Shown piece by piece: positions 1 to 48,538 of a DNA stretch of 48,538 nucleotides (positions are counted from its first letter, which is position 1; every line of letters begins with the position of its first letter). The notes under the pieces were generated by a model. That model saw nothing but the letters and a program-made list of their open reading frames with translations, did no database searches and was not told where the DNA came from. The stretch lies in contig CANQAT010000002.1 of NCBI GenBank assembly GCA_947588925.1, positions 1 through 48,538 on the forward strand. Direction: 5' to 3'. Source of the stretch: an uncultured Bacilli bacterium (GTDB lineage: Bacteria > Bacillota_I > Bacilli_A > RF39 > UBA660). A program made the translations under genes and the position numbers.

Positions 1-80
1 TAATTTTTTTGTTGTTTTTTATTTGAGACTTATAATTACTGGCTTTGCTTGTTGCATTTACTTTGAGAGGTCACTATGTT

Positions 81-2252
81 TTATATTTTTTTAGGATTTA
101 AGTCGACTTCTAAATTAAGTTTTGATTTACTCTTTGATCTATCAACAACAAATTTTAATTTATCATAAATATCTTTTATGTTTTTATATTTAATTATTAT
201 TTGCATATAGTACTTATTATTTATCTTTGGTACGGTGCACAAACTTGGTCCTAATATAATGGCATTTAAACAAGATAGATATTCTTTTACTTTATCTGCC
301 TCATTTTTTAAGTAGTCATAGTCTGCGCCTGTGAGCGTTACTAAACAAATATTGTAGTATGGAGGGTATTTAAGTTTTTTTCTTATTGCCATCTCTTCTT
401 TATAAAAACTTTCATAATCATTTGTACTTGCATATTTTATACTATAGTGTTCTTTGTTAAAACACTGTATTACAACTTTACCGGGGCGAGCTCTACCAGA
501 TCTACCTGACACTTGACTTAAAAGGCTATAAGTTCTTTCCGCACTTCTAAAATCAGGAATATTTAACTGTGCGTCTCCATTTAATACACCAACTAAAGTT
601 ACGTTTTCAAAATCAAGTCCTTTTGATATCATTTGAGTACCTATTAGTATGTCGTATTTTTTATTTTTAAAATCATTTATTATTCTTTCATGACTTCCTT
701 TTTTCTTTGTTGTATCTATATCCATTCTAACTATCTTAGCTGTTTTAAATATTTTACCTACTTCTTCTTCTAGTTTTTCAGTACCCATACCATAAGAATC
801 TAGGTTTTTACTATTACAGCTTGGACAAATTAAAGGTTTATAAGTAGTATAATTGCAATAATGACAATTTAATTTATTACCGTTTTTATGATATGTTAAA
901 GGTATTTCACAGTTAGGACATTTAAGGGTATTTCCACACTCTTTACAAGTGATAGTGGTACTATAACCTCTTCTATTTAAAAATAATATTACTTGTTCAT
1001 TTTTACTTAAGCAATCTGTTATGTTATCTATTAATTTTTTTGAAAGTATTCTATATCCTTTTTTTATTTCTTCTTTCATATCTATTAATTTTACATCAGG
1101 CATAGTCTTATTTATTCTATGTTTTAGTTCTACTAATTTATATATACCAGTTTTAGCTCGAGTGTAACTCTCTATTGATGGGGTCGCACTTCCAAGTACT
1201 AGTGGACAGTTATGTGTTTTCGCACGCTTTATTGCTATATCAATCGTATCATACTTAGGTGTATTTTCTTGCTTATAGGTATCGGAGTGCTCCTCATCTA
1301 ATATTATTAATCCTAAATTAGTAAATGGAGCAAATATCGCACTTCTTGCGCCAATTACAATAGAAACTTCTTTTCTTTCAATTTTTCTCCATTCATCATA
1401 CTTTTCACCATCTGAAAGCGCACTATGAAGTATAGCTATTGAATTTTTAAATCTGCTTTTAAATATTCTAACCATTTGTGGTGTTAAACTAATCTCTGGC
1501 ACTAAAACTATGACTTCTTTATTTTCTTTTAAGACTTCTTCTATTATGTGCATGTAAACTTCAGTTTTCCCACTACCTGTAACCCCATGTATCAAAAATG
1601 GAGCAAATTTATCTTTACATTTTAATACTTCATTTAAAGCATTTTCTTGTTCTAAAGTTAGTTTTACTCTATTATCTTGATAGTTATTAGTATCTATTAA
1701 TCTATAAGTTTCTTCCTTAACTTCTTCAATCACTTTTTTTGATATTAAAGTATTTATACTAGATACAGATATTCTTGATAACTCACTTTTTAAAACTAAT
1801 CCATTTTTAAGTCTTTCTATAATATTTTTCTGATTATCATTTTTTGGTATGTAGGTTTCATCTATTAACTTTATATAACTAGTATATTTTTTATTTACAT
1901 TAAATTTTTTATGAGCTTTTAAAGCTTTAGGCAGCATAGTTTGGTATGCACTTATTAAATTGCAAAGTGTTTTTTTACTTATATACTTGCCTAGTTCTAA
2001 CATCTCTTTATTTATAACAGGACCATCATCTACAATATCTATTATCTCTTTTAGGTTATAATCTAGTTCTTTGTTATATTCTATATTTAGGACAAATCCT
2101 TCTAATGTTTGGTTATTAAAAGGCACTAATACTCTCATTCCAACTGATACTTTATCCTTTAAAGCGTCACTAACAGAATAAGAAAAAGTTTTATCTATTT
2201 TTTTTGCTTTTAATTCTACTAAAACCTCTATTACTATCTTCTCTACTGCCAT
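81..2252 (-). CDS. priA: primosomal replication protein N' (PriA helicase)
   Basis: 723-aa ORF with Walker A GVTGSGKT and DEAH-type box ILDEEH. Paired Cys-rich zinc segment CKECGNTLKCPNCEIPLTYH..CHYCNY..CPSCNS is typical of PriA. GGTGG RBS precedes the ATG. Confidence 0.93.
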   Translation of the reverse strand: MAVEKIVIEVLVELKAKKIDKTFSYSVSDALKDKVSVGMRVLVPFNNQTLEGFVLNIEYNKELDYNLKEIIDIVDDGPVINKEMLELGKYISKKTLCNLISAYQTMLPKALKAHKKFNVNKKYTSYIKLIDETYIPKNDNQKNIIERLKNGLVLKSELSRISVSSINTLISKKVIEEVKEETYRLIDTNNYQDNRVKLTLEQENALNEVLKCKDKFAPFLIHGVTGSGKTEVYMHIIEEVLKENKEVIVLVPEISLTPQMVRIFKSRFKNSIAILHSALSDGEKYDEWRKIERKEVSIVIGARSAIFAPFTNLGLIILDEEHSDTYKQENTPKYDTIDIAIKRAKTHNCPLVLGSATPSIESYTRAKTGIYKLVELKHRINKTMPDVKLIDMKEEIKKGYRILSKKLIDNITDCLSKNEQVILFLNRRGYSTTITCKECGNTLKCPNCEIPLTYHKNGNKLNCHYCNYTTYKPLICPSCNSKNLDSYGMGTEKLEEEVGKIFKTAKIVRMDIDTTKKKGSHERIINDFKNKKYDILIGTQMISKGLDFENVTLVGVLNGDAQLNIPDFRSAERTYSLLSQVSGRSGRARPGKVVIQCFNKEHYSIKYASTNDYESFYKEEMAIRKKLKYPPYYNICLVTLTGADYDYLKNEADKVKEYLSCLNAIILGPSLCTVPKINNKYYMQIIIKYKNIKDIYDKLKFVVDRSKSKSKLNLEVDLNPKKI

Positions 2253-2309
2253 ATAACCACCATAAATATTATAACAAAATTATAAAAAGAAAAAAAGTAT
2301 AAAATATAC

Positions 2310-2582
2310 TTAAGTTTTGCAATTTATTTTTACTATAGTACAGCCTACATTATTATAAAATAATCTATATTCTAATACATCTTTACTATTTTTAAGCGTT
2401 TTATTTACTTCTTCTTTTAAGACACCTGTACCAATTCCATGTATGATACAAATAATATCATTTTTTAATATTTTATTATCTTTAATAAATTCAAGTACTT
2501 TTACTCTAGCAGTATCTCTATCTAGTGTATGAAGATCTATAGTGGGCAGGCTATCTATATATATGACATCTTTAAGTTCCAT
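2310..2582 (-). CDS. Smr-domain small protein
   Basis: The ORF track gives 2310-2633. I prefer the ATG at 2582 (GGAG 8 nt upstream), so the product starts MELKDVIYID. Smr-like pattern TIDLHT...CIIHGIGTGVLKEEV is present. Confidence 0.65.
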   Translation of the reverse strand: MELKDVIYIDSLPTIDLHTLDRDTARVKVLEFIKDNKILKNDIICIIHGIGTGVLKEEVNKTLKNSKDVLEYRLFYNNVGCTIVKINCKT

Positions 2583-2648
2583 ATTACCAACTCCATAAAA
2601 AGTATACCACAAACCAAAAGAAAACTCCATCATATGATAGAGTTTTGT

Positions 2649-2708
2649 ACATTTTCGACCGGGATTATTTATTACTCGCTAGCCACCCGGAAGCGAGAAA
2701 CATTTTCG
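2649..2708. repeat. direct-repeat-flanked GC-rich hairpin / pseudoknot-capable element in the AT-rich spacer between ppdK and the Smr gene
   Basis: ACATTTTCG occurs at 2649-2657 and 2700-2708. Between them lie hairpin CTCGCT(2675-2680)/AGCGAG(2692-2697) and CCGGG(2659-2663), which is complementary to the loop CCCGG(2686-2690). Confidence 0.3.
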
Positions 2709-2917
2709 CACTTTTTCAAGTACAATAATAATATACTATATTTTTATGAAAATATCAAATAGCATACATTATTGATATAAAACTAAGAATTTATTTTAGA
2801 AAAATAGGGCTCCATCAATTAAGACAGTGCCCATGCAAAAGTGTAAACACTTTTTCCTTGCATAACCATATTATCACATAATAATGATTATGTCAAACTA
2901 CTCATTCAAATTTTAAA

Positions 2918-5551
2918 TTATTTATTTTCTTTTTCTTTTACTACAGCTTGAGCAGCAGCAAGTCTAGCTAGTGGAACTCTAAATGGACTACAAGATACAT
3001 AGTCAAGTCCTACTCTATGGCAGAATTCAACACTTGATGGTTCTCCGCCGTGTTCTCCACAAATACCCATATGGATATCAGGACGAGTTTGACGACCTAA
3101 GCGAGCAGCCATTTCAACAAGTTTTCCAACTCCATTTTGATCTAACTTAGCAAATGGATCACTTTCAAATATTCCTTTTGCATAGTATTCATTTAAGAAC
3201 TTAGCAGCGTCATCTCTTGAGAATCCAAATGTCATTTGAGTTAAATCGTTTGTTCCAAATGAGAAGAATTCTGCTTCTTTAGCTATTTCATCAGCCGTAA
3301 CTGCAGCTCTTGGTATTTCTATCATTGTTCCAACATGATATTTTAAATCTACGCCTGCTTCTTTAATTATACTATCAGCAGTTTCACAAACTATCTTTTT
3401 AACATATTTAAGTTCGTTTACATCTCCTACTAGAGGTATCATAATCTCAGGAGTTATGTTCATGCCTTTTTTATTTACATTAATTGCAGCCTCGATAACA
3501 GCTCTTGTTTGCATTTTAGCAATTTCAGGATAAGTAATTGCAAGTCTACATCCACGGTGTCCCATCATTGGATTAAATTCCTTTAATGATTCAACACGTG
3601 CTTTTAAATCTTCAAAGCTCATTCCAAGTGACTCTGCAAGTGGTTTAATCTCTTCATCAGTATGAGGCAAGAATTCATGTAGAGGTGGATCTAAGTAACG
3701 AATTACAACTGGATCTCCTTCCATAGCCTCAAATAATCCTTCAAAGTCTTTTCTTTGATATGGAAGTATCTTTTCTAGTGCTTCCTCACGTTTCTCTACT
3801 GTATCAGCAGCAATCATTCTTCTAAAGTTAAATATTCTTTCCTCTTCAAAGAACATGTGCTCCGTACGACAAAGACCTATACCTTCTGCACCAAATTTAC
3901 GTGCTTGAATAGCGTCTTTAGGTGTATCAGCGTTAGTTCTAACTTTAAGTCTTCTAACACTATCAGCCCATCCCATAAATGTCTCAAAGTCTCCACTTAT
4001 CTCAGGCTCTTTAGTCTTAATTTGTTCACCATATACATTACCAGTTGAACCATCTAAGCTCATCCAGTCTCCTTCATGGTATACTTTTCCATCTTTAGTC
4101 TTAACTGTCTTAGCTTCTTCATCTATAACAAGTTCACCACATCCAGATACACAGCAAGTACCCATTCCACGAGCAACAACTGCAGCATGGCTTGTCATAC
4201 CACCACGTATAGTAAGTATACCGTGAGCAATATTCATACCTTCGATATCCTCAGGTGAAGTTTCAAGTCTAACAAGTAATAAATCTTTTTCTCCGTTTTT
4301 AGAAGCATTCATAACATCTTCTGCAGTAAAGTATATCTTTCCTGTTGCAGCACCCGGAGAAGCAGCAAGACCTGTTGCAACTACCTTAGCAGCTTTTAGG
4401 CTATCTTGATCAAAATTAGGGTGTAATAACTGATCTAATTGTTTAGGTTCAACTTTAAGTAAAGCCTCTTCCTTAGAGATCATTCCCTCATTTACTAAAT
4501 CAACAGCAATTTTTAAAGCAGCTTGCGCAGTTCTTTTACCATTACGAGTTTGTAACATGAAAAGTTTTCCATTTTCAATAGTAAATTCCATGTCTTGCAT
4601 ATCTTTGTAATGATTTTCAAGTGTATTACAAATCTTAACGAATTCGTTGTAGCACTCAGGCATTGTATCTTTTAATGTATCTATTGTCTTAGGTGTACGA
4701 ATACCAGCAACAACATCTTCACCTTGTGCGTTCATTAAGTATTCACCATATAACTTCTTTTCTCCTGTTGCAGGGTTTCTTGTGAATGCAACACCAGTAC
4801 CAGAAGTTTCACCACGGTTACCATAAACCATCTCTTGAACGTTTACAGCAGTTCCCCAACTAGATGGAATATCGTTAAGTCTACGATATGTGATTGCTCT
4901 ATCGTTATTCCAACTTCTAAATACAGCTTTAACTGCTTCCATTAATTGAACTTTTGGATCTTGTGGGAATTCATCACCTGAATGTTTCTTATATTCTTCT
5001 TTATAAATTTCAACAACTTCCATTAAGTCTTCTGCAGAAAGTTCAGTATCGTACTGTACTCCTTTTTCCTCTTTGATTACATCGAATTTTCTTTCAAATG
5101 AACTTTTTGGAAATCCCATAACTACATCTGCAAACATTTGAATAAATCTTCTGTAACTATCGTATACAAATCTAGGATTGTTTGTTGTCTTAGCAAATCC
5201 TTTTGCAACTTCATCATTTAAACCTAAGTTTAAAACAGTATCCATCATACCTGGCATAGATGCTCTAGCGCCACTTCTAACAGATACTAATAATGGGTTT
5301 TCAACATCGCCAAACTTTTTACCAGTCTCTTTTTCAAGAGCGTCTAAATGTTTTAAGATTTCGTCTTTAATCTCTTTAGAAATGTCCTCTCCATCCTCAT
5401 AATATTTTGTACATGCTTCTGTTGTAACAGTAAAACCTCTTGGAACAGGAAGTCCAATTCCTGTCATTTCAGCAAGGTTCGCACCCTTACCTCCCAAAAG
5501 ATTACGCATGTCCTTGTTACCTTCTTTAAAGGCATAAACATATTTTGTCAT
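2918..5551 (-). CDS. ppdK: pyruvate, phosphate dikinase
   Basis: Motifs LLGGKGANLAEM, phospho-His GGMTSHAAVVARGMG, and C-terminal CGEHGGEPSSV. Start moved from 5650 to the ATG at 5551 (MTKYVYAFKEG), which follows AAGGAGG. The 33-codon upstream extension has no homology-like content. Confidence 0.95.
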   Translation of the reverse strand: MTKYVYAFKEGNKDMRNLLGGKGANLAEMTGIGLPVPRGFTVTTEACTKYYEDGEDISKEIKDEILKHLDALEKETGKKFGDVENPLLVSVRSGARASMPGMMDTVLNLGLNDEVAKGFAKTTNNPRFVYDSYRRFIQMFADVVMGFPKSSFERKFDVIKEEKGVQYDTELSAEDLMEVVEIYKEEYKKHSGDEFPQDPKVQLMEAVKAVFRSWNNDRAITYRRLNDIPSSWGTAVNVQEMVYGNRGETSGTGVAFTRNPATGEKKLYGEYLMNAQGEDVVAGIRTPKTIDTLKDTMPECYNEFVKICNTLENHYKDMQDMEFTIENGKLFMLQTRNGKRTAQAALKIAVDLVNEGMISKEEALLKVEPKQLDQLLHPNFDQDSLKAAKVVATGLAASPGAATGKIYFTAEDVMNASKNGEKDLLLVRLETSPEDIEGMNIAHGILTIRGGMTSHAAVVARGMGTCCVSGCGELVIDEEAKTVKTKDGKVYHEGDWMSLDGSTGNVYGEQIKTKEPEISGDFETFMGWADSVRRLKVRTNADTPKDAIQARKFGAEGIGLCRTEHMFFEEERIFNFRRMIAADTVEKREEALEKILPYQRKDFEGLFEAMEGDPVVIRYLDPPLHEFLPHTDEEIKPLAESLGMSFEDLKARVESLKEFNPMMGHRGCRLAITYPEIAKMQTRAVIEAAINVNKKGMNITPEIMIPLVGDVNELKYVKKIVCETADSIIKEAGVDLKYHVGTMIEIPRAAVTADEIAKEAEFFSFGTNDLTQMTFGFSRDDAAKFLNEYYAKGIFESDPFAKLDQNGVGKLVEMAARLGRQTRPDIHMGICGEHGGEPSSVEFCHRVGLDYVSCSPFRVPLARLAAAQAVVKEKENK

Positions 5552-5578
5552 ATAATCCTCCTTATTAACAACAAGATA

Positions 5579-5608
5579 ATTATAACATGAATAGAAAAAA
5601 GAGAGCAA
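5579..5608 (-). promoter_or_regulatory. candidate sigma-A promoter of ppdK
   Basis: On the minus strand: TTGCTC, 18 nt spacer, TGtTATAAT (extended -10). It lies about 28 nt upstream of the ATG at 5551. Confidence 0.35.
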
Positions 5609-5656
5609 GTGTTTTTGATAAAATTTATAAATTTTTTTGCATATATACAAAAAAGG

Positions 5657-5803
5657 CTATTTTCCTTTAGTTAATAGAAAATAACCTACCACAAGTAATA
5701 CAACTATAACAAGCACAGCAACTAATAGTGATAACTCACTTTTTGATTTTGCTTCTTTTCTTTTTCTAATAGTTTTATTAGATGGTCTTCCTCTTTTAGC
5801 CAT
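5657..5803 (-). CDS. small (48 aa) single-pass membrane protein, not in the ORF track
   Basis: ATG at 5803 is preceded by GTAGGAGGAAGT. Product is MAKRGRPSNKTIRKRKEAKSKSELSLLVAVLVIVVLLVVGYFLLTKGK, a basic N-terminus followed by one hydrophobic helix. TAG stop at 5657-5659. Confidence 0.45.
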   Translation of the reverse strand: MAKRGRPSNKTIRKRKEAKSKSELSLLVAVLVIVVLLVVGYFLLTKGK

Positions 5804-5862
5804 ACTTCCTCCTACTATTATTTACGTTAGAATTATAACATATTATTAGATATTTATCAATA

Positions 5863-6813
5863 TTATATCTTTAAATATTTCTTTACAGCCCTTGAACTAC
5901 CAAACATTCCTACAATCATACCTATTAATATAAGTCCAAGTGAAGTCATGTATACAAATGGAGTTGGTTCAATTAACTTAATAAAGCTAGTAAATAACTG
6001 ACCATTAAAATGATTATAAATAGCTGAATATCCATATATCGTTACTAATATAGGTATTACTGATCCAAACATTCCAAGTATTAATCCTTCAAATATAAAT
6101 GGTAGTTTTATATTAATATTTGAAGCTCCAACAAGTCTCATGATCTCTATTTCTCTTTTTCTAGACATAATAGTTATTTTAATTGTATTAGCAATCAAAA
6201 ATGCGGTTACAACTACAAGAGCAATTACTACAAAAATTGACCCTTTTCTAATTACATCAAATACAGTTACTAGCTGCTCTACCATACCCTCACCATATTT
6301 AACGATATTTACATTATCAATTTTCTTTATCTCATCTGCAGTTTTATTTATTAAGTTTATATCTTCTACTTTTATTTGATATGTATCTTGTACTGGACTA
6401 TTTTCACGAGTATAATCAGACATTATACTTTTTAATATATCTGATGAAGCCATCATTTCTTTTGATATATCCATTTTATCTACAAATGTTACATCTTTTT
6501 TAGTGCACGAACCATTTTCGTTCATCTCTAAACATTTAATATTGTCAAGTGTTATTATATTGTCATATATTTCATCTATTTCTTCTTCAGTTACATCTAA
6601 GTCCAAAAAAGCTACAATAGTTACATCTTTCTCTACTATCTTTGTAAAATTGCTTACGTTAAAAGATAAGACAACTGTAACAGCTACAACAATTAAAGTT
6701 ATTGTAATACAAGATATAGACGCTAATGAAAGTGAGAAATTTCTAAAAACGCTTTTAAATGAATCTCTTATATTTCTAGATAATATTCTAAATGCTTTCA
6801 CTCTTATATTCAC
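5863..6813 (-). CDS. ftsX: cell division permease-like protein FtsX
   Basis: 316 aa with an N-terminal TM, an extracellular domain and three C-terminal TM helices. It overlaps and follows ftsE. Confidence 0.85.
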   Translation of the reverse strand: MNIRVKAFRILSRNIRDSFKSVFRNFSLSLASISCITITLIVVAVTVVLSFNVSNFTKIVEKDVTIVAFLDLDVTEEEIDEIYDNIITLDNIKCLEMNENGSCTKKDVTFVDKMDISKEMMASSDILKSIMSDYTRENSPVQDTYQIKVEDINLINKTADEIKKIDNVNIVKYGEGMVEQLVTVFDVIRKGSIFVVIALVVVTAFLIANTIKITIMSRKREIEIMRLVGASNINIKLPFIFEGLILGMFGSVIPILVTIYGYSAIYNHFNGQLFTSFIKLIEPTPFVYMTSLGLILIGMIVGMFGSSRAVKKYLKI

Positions 6814-7483
6814 CTGCCTTATAATCTTTAACTACTCTACCAGAATCAAGTAATATAACACGTTTTTTCATTTTTTTAACTATATCAATATCATGAGTTA
6901 CCATAAGAATTGTCGTTCCAAGTTCATTTATTGCCTCAAGTACATCCATAATCTCCATACTGGTTTTTGGATCTAAGTTTCCTGTTGGTTCATCACATAT
7001 TAATATCTTAGGTCCGTTTACTATAGCACGCGCGATTGCAACCCTCTGTTGCTCACCGCCTGATAGATGATTAGGATATTGTTTTGCTTTATTCTTAAGT
7101 CCTACTAGATCTAGAACTTTCATAACTTTATTATGTATTTCTTCTTTTGGAAGTCCTAAAACTTCTAGAGCAAAAGCAACATTTTCATATGCAGTTGAAT
7201 TAGGCAATAATTGATAGTTTTGAAATACAACGCCTATTTTTCTTCTTAGTTTATAGACTTTTCTATTTCTTATTTTACCTACATCAAGTCCACCTACAAG
7301 TATTTTACCACTAGTTGGTTTCTCTTCGCGGTATAGCATTTTAATAAGAGTACTCTTACCACATCCTGTAGCTCCTATAATAAATAAGAATTCGCCTTTT
7401 TCTATAGTTAAATTTAAGTCATATATAGCAGTCGTACCTGTTTTATATGTCTTTTTTACATTCATAATTCTAATTAAATCCAT
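6788..7483 (-). CDS. ftsE: cell division ATP-binding protein FtsE
   Basis: ABC ATPase motifs: Walker A GATGCGKST, signature LSGGEQQRVAIARA, Walker B ILICDEPTG. AGGAG RBS. Located immediately upstream of ftsX. Confidence 0.9.
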   Translation of the reverse strand: MDLIRIMNVKKTYKTGTTAIYDLNLTIEKGEFLFIIGATGCGKSTLIKMLYREEKPTSGKILVGGLDVGKIRNRKVYKLRRKIGVVFQNYQLLPNSTAYENVAFALEVLGLPKEEIHNKVMKVLDLVGLKNKAKQYPNHLSGGEQQRVAIARAIVNGPKILICDEPTGNLDPKTSMEIMDVLEAINELGTTILMVTHDIDIVKKMKKRVILLDSGRVVKDYKAGEYKSESI

Positions 7484-7491
7484 ACTATCTC

Positions 7492-8388
7492 CTATCCTAT
7501 TCCCTCTGTTTCATAAACATCATTTATTAATATTACTGCATTTTTATCCATATCCATAATAACATTTTTAGCTAAGTAATATTCTTTTGTTGGAATAACA
7601 CACATGATTACCTTTTTTCTATCACCTGTATATCCTCCTCTACCTTCTAATACTGTCACACCCATTCCTAAATCATCCATTAAAAATTTCTTTATCGATG
7701 TTTCATTTTCAGTTATTATGTAAAATGCCTTTGAATCAGATATTCCAAGTAAAACTTTATCAGTTAAATATGTAACTATATAAACAGCAATACTTGCATA
7801 CATTACATTTTCCCATGCATAAACTACATTATTGCCTATAAAAAATCCTGAACCTATAACTATTGTTACATTTATTATTCTAAGAGAATTTCCTATAGGT
7901 ATTTTAAAGTATTTAGATATTATTTGACCTATTATATCACTTCCACCAGTAGAAAAACCATACTTAAATGTTAGCCCTGCGCCAATTCCATTTATTATAG
8001 CTCCAAAAAGAGCAATTAAAAGCATATTATCTACATCAAAATGAATAAGAGTTCCTATATCTTTTGTAATGTATATAAAAAGTGGATAAAGTATAGAGCC
8101 TATAACAGAATATTTAGTAGTATTTTTGCCAAGTATAAAGAAACTAGCTATTAAAAGTACTATGTATGAAATTGCAATAAATAGTGATGTAGATATACCA
8201 AACAAATGGTTAACTACGATAGATAACCCAGACACACCACCAGTAACTAAATTATTTGGTTTATAAAATACGTTAAAAGCAAAAGCTAGAAGGAAACACC
8301 CTATAATAAGAAATGTATATCTTTTTAATCTATCTTTTTTATTTAATCTTTTTAATAAATTATCACTAATGTTTTTAAAATAAAGCAT
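7492..8388 (-). CDS. YitT-family membrane protein (DUF2179 C-terminal domain)
   Basis: Polytopic N-terminal half (GGVSGLSIV, GGSDIIG) plus a soluble C-terminal domain (GVTVLEGRGGYTG). The start overlaps the prfB stop (TAATG). Confidence 0.8.
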   Translation of the reverse strand: MLYFKNISDNLLKRLNKKDRLKRYTFLIIGCFLLAFAFNVFYKPNNLVTGGVSGLSIVVNHLFGISTSLFIAISYIVLLIASFFILGKNTTKYSVIGSILYPLFIYITKDIGTLIHFDVDNMLLIALFGAIINGIGAGLTFKYGFSTGGSDIIGQIISKYFKIPIGNSLRIINVTIVIGSGFFIGNNVVYAWENVMYASIAVYIVTYLTDKVLLGISDSKAFYIITENETSIKKFLMDDLGMGVTVLEGRGGYTGDRKKVIMCVIPTKEYYLAKNVIMDMDKNAVILINDVYETEGIG

Positions 8389-9492
8389 TATCTCACTCCC
8401 AATTTTAAATTTTCATATATAAATTCGTTTAAATCACCATCTAATATTTTTTCAACATTCGCACTTTCAAATAGTGTTCTATGATCTTTTACAAGAGTAT
8501 AAGGACACATAGTATATGTTCTAATCTGTGAGCCAAAATTAATTTCTGTATTTTCTCCCTTTATATTCTTAAGTTCTTTTTCTCTTCTTTCTAACTCTAA
8601 GTTATATAATTTATTTTTAAGTACAGTCATACATGTTTCTTTGTTTCTTATCTGACTTCTTTCATTTTGACATGTTACAACTATTTTTGATGGAAAATGA
8701 GTTATTCTAACTGCAGAAGGCGTTGTATTAACCCCTTGTCCACCATGTCCAGACGCACAAAATGTATCTATTCTTATATCAGAATCTTTTATTTCTATAT
8801 CTATATCTTGGTTATTATAAAGCGGTGTGATATCGACTGAAGCAAATGATGTATGTCTTCTTTTATTAGAATCAAATGGGCTTATTCTGATTAAACGGTG
8901 TACCCCCTTTTCATTCTTTAAATATCCATAACTATTTAAACCATGTACTATAAAAGATACACTTTTTATTCCTGCTTCCTCTCCATCTTGATAATCTAAT
9001 AATTCTACCTTTTTATTATTTTTTTCACACCATCTATTATACATTCTATAAAGCATAGAAGCCCAATCACAGGATTCGGTACCCCCCGCCCCCGGATGAA
9101 TTTCAAGTATACAATCAGATTTATCATAAGGTCCATTTAGTAATAGTTCTAGCTCTACACTATTTAATTTAGATTCTATATCTTTTAAATCATTAGATAT
9201 TAGTTCTAACATTTCTAAATCATTAGATGTCTTAATTAACTCAGCTATTTCAAGATTAGATTCTATATCTTTTTTTATTTTTTCAATACCACCTATTTTA
9301 TATTTTAGCGAATTTATCTCATTTAATACTTCCTCACTATGAGATTTATCATTCCAAAAATTAGGATTATTTATTTCACTTTCTAATTCTTCTATTCTTT
9401 TTTTCTTTGATATAGGGTCAAAGAGACCTCCATAAATCTTCTGCTTTTTCATTAAGTTCTCTATATTTATTTAATATCTCATTCAATTCCAT
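8388..9492 (-). CDS. prfB: peptide chain release factor 2, requires programmed +1 frameshift
   Basis: Frame 0 runs from ATG at 9492 (after AGGAGG): MELNEILNKYRELNEKAEDLWRSL, then TGA at 9418-9420. The sequence GGAGGTCTCTTTGACCC is an internal SD followed by CTT TGA C. The +1 frame continues DPISKKKRIEELE... and contains the SPF (RISPFD) and GGQ (GHGGQGVNT) motifs. Confidence 0.93.
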
Positions 9493-9504
9493 AAAAACCT
9501 CCTA

Positions 9505-11232
9505 TTAACTTCTTGTTGGGGATATAATTACACGGAAGGAAAGACCATAATCACTATCTCCAGATATACTATTTGAAACATTAAAAATACCTTGGGCTGC
9601 AATCTCAATAAAACTGGAAGCATAACCGCCTCTCACTAACCATGTATGTTCATATTCTTCACCCGGTCCAACACAAAATACTTCATCAGAATACCACCCT
9701 TTTGTTTCCCATAGGGCATGTCCTTTATATGAATTACTCATCATTTTACTATTATAAAGATCATAATACTTAGAATCTGGCAACTCTATTCCATCCGTAT
9801 ATTCAGTTCCATCAACTAAAGGTCCATTAAATCCAGTGTTGTCATGATTATTATCTACGCCAGAATAAAAATTCCCATTAGTATCGCCTACAAATCCCAT
9901 TACATATTCTCCTTTTCCACCATTCATATCATATATTCCATATACATTTCCTGTCGTTGAAGCAGCTTGTCCTCCTATAGTTTCATATGAATACCCATGA
10001 TCAGGGTTGTCAGAGATATCCCATGGAATTCCTCCAGCTCTACCAGTAATGCCCATGCCATTGCTTACTACTTCATTAGATGAACTATCATAATTAGGAT
10101 TACCGTATTTACCATATTTAGATTGCGTTAAATACGCAGCGACTCCCCATTCACTATTTTTAGCGGCATGACTATCACCAAAGTTACTTAAATAACTATT
10201 ATATTGTCTTGATACTGTAAACATTTGGGCTAATGTATAAACATTCCCATTTGTCCCACTTTGAATATTTGGAATGATATAAATACTATCATCGTCAGAA
10301 TCATAATCTAAAATACCCGTCTCAAACTTTCCTACCCATATTCCAGAAAGTTCTTCTTCTCCAAATGTAAATGCTGGAGGAGTATACCAATTACTAGGAT
10401 TATCACTTGTATAAGTAGCTACCCCGTTTTCCTTGATACTACTAGATACAAATTTTATATCTATCGCTTGTGGATTCATGTAACAATCATATTGTTGTGG
10501 TGGATACGTATAACTACTTTCACAAGTGCTTCTCTCACCTTTTGCTTTACTACTTATTGTATATGAATATCTTGGTATCCATACAAACATTGCAATAACA
10601 TCTGAGGTTGTATCATATACAGAACCATATTCATCTAACGTTGGAAGTTTTAGTGTAGTACCTACTTCAGTACTTACTCCCTCTTTTAGTATTACTGCAT
10701 TAGCCCATTCCTGTTTTTCATAATCATACCACTTTTTTTCAGGATCTGCTATTTCCCAATGATCTTTTATATATTTAACTGGTACAAGTGCGCCATTCAT
10801 CAAATCTGGTCTATTTGCTCCACTTGAATCCTTATATGTTAACTTTTCTAATCCCCATTCACATCCTTTTATATCATCAACTCCAACTTCTATTTTAACA
10901 CTTTTACCATTAGAAGATGAAAGTTTTATTTTTAAACTATCTGATATTTTTTTATTGGAATTAGGATCTATTATATCTTCACTAAGTAAACCGTATTCTT
11001 TTAAATCATTTAATGTTATGTATTTGCACTCATTTTTCTCTGGTATTTTACTTAAATTATCTACTACCCATGCTTCCGCTGCTGATTTAATAAGCGTAAC
11101 TTGAGCAGAACTCAAATCCTCTTTTGAATCTTTCAATAGTTTAACAATTGAAACTCCAGTAACAAGAGCAAGTAGTGAAAGTATTACTATTACGGCTATT
11201 AATTCTACTAACGTAAATCCTTTATTTTTCAT
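9505..11232 (-). CDS. prepilin-type N-terminal domain protein with large C-terminal FGE/SUMF1-like module
   Basis: Start taken at ATG 11232 (GGAGGACAGT upstream). N-terminus MKNKG|FTLVELIAVIVILSLLALV has the class III signal with G-1/F+1/E+5. The C-terminal part carries GNVYGIYDMNGGKGEYV, WLVRGGYAS and YGLSFRVI, resembling the NxYGLYDMxGNVWEW / RGGSW / GFR signature of the FGE-sulfatase fold (recognised by eye only). Confidence 0.75.
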   Translation of the reverse strand: MKNKGFTLVELIAVIVILSLLALVTGVSIVKLLKDSKEDLSSAQVTLIKSAAEAWVVDNLSKIPEKNECKYITLNDLKEYGLLSEDIIDPNSNKKISDSLKIKLSSSNGKSVKIEVGVDDIKGCEWGLEKLTYKDSSGANRPDLMNGALVPVKYIKDHWEIADPEKKWYDYEKQEWANAVILKEGVSTEVGTTLKLPTLDEYGSVYDTTSDVIAMFVWIPRYSYTISSKAKGERSTCESSYTYPPQQYDCYMNPQAIDIKFVSSSIKENGVATYTSDNPSNWYTPPAFTFGEEELSGIWVGKFETGILDYDSDDDSIYIIPNIQSGTNGNVYTLAQMFTVSRQYNSYLSNFGDSHAAKNSEWGVAAYLTQSKYGKYGNPNYDSSSNEVVSNGMGITGRAGGIPWDISDNPDHGYSYETIGGQAASTTGNVYGIYDMNGGKGEYVMGFVGDTNGNFYSGVDNNHDNTGFNGPLVDGTEYTDGIELPDSKYYDLYNSKMMSNSYKGHALWETKGWYSDEVFCVGPGEEYEHTWLVRGGYASSFIEIAAQGIFNVSNSISGDSDYGLSFRVIISPTRS

Positions 11233-11253
11233 ACTGTCCTCCATATAATATAA

Positions 11254-13353
11254 TTATTTTTCTAAAAATTTTTTTAATACTCTAGATAGTTCTAACTTAT
11301 CAATTGGTTTTGATATATAATCTGAATAACCACTATCTATATATTTTTCTTTTTGTCCTAGCATAGCGTCTGCGGTAAGTACAACTACTGGAGTATTGAA
11401 GTTATCTATTTCTTTTAACTTATTTAATGTATCCAAGCCCGATAGTCCCGGCATCATCTGATCCATAAATATTAAATCAAAGCTATTATTTTCTTTAACT
11501 AAATCTATACACTCTTCTCCAGTTTCAAGTAAAGTTACATCGAGATCATATGCTTCTAGTAATCTTTTTGTGACTTTTAAATTTAATTTATTGTCATCTA
11601 CTACTAAAACTCTTTTGCCTTTTAAACTAAATTCTAAAGCTTTCTTATTATTACTTATAAGTTCTCTTACTTTATTATCTTCAACTATTCTTTGCATAAA
11701 GCTCATTGTAACTTTAGTATACTTTCCAACTTTACTTTCTATTTCTAGCTTACCATCTAGTAAATTTATTAAGTTTTTGACATTTCCTATACCTTTTGAG
11801 GTATCACTATCCATAATAGTTTTAAGCTTTTCTTCTTCAATTCCTACACCAGTATCTGATACCTCTACTATAAGTTTAACATTATCATTTATTTTTTCTC
11901 CTCTAACATTAACTGTAATTTCTCCTTCGTTTGTATACTTTATAGAATTGTTTACAATTTCATTTATTGCTTTAGTAATTCTAATATAATCCCCATAAAG
12001 TATTACAGGTAGATTACTATCTAAATTGATATTGAATTTTAATTTTTTCTCTCCTATATATTCTTTAGCGTTACTTTCTATTTTTTTAAACATTTTAAGT
12101 AAGCTATAATTTTTCTCTTCTTTTTCAATTAGTTTTTTCTCTATTTTAGATGTATCTAAAAGTCCATCAATTATATCTATAACATCGTTAGAAGAATCGT
12201 TTATATTTTTTATGTCTTCTTTAATATCTTCTGGTAGTTTTTTACTTAAAAGTGTGTCACTTAATCCAACAATATTTGTTAGGGGTGTTCTAATATCGTG
12301 TGATATTGTTGAAATAAGTTCAGTTTTTGATTTACTACTTAGTCTTGCGTCATTAAGTGCATTTTGTAACATTACGTTTTGTTCTCTAATACTTTCTAAA
12401 CTTTCCGTTACATTTTTAGATAGTATTGATACTGTGTTTTTTCCTCTATCTATTATAAAAAATATTGTACTTTCAAGCCATGTGTTATTTTTAACTTCAT
12501 TGCCTATTCTATATCTTATAACCACACTATCTAATTCGTATTTAATAAAGTGATTTTTAAGAGTATCTATATTTAGATTATCATAAACTAGTTTTCTATC
12601 ATTTTCATTGATACATTCTAGCATTTCATCTAATCCTTCTTTATAGTTTCCTCTTTTTTCTTCTTTGAAATATAAATTATCTTTTTTAAAATATTTTAAT
12701 TCATAAGTGTTTAAATTTATATTTATATTTATTTCAAAATCATATGATTTAGATGTAATTTGATTTAATATACTCTCTCTTGATTTTATGTCTGTTGCTT
12801 GAGTGATTAGGATGTGCTGCCTATCATGCTCCTTCGTTGAATCAATTATTTGTATTATGTAATATTCTTCTTTATCAACATATTTAGATAATTTTATTCT
12901 AATCCACATCTGATAGTTATACTTAGGATTATCGTATTCTATCATTTGACTTGTATACTCATCTTTATCTAAATTTTTTAATTCGTTTTTTATAACAGGT
13001 ATATTTATTATTTTATAAAAAGTATCTGATATAGTATCACCTTTTATACCTAGTACTGTTTCTGTAGTGTTAGATAAATATACAACTTTCTTAGTCTTTG
13101 CATTTATCATTATATATACTGTATCATCACTATTAATAATTGAATTAAATAATTTATTTTCTAAAGTAAAATTTACATTTGCTCTTTTTAGGTATGAACG
13201 TAAAATCCATATACCAACTATAATTAGTAAAAGTAACATTGCTATATTTAATTCTACCATGTTTGTAAATGCGTCTGTTAAATATGATAAACCTGAATAA
13301 ACTAATAATAATATCAATGACATACTTAATATAATTTCTTTTCTACTATTCAT
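11254..13353 (-). CDS. hybrid sensor histidine kinase / response regulator
   Basis: Two N-terminal TM helices and PAS-like repeats. H-box ISHDIRTPLTNIVG, N-box EIVNNSIKYT, G-box SDTGVGI. C-terminal receiver: VLVVDDNKLN, IFMDQMMPG, SKPI. Confidence 0.88.
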   Translation of the reverse strand: MNSRKEIILSMSLILLLVYSGLSYLTDAFTNMVELNIAMLLLLIIVGIWILRSYLKRANVNFTLENKLFNSIINSDDTVYIMINAKTKKVVYLSNTTETVLGIKGDTISDTFYKIINIPVIKNELKNLDKDEYTSQMIEYDNPKYNYQMWIRIKLSKYVDKEEYYIIQIIDSTKEHDRQHILITQATDIKSRESILNQITSKSYDFEINININLNTYELKYFKKDNLYFKEEKRGNYKEGLDEMLECINENDRKLVYDNLNIDTLKNHFIKYELDSVVIRYRIGNEVKNNTWLESTIFFIIDRGKNTVSILSKNVTESLESIREQNVMLQNALNDARLSSKSKTELISTISHDIRTPLTNIVGLSDTLLSKKLPEDIKEDIKNINDSSNDVIDIIDGLLDTSKIEKKLIEKEEKNYSLLKMFKKIESNAKEYIGEKKLKFNINLDSNLPVILYGDYIRITKAINEIVNNSIKYTNEGEITVNVRGEKINDNVKLIVEVSDTGVGIEEEKLKTIMDSDTSKGIGNVKNLINLLDGKLEIESKVGKYTKVTMSFMQRIVEDNKVRELISNNKKALEFSLKGKRVLVVDDNKLNLKVTKRLLEAYDLDVTLLETGEECIDLVKENNSFDLIFMDQMMPGLSGLDTLNKLKEIDNFNTPVVVLTADAMLGQKEKYIDSGYSDYISKPIDKLELSRVLKKFLEK

Positions 13354-13392
13354 AAGTACCTCCAGTATTATAATTATAACATAATTTTAGTT

Positions 13393-13421
13393 AAATTAAA
13401 ACTATGATTACTCATAGTTTT
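13393..13421 (-). terminator. candidate intrinsic terminator after SASP gene 1
   Basis: 10-bp stem AAAACTATGA(13398-13407)/TCATAGTTTT(13412-13421) with a 4-nt loop. The minus-strand reading ends in a T-rich tract. Confidence 0.4.
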
Positions 13422-13426
13422 AAAAT

Positions 13427-13621
13427 TTATCTATTAAAATTTTCTACATTGTTATAATACTGTTTGCCAAGTTCTACTAATCTTTTAGTCATATATCCAC
13501 CAACAGTACCATTAAGTCTACTAGTTTGGTCTGCTCCAAGTTTAATACCAAGTTCACTAGCTATTTCATATTTTAAATTTTCTAAGGCTTTTTGTGATCC
13601 TTCAACAACTAACTTATTCAT
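13427..13621 (-). CDS. alpha/beta-type small acid-soluble spore protein
   Basis: 64 aa. [13 protein letters not shown]...TSRLNGTVGGYMTKRLVE is the canonical alpha/beta SASP signature. GAGGTGAG RBS. Confidence 0.9.
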   Translation of the reverse strand: MNKLVVEGSQKALENLKYEIASELGIKLGADQTSRLNGTVGGYMTKRLVELGKQYYNNVENFNR

Positions 13622-13791
13622 AATCTCACCTCATTATTATTATGAGCTATATATTTATAATTACTATTCATATTCTTTCCATTTAGGGAAATTTATACAA
13701 CTCTTTAATATAAGCGATAGAAAATTCTTCTACTAATATTAATCGTTTAAAAGTAAACAATATTAATGTAAGCTTCGATTTTCTTATTTTA

Positions 13792-13816
13792 AACAAAAAG
13801 ATAGCTTTAAGCTATC
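13792..13816 (-). terminator. intrinsic terminator after SASP gene 2
   Basis: Minus strand reads GGATAGCT-taa-AGCTATC followed by TTTTTGTTT. Confidence 0.55.
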
Positions 13817-13823
13817 CATTTTC

Positions 13824-14030
13824 TTACTTAGAATAAGTATTTCCACTTATATGTTGTTCACCCATTTGAACTAATCTTTTAGTGATTTCTCCTCCAACTG
13901 AACCATTAGCTCTTGAAGTAGCATCAGGACCTAAATTAACTCCTAATTCACTAGCTATTTCATATTTCATTTTATCGATAGCTTGTTTAGCACCAGGTAC
14001 AACAAAGTTACTTGTTGAATTGTTTTTCAT
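13824..14030 (-). CDS. alpha/beta-type small acid-soluble spore protein
   Basis: Start moved to ATG 14030 (GGAGGTGAAATT upstream). Contains [13 protein letters not shown]...[17 protein letters not shown]. Confidence 0.9.
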
Positions 14031-14051
14031 AATTTCACCTCCGTACATTTA

Positions 14052-14080
14052 TAATTTGTGTACAAAGGTGAATTTTATAC
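14052..14080 (-). promoter_or_regulatory. candidate forespore sigma-G/F-type promoter of SASP gene 2
   Basis: Minus strand reads GTATA, 17 nt spacer, CAAATTA. This matches the consensus GHATR-17/18-CAtxxTA and lies about 20 nt upstream of the RBS. Confidence 0.4.
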
Positions 14081-14105
14081 AAAATTTAATTGGTAAATTT
14101 TTCTA

Positions 14106-15275
14106 TTATAATAAATCACTATGTTCTTCACTTAAATCAGTTATTACTTCTATATTATCAAGTATTTCATCTATTAAAGTCTCATAATCAAATGAAGATT
14201 CGTATTTAATACATTTATTTATATCAGGATTAATTACTGGATGTGTTGGCAAAAAGATAGTACAACAATCCTCATATGGCAATATACTTGTATCATATGT
14301 TCCTATTTTTTTTGCTATATCGATTATTTCTAGCTTGTCCATACAAGCAACAGGTCTAATTACAGGATAATTGGTCACACTATTAATAGATATCATACTA
14401 GTTAGTGTCTGTGAGGCAACTTGACCTATTGATTCACCATTTATTATTGCTTTACATTTATTTTTCTTTGCAAGTCTTTCTGCAATTCTATACATCATGC
14501 GTCTCATAATAGTAATTATATAACTATCAGGTACATTTTTATAAATTGCTTCTTGTAATTTAGTAAATGGAACTATATTTACTTTTATACCTCCTGAATA
14601 TTTATTAATAATCTTAGCAAGAGCTATAACCTTGTTTTTAGCTTCTATGCTAGTATGTGGAGGTGATTCAAAATATAGACACTCTAAATCTACTCCTCTT
14701 TTTAGTGACAAATATCCAGCTACTGGTGAGTCTATCCCACCACTTAACATAAGCATTCCTTTGCCTTGTATTCCAACAGGATATCCACCTAAGCCTTTTA
14801 TAACGTTAGTATATATATAAGTTCCTTCTCTTCGTATTTCAATAGTTACTAATATATCAGGATTATGTACATCTACTTTAGTATCTAAATTTTTAAGGAT
14901 ATAGCCTCCTATTATATTATTAACTTCCATACTTAGAATTTCAAATGATTTATCTGCTCTTTTTGTACATATTTTAAAAGTATTAAACTTCTCATTTTTT
15001 AAAAGCTCTAAAACTTTTAATTTTATATCTTCTATATTAGTATTAACCTTATGACATATTACTATTCCATGTATTCCAAAAACATTTTTAAGTTTTGAAG
15101 ATACACTATTTACATTCTCACACTCTATATACATTCTTACTCTATCGAATTTTATATTAAATTCTTCACCTTTTAAGACTTCTTTTATATTGTTTGCAAG
15201 TAATTTAGTAAATGTATTTCTATTTGCTTTTTTTGTTGTAAGTTCTCCATATTTGATCAAAATTAAATTTTCCAT
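14106..15275 (-). CDS. thiI: tRNA 4-thiouridine(8) synthase ThiI
   Basis: 389 aa with an N-terminal ferredoxin-like/THUMP region and PP-loop SGGIDSPVA. Confidence 0.9.
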   Translation of the reverse strand: MENLILIKYGELTTKKANRNTFTKLLANNIKEVLKGEEFNIKFDRVRMYIECENVNSVSSKLKNVFGIHGIVICHKVNTNIEDIKLKVLELLKNEKFNTFKICTKRADKSFEILSMEVNNIIGGYILKNLDTKVDVHNPDILVTIEIRREGTYIYTNVIKGLGGYPVGIQGKGMLMLSGGIDSPVAGYLSLKRGVDLECLYFESPPHTSIEAKNKVIALAKIINKYSGGIKVNIVPFTKLQEAIYKNVPDSYIITIMRRMMYRIAERLAKKNKCKAIINGESIGQVASQTLTSMISINSVTNYPVIRPVACMDKLEIIDIAKKIGTYDTSILPYEDCCTIFLPTHPVINPDINKCIKYESSFDYETLIDEILDNIEVITDLSEEHSDLL

Positions 15276-15327
15276 GAAACCACCTAGAACATTATAACTT
15301 AAATATTTAAAAATGTAAATGGAATAA

Positions 15328-16077
15328 TTAACTTACTTTTGATGTAATACTTGGAGTATTTAAGTATCCATCAAAGTAGTAACTCGGAATATTTCCTTCA
15401 ATAATCTTTATTACTACTGGTATATCTGTTTGAATTTTTGTACTAGAAGATACAAATGGCAAAAGTATTTTTACTTCTGCTTCTATTCCAATACTAACAG
15501 TAATTAAAGCATTATTTATTCCGTAAGATTCAACTGAAGTATTAAGTCTACAAAAGATATTCCCAATTAGATTCATTTTTACTGGTATTTTAGGCATTAT
15601 ATTGTTTAATAAAACATTATTTAAAATAATCCCACTAGGTATTTCATATATAATACCTTTCTTTAACTTTTCTTTATCATAAGAAGAAAATATATTACTA
15701 TCTAAATTAAGCTTTTCTATCTTTCCATCTTCTAAATATTTTAAATTTTGCTCTACCATTTTAGAGGCTTCTATTAAAATACTATTTACTTTACTAGAGT
15801 TAATATCTATACTTTTTATATCACCTTTAGAATCTTTTATAGTTGTAAATAAATCATCTATATCTGTTTTATTTGAAACAGAAGATATAACAGTACTATT
15901 TATTATAGATGATACAATCCTTTTTGTTTCTATTTGTGAATAACTAAGTAATTGTGGGACTGCTTTATCATTAAAGACTTTTAAAACATATGAAACTGAA
16001 ATAGCTAATAATATTAAAAGTATTAATATCTTATTTATTATAGATTTCTTTTTACGTTTTTTTAAATGCATTCTCAT
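15328..16077 (-). CDS. yunB: sporulation protein YunB-like
   Basis: Basic N-terminus MRMHLKKRKKK, one TM helix, then a YunB-like soluble domain. The track ORF begins at a TTG (16173) inside hydrophobic read-through, so I prefer ATG 16077 (or 16071). No clear RBS, so the start is uncertain. Confidence 0.6.
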   Translation of the reverse strand: MRMHLKKRKKKSIINKILILLILLAISVSYVLKVFNDKAVPQLLSYSQIETKRIVSSIINSTVISSVSNKTDIDDLFTTIKDSKGDIKSIDINSSKVNSILIEASKMVEQNLKYLEDGKIEKLNLDSNIFSSYDKEKLKKGIIYEIPSGIILNNVLLNNIMPKIPVKMNLIGNIFCRLNTSVESYGINNALITVSIGIEAEVKILLPFVSSSTKIQTDIPVVIKIIEGNIPSYYFDGYLNTPSITSKVS

Positions 16078-16132
16078 ACTAAATAATATGTATAAATTAA
16101 TTATTTTAGGAAAGAATATGAGTGGTGATACT

Positions 16133-16582
16133 ATGATTAATGAAATTATGAGCAGGGATATTATATATGGCAATATAAATGATTCTATTAAGGATATATC
16201 AAAACTTATGAAAGAAAAAAATATAGGTTTTATTCCTATAAAAGATAAGGATAAATTTGTTGGAGTTATAACAGATAGAGATATTTGCCTTGCAGTTGTA
16301 GATATTAAAAGTATTGATGATAAAGTTAAACCATATATTACAAGTAATATTGAGGCAGTAGATATAAGCGCAAATATAGATGAGGCATTAAAAATTATGA
16401 GTAATAAAAAGATTAAAAGATTACTTGTAAAAGAAAAAGATAGTATTGTTGGAATATTATCTTTATCTGATATTTTAGAATTTACAAATAATCCTAATAT
16501 TTTAAGTACATATAAATCAATTTTTTATATAGGTGATAACACATCTAGTCTTGAAAGTGAAATAGATGAATTTTATCTATAA
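16133..16582 (+). CDS. CBS-domain pair protein
   Basis: Two CBS repeats (MSRDIIYG...IGFIPI; IEAVDIS...IKRLLVKE...GILSLSDIL). Start ambiguous among ATGs at 16088, 16118 and 16133; 16133 follows GGTGA and gives a typical MxxxIM N-terminus. Confidence 0.78.
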   Translation: MINEIMSRDIIYGNINDSIKDISKLMKEKNIGFIPIKDKDKFVGVITDRDICLAVVDIKSIDDKVKPYITSNIEAVDISANIDEALKIMSNKKIKRLLVKEKDSIVGILSLSDILEFTNNPNILSTYKSIFYIGDNTSSLESEIDEFYL

Positions 16583-16583
16583 T

Positions 16584-18242
16584 TTATGAAACAGGTTTAA
16601 TATCTCCATCTAAGCCTGTCATTTTTATTAATCCTGATTCTTTAGTTTCAGGTATATAATAATACTCAAGACCATGTCCTAAAGTTCCATATGGAACGCT
16701 ATTATCTTCAAATAGCAAATATATAACCCCGTCGTACCAACCTGAGATACTAGACTGGAATATATAACGGTCCTTATCCCAATTTAAATCAAGTGTTGCA
16801 AGGTGTACATCATTAATATCTACAATATTTAAAATATTGTTATCTATAACTGCTATAAAGTCTGAATAAAGAGCAAGTATTAAATCATAAGCCTTACTTG
16901 ATGTTTTTAATTTTAATTTAGAGTCATATACTTGATAAGTATTATCATTAGCTACTATTAACAATCCATCATCAACGCATATCTTTGAATATTCATTTCC
17001 ATCAAATAATAGTTTTCCATTACTATTATAAAGCATAAATTTATCACTATATTCATCGTAAACAGTCATATATACTATACTGTTTTTTTCATCTTCTATA
17101 AAAGAACTTAAGTTTCCTGTTATCGCATAACTTATATTTCCTGTTTTTAAATTCATGAAGTTATATGTTCCATCTTCCTCAAGTACTGCATAATTATATT
17201 TATACATTGTAGATGGTGAAAAGTTCATCTCATCTATTAGTAATTGACCACGTACATTTTTAAATGTCTTGCCTGTTAATATATTATAAATATTGTATTG
17301 ATCATTTTCTTTATAAAATACTCCATATAATGTATTATTGTTTACTAGCAAGTCTGTTGCATACGAGTAATCATCATACATATCAAATGGTCCAAATTCT
17401 ATAGAATTGTTTTCATAGTTATATAAGTTATACTTGTTATCTTCTTTTATTAAAACATACTTATCATATGCATTTATATATTTACAATCAGTTGTTTTAC
17501 AAGTTATAGTTGCTACTTCTTTAGCTCCATTATTTCTTCTATCAGTATATGAGTAAAAATTATTATCATAATCTAATCTATAGATAGTTATCTCTCTACC
17601 CTCTTTTTCTTCTTCTTTTAAATTTCCATATGTATAAGTAACATTTACATCATTAACCTTACAAGAAGCTAAATATATAGTTCCATCACTATATATATTG
17701 TGAGTATCACACGATATATCATAATCAGTATAAGGTACTAATTCAATTAATTTTTGCCATGTTAAGATATCATTATTCTCTATTACATAACTTTTAGATT
17801 TCTCTTCAATTAAAGTTCCATATTCGTTTATTATTTTTTGATAATCTAAAATTTCTGGCTCAACTTTAGTATTTTCCTTTTCTTTTGGTTTATTTAATAA
17901 TATTAGTATAAATGAAAGTACTAGTGCTAAGGCTACTATTGCAAGTACTATTATAATGATTATTTTTTTATTATCTTTTCTTTTGTGTCTAGCCTCTTTT
18001 AAAGAAACATTTACATCATCTTCTATAGTGTTTAAATCATCTACAACCTTAGTATCATCTAAGTTAGATAATGTCTCTAATTCTTTAGTATCTTCTAAAT
18101 CATTTAACTTTTCTTGTTCTGTTATTAATTCTTCTAACTGTTCAACATCTCTTTTAGAAGAGCTTTCTTGTAATAATTTTTTGCAATCATCACAAAATAC
18201 TTCATCTTCATTTATCTCTTTACCGCAGCCTTTACACTTCAT
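16584..18242 (-). CDS. zinc-ribbon / TM / beta-propeller-like repeat protein
   Basis: N-terminal CxxC...CxxC (MKCKGCGKEINEDEVFCDDCKK), an acidic linker and one TM helix (IIIIVLAIVALALVLSFILILL). The extracytoplasmic Y/N-rich repeats resemble WG/KWG-type beta-repeats. AGGAGG RBS. Confidence 0.7.
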   Translation of the reverse strand: MKCKGCGKEINEDEVFCDDCKKLLQESSSKRDVEQLEELITEQEKLNDLEDTKELETLSNLDDTKVVDDLNTIEDDVNVSLKEARHKRKDNKKIIIIIVLAIVALALVLSFILILLNKPKEKENTKVEPEILDYQKIINEYGTLIEEKSKSYVIENNDILTWQKLIELVPYTDYDISCDTHNIYSDGTIYLASCKVNDVNVTYTYGNLKEEEKEGREITIYRLDYDNNFYSYTDRRNNGAKEVATITCKTTDCKYINAYDKYVLIKEDNKYNLYNYENNSIEFGPFDMYDDYSYATDLLVNNNTLYGVFYKENDQYNIYNILTGKTFKNVRGQLLIDEMNFSPSTMYKYNYAVLEEDGTYNFMNLKTGNISYAITGNLSSFIEDEKNSIVYMTVYDEYSDKFMLYNSNGKLLFDGNEYSKICVDDGLLIVANDNTYQVYDSKLKLKTSSKAYDLILALYSDFIAVIDNNILNIVDINDVHLATLDLNWDKDRYIFQSSISGWYDGVIYLLFEDNSVPYGTLGHGLEYYYIPETKESGLIKMTGLDGDIKPVS

Positions 18243-18897
18243 ATTGACCTCCTATTTCAACCACTTTTGTATTTGATAATAAATCATGTATTCCTCTATG
18301 ATTTTTATCAAATAAAATTGTAAATATTATACTTAACTCAACTACATAATTAATTATAGAAATTATATTTGAATAAGTAATATAATTACTTTTTGATAAA
18401 GAAAGAATAAATATAATACTTACCATACTTAAAAATACACTATTTAATATCAAACTTCTAATGAAAAAATTAAGTATTGTTAAATTTTTTCCATTATTTG
18501 ATACAACTTTTAGTTTCATGAGCTTCTTACCGAGCGTGATCCCTCCAAAGTAAAACTGCATTACAACAAAATATAATAATATACAAAGGATATTTATAAA
18601 ACTTGGTATTAAAGATAATTTTGATAATTCGTAACTATAATCTATATTTTTTTTATTAAAGTCATTCTCTAAAGCTTCTAGTTTTTGATTTTTTTCTTCA
18701 TCTGTTAAATTTTCTTTATCTATATTTTCTATTGAAGAGATATAATCATCATAAAAGTTTTCATACTCGTCATACTTTTTTGTATATTTATTATAATCTT
18801 TATTTATATACGAATTTGAAGTAATTAGTGTTGAGATGAGCGTTACTAAAATTATGTCAATTAAATACGCTGCAATTCTTTTTAAAATTATTTTCAT
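18232..18897 (-). CDS. RDD-family membrane protein
   Basis: N-terminal KRIAAYLIDIIL and C-terminal RGIHDLLSNTKVV bracket TM helices, the RDD pattern. It overlaps the downstream zinc-ribbon gene by 11 nt. Confidence 0.72.
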   Translation of the reverse strand: MKIILKRIAAYLIDIILVTLISTLITSNSYINKDYNKYTKKYDEYENFYDDYISSIENIDKENLTDEEKNQKLEALENDFNKKNIDYSYELSKLSLIPSFINILCILLYFVVMQFYFGGITLGKKLMKLKVVSNNGKNLTILNFFIRSLILNSVFLSMVSIIFILSLSKSNYITYSNIISIINYVVELSIIFTILFDKNHRGIHDLLSNTKVVEIGGQYEV

Positions 18898-18958
18898 AAA
18901 TCCACCTATTCTATTTTCTATTAATATTGTAGCACATATTCTCTTAAAAATATATATT

Positions 18959-20050
18959 TTATTCTTGATATCTTGAAATATTTAATATTATTCCCATAGA
19001 TACCATTATTATTAATAAACTAGAGCCTCCATATGATAAAAATGGAAGTGTGACTCCTGTAACAGGGATAAGTCCAACTACTACACTTAAGTTAAGTATA
19101 GATTGAAATATTAATCCAAATGTTATACCAAATGATAAATATTTCCCAAATAGGTCAGTACACTTCATACTTATTTTAAGACAGTTATAAAATATAATAA
19201 TAAATAAAGTAGATATAATAAGTATTCCCATAAATCCAAATTCTTCAGATATTATTGAGAATATAAAATCTGTTTGAGGTTCAGGTAGATAGAAGTGCTT
19301 CTGTATAGAATTACCAAATCCTAGTCCAAATAAACCGCCCGGTCCAATACTATATAATGATTGTATTATTTGAAACCCGCTTCCTAAAGGATCGCTCCAC
19401 GGATCTAAAAATGATAATATTCGTTTTAAACGATATGGCGCAACTATTATTAAACCTACTACCCCAATTAATCCAACTATTCCAAATTTAACAAATATTT
19501 TTATATTAAGTCCAGCTACAAAAAGTATTCCTATTATAGTCATAACAAGTATTGTTCCAGTTCCAAAGTCTGGTTGTAACATGATTATTCCAAACATACC
19601 TAAGGTTATAATTAATATAGGAAGTACACCTTTTTTAAAATTTTTCATACTATTTGGGTTATTGTATAGATATTTAGATGTAAATATGATAAGTCCTAGT
19701 TTAGCAAACTCACTTGGTTGTATACCAAATGAACCTATACCAAACCAACTACGAGAGCCATTTCTAACTGAACCAATACCGGGTATTAGCACAAGTATTA
19801 AAAGTGTTATGCATACTATTAATATTTTATTTGCATATTTAAAGTATTTTTTATAGTCTATTTTACTTACTATGATCATAAGTACTACACCTATTATAAA
19901 GAATAAGGCTTGATTTTTTAAATATTTATAAGGATCATTATATTTATACTCAGCCCAAATATAAGATGAAGAATAAATCATAAGTATACCAAATAATGAT
20001 AGTATTATTATACTTATAAAGAGTGTTATCTCTATTCTTTTATTCTTCAT
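18959..20050 (-). CDS. FtsW/RodA/SpoVE-family (SEDS) peptidoglycan glycosyltransferase
   Basis: 363-aa polytopic protein with SEDS-like motifs: PSEFAKL, QPDFGT, LPEPQTDFIFS, TGVTLPFLSYGGSS. Confidence 0.9.
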   Translation of the reverse strand: MKNKRIEITLFISIIILSLFGILMIYSSSYIWAEYKYNDPYKYLKNQALFFIIGVVLMIIVSKIDYKKYFKYANKILIVCITLLILVLIPGIGSVRNGSRSWFGIGSFGIQPSEFAKLGLIIFTSKYLYNNPNSMKNFKKGVLPILIITLGMFGIIMLQPDFGTGTILVMTIIGILFVAGLNIKIFVKFGIVGLIGVVGLIIVAPYRLKRILSFLDPWSDPLGSGFQIIQSLYSIGPGGLFGLGFGNSIQKHFYLPEPQTDFIFSIISEEFGFMGILIISTLFIIIFYNCLKISMKCTDLFGKYLSFGITFGLIFQSILNLSVVVGLIPVTGVTLPFLSYGGSSLLIIMVSMGIILNISRYQE

Positions 20051-20092
20051 TATATCACCTATATAATTTTATTTTATTAATAATAAAATATT

Positions 20093-20115
20093 AAAAAAGC
20101 TGTGTAAAAACACAG
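20093..20115 (-). terminator. weak candidate terminator after the 316-aa prepilin-like gene
   Basis: Minus strand reads CTGTG-ttttta-CACAG followed by CTTTTTTAA. The stem is only 5 bp. Confidence 0.35.
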
Positions 20116-20132
20116 TATTATATATTTACTTA

Positions 20133-21083
20133 TTAAAGTCCATATTCAAATTCCCCTGTACCTTGATTGTAGTAAAACTTTTTTTCTACCTTATCATATA
20201 AACAAGCTATTCCATCTTTATCTAAAGCAGGAATAAAATCAAAGACTATTTTATTATCTTCATTATCATATACTTTTATATAATACAACTTCATTGTTGC
20301 AGGAAGTTGTATTTTTCCACCATCATTATTAGCAAAAATATACATAGATAAATTGCCATTAAAACTTATTAAATCCATTTCCTTTATCAAAGTATTATTA
20401 ACGATTAAAGAATTACTCATTTCAATAACATTTTTTTCATTTAAGTTTAAATTTTCAATAGAGGCACCCCAATGTGCTAAATTACCAATACCATCGTAAT
20501 CAGCTTGAAGCTTATCATAGCCACAACCTGTAAACAAAGTAAAATCATTCCTATTACCGCTTCTCGCTCCGAAGATTCCTTGTTGTACATTAGTTTGCTC
20601 AATCATTTGAAATTCAACAATTACTTTTGTATTTCCGTTTGGAATATATTTAGTATCTATCCACTGTGTTCCTGTACTTTCTAAATATTCAATATCTATA
20701 TAATTATCTCCGTAAAAATAATTTATTTTTTCTCCATCTACCTTACAATCATCTAAAGCAATAGTCATATCTTCATGTAATTGTACAAAATCACATTCTA
20801 CTCTTTCTCCATCATATTCTATATCTAATGAAAAATCACTATCATTTAAAGTTAATGTATTACCACTAGTTTTATAACCTCCCATTGGTACTTCTTCTGT
20901 TAAACTTTTTCTTGCTATTGCAAGTTCTATAGACCTACCATATAAATCTATACTTCTTTTCTTACTTTCAGTTCTTGCGTCATTTATTATATTTAATATT
21001 GTTGGTACTGCTATTAATGCAATAATAGCTAATATTACTATTACGGCTAATAATTCTATTAATGTAAATCCTTTGTTCCTCAC
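20133..21083 (-). CDS. prepilin-type N-terminal domain protein with uncharacterised beta-rich C-terminal module
   Basis: GTG start after AAGGAGG. N-terminus MRNKG|FTLIELLAVIVILAIIALIAV. The C-terminal module carries YLESTGTQWIDTKY ... IFGAR ... FYYNQGTGEFEYG. I recognise this motif pair as recurrent in hypothetical proteins but cannot name a family. Confidence 0.75.
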   Translation of the reverse strand: MRNKGFTLIELLAVIVILAIIALIAVPTILNIINDARTESKKRSIDLYGRSIELAIARKSLTEEVPMGGYKTSGNTLTLNDSDFSLDIEYDGERVECDFVQLHEDMTIALDDCKVDGEKINYFYGDNYIDIEYLESTGTQWIDTKYIPNGNTKVIVEFQMIEQTNVQQGIFGARSGNRNDFTLFTGCGYDKLQADYDGIGNLAHWGASIENLNLNEKNVIEMSNSLIVNNTLIKEMDLISFNGNLSMYIFANNDGGKIQLPATMKLYYIKVYDNEDNKIVFDFIPALDKDGIACLYDKVEKKFYYNQGTGEFEYGL

Positions 21084-21113
21084 GTTTTACTCCTCCTTAG
21101 TTTTTCTTCTTAT

Positions 21114-21143
21114 ATTGTCTCATGCCACCCCCCTCCCTGTCAA
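21114..21143 (-). promoter_or_regulatory. candidate sigma-A promoter of the 316-aa prepilin-like gene (conserved with 44675-44703)
   Basis: Minus strand reads TTGACA(21138-21143), 18 nt spacer, GACAAT(21114-21119). It is embedded in an approximately 85-nt block similar to the upstream region of the gene at 43573-44646. Confidence 0.45.
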
Positions 21144-21202
21144 GAGGAACGTTTGTTTGCTTTACATTTTTTTTGCATAGAAATACTATGCAATTGCCTT
21201 TT

Positions 21203-21228
21203 TAGAAAAGTGTAACTACATTTACACT
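21203..21228 (-). terminator. candidate intrinsic terminator after the LemA-TPM pair
   Basis: Minus strand reads AGTGTAA-atgtag-TTACACT followed by TTTCTAAAAA. Confidence 0.45.
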
Positions 21229-21231
21229 TCA

Positions 21232-22092
21232 TTAAAATCCACGTGAGCTTCCTCCTCCACCAGAAGAACCTCCACCACCGCTAAATCCTCCAAAAGATGA
21301 GCCACCAGAGCCTCCTCTACCTCCAAAGAAAGTAGCGAAATATAACATATCTAGTGTGGCATAAGCAGATATGAAATACGCTATTAAACTTGAAATAAGT
21401 ATTCCAAAATATTTTGGAAGTAAGAAAAACAATATTATAAATATAATTCCATATACTAAAGATATTATATCTCTTTTTTTAGTTACTCTTGCTACCATAC
21501 CTGAAATAAAACCTACTAATAAGCCTATTAAAACTAGTCCAAATGAATCATCACTCGTTGTACTTTTTGGATTTGTATATTCTATATCTAGATTATTTAA
21601 TTTAACTATCTCACTATAAAAAGCATCATATCCATTTTTTATTCCTTCACTAAAGTTATTTTCTTTAAAGTAAGGTATCATATATAGATCTTGAAATCTA
21701 CCAGTTTTTCCATCTGGAAGTATTCCTTCTAAACCATATCCGACTTCTACTCTAGATAATCTCTCTTCTTTTGCTATTAAAAGAAGTAATCCGTTATTCT
21801 TTTCTTTATCTCCTATTTCAAAACTTCTAAAAAGTTCAACCGCATAATCTTCTAAAGAGTTACCTTCTAAGTTTTCAACCGTAACAACTACTATTTGAGT
21901 ACCATCTGCATTATTTAAAGCTATACTTTTATTTAGTATATACTCTTCAGTAGCATCATCTATAATATTTGCATAATCGTTTATATAAAAATTACTAGTA
22001 GGTTTTACTATTGCTTTAACGTTAGTTATTGAAAATAAAAAGATAAGGATTAAATAAATAATCCTATTAGAATTTAACTTCAGGAACTTCAT
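21232..22092 (-). CDS. TPM-domain protein (signal peptide, TM helices, Gly-rich tail)
   Basis: Start taken at ATG 22092 (MKFLKL, GAGGG RBS). TPM-like motifs NDYANII, VVVTVENLEG, EDYAVELF, NNGLLLLIAKEERLSRVEVGYGLEG. C-terminal GGSGGSS repeats. Confidence 0.8.
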   Translation of the reverse strand: MKFLKLNSNRIIYLILIFLFSITNVKAIVKPTSNFYINDYANIIDDATEEYILNKSIALNNADGTQIVVVTVENLEGNSLEDYAVELFRSFEIGDKEKNNGLLLLIAKEERLSRVEVGYGLEGILPDGKTGRFQDLYMIPYFKENNFSEGIKNGYDAFYSEIVKLNNLDIEYTNPKSTTSDDSFGLVLIGLLVGFISGMVARVTKKRDIISLVYGIIFIILFFLLPKYFGILISSLIAYFISAYATLDMLYFATFFGGRGGSGGSSFGGFSGGGGSSGGGGSSRGF

Positions 22093-22630
22093 CTTTTCCC
22101 TCATCTACTTCGAAGTATTCTTTTTTATCAAATCCAAACATACTAGCTAATATATTACTTGGAAATCTTTTTATAGCAGTATTATAAGAATTAACTGCAT
22201 CGTTATAATCTTTTCTTGCAACTGCTACTCTATTTTCTGTTCCAGCAAGTTCATCTTGTAAATTTAAAAATACACTATCTGCTTTTAAGTCAGGATAATT
22301 TTCTACTATTACAAATAGATTGTTTAAAGCAGTATTAAGTTCGTTATTCGCACTAGACATCTCATCTACTGTTTTTGCTCCTACTAGTTTTTCTCTTGCA
22401 GTAGTTACTTTTTCTATTGCTTCTGTTTCATGAGTTGTATAACCTTTAACTGTATTTACTAAATTAGGTATTAAATCTCCTCTCCTCTCTAGCTGAACTG
22501 ATACATCAGATAGTTTACTATCTACTTTTTCTTCTTTACTTACAAGAGTATTGTAATTACCTCCAATTAATAATCCAATTAGTAATACTACAACTGCAAT
22601 TACTATTCCTATTTTTAAACCTTTACTCAT
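22067..22630 (-). CDS. LemA-family protein
   Basis: N-terminal TM helix, then YNTLVSKEEKV...QLERRGDLIPNLVNTVKGYTTHE...NYPDLKA, the canonical LemA pattern. Confidence 0.88.
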   Translation of the reverse strand: MSKGLKIGIVIAVVVLLIGLLIGGNYNTLVSKEEKVDSKLSDVSVQLERRGDLIPNLVNTVKGYTTHETEAIEKVTTAREKLVGAKTVDEMSSANNELNTALNNLFVIVENYPDLKADSVFLNLQDELAGTENRVAVARKDYNDAVNSYNTAIKRFPSNILASMFGFDKKEYFEVDEGKDEVPEVKF

Positions 22631-22672
22631 TTTATCACCATCCTAGTTTATAATATCATATTTTAAGTCTTT

Positions 22673-23665
22673 TTACAATACTACTCCAAATATTATGGCT
22701 ATCATACTAGCAAGTATACCAATCAAAGAAAATATTTTAACTATTTCTCTTTCACTATAACCTCTTTTTTCAAATGAGTGGTGTATCGGTGTCATTAAGA
22801 ATAGCCTTTTTTTAGTAAATTTATAGTATACTCTTTGTATTATGCAAGTAAGTGTCTCTATTACAAATACTATTCCTATTACAATTAATAATATCTCATG
22901 CCTTGTTAGTATTGCAATAGCTCCCATTACTGCCCCTAAGGCTAAACTACCAGTATCTCCCATAAATACTTTAGCAGGATTTAGATTAAATACTAAAAAT
23001 CCTATTAAAGAACCTACTAAAGAAAAACAAAAGAGTGAGACTTCCTCATAACCTTCTAGCCAACCTGTATTATAACTAATTATACCGAGTGTTAGAAAAG
23101 CAATTAAAGATAAACTTCCTGCAAGACCATCAAGGCCATCTGTAATATTTACTGCATTTGAACTAGATACTAAAACAGCAAGTATTACTATTCCATATAG
23201 AAAACCGATATCTAGTTTTATACCTAGTGTGTGTATCCAAAGTAAAGGTTCATTACCACTTTTCATAAATAGATAGAAAAATATAATAGCTACTATTACT
23301 TGCATTATAAACTTAGCAGCCTCACTAAGTCCTTTATTGTTATTCCTTTTTATTATTAAATAGTCATCTATAAATCCTATAAGTGAATAGAAGATAAATG
23401 TTAATATAACTATTAATATTGTTGTTGAGTACTCTACTTTACCAAATAAGTACATGATAATCATAACAATTATTGTAGGTATTATAAATATTAATCCTCC
23501 CATAGTAGGAGTACCTTGTTTTTCTTTATGTTTTTCTTCTAAATATTTGCTTAATCTTTGTCCTGCTTTTAATCTTTTTAAAAGTGGGACTAAAAATATA
23601 CCGGTTGCAATAGATAAAATTAAACTTATCATCATTACAAGTACTGCTTTAGTCAATATTACCAT
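22673..23665 (-). CDS. mraY: phospho-N-acetylmuramoyl-pentapeptide transferase
   Basis: Polytopic, 330 aa. Motifs QGTPTMGG, NAVNITDGLDGLA, FMGDTGSLALG. Confidence 0.93.
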   Translation of the reverse strand: MVILTKAVLVMMISLILSIATGIFLVPLLKRLKAGQRLSKYLEEKHKEKQGTPTMGGLIFIIPTIIVMIIMYLFGKVEYSTTILIVILTFIFYSLIGFIDDYLIIKRNNNKGLSEAAKFIMQVIVAIIFFYLFMKSGNEPLLWIHTLGIKLDIGFLYGIVILAVLVSSSNAVNITDGLDGLAGSLSLIAFLTLGIISYNTGWLEGYEEVSLFCFSLVGSLIGFLVFNLNPAKVFMGDTGSLALGAVMGAIAILTRHEILLIVIGIVFVIETLTCIIQRVYYKFTKKRLFLMTPIHHSFEKRGYSEREIVKIFSLIGILASMIAIIFGVVL

Positions 23666-23748
23666 AAAATCCCTCTAATAAATTTTATTCAAGTAATATA
23701 AAAGTAGGACAAGATTTATAATATGCTTTTTATTTTTTAAATGATAAA

Positions 23749-23867
23749 TCAATGTTTTAATTCTAAGGTCCCATTTTGTGACCTTAGAAATTTATATCTA
23801 ACATTATTTGTTTTCCTCTTATTTCATATATTAATCCTTCTATTTTTACTTCTTCTATTTCGTTCAC
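23749..23867 (-). pseudogene. decayed ORF6N-like gene fragment
   Basis: The GTG-started 27-codon ORF VNEIEEVKIEGLIYEIRGKQIMLDINF* has the IYxIRGxxVMLD hallmark of ORF6N N-termini as I recall it. A frameshifted continuation reads FLRSQNGTLELKH*, resembling the family's LRxQxxT segment. About 40 intervening codons are missing. Confidence 0.35.
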
Positions 23868-24129
23868 TTTATCACCTTCCTTATTTTCTTCAATAATTAG
23901 TTTATTAATATAATCTCAAGCATTGATACACCTATTTTATAAATACTTTAAATGCTGTTGTTCTAATTCTAAGGTTCCAAAATGAAACCTTAGAAGTCTA
24001 GTTTCACATACATATTCTTTGAAGTTCCAAAATGGAACTTCAAGTTTTAAAGTCTTTTTCTAATTATTAAAACTCACTACCTCCTATATATATCATACGA
24101 CAAAACTTTTCAATTTCCTTTTTTTTATC

Positions 24130-24157
24130 AAAAAATACTATAATTTTTTTATAGTAT
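24130..24157 (-). terminator. intrinsic terminator after the prepilin-LRR gene
   Basis: Minus strand reads ATACTATAA-aaaaa-TTATAGTAT followed by TTTTTGAT. Confidence 0.5.
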
Positions 24158-24177
24158 CTTTATAATTTATACATTAT

Positions 24178-26016
24178 TTAGTTTACGTATGTATAATTTT
24201 GTGTTTGTGTTCCATTTAGTAAACTTGTATCTAATGTCCATTTATCTTTAGTTACTTTAACAACTTTTAAATTTTTACAACCAGGAAACATGCCATAGTC
24301 AGTAGCGCTGTGCGTATCAAAGCTTGTTAAATCGAGTTCTTCTAAGCTACTACAGTTTTGAAACATACAACGTAACCACGTTACCTTAGAAGTATCAAAA
24401 TTACTTAAATTTACACTTATTAAAGAATTACAACCGTCAAACATACCACCCATATTGGTAACGCTACTTGTATTGAAATTACTTAAGTCTAATTCTATTA
24501 AACTACTACATCCTGCAAACATTCTAATCATATCTGTCACTTTTTCAAACGTAGAATTTTCTCCAAATTTTATACTTTTTAATTTTGTACAATTTTGAAA
24601 AATATTAGAGCCACTATTTACATTTTTTGTATTAAAGTTACTTAAATCCAAATACTCTAAACTACTACATCCACTAAACATTAATACCATATTTATTACT
24701 TGAACTGTATTAAAACTATTCAATTTTAATTTTTTTAAGCTACTACATCCGGAAAACATACTATTCATGTACAGTACTTGACTTGTATCAAAATATTCAA
24801 GACCATTTATTTCTTCTAGGTTACTACATCCGCTAAACATAGAATCCATGCTTGTTACTCTGGATGTATTAAAATTTTTACCAAAAGTTACTGTTGATAA
24901 CCCTGTGCAACTTTCAAACATCCATATCATACTACCAACTTTACTTGTGTTAAAACTGGTTAAATTTAAATCTGCTAAACAAAAACATTTTTCAAACATG
25001 GCACGCATTGTTGTCACTTGCGAGGTATCAAAATTTTCTAATCCTTTTATATTTAATAAATTATTACAAAATCTAAACATATATGACATATCCAATACGC
25101 GTGATGTGTTGAAACTACTTAAGTTAATTATCTTTAAAGTATTGCACCCATCAAACATATAATTCATAATTGTTACTTGTGAGGTATCTAAACCAAACAA
25201 ATTAATGTTTTTTAATGATTTACATGTGCTAAACATTGCTCCCATGTTTATTGATTTACTTGTGTCCATTAAATTTAATTCTATTTCTTCTGCTCCTTGG
25301 AAATTTTGAAACATAGAATTAATATATGCTGGACAACTTATATATCCCTCACTATATACATATATTGCTTGATTAACTTCATCATAATATCCTTTTATGC
25401 TTCCATCAGACTTTGATGATAAATCTGTATATTTAAACTCTTCCAATTCTTCTTTTGTTATTCCTTCTGGTAGTACACTGTCTTGTAAAAAGATTATTTT
25501 CTTTACTTTTGTATCTACTGTATTATAATCAGGAGTACTACCGTCATCTTTTGTATCTCTAACTAATTCTTTTACCTTTTTATTAAAGTCTTGGCCACTA
25601 ACTAAAGTACTTTCATTTAAGTTCTTAAGTATCTCTATATCTTCATCTGCTACTCTTGCATAATAATCATCTATTAAGCCTTTTAGTACTCTTGTTACTT
25701 TACTATTCTCTATTAATAAAAGTCCACTTTTAAGTCCTCTTCCATCATAGTTTATAAATATCTCTTTATCTCCTAGTACTATCTTTTTTCCATCATCTGT
25801 TATTGTATATAAGCCGTCACTTACATTATTAAATACTTCTTCATTTATTAAGGATGTATTTACTGCTCTTATATATTCACTTGTACTTATCTTTAATGAT
25901 TTTATCTTTGCCTCTGTTATTATATTTAGTACTATTGGTACTGCTATTATTGCTATAAATGATAATATTAATATTACTGCTAGTAACTCTACTAATGTAA
26001 ATCCTTCGTTTTTCAT
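24178..26016 (-). CDS. prepilin-type N-terminal domain protein with stalk region and about 14 DUF285/BspA-type leucine-rich repeats
   Basis: Start at ATG 26016 (AGGAG 9 nt upstream). N-terminus MKNEG|FTLVELLAVILILSFIAIIAV. It is followed by about 14 repeats of about 25 aa with the pattern LxLxxF(N/D)TSxVxxMxxMFxGCxxL. Confidence 0.82.
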   Translation of the reverse strand: MKNEGFTLVELLAVILILSFIAIIAVPIVLNIITEAKIKSLKISTSEYIRAVNTSLINEEVFNNVSDGLYTITDDGKKIVLGDKEIFINYDGRGLKSGLLLIENSKVTRVLKGLIDDYYARVADEDIEILKNLNESTLVSGQDFNKKVKELVRDTKDDGSTPDYNTVDTKVKKIIFLQDSVLPEGITKEELEEFKYTDLSSKSDGSIKGYYDEVNQAIYVYSEGYISCPAYINSMFQNFQGAEEIELNLMDTSKSINMGAMFSTCKSLKNINLFGLDTSQVTIMNYMFDGCNTLKIINLSSFNTSRVLDMSYMFRFCNNLLNIKGLENFDTSQVTTMRAMFEKCFCLADLNLTSFNTSKVGSMIWMFESCTGLSTVTFGKNFNTSRVTSMDSMFSGCSNLEEINGLEYFDTSQVLYMNSMFSGCSSLKKLKLNSFNTVQVINMVLMFSGCSSLEYLDLSNFNTKNVNSGSNIFQNCTKLKSIKFGENSTFEKVTDMIRMFAGCSSLIELDLSNFNTSSVTNMGGMFDGCNSLISVNLSNFDTSKVTWLRCMFQNCSSLEELDLTSFDTHSATDYGMFPGCKNLKVVKVTKDKWTLDTSLLNGTQTQNYTYVN

Positions 26017-26121
26017 TCGCTCCATCTCCTACGATAACATTATATCACATTTTTACTATTATTCCCACACTTTTGTTGATATTTAGAACTTTAATGTGAA
26101 AATTATTGTAGGTGATGTAAA

Positions 26122-26562
26122 ATGTTTAGCAATAATTTAAAGTCTTGTAGACAAGAACTAGAAATGACACAAAAAGAATTAGGATATGTTTTTGGCGTAT
26201 CAAAGTATACAGTACACGGTTGGGAAAACTCTCATGATACTATACCATTAAATAAACTAATTAAGTTTTGCAACTTATTTGATTTTTCACTTGATTATGT
26301 AACTGGATTATCAAAAACAAATATTAAATATGAGAAAATTAAAACTGACAAGAAAAAAATAGGAATGAAGCTTAAAAGTATAAGAAAAGAACTTAATATA
26401 ACTCAACAAGAACTAGCAAGTAGATGTGGTATAGCTCAAAATACCTATAGCAGTTATGAAACAGGAAGATATTTAATTAACACAAATAATTTATATAGTA
26501 TTTGTAAAACATATAATATTTCAATGGACCTATTATGTGGTAGAACAAAAAAGACGGATTAA
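26122..26562 (+). CDS. XRE-family transcriptional regulator with two tandem HTH domains
   Basis: Two HTH_XRE units: LKSCRQELEMTQKELGYVFGVSKYTVHGWENS and LKSIRKELNITQQELASRCGIAQNTYSSYETG. GGTGA RBS. Confidence 0.85.
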   Translation: MFSNNLKSCRQELEMTQKELGYVFGVSKYTVHGWENSHDTIPLNKLIKFCNLFDFSLDYVTGLSKTNIKYEKIKTDKKKIGMKLKSIRKELNITQQELASRCGIAQNTYSSYETGRYLINTNNLYSICKTYNISMDLLCGRTKKTD

Positions 26563-26574
26563 CTCGTCTTTTAT
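26549..26574. terminator. hairpin between the convergent XRE and ldh genes (possible bidirectional terminator)
   Basis: AAGACG(26551-26556)/CGTCTT(26565-26570) with T-rich sequence 3' on the plus strand and A-rich sequence 5'. It overlaps both stop codons. Confidence 0.5.
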
Positions 26575-27476
26575 AAATTATTTATAGCGTCTTTTATAAC
26601 TCTAATAGAGTTTTTTATTTTTTCTTTCTCTACTTCACTAAATGGTACATATATCTTCTCTTTCACACCACTACTATTTACAATAGCAGGAGTCGATATA
26701 TAAATCTCATTTTCTTTATCATATGCAGATACTGAAAGTATTACATTTTCATCTCCAAGTATAGCATTAGTTATTCTAACTAGGCACATACCTATTCCAT
26801 AGTATGTCGCACCTTTTCTCTCAATTATCTCATATGCAGAATTTCTAACATCATCTTCTATTTTTTCTTTTTCTTCTAAAGTTAGATATGCATCTAAACT
26901 TTTTAAAGCAATATTTGCATTACTCCAAGGAACAAATTCAGAGTCCCCGTGTTCTCCCATAACATATGCATGTATATCTTTTGGACTTACCCCTACTTTT
27001 TCACTTATTAAAAATCTAAGTCTTGCAGTATCAAGGGTAGTTCCTGTTCCAAGTATTTGATTATGTGGCAAATTAGAATACTTATATGTAATATATGTCA
27101 TTACGTCTAAGGGATTAGTAGCTACTAAAAATATTCCATTAAATCCACTATCCATAACACTATCTACAATAGATTTAAATATTTTACTATTCTTATGTAT
27201 TAAATCCATTCTAGTTTCTCCAACATTTTGATTAGCTCCTGCTGCTATTACAACTATTTTAGCACCTTTACAATCACTATAATTACCTAGACTTATATTT
27301 ATTTTAGATGGACTATATGCAAGACAGTGATTTAAATCCATTACTTCTCCTTCAAGTCTTCTTTCATTTATATCTATAAGTACTAATTCATTTACATATG
27401 TACTTTGATTGAGTAATGCATAACAATAACTCATACCTACATTACCACATCCGATTACTACAACTTTATTTTTCAT
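26571..27476 (-). CDS. ldh: L-lactate dehydrogenase
   Basis: Rossmann motif VVVIGCGNVG, LIDINERRLEGEVMDLNH, and catalytic-region GEHGDSEFVPWS. Confidence 0.9.
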   Translation of the reverse strand: MKNKVVVIGCGNVGMSYCYALLNQSTYVNELVLIDINERRLEGEVMDLNHCLAYSPSKINISLGNYSDCKGAKIVVIAAGANQNVGETRMDLIHKNSKIFKSIVDSVMDSGFNGIFLVATNPLDVMTYITYKYSNLPHNQILGTGTTLDTARLRFLISEKVGVSPKDIHAYVMGEHGDSEFVPWSNANIALKSLDAYLTLEEKEKIEDDVRNSAYEIIERKGATYYGIGMCLVRITNAILGDENVILSVSAYDKENEIYISTPAIVNSSGVKEKIYVPFSEVEKEKIKNSIRVIKDAINNL

Positions 27477-27509
27477 TCTATCACCTAAATTATTATATAA
27501 TATTTTTAT

Positions 27510-29417
27510 TTATTCATCAAGAAGCAAGCGTATTGTTTCTCCTTCATATACACTTTCACCCGCACTAGGTGATTGATATGTGATAACCTCACCTGTACCA
27601 CTATATTCTACTTTAAACTTTTTTAATTCTTTGATTGCATCTTTTACACTCATTCCAACTACATTTGGAACTATTGCATACTGTTTATCAAAGTAGTTAT
27701 ATTCTCTTTCTATTTCATTTTCTCTTTTTTCTATACCGAGTATATCTATTGCACTTAGTAATACATTTTTAGCAATAGGAGCAGCAACAGTTCCACCATA
27801 CTGAGTTATTCCTTTAGCATTATCTATTGCTATATAAACTACAACTTGTGGGTCATCTGCAGGAAGAAAGCCTATGAAACTAGTTATATAATTACCACTT
27901 AAATATGCGCCATTTACAGCCTTTTGAGCAGTACCTGTTTTACCTCCTACTCTATATCCTCCTATATATGCATTATGTCCTGTACCTTTAGCAACTACAC
28001 TTTCTAGTGCATTTCTAACTTTAATACTCGTATCTTCACTTATTACTTTTCTAACTACTTGAGGATTATTTTCAAGTATAACACTATTAGTCTCAGGTTC
28101 GTTTAAACTTTTTACTATGTATGGCTTATAAAGTATTCCTCCATTAATTGCAGCAGATACCGCTGTTATTTGTTGTATTGGAGTTACAGATACACCTTGA
28201 CCAAAGGCAGTTGTTGCAAGTTCCAAATCTCCTATTTTATCTACGTTGAATAGTATTCCGTTTGATTCTCCATTTAAGTCTACTCCAGTTTTTTTACCAA
28301 ATCCAAAAAGGTCGATATAGTTAAATAGTTTTTCTTTACCTAGTTTTAGTCCTAGATTTACAAAACCTGTATTGCATGAGTTTTCTACTACTTGAAGATA
28401 TGTTTCTTCTCCGTGTCCTCCTGCTTTCCAGCAGTGAAGTGTCGCACCTTCAACAGTAACCGCACCAGAGTCAAAGAAATGGTCGTTATCCAAGTCTACT
28501 ATTTTCTCTTCTAGTGAGGCTGCAAGTGTGATTATTTTGAAAGTACTACCAGGTTCATAAGTCATCCAAATAGGTAGGTTTCTATTAATCTGTTCTACTG
28601 TATAGTTTTGATACTCACTCGGACTAAATGTAGGGCGGGATGCGATTGCTAGTATCTCACCTGTATTTGGGTCCATCATAATACCTAACGCTTGGTCAGG
28701 ATTATACTGGCTTACCGCTAAATCAAGTTCTCTTTCTAAAGCCTCTTGAAGTTCAAAGTTAATAGTGAGTGTCATATTAACACCACTTTGTGGTTGTTCA
28801 TATATCTGTGACATAGATAGACTATTACCCTTAGCATCACTAAAGTATTTTATAGACCCATCACTGCCTGTTAAATATTTATCATAAATAAGTTCAAGTC
28901 CACTAAGTCCTTGGTTATCTATTCCAACAAAACCTATTGAGTGAGATAAAAGTGAGTCATATGGATAATTTCTCTTAGCCTCTTTTACTAAATAAACACC
29001 ATCATATCCAAGTGAATTAATCTTATCTGCAATCTCATAGCTTAAGTTTCTTCCTTCTGGATGTACTCTTTCTATTGAAGTTTTTTTAGATACGTGTTTA
29101 TACATCTCATCGTAATCTACATTTAATATCTCTGACAAGGACTTAGCAACTTCTTCTTTATTATTTATTTGATTTGGTATTAATACAAGTGAAGTAGTAG
29201 TAATATTACCTGCAAGTACTATCCCGTTTCTATCGTATATTACTCCTCTATTTGCAGCAAGAGGAAGATTTCTACTCCAAAGACTAGTTGCATACTTATT
29301 TAACTTTTTATAGTCTATTACTTGTATATAAAATACTTTACCTATTATAACTAAGAATAAAAATATTGTAATTAATATAACTATTTTAATCCTTTTATGT
29401 ATATTTTTAAAAAACAT
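27510..29417 (-). CDS. class B penicillin-binding protein, SpoVD/PBP2B-like (one PASTA domain)
   Basis: Motifs SxxK (GSTFK), SxN (SCN) and KTG (GGKTGTAQ), plus a C-terminal PASTA-like segment (VPNVVGMSVKDAIKELK). Start moved to ATG 29417 (GGTGA RBS, MFFKNIHKR); the track start at 29444 has no RBS. Confidence 0.85.
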   Translation of the reverse strand: MFFKNIHKRIKIVILITIFLFLVIIGKVFYIQVIDYKKLNKYATSLWSRNLPLAANRGVIYDRNGIVLAGNITTTSLVLIPNQINNKEEVAKSLSEILNVDYDEMYKHVSKKTSIERVHPEGRNLSYEIADKINSLGYDGVYLVKEAKRNYPYDSLLSHSIGFVGIDNQGLSGLELIYDKYLTGSDGSIKYFSDAKGNSLSMSQIYEQPQSGVNMTLTINFELQEALERELDLAVSQYNPDQALGIMMDPNTGEILAIASRPTFSPSEYQNYTVEQINRNLPIWMTYEPGSTFKIITLAASLEEKIVDLDNDHFFDSGAVTVEGATLHCWKAGGHGEETYLQVVENSCNTGFVNLGLKLGKEKLFNYIDLFGFGKKTGVDLNGESNGILFNVDKIGDLELATTAFGQGVSVTPIQQITAVSAAINGGILYKPYIVKSLNEPETNSVILENNPQVVRKVISEDTSIKVRNALESVVAKGTGHNAYIGGYRVGGKTGTAQKAVNGAYLSGNYITSFIGFLPADDPQVVVYIAIDNAKGITQYGGTVAAPIAKNVLLSAIDILGIEKRENEIEREYNYFDKQYAIVPNVVGMSVKDAIKELKKFKVEYSGTGEVITYQSPSAGESVYEGETIRLLLDE

Positions 29418-29444
29418 ATAATCACCATTAAAATATATGTCCAT

Positions 29445-29472
29445 AAAGAAAAAATAAGCAATATTTTGCTTA
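29445..29472 (-). terminator. candidate terminator insulating the accessory block from the spoVD-like gene
   Basis: Minus strand reads TAAGCA-aaatat-TGCTTA followed by TTTTTTCTTT. Confidence 0.35.
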
Positions 29473-29702
29473 CATATTTTTATACTATATTTAGAGCAAT
29501 TAATTTCAGTTTTAGCTTTAATTTTTTCTAAGACATGAATTTTATATAATGGATAAACTTAAGAACATTATATTATTTATTACTTAAAATTATTGTGTTT
29601 TAACAAGGATTAGTATATTACTTTTTACTGTATATTCTTTTAGATTAAATCCAAATTTAAAAATTTTTCTTACTATTGCTTGTCCTCAAATATAACTATC
29701 TT

Positions 29703-30557
29703 TTATACTTCAATTAGTTTTGATTCTAGTATGTTAATTATTTTTTTTAATGCATTAATTGTATCTTCAAATTCAATATCTTTTGCATATAAATTCTTTG
29801 AAACATATTCATTCCATAAATTGTTCATATTATTATCATAACTTAAGTCTTTAATAACTTCATTAAATTTTTCTATATCAATATCTGTTTCTCTTCTTTT
29901 AAAAGTGTTTTTTATTGCTTTAATTAAATTGTCTATACTTAATTCATTTATCTTTGTATTGATTAATATATAAACATCATAAAAATCTTTTAATCTTGTA
30001 TTTAATAATCCTCTAGTAATAATAGTTTGAAATTTTTCAGCTAAAACTGTCTCAAGCGTATATGACATTATAGGTATCTTTTTATTATCAAAAATAGAAT
30101 TATATTTATACTTCATTTCTTTTGGAGTAATAACATCTCCTGTTGTTAATTCAACAGTAATATAAGTTTTATTATTATCTAACTTAGATAAAATATTTAA
30201 TCTAAAACCTCCATATTCATCTTCTAATCTAATATCTTTAATAGATATAATTTTAAATGATACCCCATCATCAACATCTATGTTAAGTATTTCATTAAAT
30301 ACCCTTTCTATATCATTTTTTGTAAGAGGTATACCTTTTAAAGTTACATCCATATCTTTAGTAGTTCTTTCATCATTACCAATAATAGAAGTAAGTAATA
30401 AACCACCTTTTAATATTAGTTGTCCTCTATAATTACTCATAGATATTCTCTCTAAAATTCTCTCAAAGTAAAATAATTGATAAAATTTTTGTGATATATC
30501 ACTATTTCCGTAAGACTTCTTAGATATGATATTTTTTAATTTATCGGAGTTCATCAT
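29703..30557 (-). CDS. AbiEii/AbiGii-family nucleotidyltransferase toxin (type IV TA)
   Basis: 284 aa with an NTase-like core (LKGGLLLTSIIGNDERTTKDMDV). ATGATGA overlap with the upstream AbiEi-like gene. Confidence 0.8.
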   Translation of the reverse strand: MMNSDKLKNIISKKSYGNSDISQKFYQLFYFERILERISMSNYRGQLILKGGLLLTSIIGNDERTTKDMDVTLKGIPLTKNDIERVFNEILNIDVDDGVSFKIISIKDIRLEDEYGGFRLNILSKLDNNKTYITVELTTGDVITPKEMKYKYNSIFDNKKIPIMSYTLETVLAEKFQTIITRGLLNTRLKDFYDVYILINTKINELSIDNLIKAIKNTFKRRETDIDIEKFNEVIKDLSYDNNMNNLWNEYVSKNLYAKDIEFEDTINALKKIINILESKLIEV

Positions 30558-31147
30558 AATAACACCTCCATATATTCAATCATTTTTTTATCAATATTTA
30601 ATTTTTTTGCATATTTCATTAATTTAAATAAATCTTTATCTTTTCTTTTAGCATACCATTTTAATGCTTTTGTAAAAATTTCTTTCTCCATATGATTTCT
30701 ATATTTAACTATATCACAAATAGTTCTTTCCAAATCATAAACTCTAAGTTTCATTCCAAAAGGAGATAAAACTGTAGTTAAACCTAGTTCTAAAAGTTCT
30801 TTTTTTACATAGTGCAACTGAACATTTTTATCTTTACTTAAACTACCATTATATCCAATTGGCACAGTCATATCAAAATAAAGTGGAGTTCTATCAGATA
30901 AATCATAAAAATAAAGTGCGGTAGAATGAGAAAAAACGCAGTTTTTAGATTTTAATTGATATTCATAATAATCATCGCAAAAAGAATTTGCAATTGCATA
31001 ATATCCTCTAGTAATTCTTTCTAATTTATTTTGTTTAACCAGTCTTGTTAATTCAATAGTATTAATATTTGAATCCTTGACTTGTTTTGTCGTAACATAT
31101 CCATTATTTTCATTTGCAATTTTAATAATTTTTTCCGAATTGGTCAT
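30554..31147 (-). CDS. AbiEi-family antitoxin / transcriptional regulator
   Basis: 197 aa. N-terminal wHTH-like region (GYVTTKQVKDSNINTIELTRLVKQNKLERITRGYY) plus a C-terminal AbiEi-type domain. 4-nt overlap with the toxin gene. Confidence 0.75.
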   Translation of the reverse strand: MTNSEKIIKIANENNGYVTTKQVKDSNINTIELTRLVKQNKLERITRGYYAIANSFCDDYYEYQLKSKNCVFSHSTALYFYDLSDRTPLYFDMTVPIGYNGSLSKDKNVQLHYVKKELLELGLTTVLSPFGMKLRVYDLERTICDIVKYRNHMEKEIFTKALKWYAKRKDKDLFKLMKYAKKLNIDKKMIEYMEVLL

Positions 31148-31168
31148 ATTATCACATCCATCGTATTA

Positions 31169-31197
31169 ATTTTAACATTTATTTAAGACTAAGTAAA
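31169..31197 (-). promoter_or_regulatory. candidate sigma-A promoter of the abiEi-abiEii operon
   Basis: Minus strand reads TTTACT(31192-31197), 17 nt spacer, TAAAAT(31169-31174). Phased A-tracts and a 14-bp palindrome TTTTGTATACAAAA (31253-31266) lie upstream. Confidence 0.45.
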
Positions 31198-31318
31198 TAC
31201 ATTTTGTTGCTTTTTTTCTTATTTTTTTATTTTTTTGCGTTTTTTTGCAACATTTTGTATACAAAAAAATGGCAGTATTTTCCATAAATTCTGTGTGAAA
31301 AATTCTACCTATTTAATA

Positions 31319-32044
31319 TTACCACTTAATATTTTCAGGATAGTTGTAGTGCAACTGAGAAAGATTACAATTTTTTTCATTACATATTTTTTCTATCCTT
31401 TTTTTCATACGATAATATTCATCGTAGTCTATGTAATTATATATAGAATCAGCAATATGCATAAATTCTTTTTCTCTTTTACCTTTTGTCATATTAATAT
31501 AATCAATCGATATAATTTCAAACCACTGTGGGATATATGTATCATCTGTTACAATTGATTCTAATAATCCTTTTTTTATTTCATTAAATTTTACTTCCGT
31601 AAGAATATCTTCTAAAGATTGTAAAACTAATGAATAAAAATAATTTACCATATTGACATAAGGATTGTATATATCATTTTCCTTTTTATCAATCTTTCTT
31701 ATGAAATACTTAATTAAAACCATATCTAAAAGTAAATCGGTTAATAAATAATTAAAGCAAAAGTATACATTTTTATCAGTTATATCTTTCTTTTTAAAAT
31801 TAAAATTTTCTCTTGTATAATCATCTAAATTATTTCTAACAAGAATAGCCTCTCTTTGCCCTTGATATGCATGTCTTAAATCGTACAAGAAGCAATATAA
31901 ATGGTTTTGAATCATATATTCATTAATATTGGCAGAATCTCCATGTATTAAATGATTTATACTATCATATAAAAAATCTAAATCATCATAATCTCCGCAT
32001 ATTGTAACCCCTGTATAATTCTCAGTTAATTTTACTTTTAACAT
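31319..32044 (-). CDS. hypothetical protein (241 aa), no family recognised
   Basis: Uninterrupted ORF with AAGGAGAG RBS, starting 34 nt downstream of the ATPase gene on the same strand. Soluble and Y/D/N-rich; no motif I can assign. Confidence 0.6.
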   Translation of the reverse strand: MLKVKLTENYTGVTICGDYDDLDFLYDSINHLIHGDSANINEYMIQNHLYCFLYDLRHAYQGQREAILVRNNLDDYTRENFNFKKKDITDKNVYFCFNYLLTDLLLDMVLIKYFIRKIDKKENDIYNPYVNMVNYFYSLVLQSLEDILTEVKFNEIKKGLLESIVTDDTYIPQWFEIISIDYINMTKGKREKEFMHIADSIYNYIDYDEYYRMKKRIEKICNEKNCNLSQLHYNYPENIKW

Positions 32045-32078
32045 ACTACTCTCCTTTTAACAATATTTAAATCCAAAA

Positions 32079-33368
32079 TTATTTTATACAAAATACAGCA
32101 TATAGTGGGACTGACTTTATATTATTTTCAAAGCCAAAATTTTTAGATGATACTCTAATACTATACTTAGGATTATATTTTTTTATATACTCATTTAAAC
32201 TCTTACTATCAGTTCTTCTTCCACTTTTTACTTCTAATGGAATAATATCTCCATCTATTTTTACTAAAAAGTCTATTTCATATTTATCAAAGTTGTAATA
32301 ATACAACTCTTTTGATTTTGGATATAACTCACAAGCTATATAATTTTCAGTAAGAATTCCTTTATACATTTCATTCTTATCTAAAAGTATCTCACTATAA
32401 TCTAAATTAGATAGCGCTCTTAGCAATCCTACATCACTTAAATATAATTTAAATTTATCAGAATTTACAAATGCCTTTAAAGGTGATTCGTTTTTTTCTG
32501 TTAAATCACACTTTAATAACATATTACTAGCAAGTAGCCAATCTAAACTACTCTCATACCTAATCTTTCTTGCATCTTTATCTACTATGCTATATTTGAA
32601 TGTATTATTAACTCTTGCAAGTTCTTTAGGAATAGAATTATATATCTGGCTATTTTTAATTCCCTCACTATTTAAAGTATATTTATTCATATCAGCTAAA
32701 TAAGAAGTAATTATTTGCTCCTGAAGTTCAAAATTTACGTGTGATATGGAATTGTTTTCTATAAAATTATTAATCATAGCAGGCATACCACCTAATACTA
32801 AATATTTTTTATATAAATCAAGGGCTTTTTCATGAATAGGTTTCATCAATGCCTCATTAGTTTCGTAGTGCTTTTTTATCTCATCAATTAGTCTTGTTTC
32901 TCCTAAAGCAATTAAATATTCTTCAAAACTCATAGGATATAAGTATTTAATATTAATCTTACCCACTGGAAATGAAGATTTAAATCTATTAATTTTAACT
33001 CCTAAAAGCGAACCAGCACAGACTATTTTATAAGGTTTTTCGCTTTCACAAAAATACTTTAAAGATGATATAGCTCTTTCACTTACATGTATCTCATCTA
33101 TGAAAATTATTGTATTTTCTGGATTTATATTTATATTTTTTATAATCTCTATTTTTTCAATTATCTCTTCTGGAACAAGGGTATCTTTAAAAACATCACT
33201 TATATTTTCTTCTTTTTCTAAATTTATATAGACATAATTTTCAAAATTTTTTTTACAAAACTCCTCTAATATATAAGTTTTACCTGTTTGTCTTGCACCC
33301 ACTAACATAAGTGGCATTTTATAATCATTCTTCCATGCTTTTAATTCTTCTTCTATTTTTCTATACAT
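32079..33368 (-). CDS. AAA-family ATPase with DUF4143-type C-terminal domain
   Basis: Walker A GARQTGKT and Walker B IIFIDEIH. The C-terminal EIDFLV...PLEVKSG is compatible with a PD-(D/E)xK-like fold attributed to DUF4143. Confidence 0.85.
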   Translation of the reverse strand: MYRKIEEELKAWKNDYKMPLMLVGARQTGKTYILEEFCKKNFENYVYINLEKEENISDVFKDTLVPEEIIEKIEIIKNININPENTIIFIDEIHVSERAISSLKYFCESEKPYKIVCAGSLLGVKINRFKSSFPVGKINIKYLYPMSFEEYLIALGETRLIDEIKKHYETNEALMKPIHEKALDLYKKYLVLGGMPAMINNFIENNSISHVNFELQEQIITSYLADMNKYTLNSEGIKNSQIYNSIPKELARVNNTFKYSIVDKDARKIRYESSLDWLLASNMLLKCDLTEKNESPLKAFVNSDKFKLYLSDVGLLRALSNLDYSEILLDKNEMYKGILTENYIACELYPKSKELYYYNFDKYEIDFLVKIDGDIIPLEVKSGRRTDSKSLNEYIKKYNPKYSIRVSSKNFGFENNIKSVPLYAVFCIK

Positions 33369-33400
33369 AGAATTTCACCTTATGGAATTATTTTAACATA

Positions 33401-33457
33401 TTTCGTACAAAAAAGACATATTTTTAACATGATTTTCGTACATTTTGTACGAAAATC
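33401..33457. promoter_or_regulatory. perfect 11-bp-arm inverted repeat plus a third half-site between the Fic and ATPase genes
   Basis: GATTTTCGTAC-atttt-GTACGAAAATC at 33431-33457, with an additional TTTCGTAC at 33401-33408. No T-run follows on the minus strand. Confidence 0.35.
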
Positions 33458-33472
33458 AAAAAAAGAAGATAT

Positions 33473-34222
33473 TTATTTATCTTCTAACTTAAAATTTAAC
33501 ATTTCTTTTGCAACACTTTCAAACCTGTCTTGTTCGTGCTTCAAAGTGTCTATTAAAAACATTTTGTCTTCTTTATAATTCTTTAAACCTCTCATGTAAA
33601 AAGGTTTATCTTCATCCAGTATAATAAAAGGCATAATATTATGTTTTAAACATTCTTTAAACATAATCATTCTACCAACACGACCATTTCCATCACTAAA
33701 AGGATGTATGCATTCAAACTTATAATGAAAATCTACAATATCTTCTATAGTAACACTCTTTAAATTATTATACTTAACAATCAGTTTATCTAAATCTTTT
33801 TCAACGTTACTGGGTGATGATGTATTTACGACATTTATAAGTCCAATATTGTTGGGTACTACCTTAAATCCACCTACATTATATCTTGGATTATCTTCAT
33901 CGTTAGTATTTCTTTTTAAAATTTTATTCATATTTATCATTATTTCTTTTGAAATGGGTTCATCAATAATATCAAGGCAATAATCAAATAATCTAAAATG
34001 GTTTTTCATTTCAATTAAATCATCTAATTTAATTGAATTATCACTTTTTGGAATAAATGAATTTGTTTCAAATATTTCTTCTGTTTCATCTTCTGTTAGT
34101 TTATTGCCTTCTATTTTATTTGAATTATAAGCAAAATTAACTTGAGAATAATGGTATAAATTGCCTTTAAACTTAGTCTTTTTTTGTTCTATAAGTTCTT
34201 CTTTTATTCTTGATACATCCAT
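33473..34222 (-). CDS. Fic-family protein (class II, with N-terminal inhibitory motif)
   Basis: Fic motif HPFSDGNGRVGR. The N-terminal SNKIEG matches the (S/T)xxxE(G/N) autoinhibitory helix motif. Confidence 0.88.
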   Translation of the reverse strand: MDVSRIKEELIEQKKTKFKGNLYHYSQVNFAYNSNKIEGNKLTEDETEEIFETNSFIPKSDNSIKLDDLIEMKNHFRLFDYCLDIIDEPISKEIMINMNKILKRNTNDEDNPRYNVGGFKVVPNNIGLINVVNTSSPSNVEKDLDKLIVKYNNLKSVTIEDIVDFHYKFECIHPFSDGNGRVGRMIMFKECLKHNIMPFIILDEDKPFYMRGLKNYKEDKMFLIDTLKHEQDRFESVAKEMLNFKLEDK

Positions 34223-34262
34223 AGAATCACCACATCAATTATATCACAATAATATTTAAAAC

Positions 34263-34291
34263 AAAATAGTTAATAAACCATTAACTATTTT
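34263..34291 (-). terminator. AT-rich 11-bp hairpin after the Ham1-like gene (weak terminator candidate)
   Basis: AAAATAGTTAA(34263-34273)/TTAACTATTTT(34281-34291). The minus strand continues GTTTTAAAT. Confidence 0.3.
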
Positions 34292-34393
34292 AATATATTA
34301 TCATATTTTGACTTTTCTTCTTAAATTTGCAAATTATTTTAACTTTTTGCTTCAATAATATATCTTAAACAATTTCTTCGATTACTATTAATC

Positions 34394-34948
34394 TTACTTA
34401 TTTTTCAAAAAATCTGCAAGTTCATGATAGGCATTTGTGTTCCAAACCATGCATCTTTCTTCATCAGGATAATTTCCCATTGTTTTATCATATCCATCAG
34501 GAATAAAAATGAAATCCCAACTCCAACCATATTTACCAGATTTTTCTTTTGCTATTTTTCCTTTTGTAATTGATTTAAATACAATAGGATCTTTTCCATA
34601 TTCACAGTATGCAAACGCTTCAATAAAGCAAGCATTTCTATTCTCTATTCCATCAAGAAGTTTTAATAATCCTTCTTCTCCAAGTTTTTCATCAACATAA
34701 TGTGTATAAGGACCGGGAAACCCACCAAGTGCTTCCACATATAAACCAGTATCATTTTTTAAAACTGTGCATTTTAATTTCTCACTAGCTTCTTTTGCTG
34801 AATGCATTGCTACTTCTTCAACCGTATCAGCTTGAATTTCTGTTGTTTCCATCTTAATATTATCAACTTCAATACCAAGAGGTTCTAATATTTGCTTTGC
34901 ACTCATTATTTTAGACCAGTTACCAGTAACATAAGTTATTTTTTTCAT
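34394..34948 (-). CDS. Ham1/RdgB-like non-canonical purine NTP pyrophosphatase
   Basis: VTGNWSKI at the N-terminus and NDTGLYVEALGGFPGPYTHY, an ITPase-family pattern. Confidence 0.72.
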   Translation of the reverse strand: MKKITYVTGNWSKIMSAKQILEPLGIEVDNIKMETTEIQADTVEEVAMHSAKEASEKLKCTVLKNDTGLYVEALGGFPGPYTHYVDEKLGEEGLLKLLDGIENRNACFIEAFAYCEYGKDPIVFKSITKGKIAKEKSGKYGWSWDFIFIPDGYDKTMGNYPDEERCMVWNTNAYHELADFLKNK

Positions 34949-34967
34949 TTTTTATCACTCCTCACAA

Positions 34968-37004
34968 TTAATCAATCTTTTTCCTTAATATTCTCATAGT
35001 ATTTAATATTGTAAGTAAAGTAACACCAACATCTGCAAATACTGCTTGCCACATACTTGCAACACCCACTACACTAAGTATTAATACAAGTACTTTAACA
35101 CCTATTGCAAATATTAAGTTTTCTTTAATTATTCTACTTACATATTTAGATATATTAATACTTGTAACAATTTTACTTAACTCATCAGTCATAATAACTA
35201 CATCTGATGCTTCTATTGCAGATTCTTGTCCTATACCTCCCATTGATATACCAATATGAGCTAAGGCTAAAGTCGGTGCGTCATTTACTCCATCACCGAC
35301 AAAAGCAACTACGTCTTTATCTTTTACATAACTTTCTAATAATTCGTATTTTTCATTTGGAAGTAATTCATAGTTTATTTTATCTAACTTTAAAGTATTA
35401 CCTACACTTAATGCATTATTTTTACTATCCCCTGTAAACATTTCACAAATTATATTTTTATTTTTTAAAGATTTTATAGTACTAATTGTGCCATCTTTTA
35501 ACTTATCAGTTACATTTAAACTAGCAACTACCTTACTATTAATACTTATATAAATATAGGCATTACCGTTTTCTACATTATTAAATGAATCACTACCTAT
35601 TTTTATTTTATCGCTACCTATTTCAAAGGAAATACCTTTGCCCTTTTCTTCTTTAAAGTTTTTAACATCGCTGTTATCTACATCTATTTTTAATAGTTCT
35701 ATTAAGCTTTTAGCAATAGGATGGTTAGATAAAGACTCTCCTTTTACTATTAACTCTTTTATATAATTTTCTTCTAAATTTTTATCATACATTTCTATTT
35801 TTATATTTTCAAATTTACCTGTTGTAAGCGTACCTGTTTTATCGAACACTATTTTTTTAATATTTCTTAAATTATCTAAGTAGTTACTACCTTTAACAAG
35901 TATTCCTTCTTTTGATGATTTACCAATACCTGCAAAATAACTTAAAGGAACTGAAATAGCAATCGCACAAGGGCAAGATATTACTAAAAATACAAGTGAC
36001 TTATAAAACCATACATTAAACGCATCTTTAGTAAATATAACTCCATATAAAAGTACTAATATAGCAAGTATAAATACAAGTGGTGTGTATATACGCGCAG
36101 CCTTTGATACAAATGTCTCAGTCTTAGCCTTATTATCAGTTGCATTTTCAACAAGTTCAAGTATTTTATTTACTGTACTATCTTCATAACTAGTAGTAAC
36201 TTTAACCTCGATTAATCCATCTACATTAATCATACCAGATAGTATTTTATCGCTTTCTTTAAACTCTTTTAAAACACTTTCTCCAGTTAGGGCACTAGTA
36301 TTCATTTTAGCAGAACCTTTTATTACTATACCATCTAGTGGGACTTTCTCTCCTGTTTTAACAACTATAACATCATCTATATTAACACTCTTAGGGTCTA
36401 CTTCTTTTATATTTTTTCCAACTTTTAAATTAGCATATATAGCTTTTATATTCATTAGATTTGAAATAGACTTCCTAGAGTTATTTAAAGCAACACTCTC
36501 AAGTATCTTACCTATTTCATATAAAGTTATAACCATCAAGCCTTCACTTTGTTTATTTATTATATAAGCACCTACACAAGATATAGTAATTAAGAAATTC
36601 TCATTGATTGTTTTTTCCTTAACAAGTATTTTTATAGCTCTTATAAATGTCTTAGATAAAAGTATTATATAAGATATTATAAGTAGTATATTTTTTAATA
36701 TATCACCTTTAACTATTAAGCCTATTATACCTATTAAAACACCTATAAATAGTCTTAATATATCGTATATAACTTTAGTCTCTTTAACCTCAGTTTCGTA
36801 TATCTCAACACCATCTTCAGTTTTCTTAACTATTTTATTTACGTATTTTAATACGTCTTTAGTCATATCTGTTTCTATTGTTACTTTAAGGTTAGAAAAA
36901 TTTACACTAGCACTTTTTATATTCTTATCTTTATTTAGTGTATCTTCTATTCTTTTTGCGCAGTTAGCGCACTCTAAATTACTTATATTAAATTTATATT
37001 TCAT
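34968..37004 (-). CDS. heavy-metal translocating P1B-type ATPase (CadA/ZntA-like)
   Basis: HMA domain with CANC, TGES, membrane CPC (SCPCAI), DKTGTLT, SNHP, GDGVNDAP. The track start (37016) is a GTG; I prefer ATG 37004 (MKYKF). Confidence 0.9.
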   Translation of the reverse strand: MKYKFNISNLECANCAKRIEDTLNKDKNIKSASVNFSNLKVTIETDMTKDVLKYVNKIVKKTEDGVEIYETEVKETKVIYDILRLFIGVLIGIIGLIVKGDILKNILLIISYIILLSKTFIRAIKILVKEKTINENFLITISCVGAYIINKQSEGLMVITLYEIGKILESVALNNSRKSISNLMNIKAIYANLKVGKNIKEVDPKSVNIDDVIVVKTGEKVPLDGIVIKGSAKMNTSALTGESVLKEFKESDKILSGMINVDGLIEVKVTTSYEDSTVNKILELVENATDNKAKTETFVSKAARIYTPLVFILAILVLLYGVIFTKDAFNVWFYKSLVFLVISCPCAIAISVPLSYFAGIGKSSKEGILVKGSNYLDNLRNIKKIVFDKTGTLTTGKFENIKIEMYDKNLEENYIKELIVKGESLSNHPIAKSLIELLKIDVDNSDVKNFKEEKGKGISFEIGSDKIKIGSDSFNNVENGNAYIYISINSKVVASLNVTDKLKDGTISTIKSLKNKNIICEMFTGDSKNNALSVGNTLKLDKINYELLPNEKYELLESYVKDKDVVAFVGDGVNDAPTLALAHIGISMGGIGQESAIEASDVVIMTDELSKIVTSINISKYVSRIIKENLIFAIGVKVLVLILSVVGVASMWQAVFADVGVTLLTILNTMRILRKKID

Positions 37005-37287
37005 CGATGTGTTCACACCCCAATCTAAATATTTTTTCTACATGTTCATCAGATAAGAAGTAATGTGCTTCTTTACCGCATTTGCAGCACCTAACAAGGT
37101 GAGATGATCTAAGTATTCTAAGTTGATGTGATACTGCGGACTGTGTCATATTAATCTTTTCTGCTATATCACTCACGCACATTCCACCATCAAGCAGGAC
37201 ATTTATAATTTTAATTCTAGTAGAATCTCCAAACATTTTAAAGAGTTCAGATAAGTCTATTGTTTTATCATCATCTAATAATTTCAT
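36994..37287 (-). CDS. ArsR/SmtB-family metalloregulator
   Basis: LFKMFGDSTRIKIINVLLDGGMCVSDIAEKINMTQSAVSHQLRIL is the canonical ArsR wHTH. It overlaps the ATPase gene. Confidence 0.88.
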   Translation of the reverse strand: MKLLDDDKTIDLSELFKMFGDSTRIKIINVLLDGGMCVSDIAEKINMTQSAVSHQLRILRSSHLVRCCKCGKEAHYFLSDEHVEKIFRLGCEHIDEI

Positions 37288-37298
37288 ATTTCACCTCA

Positions 37299-37316
37299 TA
37301 TGAATAATTGTTCATA
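37299..37316 (-). promoter_or_regulatory. candidate ArsR/SmtB operator
   Basis: TATGAA-N6-TTCATA (core TGAA-N6-TTCA) lies immediately upstream of the RBS of the ArsR-family gene. Confidence 0.45.
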
Positions 37317-37362
37317 CATTAATATTATATACCAATATCAAAAAAAAGTACATAGTTTGTAC

Positions 37363-39741
37363 TTAATTTGTTTTAATTTTACCTAGTAATACTTCTAACT
37401 TAGAGTTTTCATCTATCTTAGTACCTGCTTTTATACTTTGACTTGCAACATATCCATATCCTTCAAATGAACAAGGTATTTTTAAAAGTTCACAAAGTTT
37501 TAATACGTCATACCTAGACCAATCTGTAATATCTGGCATTGTATAGTTAACACCATTAGTTACTAAAAATATTTTATCATTTTCTATTAATACAGTACCA
37601 CTTTTTGGATATTGATTAATAATTTTATCTCCATCACCTATAACTACTACATCTATATTTTTACTCTCAAGCATAGTTTTAACAGATGATAAATCTTTAC
37701 TTATATAAGTAGATATTTTATATGAGATATCTTTTGTATTTGTATCTTCACTACTAAATATTTTCTTATATTTAGAAATATTTTTAACTAATTCAGTTAT
37801 GTTTTTTGGTAGTGCGAGACTAGAGCTATGATCTGGTTGTTTGGTTGCTGCATATATAATAATTTCTGGATCCTCTTTAGGATACATAAGAGCAACAGAC
37901 ATAACATAATCATTATCTCCAGTTAGATATTTACCGTTTTCAAATATTTGAGCAGTACCAGTTTTACCTATTATATCATATCCTTCCAAGTAGTATCTAC
38001 TTCCTGTAGGTCCATCTGGTTGAATTACGCTTTCCATCAAATCTTTTATTTTTTGAATAGTTTCATCACTTACTAGTTTTTCACTCTTACTTATTTTAGT
38101 TACTTCCTCACTTCCAGTATTAGTATCAACTATTTTACTTATTATATGAGGTTTTATCATAACCCCATTATTAGCGATTATTGTAAGAGCTTGCAACTGT
38201 TGTATTGGAGTTATTGATATACCTTGTCCAAATCCTGCAGACATTAATTCTGTTTCATATTTGAATGAGAGATTACCAGTCTCCTCACCAGATAACTCAA
38301 TATCAGTTTTACTATTAAATCCGTAACTTTCTAGACATGTTTTAAGCTTATCTAGAGATAAATAATCTTTAATTATGTTTATTATAGCTACATTTGATGA
38401 ATAGCTAAATCCTTGATCATAAGTAAGATATCCCCATCCTTTTTTATCCCAGTCATGGATAATAGTTCCATCATCAAATTTAAACTCTCCACTAAGATAA
38501 GTTTTATTACCATCATAATTACCTGTTTCAAGGGCACACATGTATGTATATATCTTCATAACACTTCCGGGTTCATATGGATCTGATACTAGTTTATTTT
38601 GATAGCTCATATTATCTGGTAGACTATTTGGATTATATGATGGGCTTGTGGCTGAGGCAAGTATACTTCCATCTTTTGCGTCCATAACAGTTACAATTGT
38701 CCATTTAGAATTAAATTCATCCTGTATATTATTAACTGTACTTTCTGCAAATCTTTGGATATTAGAATCAAGTGTCAAGTATATATCATATCCATTTTTA
38801 GATTCCACTTTTTCTTCTGGTGTGTCCGGTATTTTATATCCATATTTGTCCTGTTGATATTTTATATATCCATCCTCACCATCTAATTCAGATTCGAAAT
38901 GGCTTTCTATTCCTAGCTCTCCCACGATAGTATTATCTAAAACTTTAAAAGCGTCATAATTAGTAACATTAACTACTATGTTTTCAAGTATATTACCATT
39001 AGTTTTTATACGTAGTATTGTAGTACCTTTTTTTAAAGCCTCCACTGTTGTTCCATCTATTTTAACTATACTATCATCAAGTGTATCTACTGTAACATTT
39101 GGATAATTAGTAAAATACCCTTTATAATATGTATATAAATCATACTTATCTTTAATTTTAATATTTATTCTATTATACTGTTTTGCATATCCTATCAAAT
39201 AAGAAGCAAAGTTCCCGTTAGGATAGTACCTTTTTACAGTTTCATTAAAAGATATTCCCGGCAAATCTAATTCTTCTATTGCAAGTTTAGTAAGTTCAGT
39301 TAAGTTTCTTCCTACATTTCCAAATTCAACTTGTTTAGCCTTACTATTTAGTCTTTCTAATATATAGTCTTTGTTTTCCTCACCTAATATAGAGGCAAGT
39401 TTTACTGCAGTATATTCTTTATCTTGGACGTGCTGCGGAATAGAATCATCAGTGGTTTTAGATGGGTCTAGATACGCAACTAATGTGTATGAAGTTATAT
39501 TTTGAGCAAGTACATTGCCTTCATGATCGTAAATTGTACCTCTTTTAGCGGTCAATATATCTGTTACTGTATTTCTGGTTGAAGCAAATTCTTTCATGTT
39601 GATACCATAAACATTTTTTGATAAACTCAAATAACAAAATTGTATAAAAAGAACTAACATTATTAAAGAAAATACTGTAAAACATATAAAAGGTGCTTTA
39701 AAAGGCTTTGTCTTATCATTAATATTTCTCTTGTTATTCAT
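37363..39741 (-). CDS. class B penicillin-binding protein (PBP2B/FtsI-like) with an Ig-like insertion and two PASTA domains
   Basis: SxxK (GSVMK), SxN (SSN), KTG (GKTGTAQ). Two C-terminal PASTA-like units. Located downstream of ftsL in the dcw order. Confidence 0.88.
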   Translation of the reverse strand: MNNKRNINDKTKPFKAPFICFTVFSLIMLVLFIQFCYLSLSKNVYGINMKEFASTRNTVTDILTAKRGTIYDHEGNVLAQNITSYTLVAYLDPSKTTDDSIPQHVQDKEYTAVKLASILGEENKDYILERLNSKAKQVEFGNVGRNLTELTKLAIEELDLPGISFNETVKRYYPNGNFASYLIGYAKQYNRINIKIKDKYDLYTYYKGYFTNYPNVTVDTLDDSIVKIDGTTVEALKKGTTILRIKTNGNILENIVVNVTNYDAFKVLDNTIVGELGIESHFESELDGEDGYIKYQQDKYGYKIPDTPEEKVESKNGYDIYLTLDSNIQRFAESTVNNIQDEFNSKWTIVTVMDAKDGSILASATSPSYNPNSLPDNMSYQNKLVSDPYEPGSVMKIYTYMCALETGNYDGNKTYLSGEFKFDDGTIIHDWDKKGWGYLTYDQGFSYSSNVAIINIIKDYLSLDKLKTCLESYGFNSKTDIELSGEETGNLSFKYETELMSAGFGQGISITPIQQLQALTIIANNGVMIKPHIISKIVDTNTGSEEVTKISKSEKLVSDETIQKIKDLMESVIQPDGPTGSRYYLEGYDIIGKTGTAQIFENGKYLTGDNDYVMSVALMYPKEDPEIIIYAATKQPDHSSSLALPKNITELVKNISKYKKIFSSEDTNTKDISYKISTYISKDLSSVKTMLESKNIDVVVIGDGDKIINQYPKSGTVLIENDKIFLVTNGVNYTMPDITDWSRYDVLKLCELLKIPCSFEGYGYVASQSIKAGTKIDENSKLEVLLGKIKTN

Positions 39742-39823
39742 ATAATCATCCTATCCTATATACATTATATCATTTATAAAATTATAAGTAAATAAAGAAA
39801 AACATATAAGAAATCTTATATAT

Positions 39824-40117
39824 TTATTTAACTACTACTATATTTTCATTGTTGTATGCAAGTCCCATATCTTTTAATATATCTTTTAAATTTTCAAATG
39901 ATGTAAGCTCGTTTACTTGCATTTTTAAACTTTGATTTTTCTTTTCTTGGTTTTCTATCTTATAGTTAATCTTTTCTATATCCATTTTAAGATTGCCTAT
40001 ACTAGCACTAGAAAAAACTCTTATAACAATCGTAAAAATAATACTCATAAAACCTAATGTATATAACATTTTTTCACCTTTAGTACATCTTACTATCCTT
40101 CTAGTACTCTTTTTCAT
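39824..40117 (-). CDS. ftsL: FtsL-like cell division protein
   Basis: 97 aa with a short basic N-terminus, one TM helix and a coiled-coil-like tail. Its position between rsmH and the PBP gene is canonical. Confidence 0.6.
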   Translation of the reverse strand: MKKSTRRIVRCTKGEKMLYTLGFMSIIFTIVIRVFSSASIGNLKMDIEKINYKIENQEKKNQSLKMQVNELTSFENLKDILKDMGLAYNNENIVVVK

Positions 40118-40121
40118 ATTA

Positions 40122-41024
40122 TCAAACTCTTTCTATTATTCTTAGTTTAGCACTCCTAGCTCTAGGATTATTTTCTATCTCAGCTTTGCTAGGTGTTACT
40201 GTCTTTAACACCTTATATTTTGGCATATATTCATCTGGTATTACTGGCAAATGTTTTAAATTTTCATCTATCTTACTTACATCATTAAATATGTTTTTAC
40301 ATATTTTATCTTCTAATGAATGAAATGTAATAACGCATATTCTACCTTTAGAATTTAAAAGTTCTAATGCGTCTTTTAAGCTTTTTTCAAATACATTTAA
40401 TTCATCATTAACTTCTATTCTTATTGCTTGAAATACTTTTCTAGCTGGATGTTTTTCTCTTTTGTATTTCTCGGGAACACTCTTTTTTATTACTTCAACT
40501 AGTTCTAAAGTAGTATTTATAGGTCTTGATTTTATTATTTCTTTAGCAATACTTGTTGAATATTTTTCCTCACCATACTTATAAAAGATTTCAACTAGTT
40601 TTTCATATGAGTAGGTATTGACTACTTTATAAGCGTCTAACTTATTATTTTTATCCATTCTCATATCAAGTTTTGCGTCTTTGTGGAAACTAAAGCCTCT
40701 ATAATCTTCATCTAGCTGTGGACTAGACACACCAAGATCATAAAGAATAGCGTCTACTTTAAATATGTTTCTTTTTTCTAGTTCTTCTTTTATATTTACA
40801 AAATTGCTATTAATTATTTCAAAGTTCTTACCTATTTTGTTTAAGGTTTCCCTGCTAGATGAGATAGCTTCTATATCTTGATCAAATGCATATAAGAAGC
40901 CACATTTCTTTAGTATTTCACTACTATGTCCGGCGTAACCAAGTGTACAATCTACTACGATACTCTTATCATTTATATTTAAGCTATCTAATGCTTCATT
41001 TAGTAAAACTGATACATGTTTCAT
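40122..41024 (-). CDS. rsmH: 16S rRNA (cytosine1402-N4)-methyltransferase
   Basis: HVSVLLNEALDSL, DCTLGYAGHS, ILYDLGVSSPQLD, ITFHSLEDK. Confidence 0.93.
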   Translation of the reverse strand: MKHVSVLLNEALDSLNINDKSIVVDCTLGYAGHSSEILKKCGFLYAFDQDIEAISSSRETLNKIGKNFEIINSNFVNIKEELEKRNIFKVDAILYDLGVSSPQLDEDYRGFSFHKDAKLDMRMDKNNKLDAYKVVNTYSYEKLVEIFYKYGEEKYSTSIAKEIIKSRPINTTLELVEVIKKSVPEKYKREKHPARKVFQAIRIEVNDELNVFEKSLKDALELLNSKGRICVITFHSLEDKICKNIFNDVSKIDENLKHLPVIPDEYMPKYKVLKTVTPSKAEIENNPRARSAKLRIIERV

Positions 41025-41455
41025 AAGTTATAATTACTTGAGAAAAGGCTATCTGCAATATCTGATAAATTCTCTTCGTTTTCTTTGATAAACTCTTCCC
41101 AACGTTCCTTGCTCCATATTTCTAGTTTTTCATCTACGCCTATAATTATGCAATCTTTTTCTAGCTTAGCAAATTCAATCAATGGATTTGGAATATTAAT
41201 TCTACCCATTTTATCATATTCGCAGATTGTCGCTCCAGATAAGAATATTCTCATAAATTGTCTTTTATCTTTAGTATCAGGTAGTTCTTTATATTTAGCT
41301 ATTATCTTATCCCATTCACATTTTGGATATAAGAATAAACAACCATCAAGTCCACGAGTAACTATAAAATTTTCACCTAAATCATCACGAACCTTTGATG
41401 GAACAATGATTCTTCCTTTAGAATCTATACTGTGATGATACTCCCCCATAAACAT
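41021..41455 (-). CDS. mraZ: transcriptional regulator MraZ
   Basis: Start taken at MFMGEYHHSIDSKGRIIVP (ATG 41455). Second DxxGR unit is YDKMGRINIP. 4-nt overlap with rsmH. Confidence 0.92.
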   Translation of the reverse strand: MFMGEYHHSIDSKGRIIVPSKVRDDLGENFIVTRGLDGCLFLYPKCEWDKIIAKYKELPDTKDKRQFMRIFLSGATICEYDKMGRINIPNPLIEFAKLEKDCIIIGVDEKLEIWSKERWEEFIKENEENLSDIADSLFSSNYNL

Positions 41456-41464
41456 AGTTATCAA

Positions 41465-41528
41465 CCACCTTTTACCACTTTCTTACACCTTGTACCACCA
41501 TTATACAAAAAATATTACTATTTGTAAA
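41465..41528 (-). promoter_or_regulatory. mraZ promoter with four phased MraZ-box-like repeats
   Basis: Minus strand reads TTTACA(41523-41528), 17 nt spacer, TATAAT(41500-41505). It is followed by GGTGG, GGTGT, AGTGG, GGTGG at exact 10-nt spacing (plus-strand CCACC 41495-41499, ACACC 41485-41489, CCACT 41475-41479, CCACC 41465-41469). Confidence 0.55.
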
Positions 41529-41570
41529 TACTTTTTGTATTAAAAAAAAAGATTTTTGATCTTTTTTACA

Positions 41571-41921
41571 TTAATCCTTAGGTTGAAAAATTAATGATAG
41601 TACAAATGAGAATACTATAGCTGCAACTATTCCAGATGAAGTTAAATCAAACATACCCATGAATAGTCCCATAACTCCAAAGTTGTTTACTGTATCCATA
41701 GCCCCGTGTATAAGCAAATGTCCAAATGATGTAATTGGAACAAGAGCTCCTCCACCTGCCCAAAGTACAAACTTATCATAGACATTAAATACATCTAGGA
41801 ATGCTCCTACTATTACAAATATAGTAGTTATATGACCGGGTGTTAATTTTGTATTATCGAGTATTATTTGTCCTATTAAACATATAAGACCACAGAATAA
41901 AAACGCATTAAAGTATATCAT
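41571..41921 (-). CDS. spoVAE: stage V sporulation protein AE (SpoVAEB-type)
   Basis: 116-aa membrane protein (LICLIGQIILDNTKLTPGHIT), third gene after the spoVAC and spoVAD homologues. Confidence 0.85.
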   Translation of the reverse strand: MIYFNAFLFCGLICLIGQIILDNTKLTPGHITTIFVIVGAFLDVFNVYDKFVLWAGGGALVPITSFGHLLIHGAMDTVNNFGVMGLFMGMFDLTSSGIVAAIVFSFVLSLIFQPKD

Positions 41922-42906
41922 CTATTGCCTCCAAACTTACTGCATGACTAATACTTGGAATAGATAAGTGTTGATTACACATCGTAGTATTCATTAAGGC
42001 ACCTGTTGCGACTAATAATACTTTTTTTAATTTTCCTTTTTTCATTCTATCAAATACATACGAATACGTAACAAGTGGTAGACATGCAGGTCCACTACCT
42101 CCACTATATACAGGTTGCTTATCTAAATCAAATATCATGCATGCAGAATCATCATAGTTTTTTAAATTAATATCATATTCCTTTTTTATATATTCTTTAA
42201 GTATTGCTTTACCTACTAATCCTAGATCACCAGTAAGTATAAGGTCATAGTAATCAAGTGTTCTATTGGTATCTTTTAAATGATCGCTTATAACTTTAGC
42301 AGCAGATGGAGCCATTACAGCTCCCATATTAAATACATCTGTCACACCCATATCTATTACAGTACCAAGGGTCGCAGACTCTACTCTTATTTTAGATTTT
42401 TCACTTGATAAATAACTAGAGGCACACCCTGTTGTTGTAAATGTTGTATATTCTTTCTTAGGTCCTCCATACTCAACCGGATTTCTAAATTGTTTTTCTG
42501 CTCCATTGTTGTGTGATGAAGCTGTTACTATTGCATTTTTTATTTGTTTAGCTTCTATCATATTGCTTGCAAGTAGTATACTTAAAGTACTTATTGAACA
42601 AGCACTATATATGCCTATTAAAGGTATGCCTATTTTAGCTGATGCATAATTAGTCGCAACCATTTGATTTAATAAGTCCCCACCTATATGTACATCTACT
42701 TCATTACTCTTTTTATTTAACTTTTTTAAAAGTAAGTCTACGCTATCATTTATTGCTCTTACCTCTGCTTGTTCCCAAGTTTTCTCACCGAAGTAAAAAT
42801 CATCGTAATTTTTATCAAATAGTTTAGATAGTGGGCCCATAGCTTCATATGGTCCAACTACGCTAGAGGTATCATTTATGTATACATTCTTATATTTAAA
42901 TGTCAT
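41908..42906 (-). CDS. spoVAD: stage V sporulation protein AD
   Basis: 332 aa, thiolase-like. Begins TFKYKNVYINDTSSVVGPYE and is flanked by spoVAC and spoVAE. Confidence 0.9.
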   Translation of the reverse strand: MTFKYKNVYINDTSSVVGPYEAMGPLSKLFDKNYDDFYFGEKTWEQAEVRAINDSVDLLLKKLNKKSNEVDVHIGGDLLNQMVATNYASAKIGIPLIGIYSACSISTLSILLASNMIEAKQIKNAIVTASSHNNGAEKQFRNPVEYGGPKKEYTTFTTTGCASSYLSSEKSKIRVESATLGTVIDMGVTDVFNMGAVMAPSAAKVISDHLKDTNRTLDYYDLILTGDLGLVGKAILKEYIKKEYDINLKNYDDSACMIFDLDKQPVYSGGSGPACLPLVTYSYVFDRMKKGKLKKVLLVATGALMNTTMCNQHLSIPSISHAVSLEAIDDIL

Positions 42907-42907
42907 A

Positions 42908-43348
42908 TTAACCTCCCATCACAAATAGTCTTATAAGTCCAAATATATAAGCACTTACAACGCCAAATATAATTACTGAACCTGCAAGTTTAAACATATT
43001 TGCGCCTATTCCAGTTACAAGACCTTCTTTTCTATATTCAAGGGCTGCGCTCTGGCAGGCGTGTGCGAAACCAGTAATTGGAACGATAAGTCCACATCGT
43101 GCGAAATTTACCCATTTATCAAAAAATCCAAGACAGGTTAAAAAGCAACCTACAAATACGAGTGTTATTATCATGAAAACACTTGCGTCTTTACTAGATA
43201 AGTTAAAGTAAAATGAGTATGCGTCTACTAAGAAATTACCAAGTACACCCATAAATCCTCCAATTAAAAATGCAATAATTGCATTTCTTAACCTTGATTC
43301 TTTTGGGGTTAGTTTATCTACTATTTTTTTATATTCCTTTTTTTCCAT
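42908..43348 (-). CDS. spoVAC: stage V sporulation protein AC
   Basis: Start at ATG 43348 (GGGAGG RBS). Contains LTPKESRLRNAIIAFLIGGFMGVLGN, the typical SpoVAC N-terminus. Confidence 0.88.
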   Translation of the reverse strand: MEKKEYKKIVDKLTPKESRLRNAIIAFLIGGFMGVLGNFLVDAYSFYFNLSSKDASVFMIITLVFVGCFLTCLGFFDKWVNFARCGLIVPITGFAHACQSAALEYRKEGLVTGIGANMFKLAGSVIIFGVVSAYIFGLIRLFVMGG

Positions 43349-43366
43349 AAAAAATCCTCCCATTCC

Positions 43367-43395
43367 TATTATGAGAAGATTTTTTAATATTATTC
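43367..43395 (-). promoter_or_regulatory. candidate sigma-G-type forespore promoter of the spoVA operon
   Basis: Minus strand reads GAATA(43391-43395), 17 nt spacer, CATAATA(43367-43373), matching GHATR-17/18-CATxxTA. Confidence 0.5.
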
Positions 43396-43572
43396 TTTAT
43401 TTTTATATTTATTAATTTTTCTAATTATTTATACTATTTGCCATATATTATATCTGCTCGCAGACAATTTAGACGATAAATTCATTATACTTTTGAAGTT
43501 CAAAAGTATTATCTACATAGTCTAAACCACTTGGTTTTCTTTTAAATTTTGGTATACTCATATAAACCTCTA

Positions 43573-44646
43573 TTAGCTAAGTCGGAAAGCTGGAGCTACG
43601 CTATGGGTAAAATTAGCATACGTGGAGCTAAAATTGCCGGCACCACCCACGCGCCAGAAATGGCTAATCTCTTTAGAATAAGCCGAGCGAAGCCACCAGT
43701 AGTCTGCACTACCATCGTATTTTTTTATAGCGCTGGAATAATTATAAGTAATTATCTCTTGTTCATAATAATCTAACTGGCGTGTGTTTTCCCAATCTGT
43801 GTATTTATCTATTAAATCTGAGGCTTCATTCCCCCATACTTCACGTGGCGACAATAAATATAATTTATCTTCTGTTACAAAGTTTTGTTCACCTACAGTT
43901 GATCCATGTCCTGATATTACTCTTGTGTCTGCTATAGCATTTTGTAATTCTTCTGGTAATGCATTAAAGACTGTTCCACTACCATCTTCACTAGCAGTAA
44001 CATTTAGATATTTCCTCATCGCACTATCTCTCCATCCGCCTACATTTGTAGCAGTTGAATTCATTTCTTGTTCAGATATGACATCTACAAACTCTACTAC
44101 AAATCCGCAAGCTGTTTGTGAAAAATTAGAGGCTTTACATTCTGATGGCGTTGAAGTATTAGCAAGTCTTACTGTAAAGTTTTTATTGAACTCACCACCT
44201 AAATATATTGTTTTCTCATCTCCTACTCTGTACTTTTCACCTTTTCCTGCTTTTACATTTCTTATTATGGTTTCCCATGAATCAGTTGCAAACGATATTG
44301 GACAACTATTCTCTTGATATTCATATGAGTATTTATATGACTCATATTTTATATTTACTGAACCTGGTAAAGTTTCTCTTGTTTTAGGATCTATTACATC
44401 ATTTGATTCGATATATCCCATACTTATTAAATCAGATATATCTACACATTCTTCATTCTTCTTTATTCCTTCTTGTAGATGATATATTTCTGCTGCTGCC
44501 TCTATCTGCTTTCTTTGTACATTTGATAATGATTTTTTAGAATCATTAAGTATTGAGTTAACAGAAAGTATTGTAATTGTTAATAATACACCTAATATTA
44601 TTATTACTGCCAATAACTCCATAAGTGTAAAACCTTTATTTCTCAT
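43573..44646 (-). CDS. prepilin-type N-terminal domain protein with DUF6273-like C-terminal module
   Basis: GGGAGG RBS. N-terminus MRNKG|FTLMELLAVIIILGVLL. The C-terminal part has GGWRDSAMRKYLN...KLYLLSPREVWG...YWWLRSAY...VAPAFRL, a pattern I recognise as DUF6273-like. Confidence 0.8.
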   Translation of the reverse strand: MRNKGFTLMELLAVIIILGVLLTITILSVNSILNDSKKSLSNVQRKQIEAAAEIYHLQEGIKKNEECVDISDLISMGYIESNDVIDPKTRETLPGSVNIKYESYKYSYEYQENSCPISFATDSWETIIRNVKAGKGEKYRVGDEKTIYLGGEFNKNFTVRLANTSTPSECKASNFSQTACGFVVEFVDVISEQEMNSTATNVGGWRDSAMRKYLNVTASEDGSGTVFNALPEELQNAIADTRVISGHGSTVGEQNFVTEDKLYLLSPREVWGNEASDLIDKYTDWENTRQLDYYEQEIITYNYSSAIKKYDGSADYWWLRSAYSKEISHFWRVGGAGNFSSTYANFTHSVAPAFRLS

Positions 44647-44674
44647 ATTTATTCCTCCCTAGTCTTACACTCTT

Positions 44675-44703
44675 ATTATCTCATCACTCTATCCACCTGT
44701 CAA
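44675..44703 (-). promoter_or_regulatory. candidate sigma-A promoter of the DUF6273-type prepilin-like gene (conserved with 21114-21143)
   Basis: Minus strand reads TTGACA(44698-44703), 17 nt spacer, GATAAT(44675-44680). Confidence 0.5.
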
Positions 44704-44770
44704 TAGGAAAACTTGTTTGTGCGAGTAATTTAGAACGTTTTCTGTAAAATGATTTTACTTAATTATTACT

Positions 44771-44799
44771 ATAAAAAGTGGTTCTTCAAAAACCACTTT
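44771..44799 (-). terminator. intrinsic terminator downstream of tRNA-Lys
   Basis: 9-bp stem AAAGTGGTT(44775-44783)/AACCACTTT(44791-44799) with a 7-nt loop. The minus strand is followed by TTTTAT. Confidence 0.55.
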
Positions 44800-44819
44800 A
44801 AAATATAAACTTAATAAGA

Positions 44820-44895
44820 TGGTGGACCGTTAGGGATTCGAACCCTAGACCCACTGATTAAGAGTCAGTTGCTCTACCGACTGAGCTAACGGTCC
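44820..44895 (-). tRNA. tRNA-Lys (anticodon CTT), CCA encoded
   Basis: 76-nt cloverleaf folded by hand: acceptor GGACCGT/ACGGTCC, D arm GCTC-AGTCGGTA-GAGC, anticodon arm ACTGA-CTCTTAA-TCAGT, variable GGGTC, T arm TAGGG-TTCGAAT-CCCTA, then A-CCA. Confidence 0.93.
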
Positions 44896-44908
44896 ATCAC
44901 TGTTATTA

Positions 44909-44936
44909 AGTATATCATAATTTTTTAAAAAGTCAA
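44909..44936 (-). promoter_or_regulatory. candidate sigma-A promoter of tRNA-Lys
   Basis: Minus strand reads TTGACT(44931-44936), 16 nt spacer, TGaTATACT (extended -10, 44909-44914). It lies 13 nt upstream of the mature 5' end. Confidence 0.5.
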
Positions 44937-45036
44937 ACACTTTTCATGAAATTATTTCTTTTCAGTTGAGTTTTTAACGAAATTATATGAATCTTTTTAC
45001 ATAACAGCATAATTTTACAAAGTCTCTTAAAAATAA

Positions 45037-46482
45037 CTATTTTTTATATGATATATCATATACACTAGGTCCTTTTATACATTTACCATCTACAGTAAAT
45101 CTTGATGAGTGACAAGGACAGTCCCAAGTCTTTTCTTTTTCATTAAATATTAGGTTGCACCCCAAGTGTGGACATTTATTTATTATAGTATGTTTAACGT
45201 TATTTTTATCTATATAAGTAGCAAGACTTTTACCACCTTCTTTAGTAAATGTTATATTTTTATACCAAGGTTTGTTTTTTATTAATTTAGGACCTAAAAA
45301 TGATTTAGTTTGACTAAATATTATGTATGGCAATTCTTTTATATTAGATTTATTAAATCTAGTAGGATTAAATATACTTGCATATCTATTATTTCTATTT
45401 AGTATCATATCAGAGATAATTTTCGCTCCAAGTATTCCATTAGTCATACCCCAAGTATTATAACCACAAGATATATACATATTAGTTTTTAACTTTCCTA
45501 TATAAGGTAGACTATCTATAGTCATTATATCTGTATTAGTATAGCTCATTACTATATCTTTACTATTTAAGTTAAATATTTCTTTTACTCTATTAAAGTG
45601 ATATAAATCATTTTGTTTAAATGCAGTATTATGACTTTCTGCTAAAGATATTTGATATATAGTATCATTATCTTCATAAAACCTACAAGAATATGTAGGA
45701 TTAGATGAACTTATACAAGTAAAATTCAAGTCTTTTTCTACTTTACTTACTATTATATATGATTTTTCTATGTATGACTTTATAGGCAAGTAAAAAGGTA
45801 TAGTAAAGTATGGATAATGAGAGGCTATTACTACTTTTTTAGCCTTTATTTTATACTTTGGAGTATAACAGTTATAGTGTGTCCATAGTTTTTCTATTTT
45901 TATTATCTTAGTATTTTCATATATATGCATATTACTTTCTATTTTATTATATATACCTTGTAAATATTTTATAGGATTAAATATATATGTGTCTTTAACA
46001 CAGTATGATTTATATGATGTAATTTTATTTGGCAAATCTTTTTCATATACTTTTATACCCTGCTCTTTTAAAAACTCTACTTCTTTTTTTAAGGGTTCTA
46101 CTTCACTTTGTTTATTTGCAAATACAAATGATGGTACGCGTTTAAAATCACAGTCGATAGCCTCTTCTTTTATTATTTTTTTAATAGAATTTATTGCGTA
46201 TCTTTCTGACTTTAAATATTTAATAGCAGCACTTTTATTTACTTGTTTTATTATTTTAGTATATATTTTACCTTGAAAATAATTTATTTTAGCAGTTGTA
46301 TTAAGTGTTACGCCATGACCTATTTTAGATGAATCTACTACACATACATTTTTATTATTTCTTAAGTAATATGCTAAAGTCATACCAGTTATTCCCGCAC
46401 CTATTATAAGTACATCTACTTCTATATCACTTTTTAATATCTCTTTTTTAGTCTTTATTTCTTTTTTATTCCATATACTCAT
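45037..46482 (-). CDS. FAD-dependent oxidoreductase fused to a C-terminal Rieske [2Fe-2S] domain
   Basis: Dinucleotide fold VLIIGAGITGMTLAYYL. C-terminal CPHLGC...CPCHSSRF is the Rieske CxH...CxxH motif. Confidence 0.85.
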   Translation of the reverse strand: MSIWNKKEIKTKKEILKSDIEVDVLIIGAGITGMTLAYYLRNNKNVCVVDSSKIGHGVTLNTTAKINYFQGKIYTKIIKQVNKSAAIKYLKSERYAINSIKKIIKEEAIDCDFKRVPSFVFANKQSEVEPLKKEVEFLKEQGIKVYEKDLPNKITSYKSYCVKDTYIFNPIKYLQGIYNKIESNMHIYENTKIIKIEKLWTHYNCYTPKYKIKAKKVVIASHYPYFTIPFYLPIKSYIEKSYIIVSKVEKDLNFTCISSSNPTYSCRFYEDNDTIYQISLAESHNTAFKQNDLYHFNRVKEIFNLNSKDIVMSYTNTDIMTIDSLPYIGKLKTNMYISCGYNTWGMTNGILGAKIISDMILNRNNRYASIFNPTRFNKSNIKELPYIIFSQTKSFLGPKLIKNKPWYKNITFTKEGGKSLATYIDKNNVKHTIINKCPHLGCNLIFNEKEKTWDCPCHSSRFTVDGKCIKGPSVYDISYKK

Positions 46483-46510
46483 ATAATCACCAATTATAGT
46501 TTGTACGCAT

Positions 46511-46537
46511 TAAAAAAAAGTATGAATAAATCATACT
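46511..46537 (-). terminator. intrinsic terminator after the desulfoferrodoxin-like gene
   Basis: Minus strand reads AGTATGA-tttat-TCATACT followed by TTTTTTTAA. The stem overlaps the TAG stop. Confidence 0.5.
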
Positions 46538-46907
46538 AATCAATTTCTTTTTCCCAAAGTCCGTGTTTATTGCAATATGAATAGAGTGTTCCTTTAGAAT
46601 AGTCAAATGTTGCAGTCGCACAACTATTAGGATTTAAATAAACATATTCTTCTCTCTCATCATTTATAAAGCATATCCATTCTATAAAGTGATCACTTTC
46701 CATAACATGGTTTACTTTAACAATTATTTTACCATCTTTAACTTCATATTCTGGAATATGTTTTTCAAAAGCAGCTTCTTTAGAGTTAATATCTAAATCT
46801 ACTAACTTTTTACCACAACATTCAAAATTACATGAACATTTGCAGTCTTTAATTACTTTAACCATTGCCCCGCAACTAGAACACTTTTTTAACATCAACT
46901 TTCTCAT
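46536..46907 (-). CDS. dfx: desulfoferrodoxin-type superoxide reductase
   Basis: N-terminal desulforedoxin-like Cys cluster (CSSCG...CCGKKL), then EKHIPEY, NHVMESDHFIEWI and YCNKHGLW (SOR centre II ligand pattern). Start at ATG 46907 after GGGTGA. Confidence 0.8.
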   Translation of the reverse strand: MRKLMLKKCSSCGAMVKVIKDCKCSCNFECCGKKLVDLDINSKEAAFEKHIPEYEVKDGKIIVKVNHVMESDHFIEWICFINDEREEYVYLNPNSCATATFDYSKGTLYSYCNKHGLWEKEID

Positions 46908-46963
46908 TTTATCACCCATTTAATTATACTATAAAATGTTTTAAAAAGATAGATTTTAGATAT

Positions 46964-48538
46964 TTATACGTATGTGAACTCTCCACTAAAACCAGAGGTA
47001 CTTTTTAATTCATCCCATTTGCTTCCTTTTACTTTAACTACTTTTAAGTTTGTACAATTATAAAACATGCTTGTCATATCCGTTACATTTGATGTATCAA
47101 ACATGCTTAAATCTAGTTCTGTTAGACCACTACATCCATTAAACATATTAAGCATATTTTCTACTTGTGAAGTATTAAAATTACTTAAATCTAGACTTGT
47201 TAAGCTACTACAGTTAAAAAATACATCAGACATATTTTTTACACTACTTGTATTAAAATTTTTACCAAATATTATTTTTTTTAAGTTAGTACATCTATTA
47301 AACATTTCTCTCATATTTGTTATTTTTGAGGTATTAAAGCTTCTTAAATCTAATTCATCTATACTACTACAACTGTTAAACATTCTTTCAAAATTTTCTA
47401 CTTCACTTAAATTTAAATATTCTCCAAATTTTATACTTTTCAAATTGCTACAATAAGCAAACATCTGATATACAGATTTTAAATCCCTTGTATTAAAACC
47501 ACTTAAATCTATTTTTTCTAAATTCTTACAATTATAAAACATACTTGACATCGTATCAACATTTAAAGCATCAAATTTTTCACTAAATTTAATTTCTATA
47601 ATGTTTATACATCCACTAAACATACTTGACATATTTATTACATTAGATACATTAAAATTGCTTAAATCAAGTGTTTCCAAATTACTACAATTTATAAACA
47701 TGTTTGACATATCTGTTACTTGTGATGTATTTAATAAAGTTATATCTAAGTCTTTCAAATTTTCACAATAAAAAAACATATCAGACATATTTAATACACT
47801 TGATGTATCAATATTTTCGCTAAATATTATTTTTTTTAAATTTGTACATCTATTAAACATTTCTCTCATATTTGTTACACGACCTGTATCAAAACTTCTT
47901 AAATCTAATTCTATTAAATTTATACACCTATTAAACATTCCGCTCATATTTACTACATTACTTGTATCAAGTCCATTAAAATTTATTTCTTTTACTGACT
48001 GAAAATTATAAAAAATACTATCAATAGTTGAAGGACAATTTATATATCCATCACTATATACATATATCGCACCTGTTTTATCATCATAATATCCTTTTAT
48101 ACTTCCATCACTTTTTGATGATAAATCTGTATATTCCAGTTCTTCTAATTCTTCTTTAGTTAAACTTTCAGGAAGTACACTATCTTGTAAAAAGATTATT
48201 GTCTTTACTTTCGTATCTATTGTATTCCCAATATCTCCTACTAAGGTTTTTATTTTTGAATTAAATGTTGACCCATCTACTAGTGTACTCTCATTTAAAT
48301 TCTTAAGTATTTCTATATCTTCATCTGTTACTCTTGCATAATAATCATCTATTAAGCCTTTTAGTACTCTTGTTACTTTACTATCTTCTATTAGAAGTAA
48401 TCCACTCTTTAGTCCTCTTCCATCATAGTTTATAAATATCTCTTTATCTCCTAGTACTATCTTTTTACCATTATCAGTAATAGTATATAATCCATCTTTT
48501 ACATTATTAAATACTTCTTCATTTATTAAAGATGTATT
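46964..48538 (-). CDS. DUF285/BspA-type LRR surface protein, paralogue of 24178-26016; 5' end lies beyond the window
   Basis: The track lists only 46964-47947 (first Met). The same frame is open for all 197 codons up to 48538 and translates to NTSLINEEVFNNVKDGLYTITDNGKKIVLGDKEIFINYDGRGLKSG..., colinear with residues about 57 onward of the 24178-26016 product. About 13 LRR units. Confidence 0.82.
   Translation of the reverse strand, partial: NTSLINEEVFNNVKDGLYTITDNGKKIVLGDKEIFINYDGRGLKSGLLLIEDSKVTRVLKGLIDDYYARVTDEDIEILKNLNESTLVDGSTFNSKIKTLVGDIGNTIDTKVKTIIFLQDSVLPESLTKEELEELEYTDLSSKSDGSIKGYYDDKTGAIYVYSDGYINCPSTIDSIFYNFQSVKEINFNGLDTSNVVNMSGMFNRCINLIELDLRSFDTGRVTNMREMFNRCTNLKKIIFSENIDTSSVLNMSDMFFYCENLKDLDITLLNTSQVTDMSNMFINCSNLETLDLSNFNVSNVINMSSMFSGCINIIEIKFSEKFDALNVDTMSSMFYNCKNLEKIDLSGFNTRDLKSVYQMFAYCSNLKSIKFGEYLNLSEVENFERMFNSCSSIDELDLRSFNTSKITNMREMFNRCTNLKKIIFGKNFNTSSVKNMSDVFFNCSSLTSLDLSNFNTSQVENMLNMFNGCSGLTELDLSMFDTSNVTDMTSMFYNCTNLKVVKVKGSKWDELKSTSGFSGEFTYV

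Follow-up and report, generated by a model that had tools for sequence, protein, structure and literature searches.

[quoted passage not shown] Raynaud et al. (2021; PMC8179133) collected more than 1,200 such proteins in 264 architectures; their Dataset S1 lists IPR012902 with DUF285 (IPR005046), FGE-sulfatase (IPR005532) and BspA LRR (IPR026906), and a pilin-lectin architecture is catalogued as well. The closest described systems are PilB (50.5 kDa) and PilC (52.8 kDa) of Streptococcus sanguinis. PilB, a vWA modular pilin, joins a carrier pilin module to a grafted effector module, whereas PilC, a modular minor pilin, bears a lectin module of the concanavalin-A-like type (PMC9934059) and has been shown to bind glycans and to be located at the tip. 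In archaea, the sugar-binding proteins of the Sulfolobus bindosome, as outlined in PMC3047682, carry a prepilin-type signal on large functional proteins outside a classical filament; they belong to another domain of life and have no sequence relationship with the proteins described here.

The window analyzed here, a stretch of 48.5 kb, contains five genes of the same design as PilB, that is, a carrier pilin module (head) with a grafted effector module (cargo). They encode proteins of 316-612 aa and together occupy 14.7% of the window:

9505-11232, minus strand: pil1, a modular prepilin of 575 aa
10828-11232, minus strand: pil1 head, residues 1 to about 135, with the leader MKNKG-F at nt 11218-11232
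9508-10827, minus strand: pil1 cargo, residues about 136-575, with an FGE/C-type-lectin-like fold
20133-21083, minus strand: pil2, a modular prepilin of 316 aa with a GTG start
20709-21083, minus strand: pil2 head, residues 1-125
20136-20708, minus strand: pil2 cargo, residues 126-316, a predicted concanavalin-A-like lectin-type beta-sandwich
24178-26016, minus strand: pil3, a modular prepilin of 612 aa
about 25612-26016, minus strand: pil3 head, followed by a linker region of about 100 aa
24412-25281, minus strand: pil3 repeats, about ten PARCEL/DUF285 repeats of 26 aa in 78-nt DNA units (family D1)
43573-44646, minus strand: pil4, a modular prepilin of 357 aa
about 44302-44646, minus strand: pil4 head
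43579-44085, minus strand: pil4 DUF6273 cargo, residues 188-356
46964-48538, minus strand: pil5, a 5'-truncated pil3 paralogue with 524 aa visible
48081-48538, minus strand: remainder of the pil5 head, and linker
47036-47983, minus strand: pil5 repeats, about ten PARCEL repeats

All four complete ORFs and the truncated fifth lie on the minus strand where the first-pass annotation had placed them, and its reading of them as bimodular proteins with a class III (prepilin-type) signal was borne out. First, the leader M(K/R)N(K/E)G-FTL(V/I/M)EL(L/I)AVI (the hyphen separates Gly-1 from Phe+1) opens pil1 to pil4, whose N-termini read MKNKG-FTLVELIAVIVIL or variants of it; each combines a short basic leader, Gly-1, Phe+1 and Glu+5 with about 20 hydrophobic residues. 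In a six-frame regular-expression scan of the window, these four complete ORFs and no others had G[F]T[L][VIM]E at their N-terminus; the sole further match was an 11-residue chance match. A 36-nt degenerate DNA pattern of the leader had three sites (0.00 expected from 100 shuffles), the fourth leader being one base off, and the leader pattern had no match in viral contigs. Second, all four complete proteins passed the curated models Pfam N_methyl (PF07963; 22.7-32.5 bits, cut-off 21.2) and TIGR02532 (19.9-33.6 bits, cut-off 16.3). Finally, a GGAGG-type ribosome-binding site was found 6-10 nt upstream of every start, and these positions favor the annotated starts at 11232 and 26016 over longer ORFs.

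The signature is also conserved well beyond the window. More than 6272 homologues of pil1 were found, and in an alignment of 70 of them gathered by protein search, E+5 was invariant and G-1/F+1 were at least 90% conserved. We used this alignment because a second set of loci (A4) had been gathered with a DNA pattern demanding GAR at the E+5 codon, so that the invariance of E+5 in that set is no evidence. The conservation of these three residues speaks against a plain anchor, which would not need them. It appears extremely unlikely that these are ordinary signal-anchor proteins, prepilin-like by descent or chance and left unprocessed, although the window has no peptidase gene and some cargo homologues (P0054) stand behind a degenerate N-terminus without Glu+5. 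Such a view would have to accommodate the scores of the curated prepilin models, the conservation of G-1, F+1 and E+5 over thousands of homologues, a structured pilin head past the helix, and the A24 peptidase genes that are ubiquitous in the lineage and, in one relative (L078), adjacent to such genes.

Structure prediction suggested that the heads of pil1 and pil2 are complete. The AF2 model of pil1 (pLDDT 84.9) shows a helix at residues 8-58 and strands at 68-116, followed by a separate domain; that of pil2 (pLDDT 92.2) shows a helix at 8-60, five strands from 68 to 115 and a sixth at 118-120, followed by a sandwich. In both models a predicted pilin head, a 53-residue helix packed on an antiparallel sheet, is thus set apart from the cargo. 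Family profiles matched solved pilins past the hydrophobic segment, the best being S. sanguinis PilE1 (8pfb; profile positions 6-87, E 7.6e-9).

The cargos differ from gene to gene. For pil1 (N_methyl 27.9 bits, TIGR02532 27.1 bits), the module had been described as FGE/SUMF1-like, which holds at the level of fold (Foldseek) and goes unseen in Pfam: pil1 had no PF03781 match at E<=0.01, and PF03781 occurred in one of the 120 homologues among those listed. In FGE a catalytic cysteine pair follows the RGG motif, the position with which we compared the pil1 segment RGGYASSFIEIAAQGIFNVSNSISGDSDYGLSFRV, and this segment has no cysteine. The fold similarity is real, but pil1 was not accepted as a formylglycine-generating enzyme. 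The best Foldseek match of the cargo was the DGR variable protein TaqVP (5vf4, E 6e-7), followed by TvpA (2y3c), PvdO and FGE. TaqVP and TvpA are not pilins, unlike pil1; in the pil1 family consensus, conservation is lowest near the C-terminus in the stretch between RGG and SFRV, which corresponds to the DGR variable region. The idea of pil1 as a DGR target was rejected, since no template repeat was present within the window; a blastn-short search of the window with the final 400 nt of pil1 as query gave only chance matches of 12-18 nt, and no reverse transcriptase was seen among the window ORFs read by eye.

The beta-rich module of pil2 (N_methyl 32.5 bits), which had been left unnamed, can now be assigned by structure prediction and Foldseek as a concanavalin-A-like/pentraxin/CBM40-type sandwich, with matches to pentraxin, BACOVA_03559, CBM40 and LamG; it also matches proteins of gut siphoviruses (E 4.9e-19). 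In design, pil2 resembles S. sanguinis PilC: the two share a class III signal and a small pilin moiety, each carries at its C-terminus a sandwich of the concanavalin-A-like lectin superfamily, and both hosts are monoderm Bacillota. On the other hand, PilC has an additional Ig-like module, no sequence similarity between the two was detected, and glycan binding and tip location would be expected for pil2 only by analogy. Moreover, S. sanguinis pilC sits in a pil locus with ATPase, platform and peptidase, whereas pil2 is a solitary gene flanked by ftsW and a TPM/LemA pair. No pil locus surrounds any of the five window genes; as the first-pass annotation had stated, they are dispersed among housekeeping genes.

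The LRR module of pil3 was recovered by both Pfam and NCBIfam as DUF285/LRR_5/PARCEL (DUF285 1.4e-62, LRR_5 1.4e-18, TIGR02167 PARCEL 5.1e-74 in nine stretches; N_methyl 22.7 bits), and pil5 gave similar values (DUF285 1.5e-73; TIGR02167 1.1e-72, eight stretches). Both have the tandem repeats of about 26 residues of the PARCEL/DUF285/BspA-type LRR class (TIGR02167/PF03382/PF13306), with about ten 78-nt units in each gene instead of the earlier estimate of about 14. The reading frame of pil5 has no stop as far as the window edge, and its leader, outside the window, is probably of the prepilin type. The fifth gene is indeed a truncated paralogue, but of pil3 only and not of the other genes: the two share 81% amino-acid identity over head and linker (pil3 residues 52-230), 54% overall, and 86-87% DNA identity in the direct-repeat families D4/D6. 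The DUF6273-like module of pil4 was likewise confirmed by Pfam and NCBIfam (DUF6273 5.3e-19; N_methyl 26.2 bits).

The window genes thus belong to the known modular pilin design, an N-terminal pilin module with an unrelated C-terminal domain, here with DUF285/PARCEL, DUF6273, FGE/C-type-lectin and concanavalin-A-like folds. The earlier view that the modules are different from and much larger than those of S. sanguinis did not hold: the pil2 cargo and the PilC module belong to the same superfamily, DUF285, FGE and BspA LRR were already catalogued, and 316-612 aa is within the range of PilB and PilC. DUF6273 is missing from the list of Raynaud et al. (2021; PMC8179133), and pil1 and pil2 are invisible to that catalogue because their cargos have no Pfam match; domain-based censuses would consequently undercount modular pilins with cargos of these types. 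Expansion at the level of a lineage, scattering among housekeeping genes and different cargo on near-identical heads are not described in the catalogue.

What sets this lineage apart is that the design is unusually abundant and reshuffled. Of the 150 best pil2-head relatives among 1.84 billion representatives, 120 (80%) were longer than 220 aa, i.e. cargo-bearing, and among 107 complete ORFs of relatives that bear the leader, 64% had at least 300 aa. The same leader is also found in the lineage on pilins of classical size (110-200 aa). The window has five modular pilins in 48.5 kb, and less-biased lineage DNA has about 18 per Mb. Cargos are swapped on similar heads: in two proteins, P0133 and P0117, a head with 78-81% identity to that of pil2 is joined to a cargo with 46% identity to that of pil1, and pil1- and pil2-type cargos also follow non-pilin N-termini and occur in a phage tail protein. 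Cargo in relatives further includes alkaline phosphatase, dockerins and pretoxin-HINT (PT-HINT) domains. The best explanation is that the repertoire diversified through gene duplication (pil3/pil5) and recombination at the head-cargo junction.

We next consider the machinery. The absence of pilus or competence machinery from the window was confirmed by tblastn with PilB/C/D/M/N/O, lineage PilC/PilD and Tad proteins, the best match being a Walker-A match in priA. The suggestion that it is encoded elsewhere is plausible, as relatives have a pilC-pilD pair, which was conserved across all lineage contexts examined; lepA or typA is found beside it. At E<=1e-10 the platform family counts 3726 members, and in every relative examined the peptidase adjoining pilC had the A24_N_bact and Peptidase_A24 domains. 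In L078, immediately after a T2SSF platform of 643 aa and an A24 peptidase of 254 aa, the latter with its N-terminal domain, come a pilin-DUF6273 protein of 573 aa and a pil1-type pilin of 546 aa. The pair of the window organism itself was not located, platform matches P0243, P0241 and P0297 coming from other MAGs, and a literature search on type IV pili in RF39/RFN20-type lineages gave nothing specific. No ATPase of the PilB/ComGA type turned up in any examined context within 10 kb of pilC-pilD, beside any small-pilin locus or in 1.22 Mb of sampled lineage DNA. The only T2SSE ATPase found, of the Tad/CpaF type, belongs to a separate Tad/Flp locus, conserved in relatives in a metagenome scan, with its own Flp pilin (G-QALVEY), two TadE-like proteins, TadZ, TadA, TadB and TadC; in relatives such loci usually have no adjacent GFTLIE pilins. 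A Tad-like ATPase beside three small pilins (L100) was rejected as the missing motor, being part of a self-contained Tad locus.

Membership in a competence system appeared very unlikely. If the genes encoded accessory subunits of a Com-type DNA-uptake pilus in a reduced-genome gut bacterium, with modular pilins riding along, one might point to a pilC-pilD pair beside murG-murB-ftsQAZ-comEA-comEC and then a DUF6273 pilin (L119), to two small pilins adjoining comEA/comEC-like and holA-like genes, named from length and order only (L083), and to the pil4 head, whose weak ComGC/GspG-like similarity extends to residue 83 or so, far under the cut-offs. However, the NCBIfam equivalog models for ComGC/GD/GE/GF gave 16-34 bits (cut-offs 49-80) and GspG 23-36 bits (cut-off 88.85), with matches confined to the N-terminal helix region, and none of the proteins qualified as a competence or T2SS pseudopilin. 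In addition, no comGA was seen in sampled lineage DNA, the lineage platform differs from ComGB in being a long T2SSF protein of two domains that has a membrane extension at its N-terminus, and no part in DNA uptake is obvious for adhesive or enzymatic cargo.

A second possibility, which we consider rather unlikely, is that the class III signal and PilC/PilD form a general export and anchoring route. Processed proteins would then stay membrane-anchored by alpha-1N or form short stubs bearing adhesins, enzymes and toxins, in a PilD-dependent, filament-free display for which the bindosome (as outlined in PMC3047682) is an archaeal precedent and model; other substrate-binding proteins with class III signals would be comparable. 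This would fit a pilC-pilD pair kept without an adjacent assembly ATPase, the lack of a PilB-type ATPase in the 1.22 Mb, the predominance of cargo-bearing proteins in both samples, the alkaline phosphatase, dockerin and PT-HINT cargo, and numerous, dispersed genes. On the other hand, the sampled DNA is a small, biased fraction of each genome, so the ATPase could lie elsewhere; a T2SSF platform is normally partnered by an ATPase; the strict Glu+5 and complete pilin head are needs of polymerization and not of anchoring; and the 110-200 aa pilins could make a filament shaft. The bindosome itself reportedly relies on a dedicated Bas assembly system, ATPase included. In its broadest form, in which the prepilin signal and an orphan pilC-pilD without dedicated PilB-type ATPase would be the lineage's main general surface route, with each genome encoding dozens of cargos that can replace one another (lectins, LRR adhesins, dockerins, alkaline phosphatase, pretoxin-HINT toxins) as a bacterial bindosome counterpart, and with cassettes swapped between heads and with phage tail proteins, the proposal seems decidedly unlikely.

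We favor, as somewhat probable, that the five genes are genuine modular type IV pilins whose cargo is displayed on a filament by machinery encoded elsewhere. The sequence signature, the two-module fold, the portability of the cargo and the PilC and PilD of the lineage support this reading; against it stand the lack of a PilB-type ATPase in sampled lineage DNA, the location outside pil loci, the enzyme and toxin cargo, and gene numbers that look high for tip subunits. The carrier would consist of the basic leader (Gly-1, Phe+1, Glu+5) and an alpha-1 helix of about 53 residues on a small sheet, with a short junction to an unrelated, putatively ligand-binding cargo. The precursor would enter the membrane, a PilD-type prepilin peptidase/methylase would cut after Gly and methylate Phe1, and the head would let the filament machinery take up the protein. 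The cargo would then be held away from the cell, most likely on a low-abundance or tip subunit, and might bind gut glycans or proteins.

In these uncultured gut Bacilli, which are abundant, the same design makes up a large repertoire that is dispersed and recombining and covers about 15% of the contig. If filament-displayed, these would probably be the organisms' main adhesins and the surface proteins with which they scavenge nutrients, and a natural system for how type IV filaments accommodate bulky cargo; if no assembly ATPase exists, the lineage would offer a bacterial case of the prepilin pathway working without a filament.

With regard to expression signals, a promoter scan was uninformative in the AT-rich window (119 sites found, 137 expected), and tentative promoter-like sites were noted for pil2 (21143-21114) and pil4 (44703-44675), together with a possible terminator-like hairpin for pil2 (20115-20100). 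A tRNA gene (44823-44895) lies directly upstream of pil4. Rabbit-gut assemblies ERZ27249407/413, as well as ERZ27059666/787, also contain the organism of the window, and the closest contig among the matches listed was JAZTXB01, with 74-76% DNA identity to the window.

In the window, the first-pass annotation had described four complete ORFs beginning with a prepilin leader and one that runs off the end, and all of them were recovered as described:

9505-11232, minus strand: pil1, complete
20133-21083, minus strand: pil2, complete
24178-26016, minus strand: pil3, complete
43573-44646, minus strand: pil4, complete
46964-48538, minus strand: pil5, 5'-truncated by the window edge

First, a six-frame motif scan of the window found the N-terminal prepilin motif in exactly those four among the complete ORFs, and the leader DNA pattern had three matches against zero expected. 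Second, a GGAGG ribosome-binding site was present at each pil gene, with a spacing that fits the proposed start codons. Third, all four complete proteins passed the curated cut-offs of Pfam N_methyl and NCBIfam TIGR02532, and the pil proteins scored far under the cut-offs of the NCBIfam ComG and GspG equivalog models. Finally, tblastn with PilB/C/D/M/N/O, the PilC and PilD of the lineage and Tad proteins found no pilus machinery in the window, as had been claimed. Since the ORFs, motif, ribosome-binding sites, curated models and negative tblastn search agree, the original observation is confirmed, and the five-gene feature is real and well defined.

Each protein consists of an N-terminal pilin module including the leader (head) and a C-terminal module (cargo). 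AlphaFold models of pil1 and pil2, based on alignments of 70 and 61 sequences, were confident (pLDDT 84.9 and 92.2, respectively) and contained an unbroken helix that spans residues 8 to 58-60 and packs on a small sheet, with a separate domain after it. Because of this arrangement, pil1 and pil2 are predicted to possess a complete pilin head, more than a leader and a membrane helix. Family profiles matched solved pilins up to profile position 87 (best, Streptococcus sanguinis PilE1), and among the 70 aligned pil1 homologues Glu+5 was invariant and Gly-1 and Phe+1 were each at least 90% conserved. The pil1 cargo (residues ~136-575) has an FGE/C-type-lectin fold, whose best matches were the DGR variable proteins TaqVP and TvpA, followed by PvdO, FGE and PorK. 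Because it had no Pfam match to PF03781 and no cysteines at what we take to be the positions of the FGE catalytic pair, it is read as a putative binding scaffold rather than an enzyme. The pil2 cargo (residues 126-316, about 190 aa, starting with EYLESTGTQ.IDT and ending with LYDKVEKKFYYNQGTG.F) has a concanavalin-A-like sandwich fold, similar to those of pentraxin, LamG, CBM40 and a carbohydrate-binding protein from Bacteroides. Pfam and NCBIfam assigned PARCEL/DUF285/BspA-type repeats to pil3 and pil5 and DUF6273 to pil4. The repeat count of fourteen proposed earlier should be about ten 78-nt repeats per gene. The fifth gene is indeed a paralogue, although not of the family in general but of pil3 specifically (81% identity over head and linker). 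The kinds of cargo are unrelated to one another, and the heads were 32-45% identical in local alignments.

More than 6,000 homologues were found for pil1 and likewise for pil2 (E<=0.001), and their architectures show that the cargos are portable between proteins. Two homologues, P0133 and P0117, combined a head 78-81% identical to that of pil2 with a cargo 46% identical to that of pil1, the switch lying directly after a conserved CKVDG..Y.YG junction. The pil1 cargo also followed degenerate or Flg_new-containing N-termini (P0054, P0115), and pil2-type cargo occurred as tandem copies after a non-pilin N-terminus (P0156) and together with a siphovirus Gp37 (Sipho_Gp37 tail) domain (P0202). Moreover, the pil2 cargo (window 20136-20708) matched gut siphovirus proteins (BFVD A0A8S5P150; E 4.9e-19, 30% identity, rmsd 1.9 A). 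Based on this match and the co-occurrence with Sipho_Gp37, one binding module appears to be common to phage tails and pilins. The contig carrying P0133 (L201, ERZ27249413 NODE_3851, 3.19x coverage) equals the contigs of the window organism in sample and depth; thus, P0133 may represent one more paralogue of that organism. Directly after it on L201 lies P0131 (178 aa), which looks like a truncated cassette or pseudogene because only the first ~45 residues of pil2-type cargo remain behind its pil2 head. An exhaustive phmmer search with the pil2 head (125 residues) yielded 1,106 representatives at E<=1e-10. The best 150 of these all matched at the N-terminus, nearly all over almost the full head; 120 exceeded 220 aa in length, and just 18 had the size of a classical pilin.

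Scanning one genome per species for the leader pattern gave at least 109 loci. Among the loci listed, nearly all belonged to gut MAGs of rabbit, Hadza and ruminant samples, which bear the labels uncultured Bacilli, Tenericutes, Mollicutes or Erysipelotrichaceae, and 69 of their 107 leader-bearing complete ORFs were at least 300 aa long, in a sample biased by the search pattern. The 338 kb of lineage DNA retrieved for unrelated purposes contained about six genuine leader ORFs (roughly 18 per Mb), compared with five pil genes in the 48.5-kb window. The closest among the matches listed, JAZTXB01 (74-76% DNA identity), kept the gene order, and there too prfB and spoVA are each followed by a leader-bearing gene. 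By BLASTP, the products of these two genes resembled pil1 and pil4 in the head only, and both had weak DUF6273-like matches (E 0.004-0.009). Pfam analysis of the 78 leader-bearing ORFs of at least 200 aa identified DUF285 in 13, LRR_5 in nine, DUF6273 in three, Dockerin, PT-HINT and Laminin_G_3 in two each and alkaline phosphatase in one, and many had no Pfam domain at all. The phosphatase fusion (PF00245, E 1.5e-51), from roe-deer MAG JAFTRC01 (L037:5509-7029, plus strand), is followed immediately by a prepilin of 264 aa that has a calcium-binding motif of the dockerin type (L037:7129-7920, plus strand); thus, predicted enzyme and cohesin-binding cargo occurs on pilin carriers. Pretoxin-HINT/Hint domains (PF07591, best E 1.3e-17) in two leader-bearing relatives, in the alignment of loci L008-L116 gathered by DNA pattern, suggest that polymorphic-toxin cargo may also follow the prepilin signal.

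With regard to assembly, two genuine Clostridium loci picked up by the scan had a classical pilB-pilC-pilA-pilD-pilMNO operon. The Bacilli lineage had a two-gene unit comprising a long T2SSF platform (pilC) and an A24 peptidase with an N-terminal domain (pilD), the platform always lying directly upstream of the peptidase (L117, L119, L120, L202-L210, L078, L048, L057). The platform, whose family had 3,726 members at E<=1e-10, is 520-655 aa long with a membrane-rich N-terminal extension of 100-250 residues, which is absent from Clostridium PilC (401 aa). Its 5' flank usually carried lepA together with an oppositely oriented, conserved ORF of 78-84 aa. In L078, pilC-pilD is followed immediately by a pilin-DUF6273 gene and then a pil1-type pilin; in L119 it adjoins murG-murB-ftsQAZ-comEA-comEC and another DUF6273 pilin, and a small pilin of 139 aa lies upstream of pilC. 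In the remaining contexts, the unit lay between housekeeping genes, either lepA and ileS or others. As the rest of its genome was out of reach, the peptidase and platform of the window organism are predicted from these relatives, and it very probably has its own copies of both. On balance, the best explanation, which we find moderately probable, is that the pil genes encode PilD-processed modular type IV pilins acting as adhesins and binding proteins. No PilB/ComGA-type assembly ATPase was found within 10 kb of pilC-pilD in any context examined or in 1.22 Mb of sampled lineage DNA. This absence favors the main rival explanation, display by a bindosome-like route in which no filament is assembled, which we nevertheless consider unlikely; a general, prepilin-dependent system for surface display that lacks a dedicated ATPase seems slightly less probable still. 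The only T2SSE ATPase found belonged to a separate, self-contained Tad/Flp locus. This locus was conserved in relatives (L121-L145, L100), comprised a Flp pilin (G|QALVEY), two TadE-like genes, TadZ, TadA, TadB and TadC, and was followed by yebC. Since no TadV peptidase was visible within it, the PilD-type peptidase might serve both the Tad/Flp system and the GFTLIE-type pilins. In rabbit MAG CANRBS01, a fragment of a Cas12f1-like TNB domain and a neighbouring 162-aa prepilin gene (L204:61-384 and 600-1088) lie some 8 kb upstream of pilC-pilD.

Modular pilins were defined from S. sanguinis PilB, in a catalogue of more than 1,200 proteins and 264 architectures (Raynaud et al., 2021; PMC8179133). 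In its Dataset S1, IPR012902 occurs together with DUF285, FGE-sulfatase and BspA LRR, and DUF6273 is absent; the cargo kinds of pil3/pil5 and pil1 (FGE fold) have counterparts there. S. sanguinis PilC, modelled at the pilus tip together with PilA and PilB, has a glycan-binding concanavalin-A-like lectin module (PMC9934059), the fold also predicted for the pil2 cargo. Because such cargo is already on record, the assertion that the modules are different and much larger than known ones is not supported; of the four cargo types, three were already known, as was the modular-pilin concept. The features that go beyond the published picture are the dominance of cargo-bearing members in the pil2-head family, the dispersal of modular pilin genes among core genes and the orphan pilC-pilD arrangement, together with evidence for cargo exchange between near-identical heads.

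The window is AT-rich (about 27% G+C), with nearly every gene on the minus strand. Gene names were read from translations by eye, some backed by Pfam on identical ENA contigs, and include priA, pyruvate-phosphate dikinase, ftsEX, prfB, thiI, ftsW, mraY, two PBPs, ftsL, rsmH and mraZ. Sporulation genes lie at 13400-14100, 15328-16173 and 41571-43363: yunB and a pair of SASP genes, assigned by Pfam on the identical ENA contigs L003 and L005, and spoVAC/D/E-like genes, recognized by eye. Given these genes, the window organism is a predicted spore-former, and its relatives bear the labels Bacilli, Tenericutes or Mollicutes. Between pil4 and a Rieske/FAD oxidoreductase gene sits a tRNA gene (44823-44895, minus strand; 74.9 bits with Rfam), at a distance of 177 nt upstream of pil4. 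As tRNA genes frequently serve as integration points, pil4 may occupy an insertion slot. Both pil2 and pil3 sit between genes of the dcw cluster (mraZ-rsmH-ftsL-PBP ... PBP-mraY-ftsW), which is also split by an apparent island (29703-37287) that, from translations read by eye only, carries AbiEii/AbiEi-like toxin-antitoxin genes, an AAA ATPase, Fic, HAM1-like, a P-type metal ATPase and ArsR. Finally, 513 nt of non-coding DNA separate the end of pil3 from the start of mraY. A 42-nt element that contains a hairpin (TAAGGTCCC...GACCTTAG) occurs there twice (23753-23794 and 23959-24000), the two copies being 79% identical.
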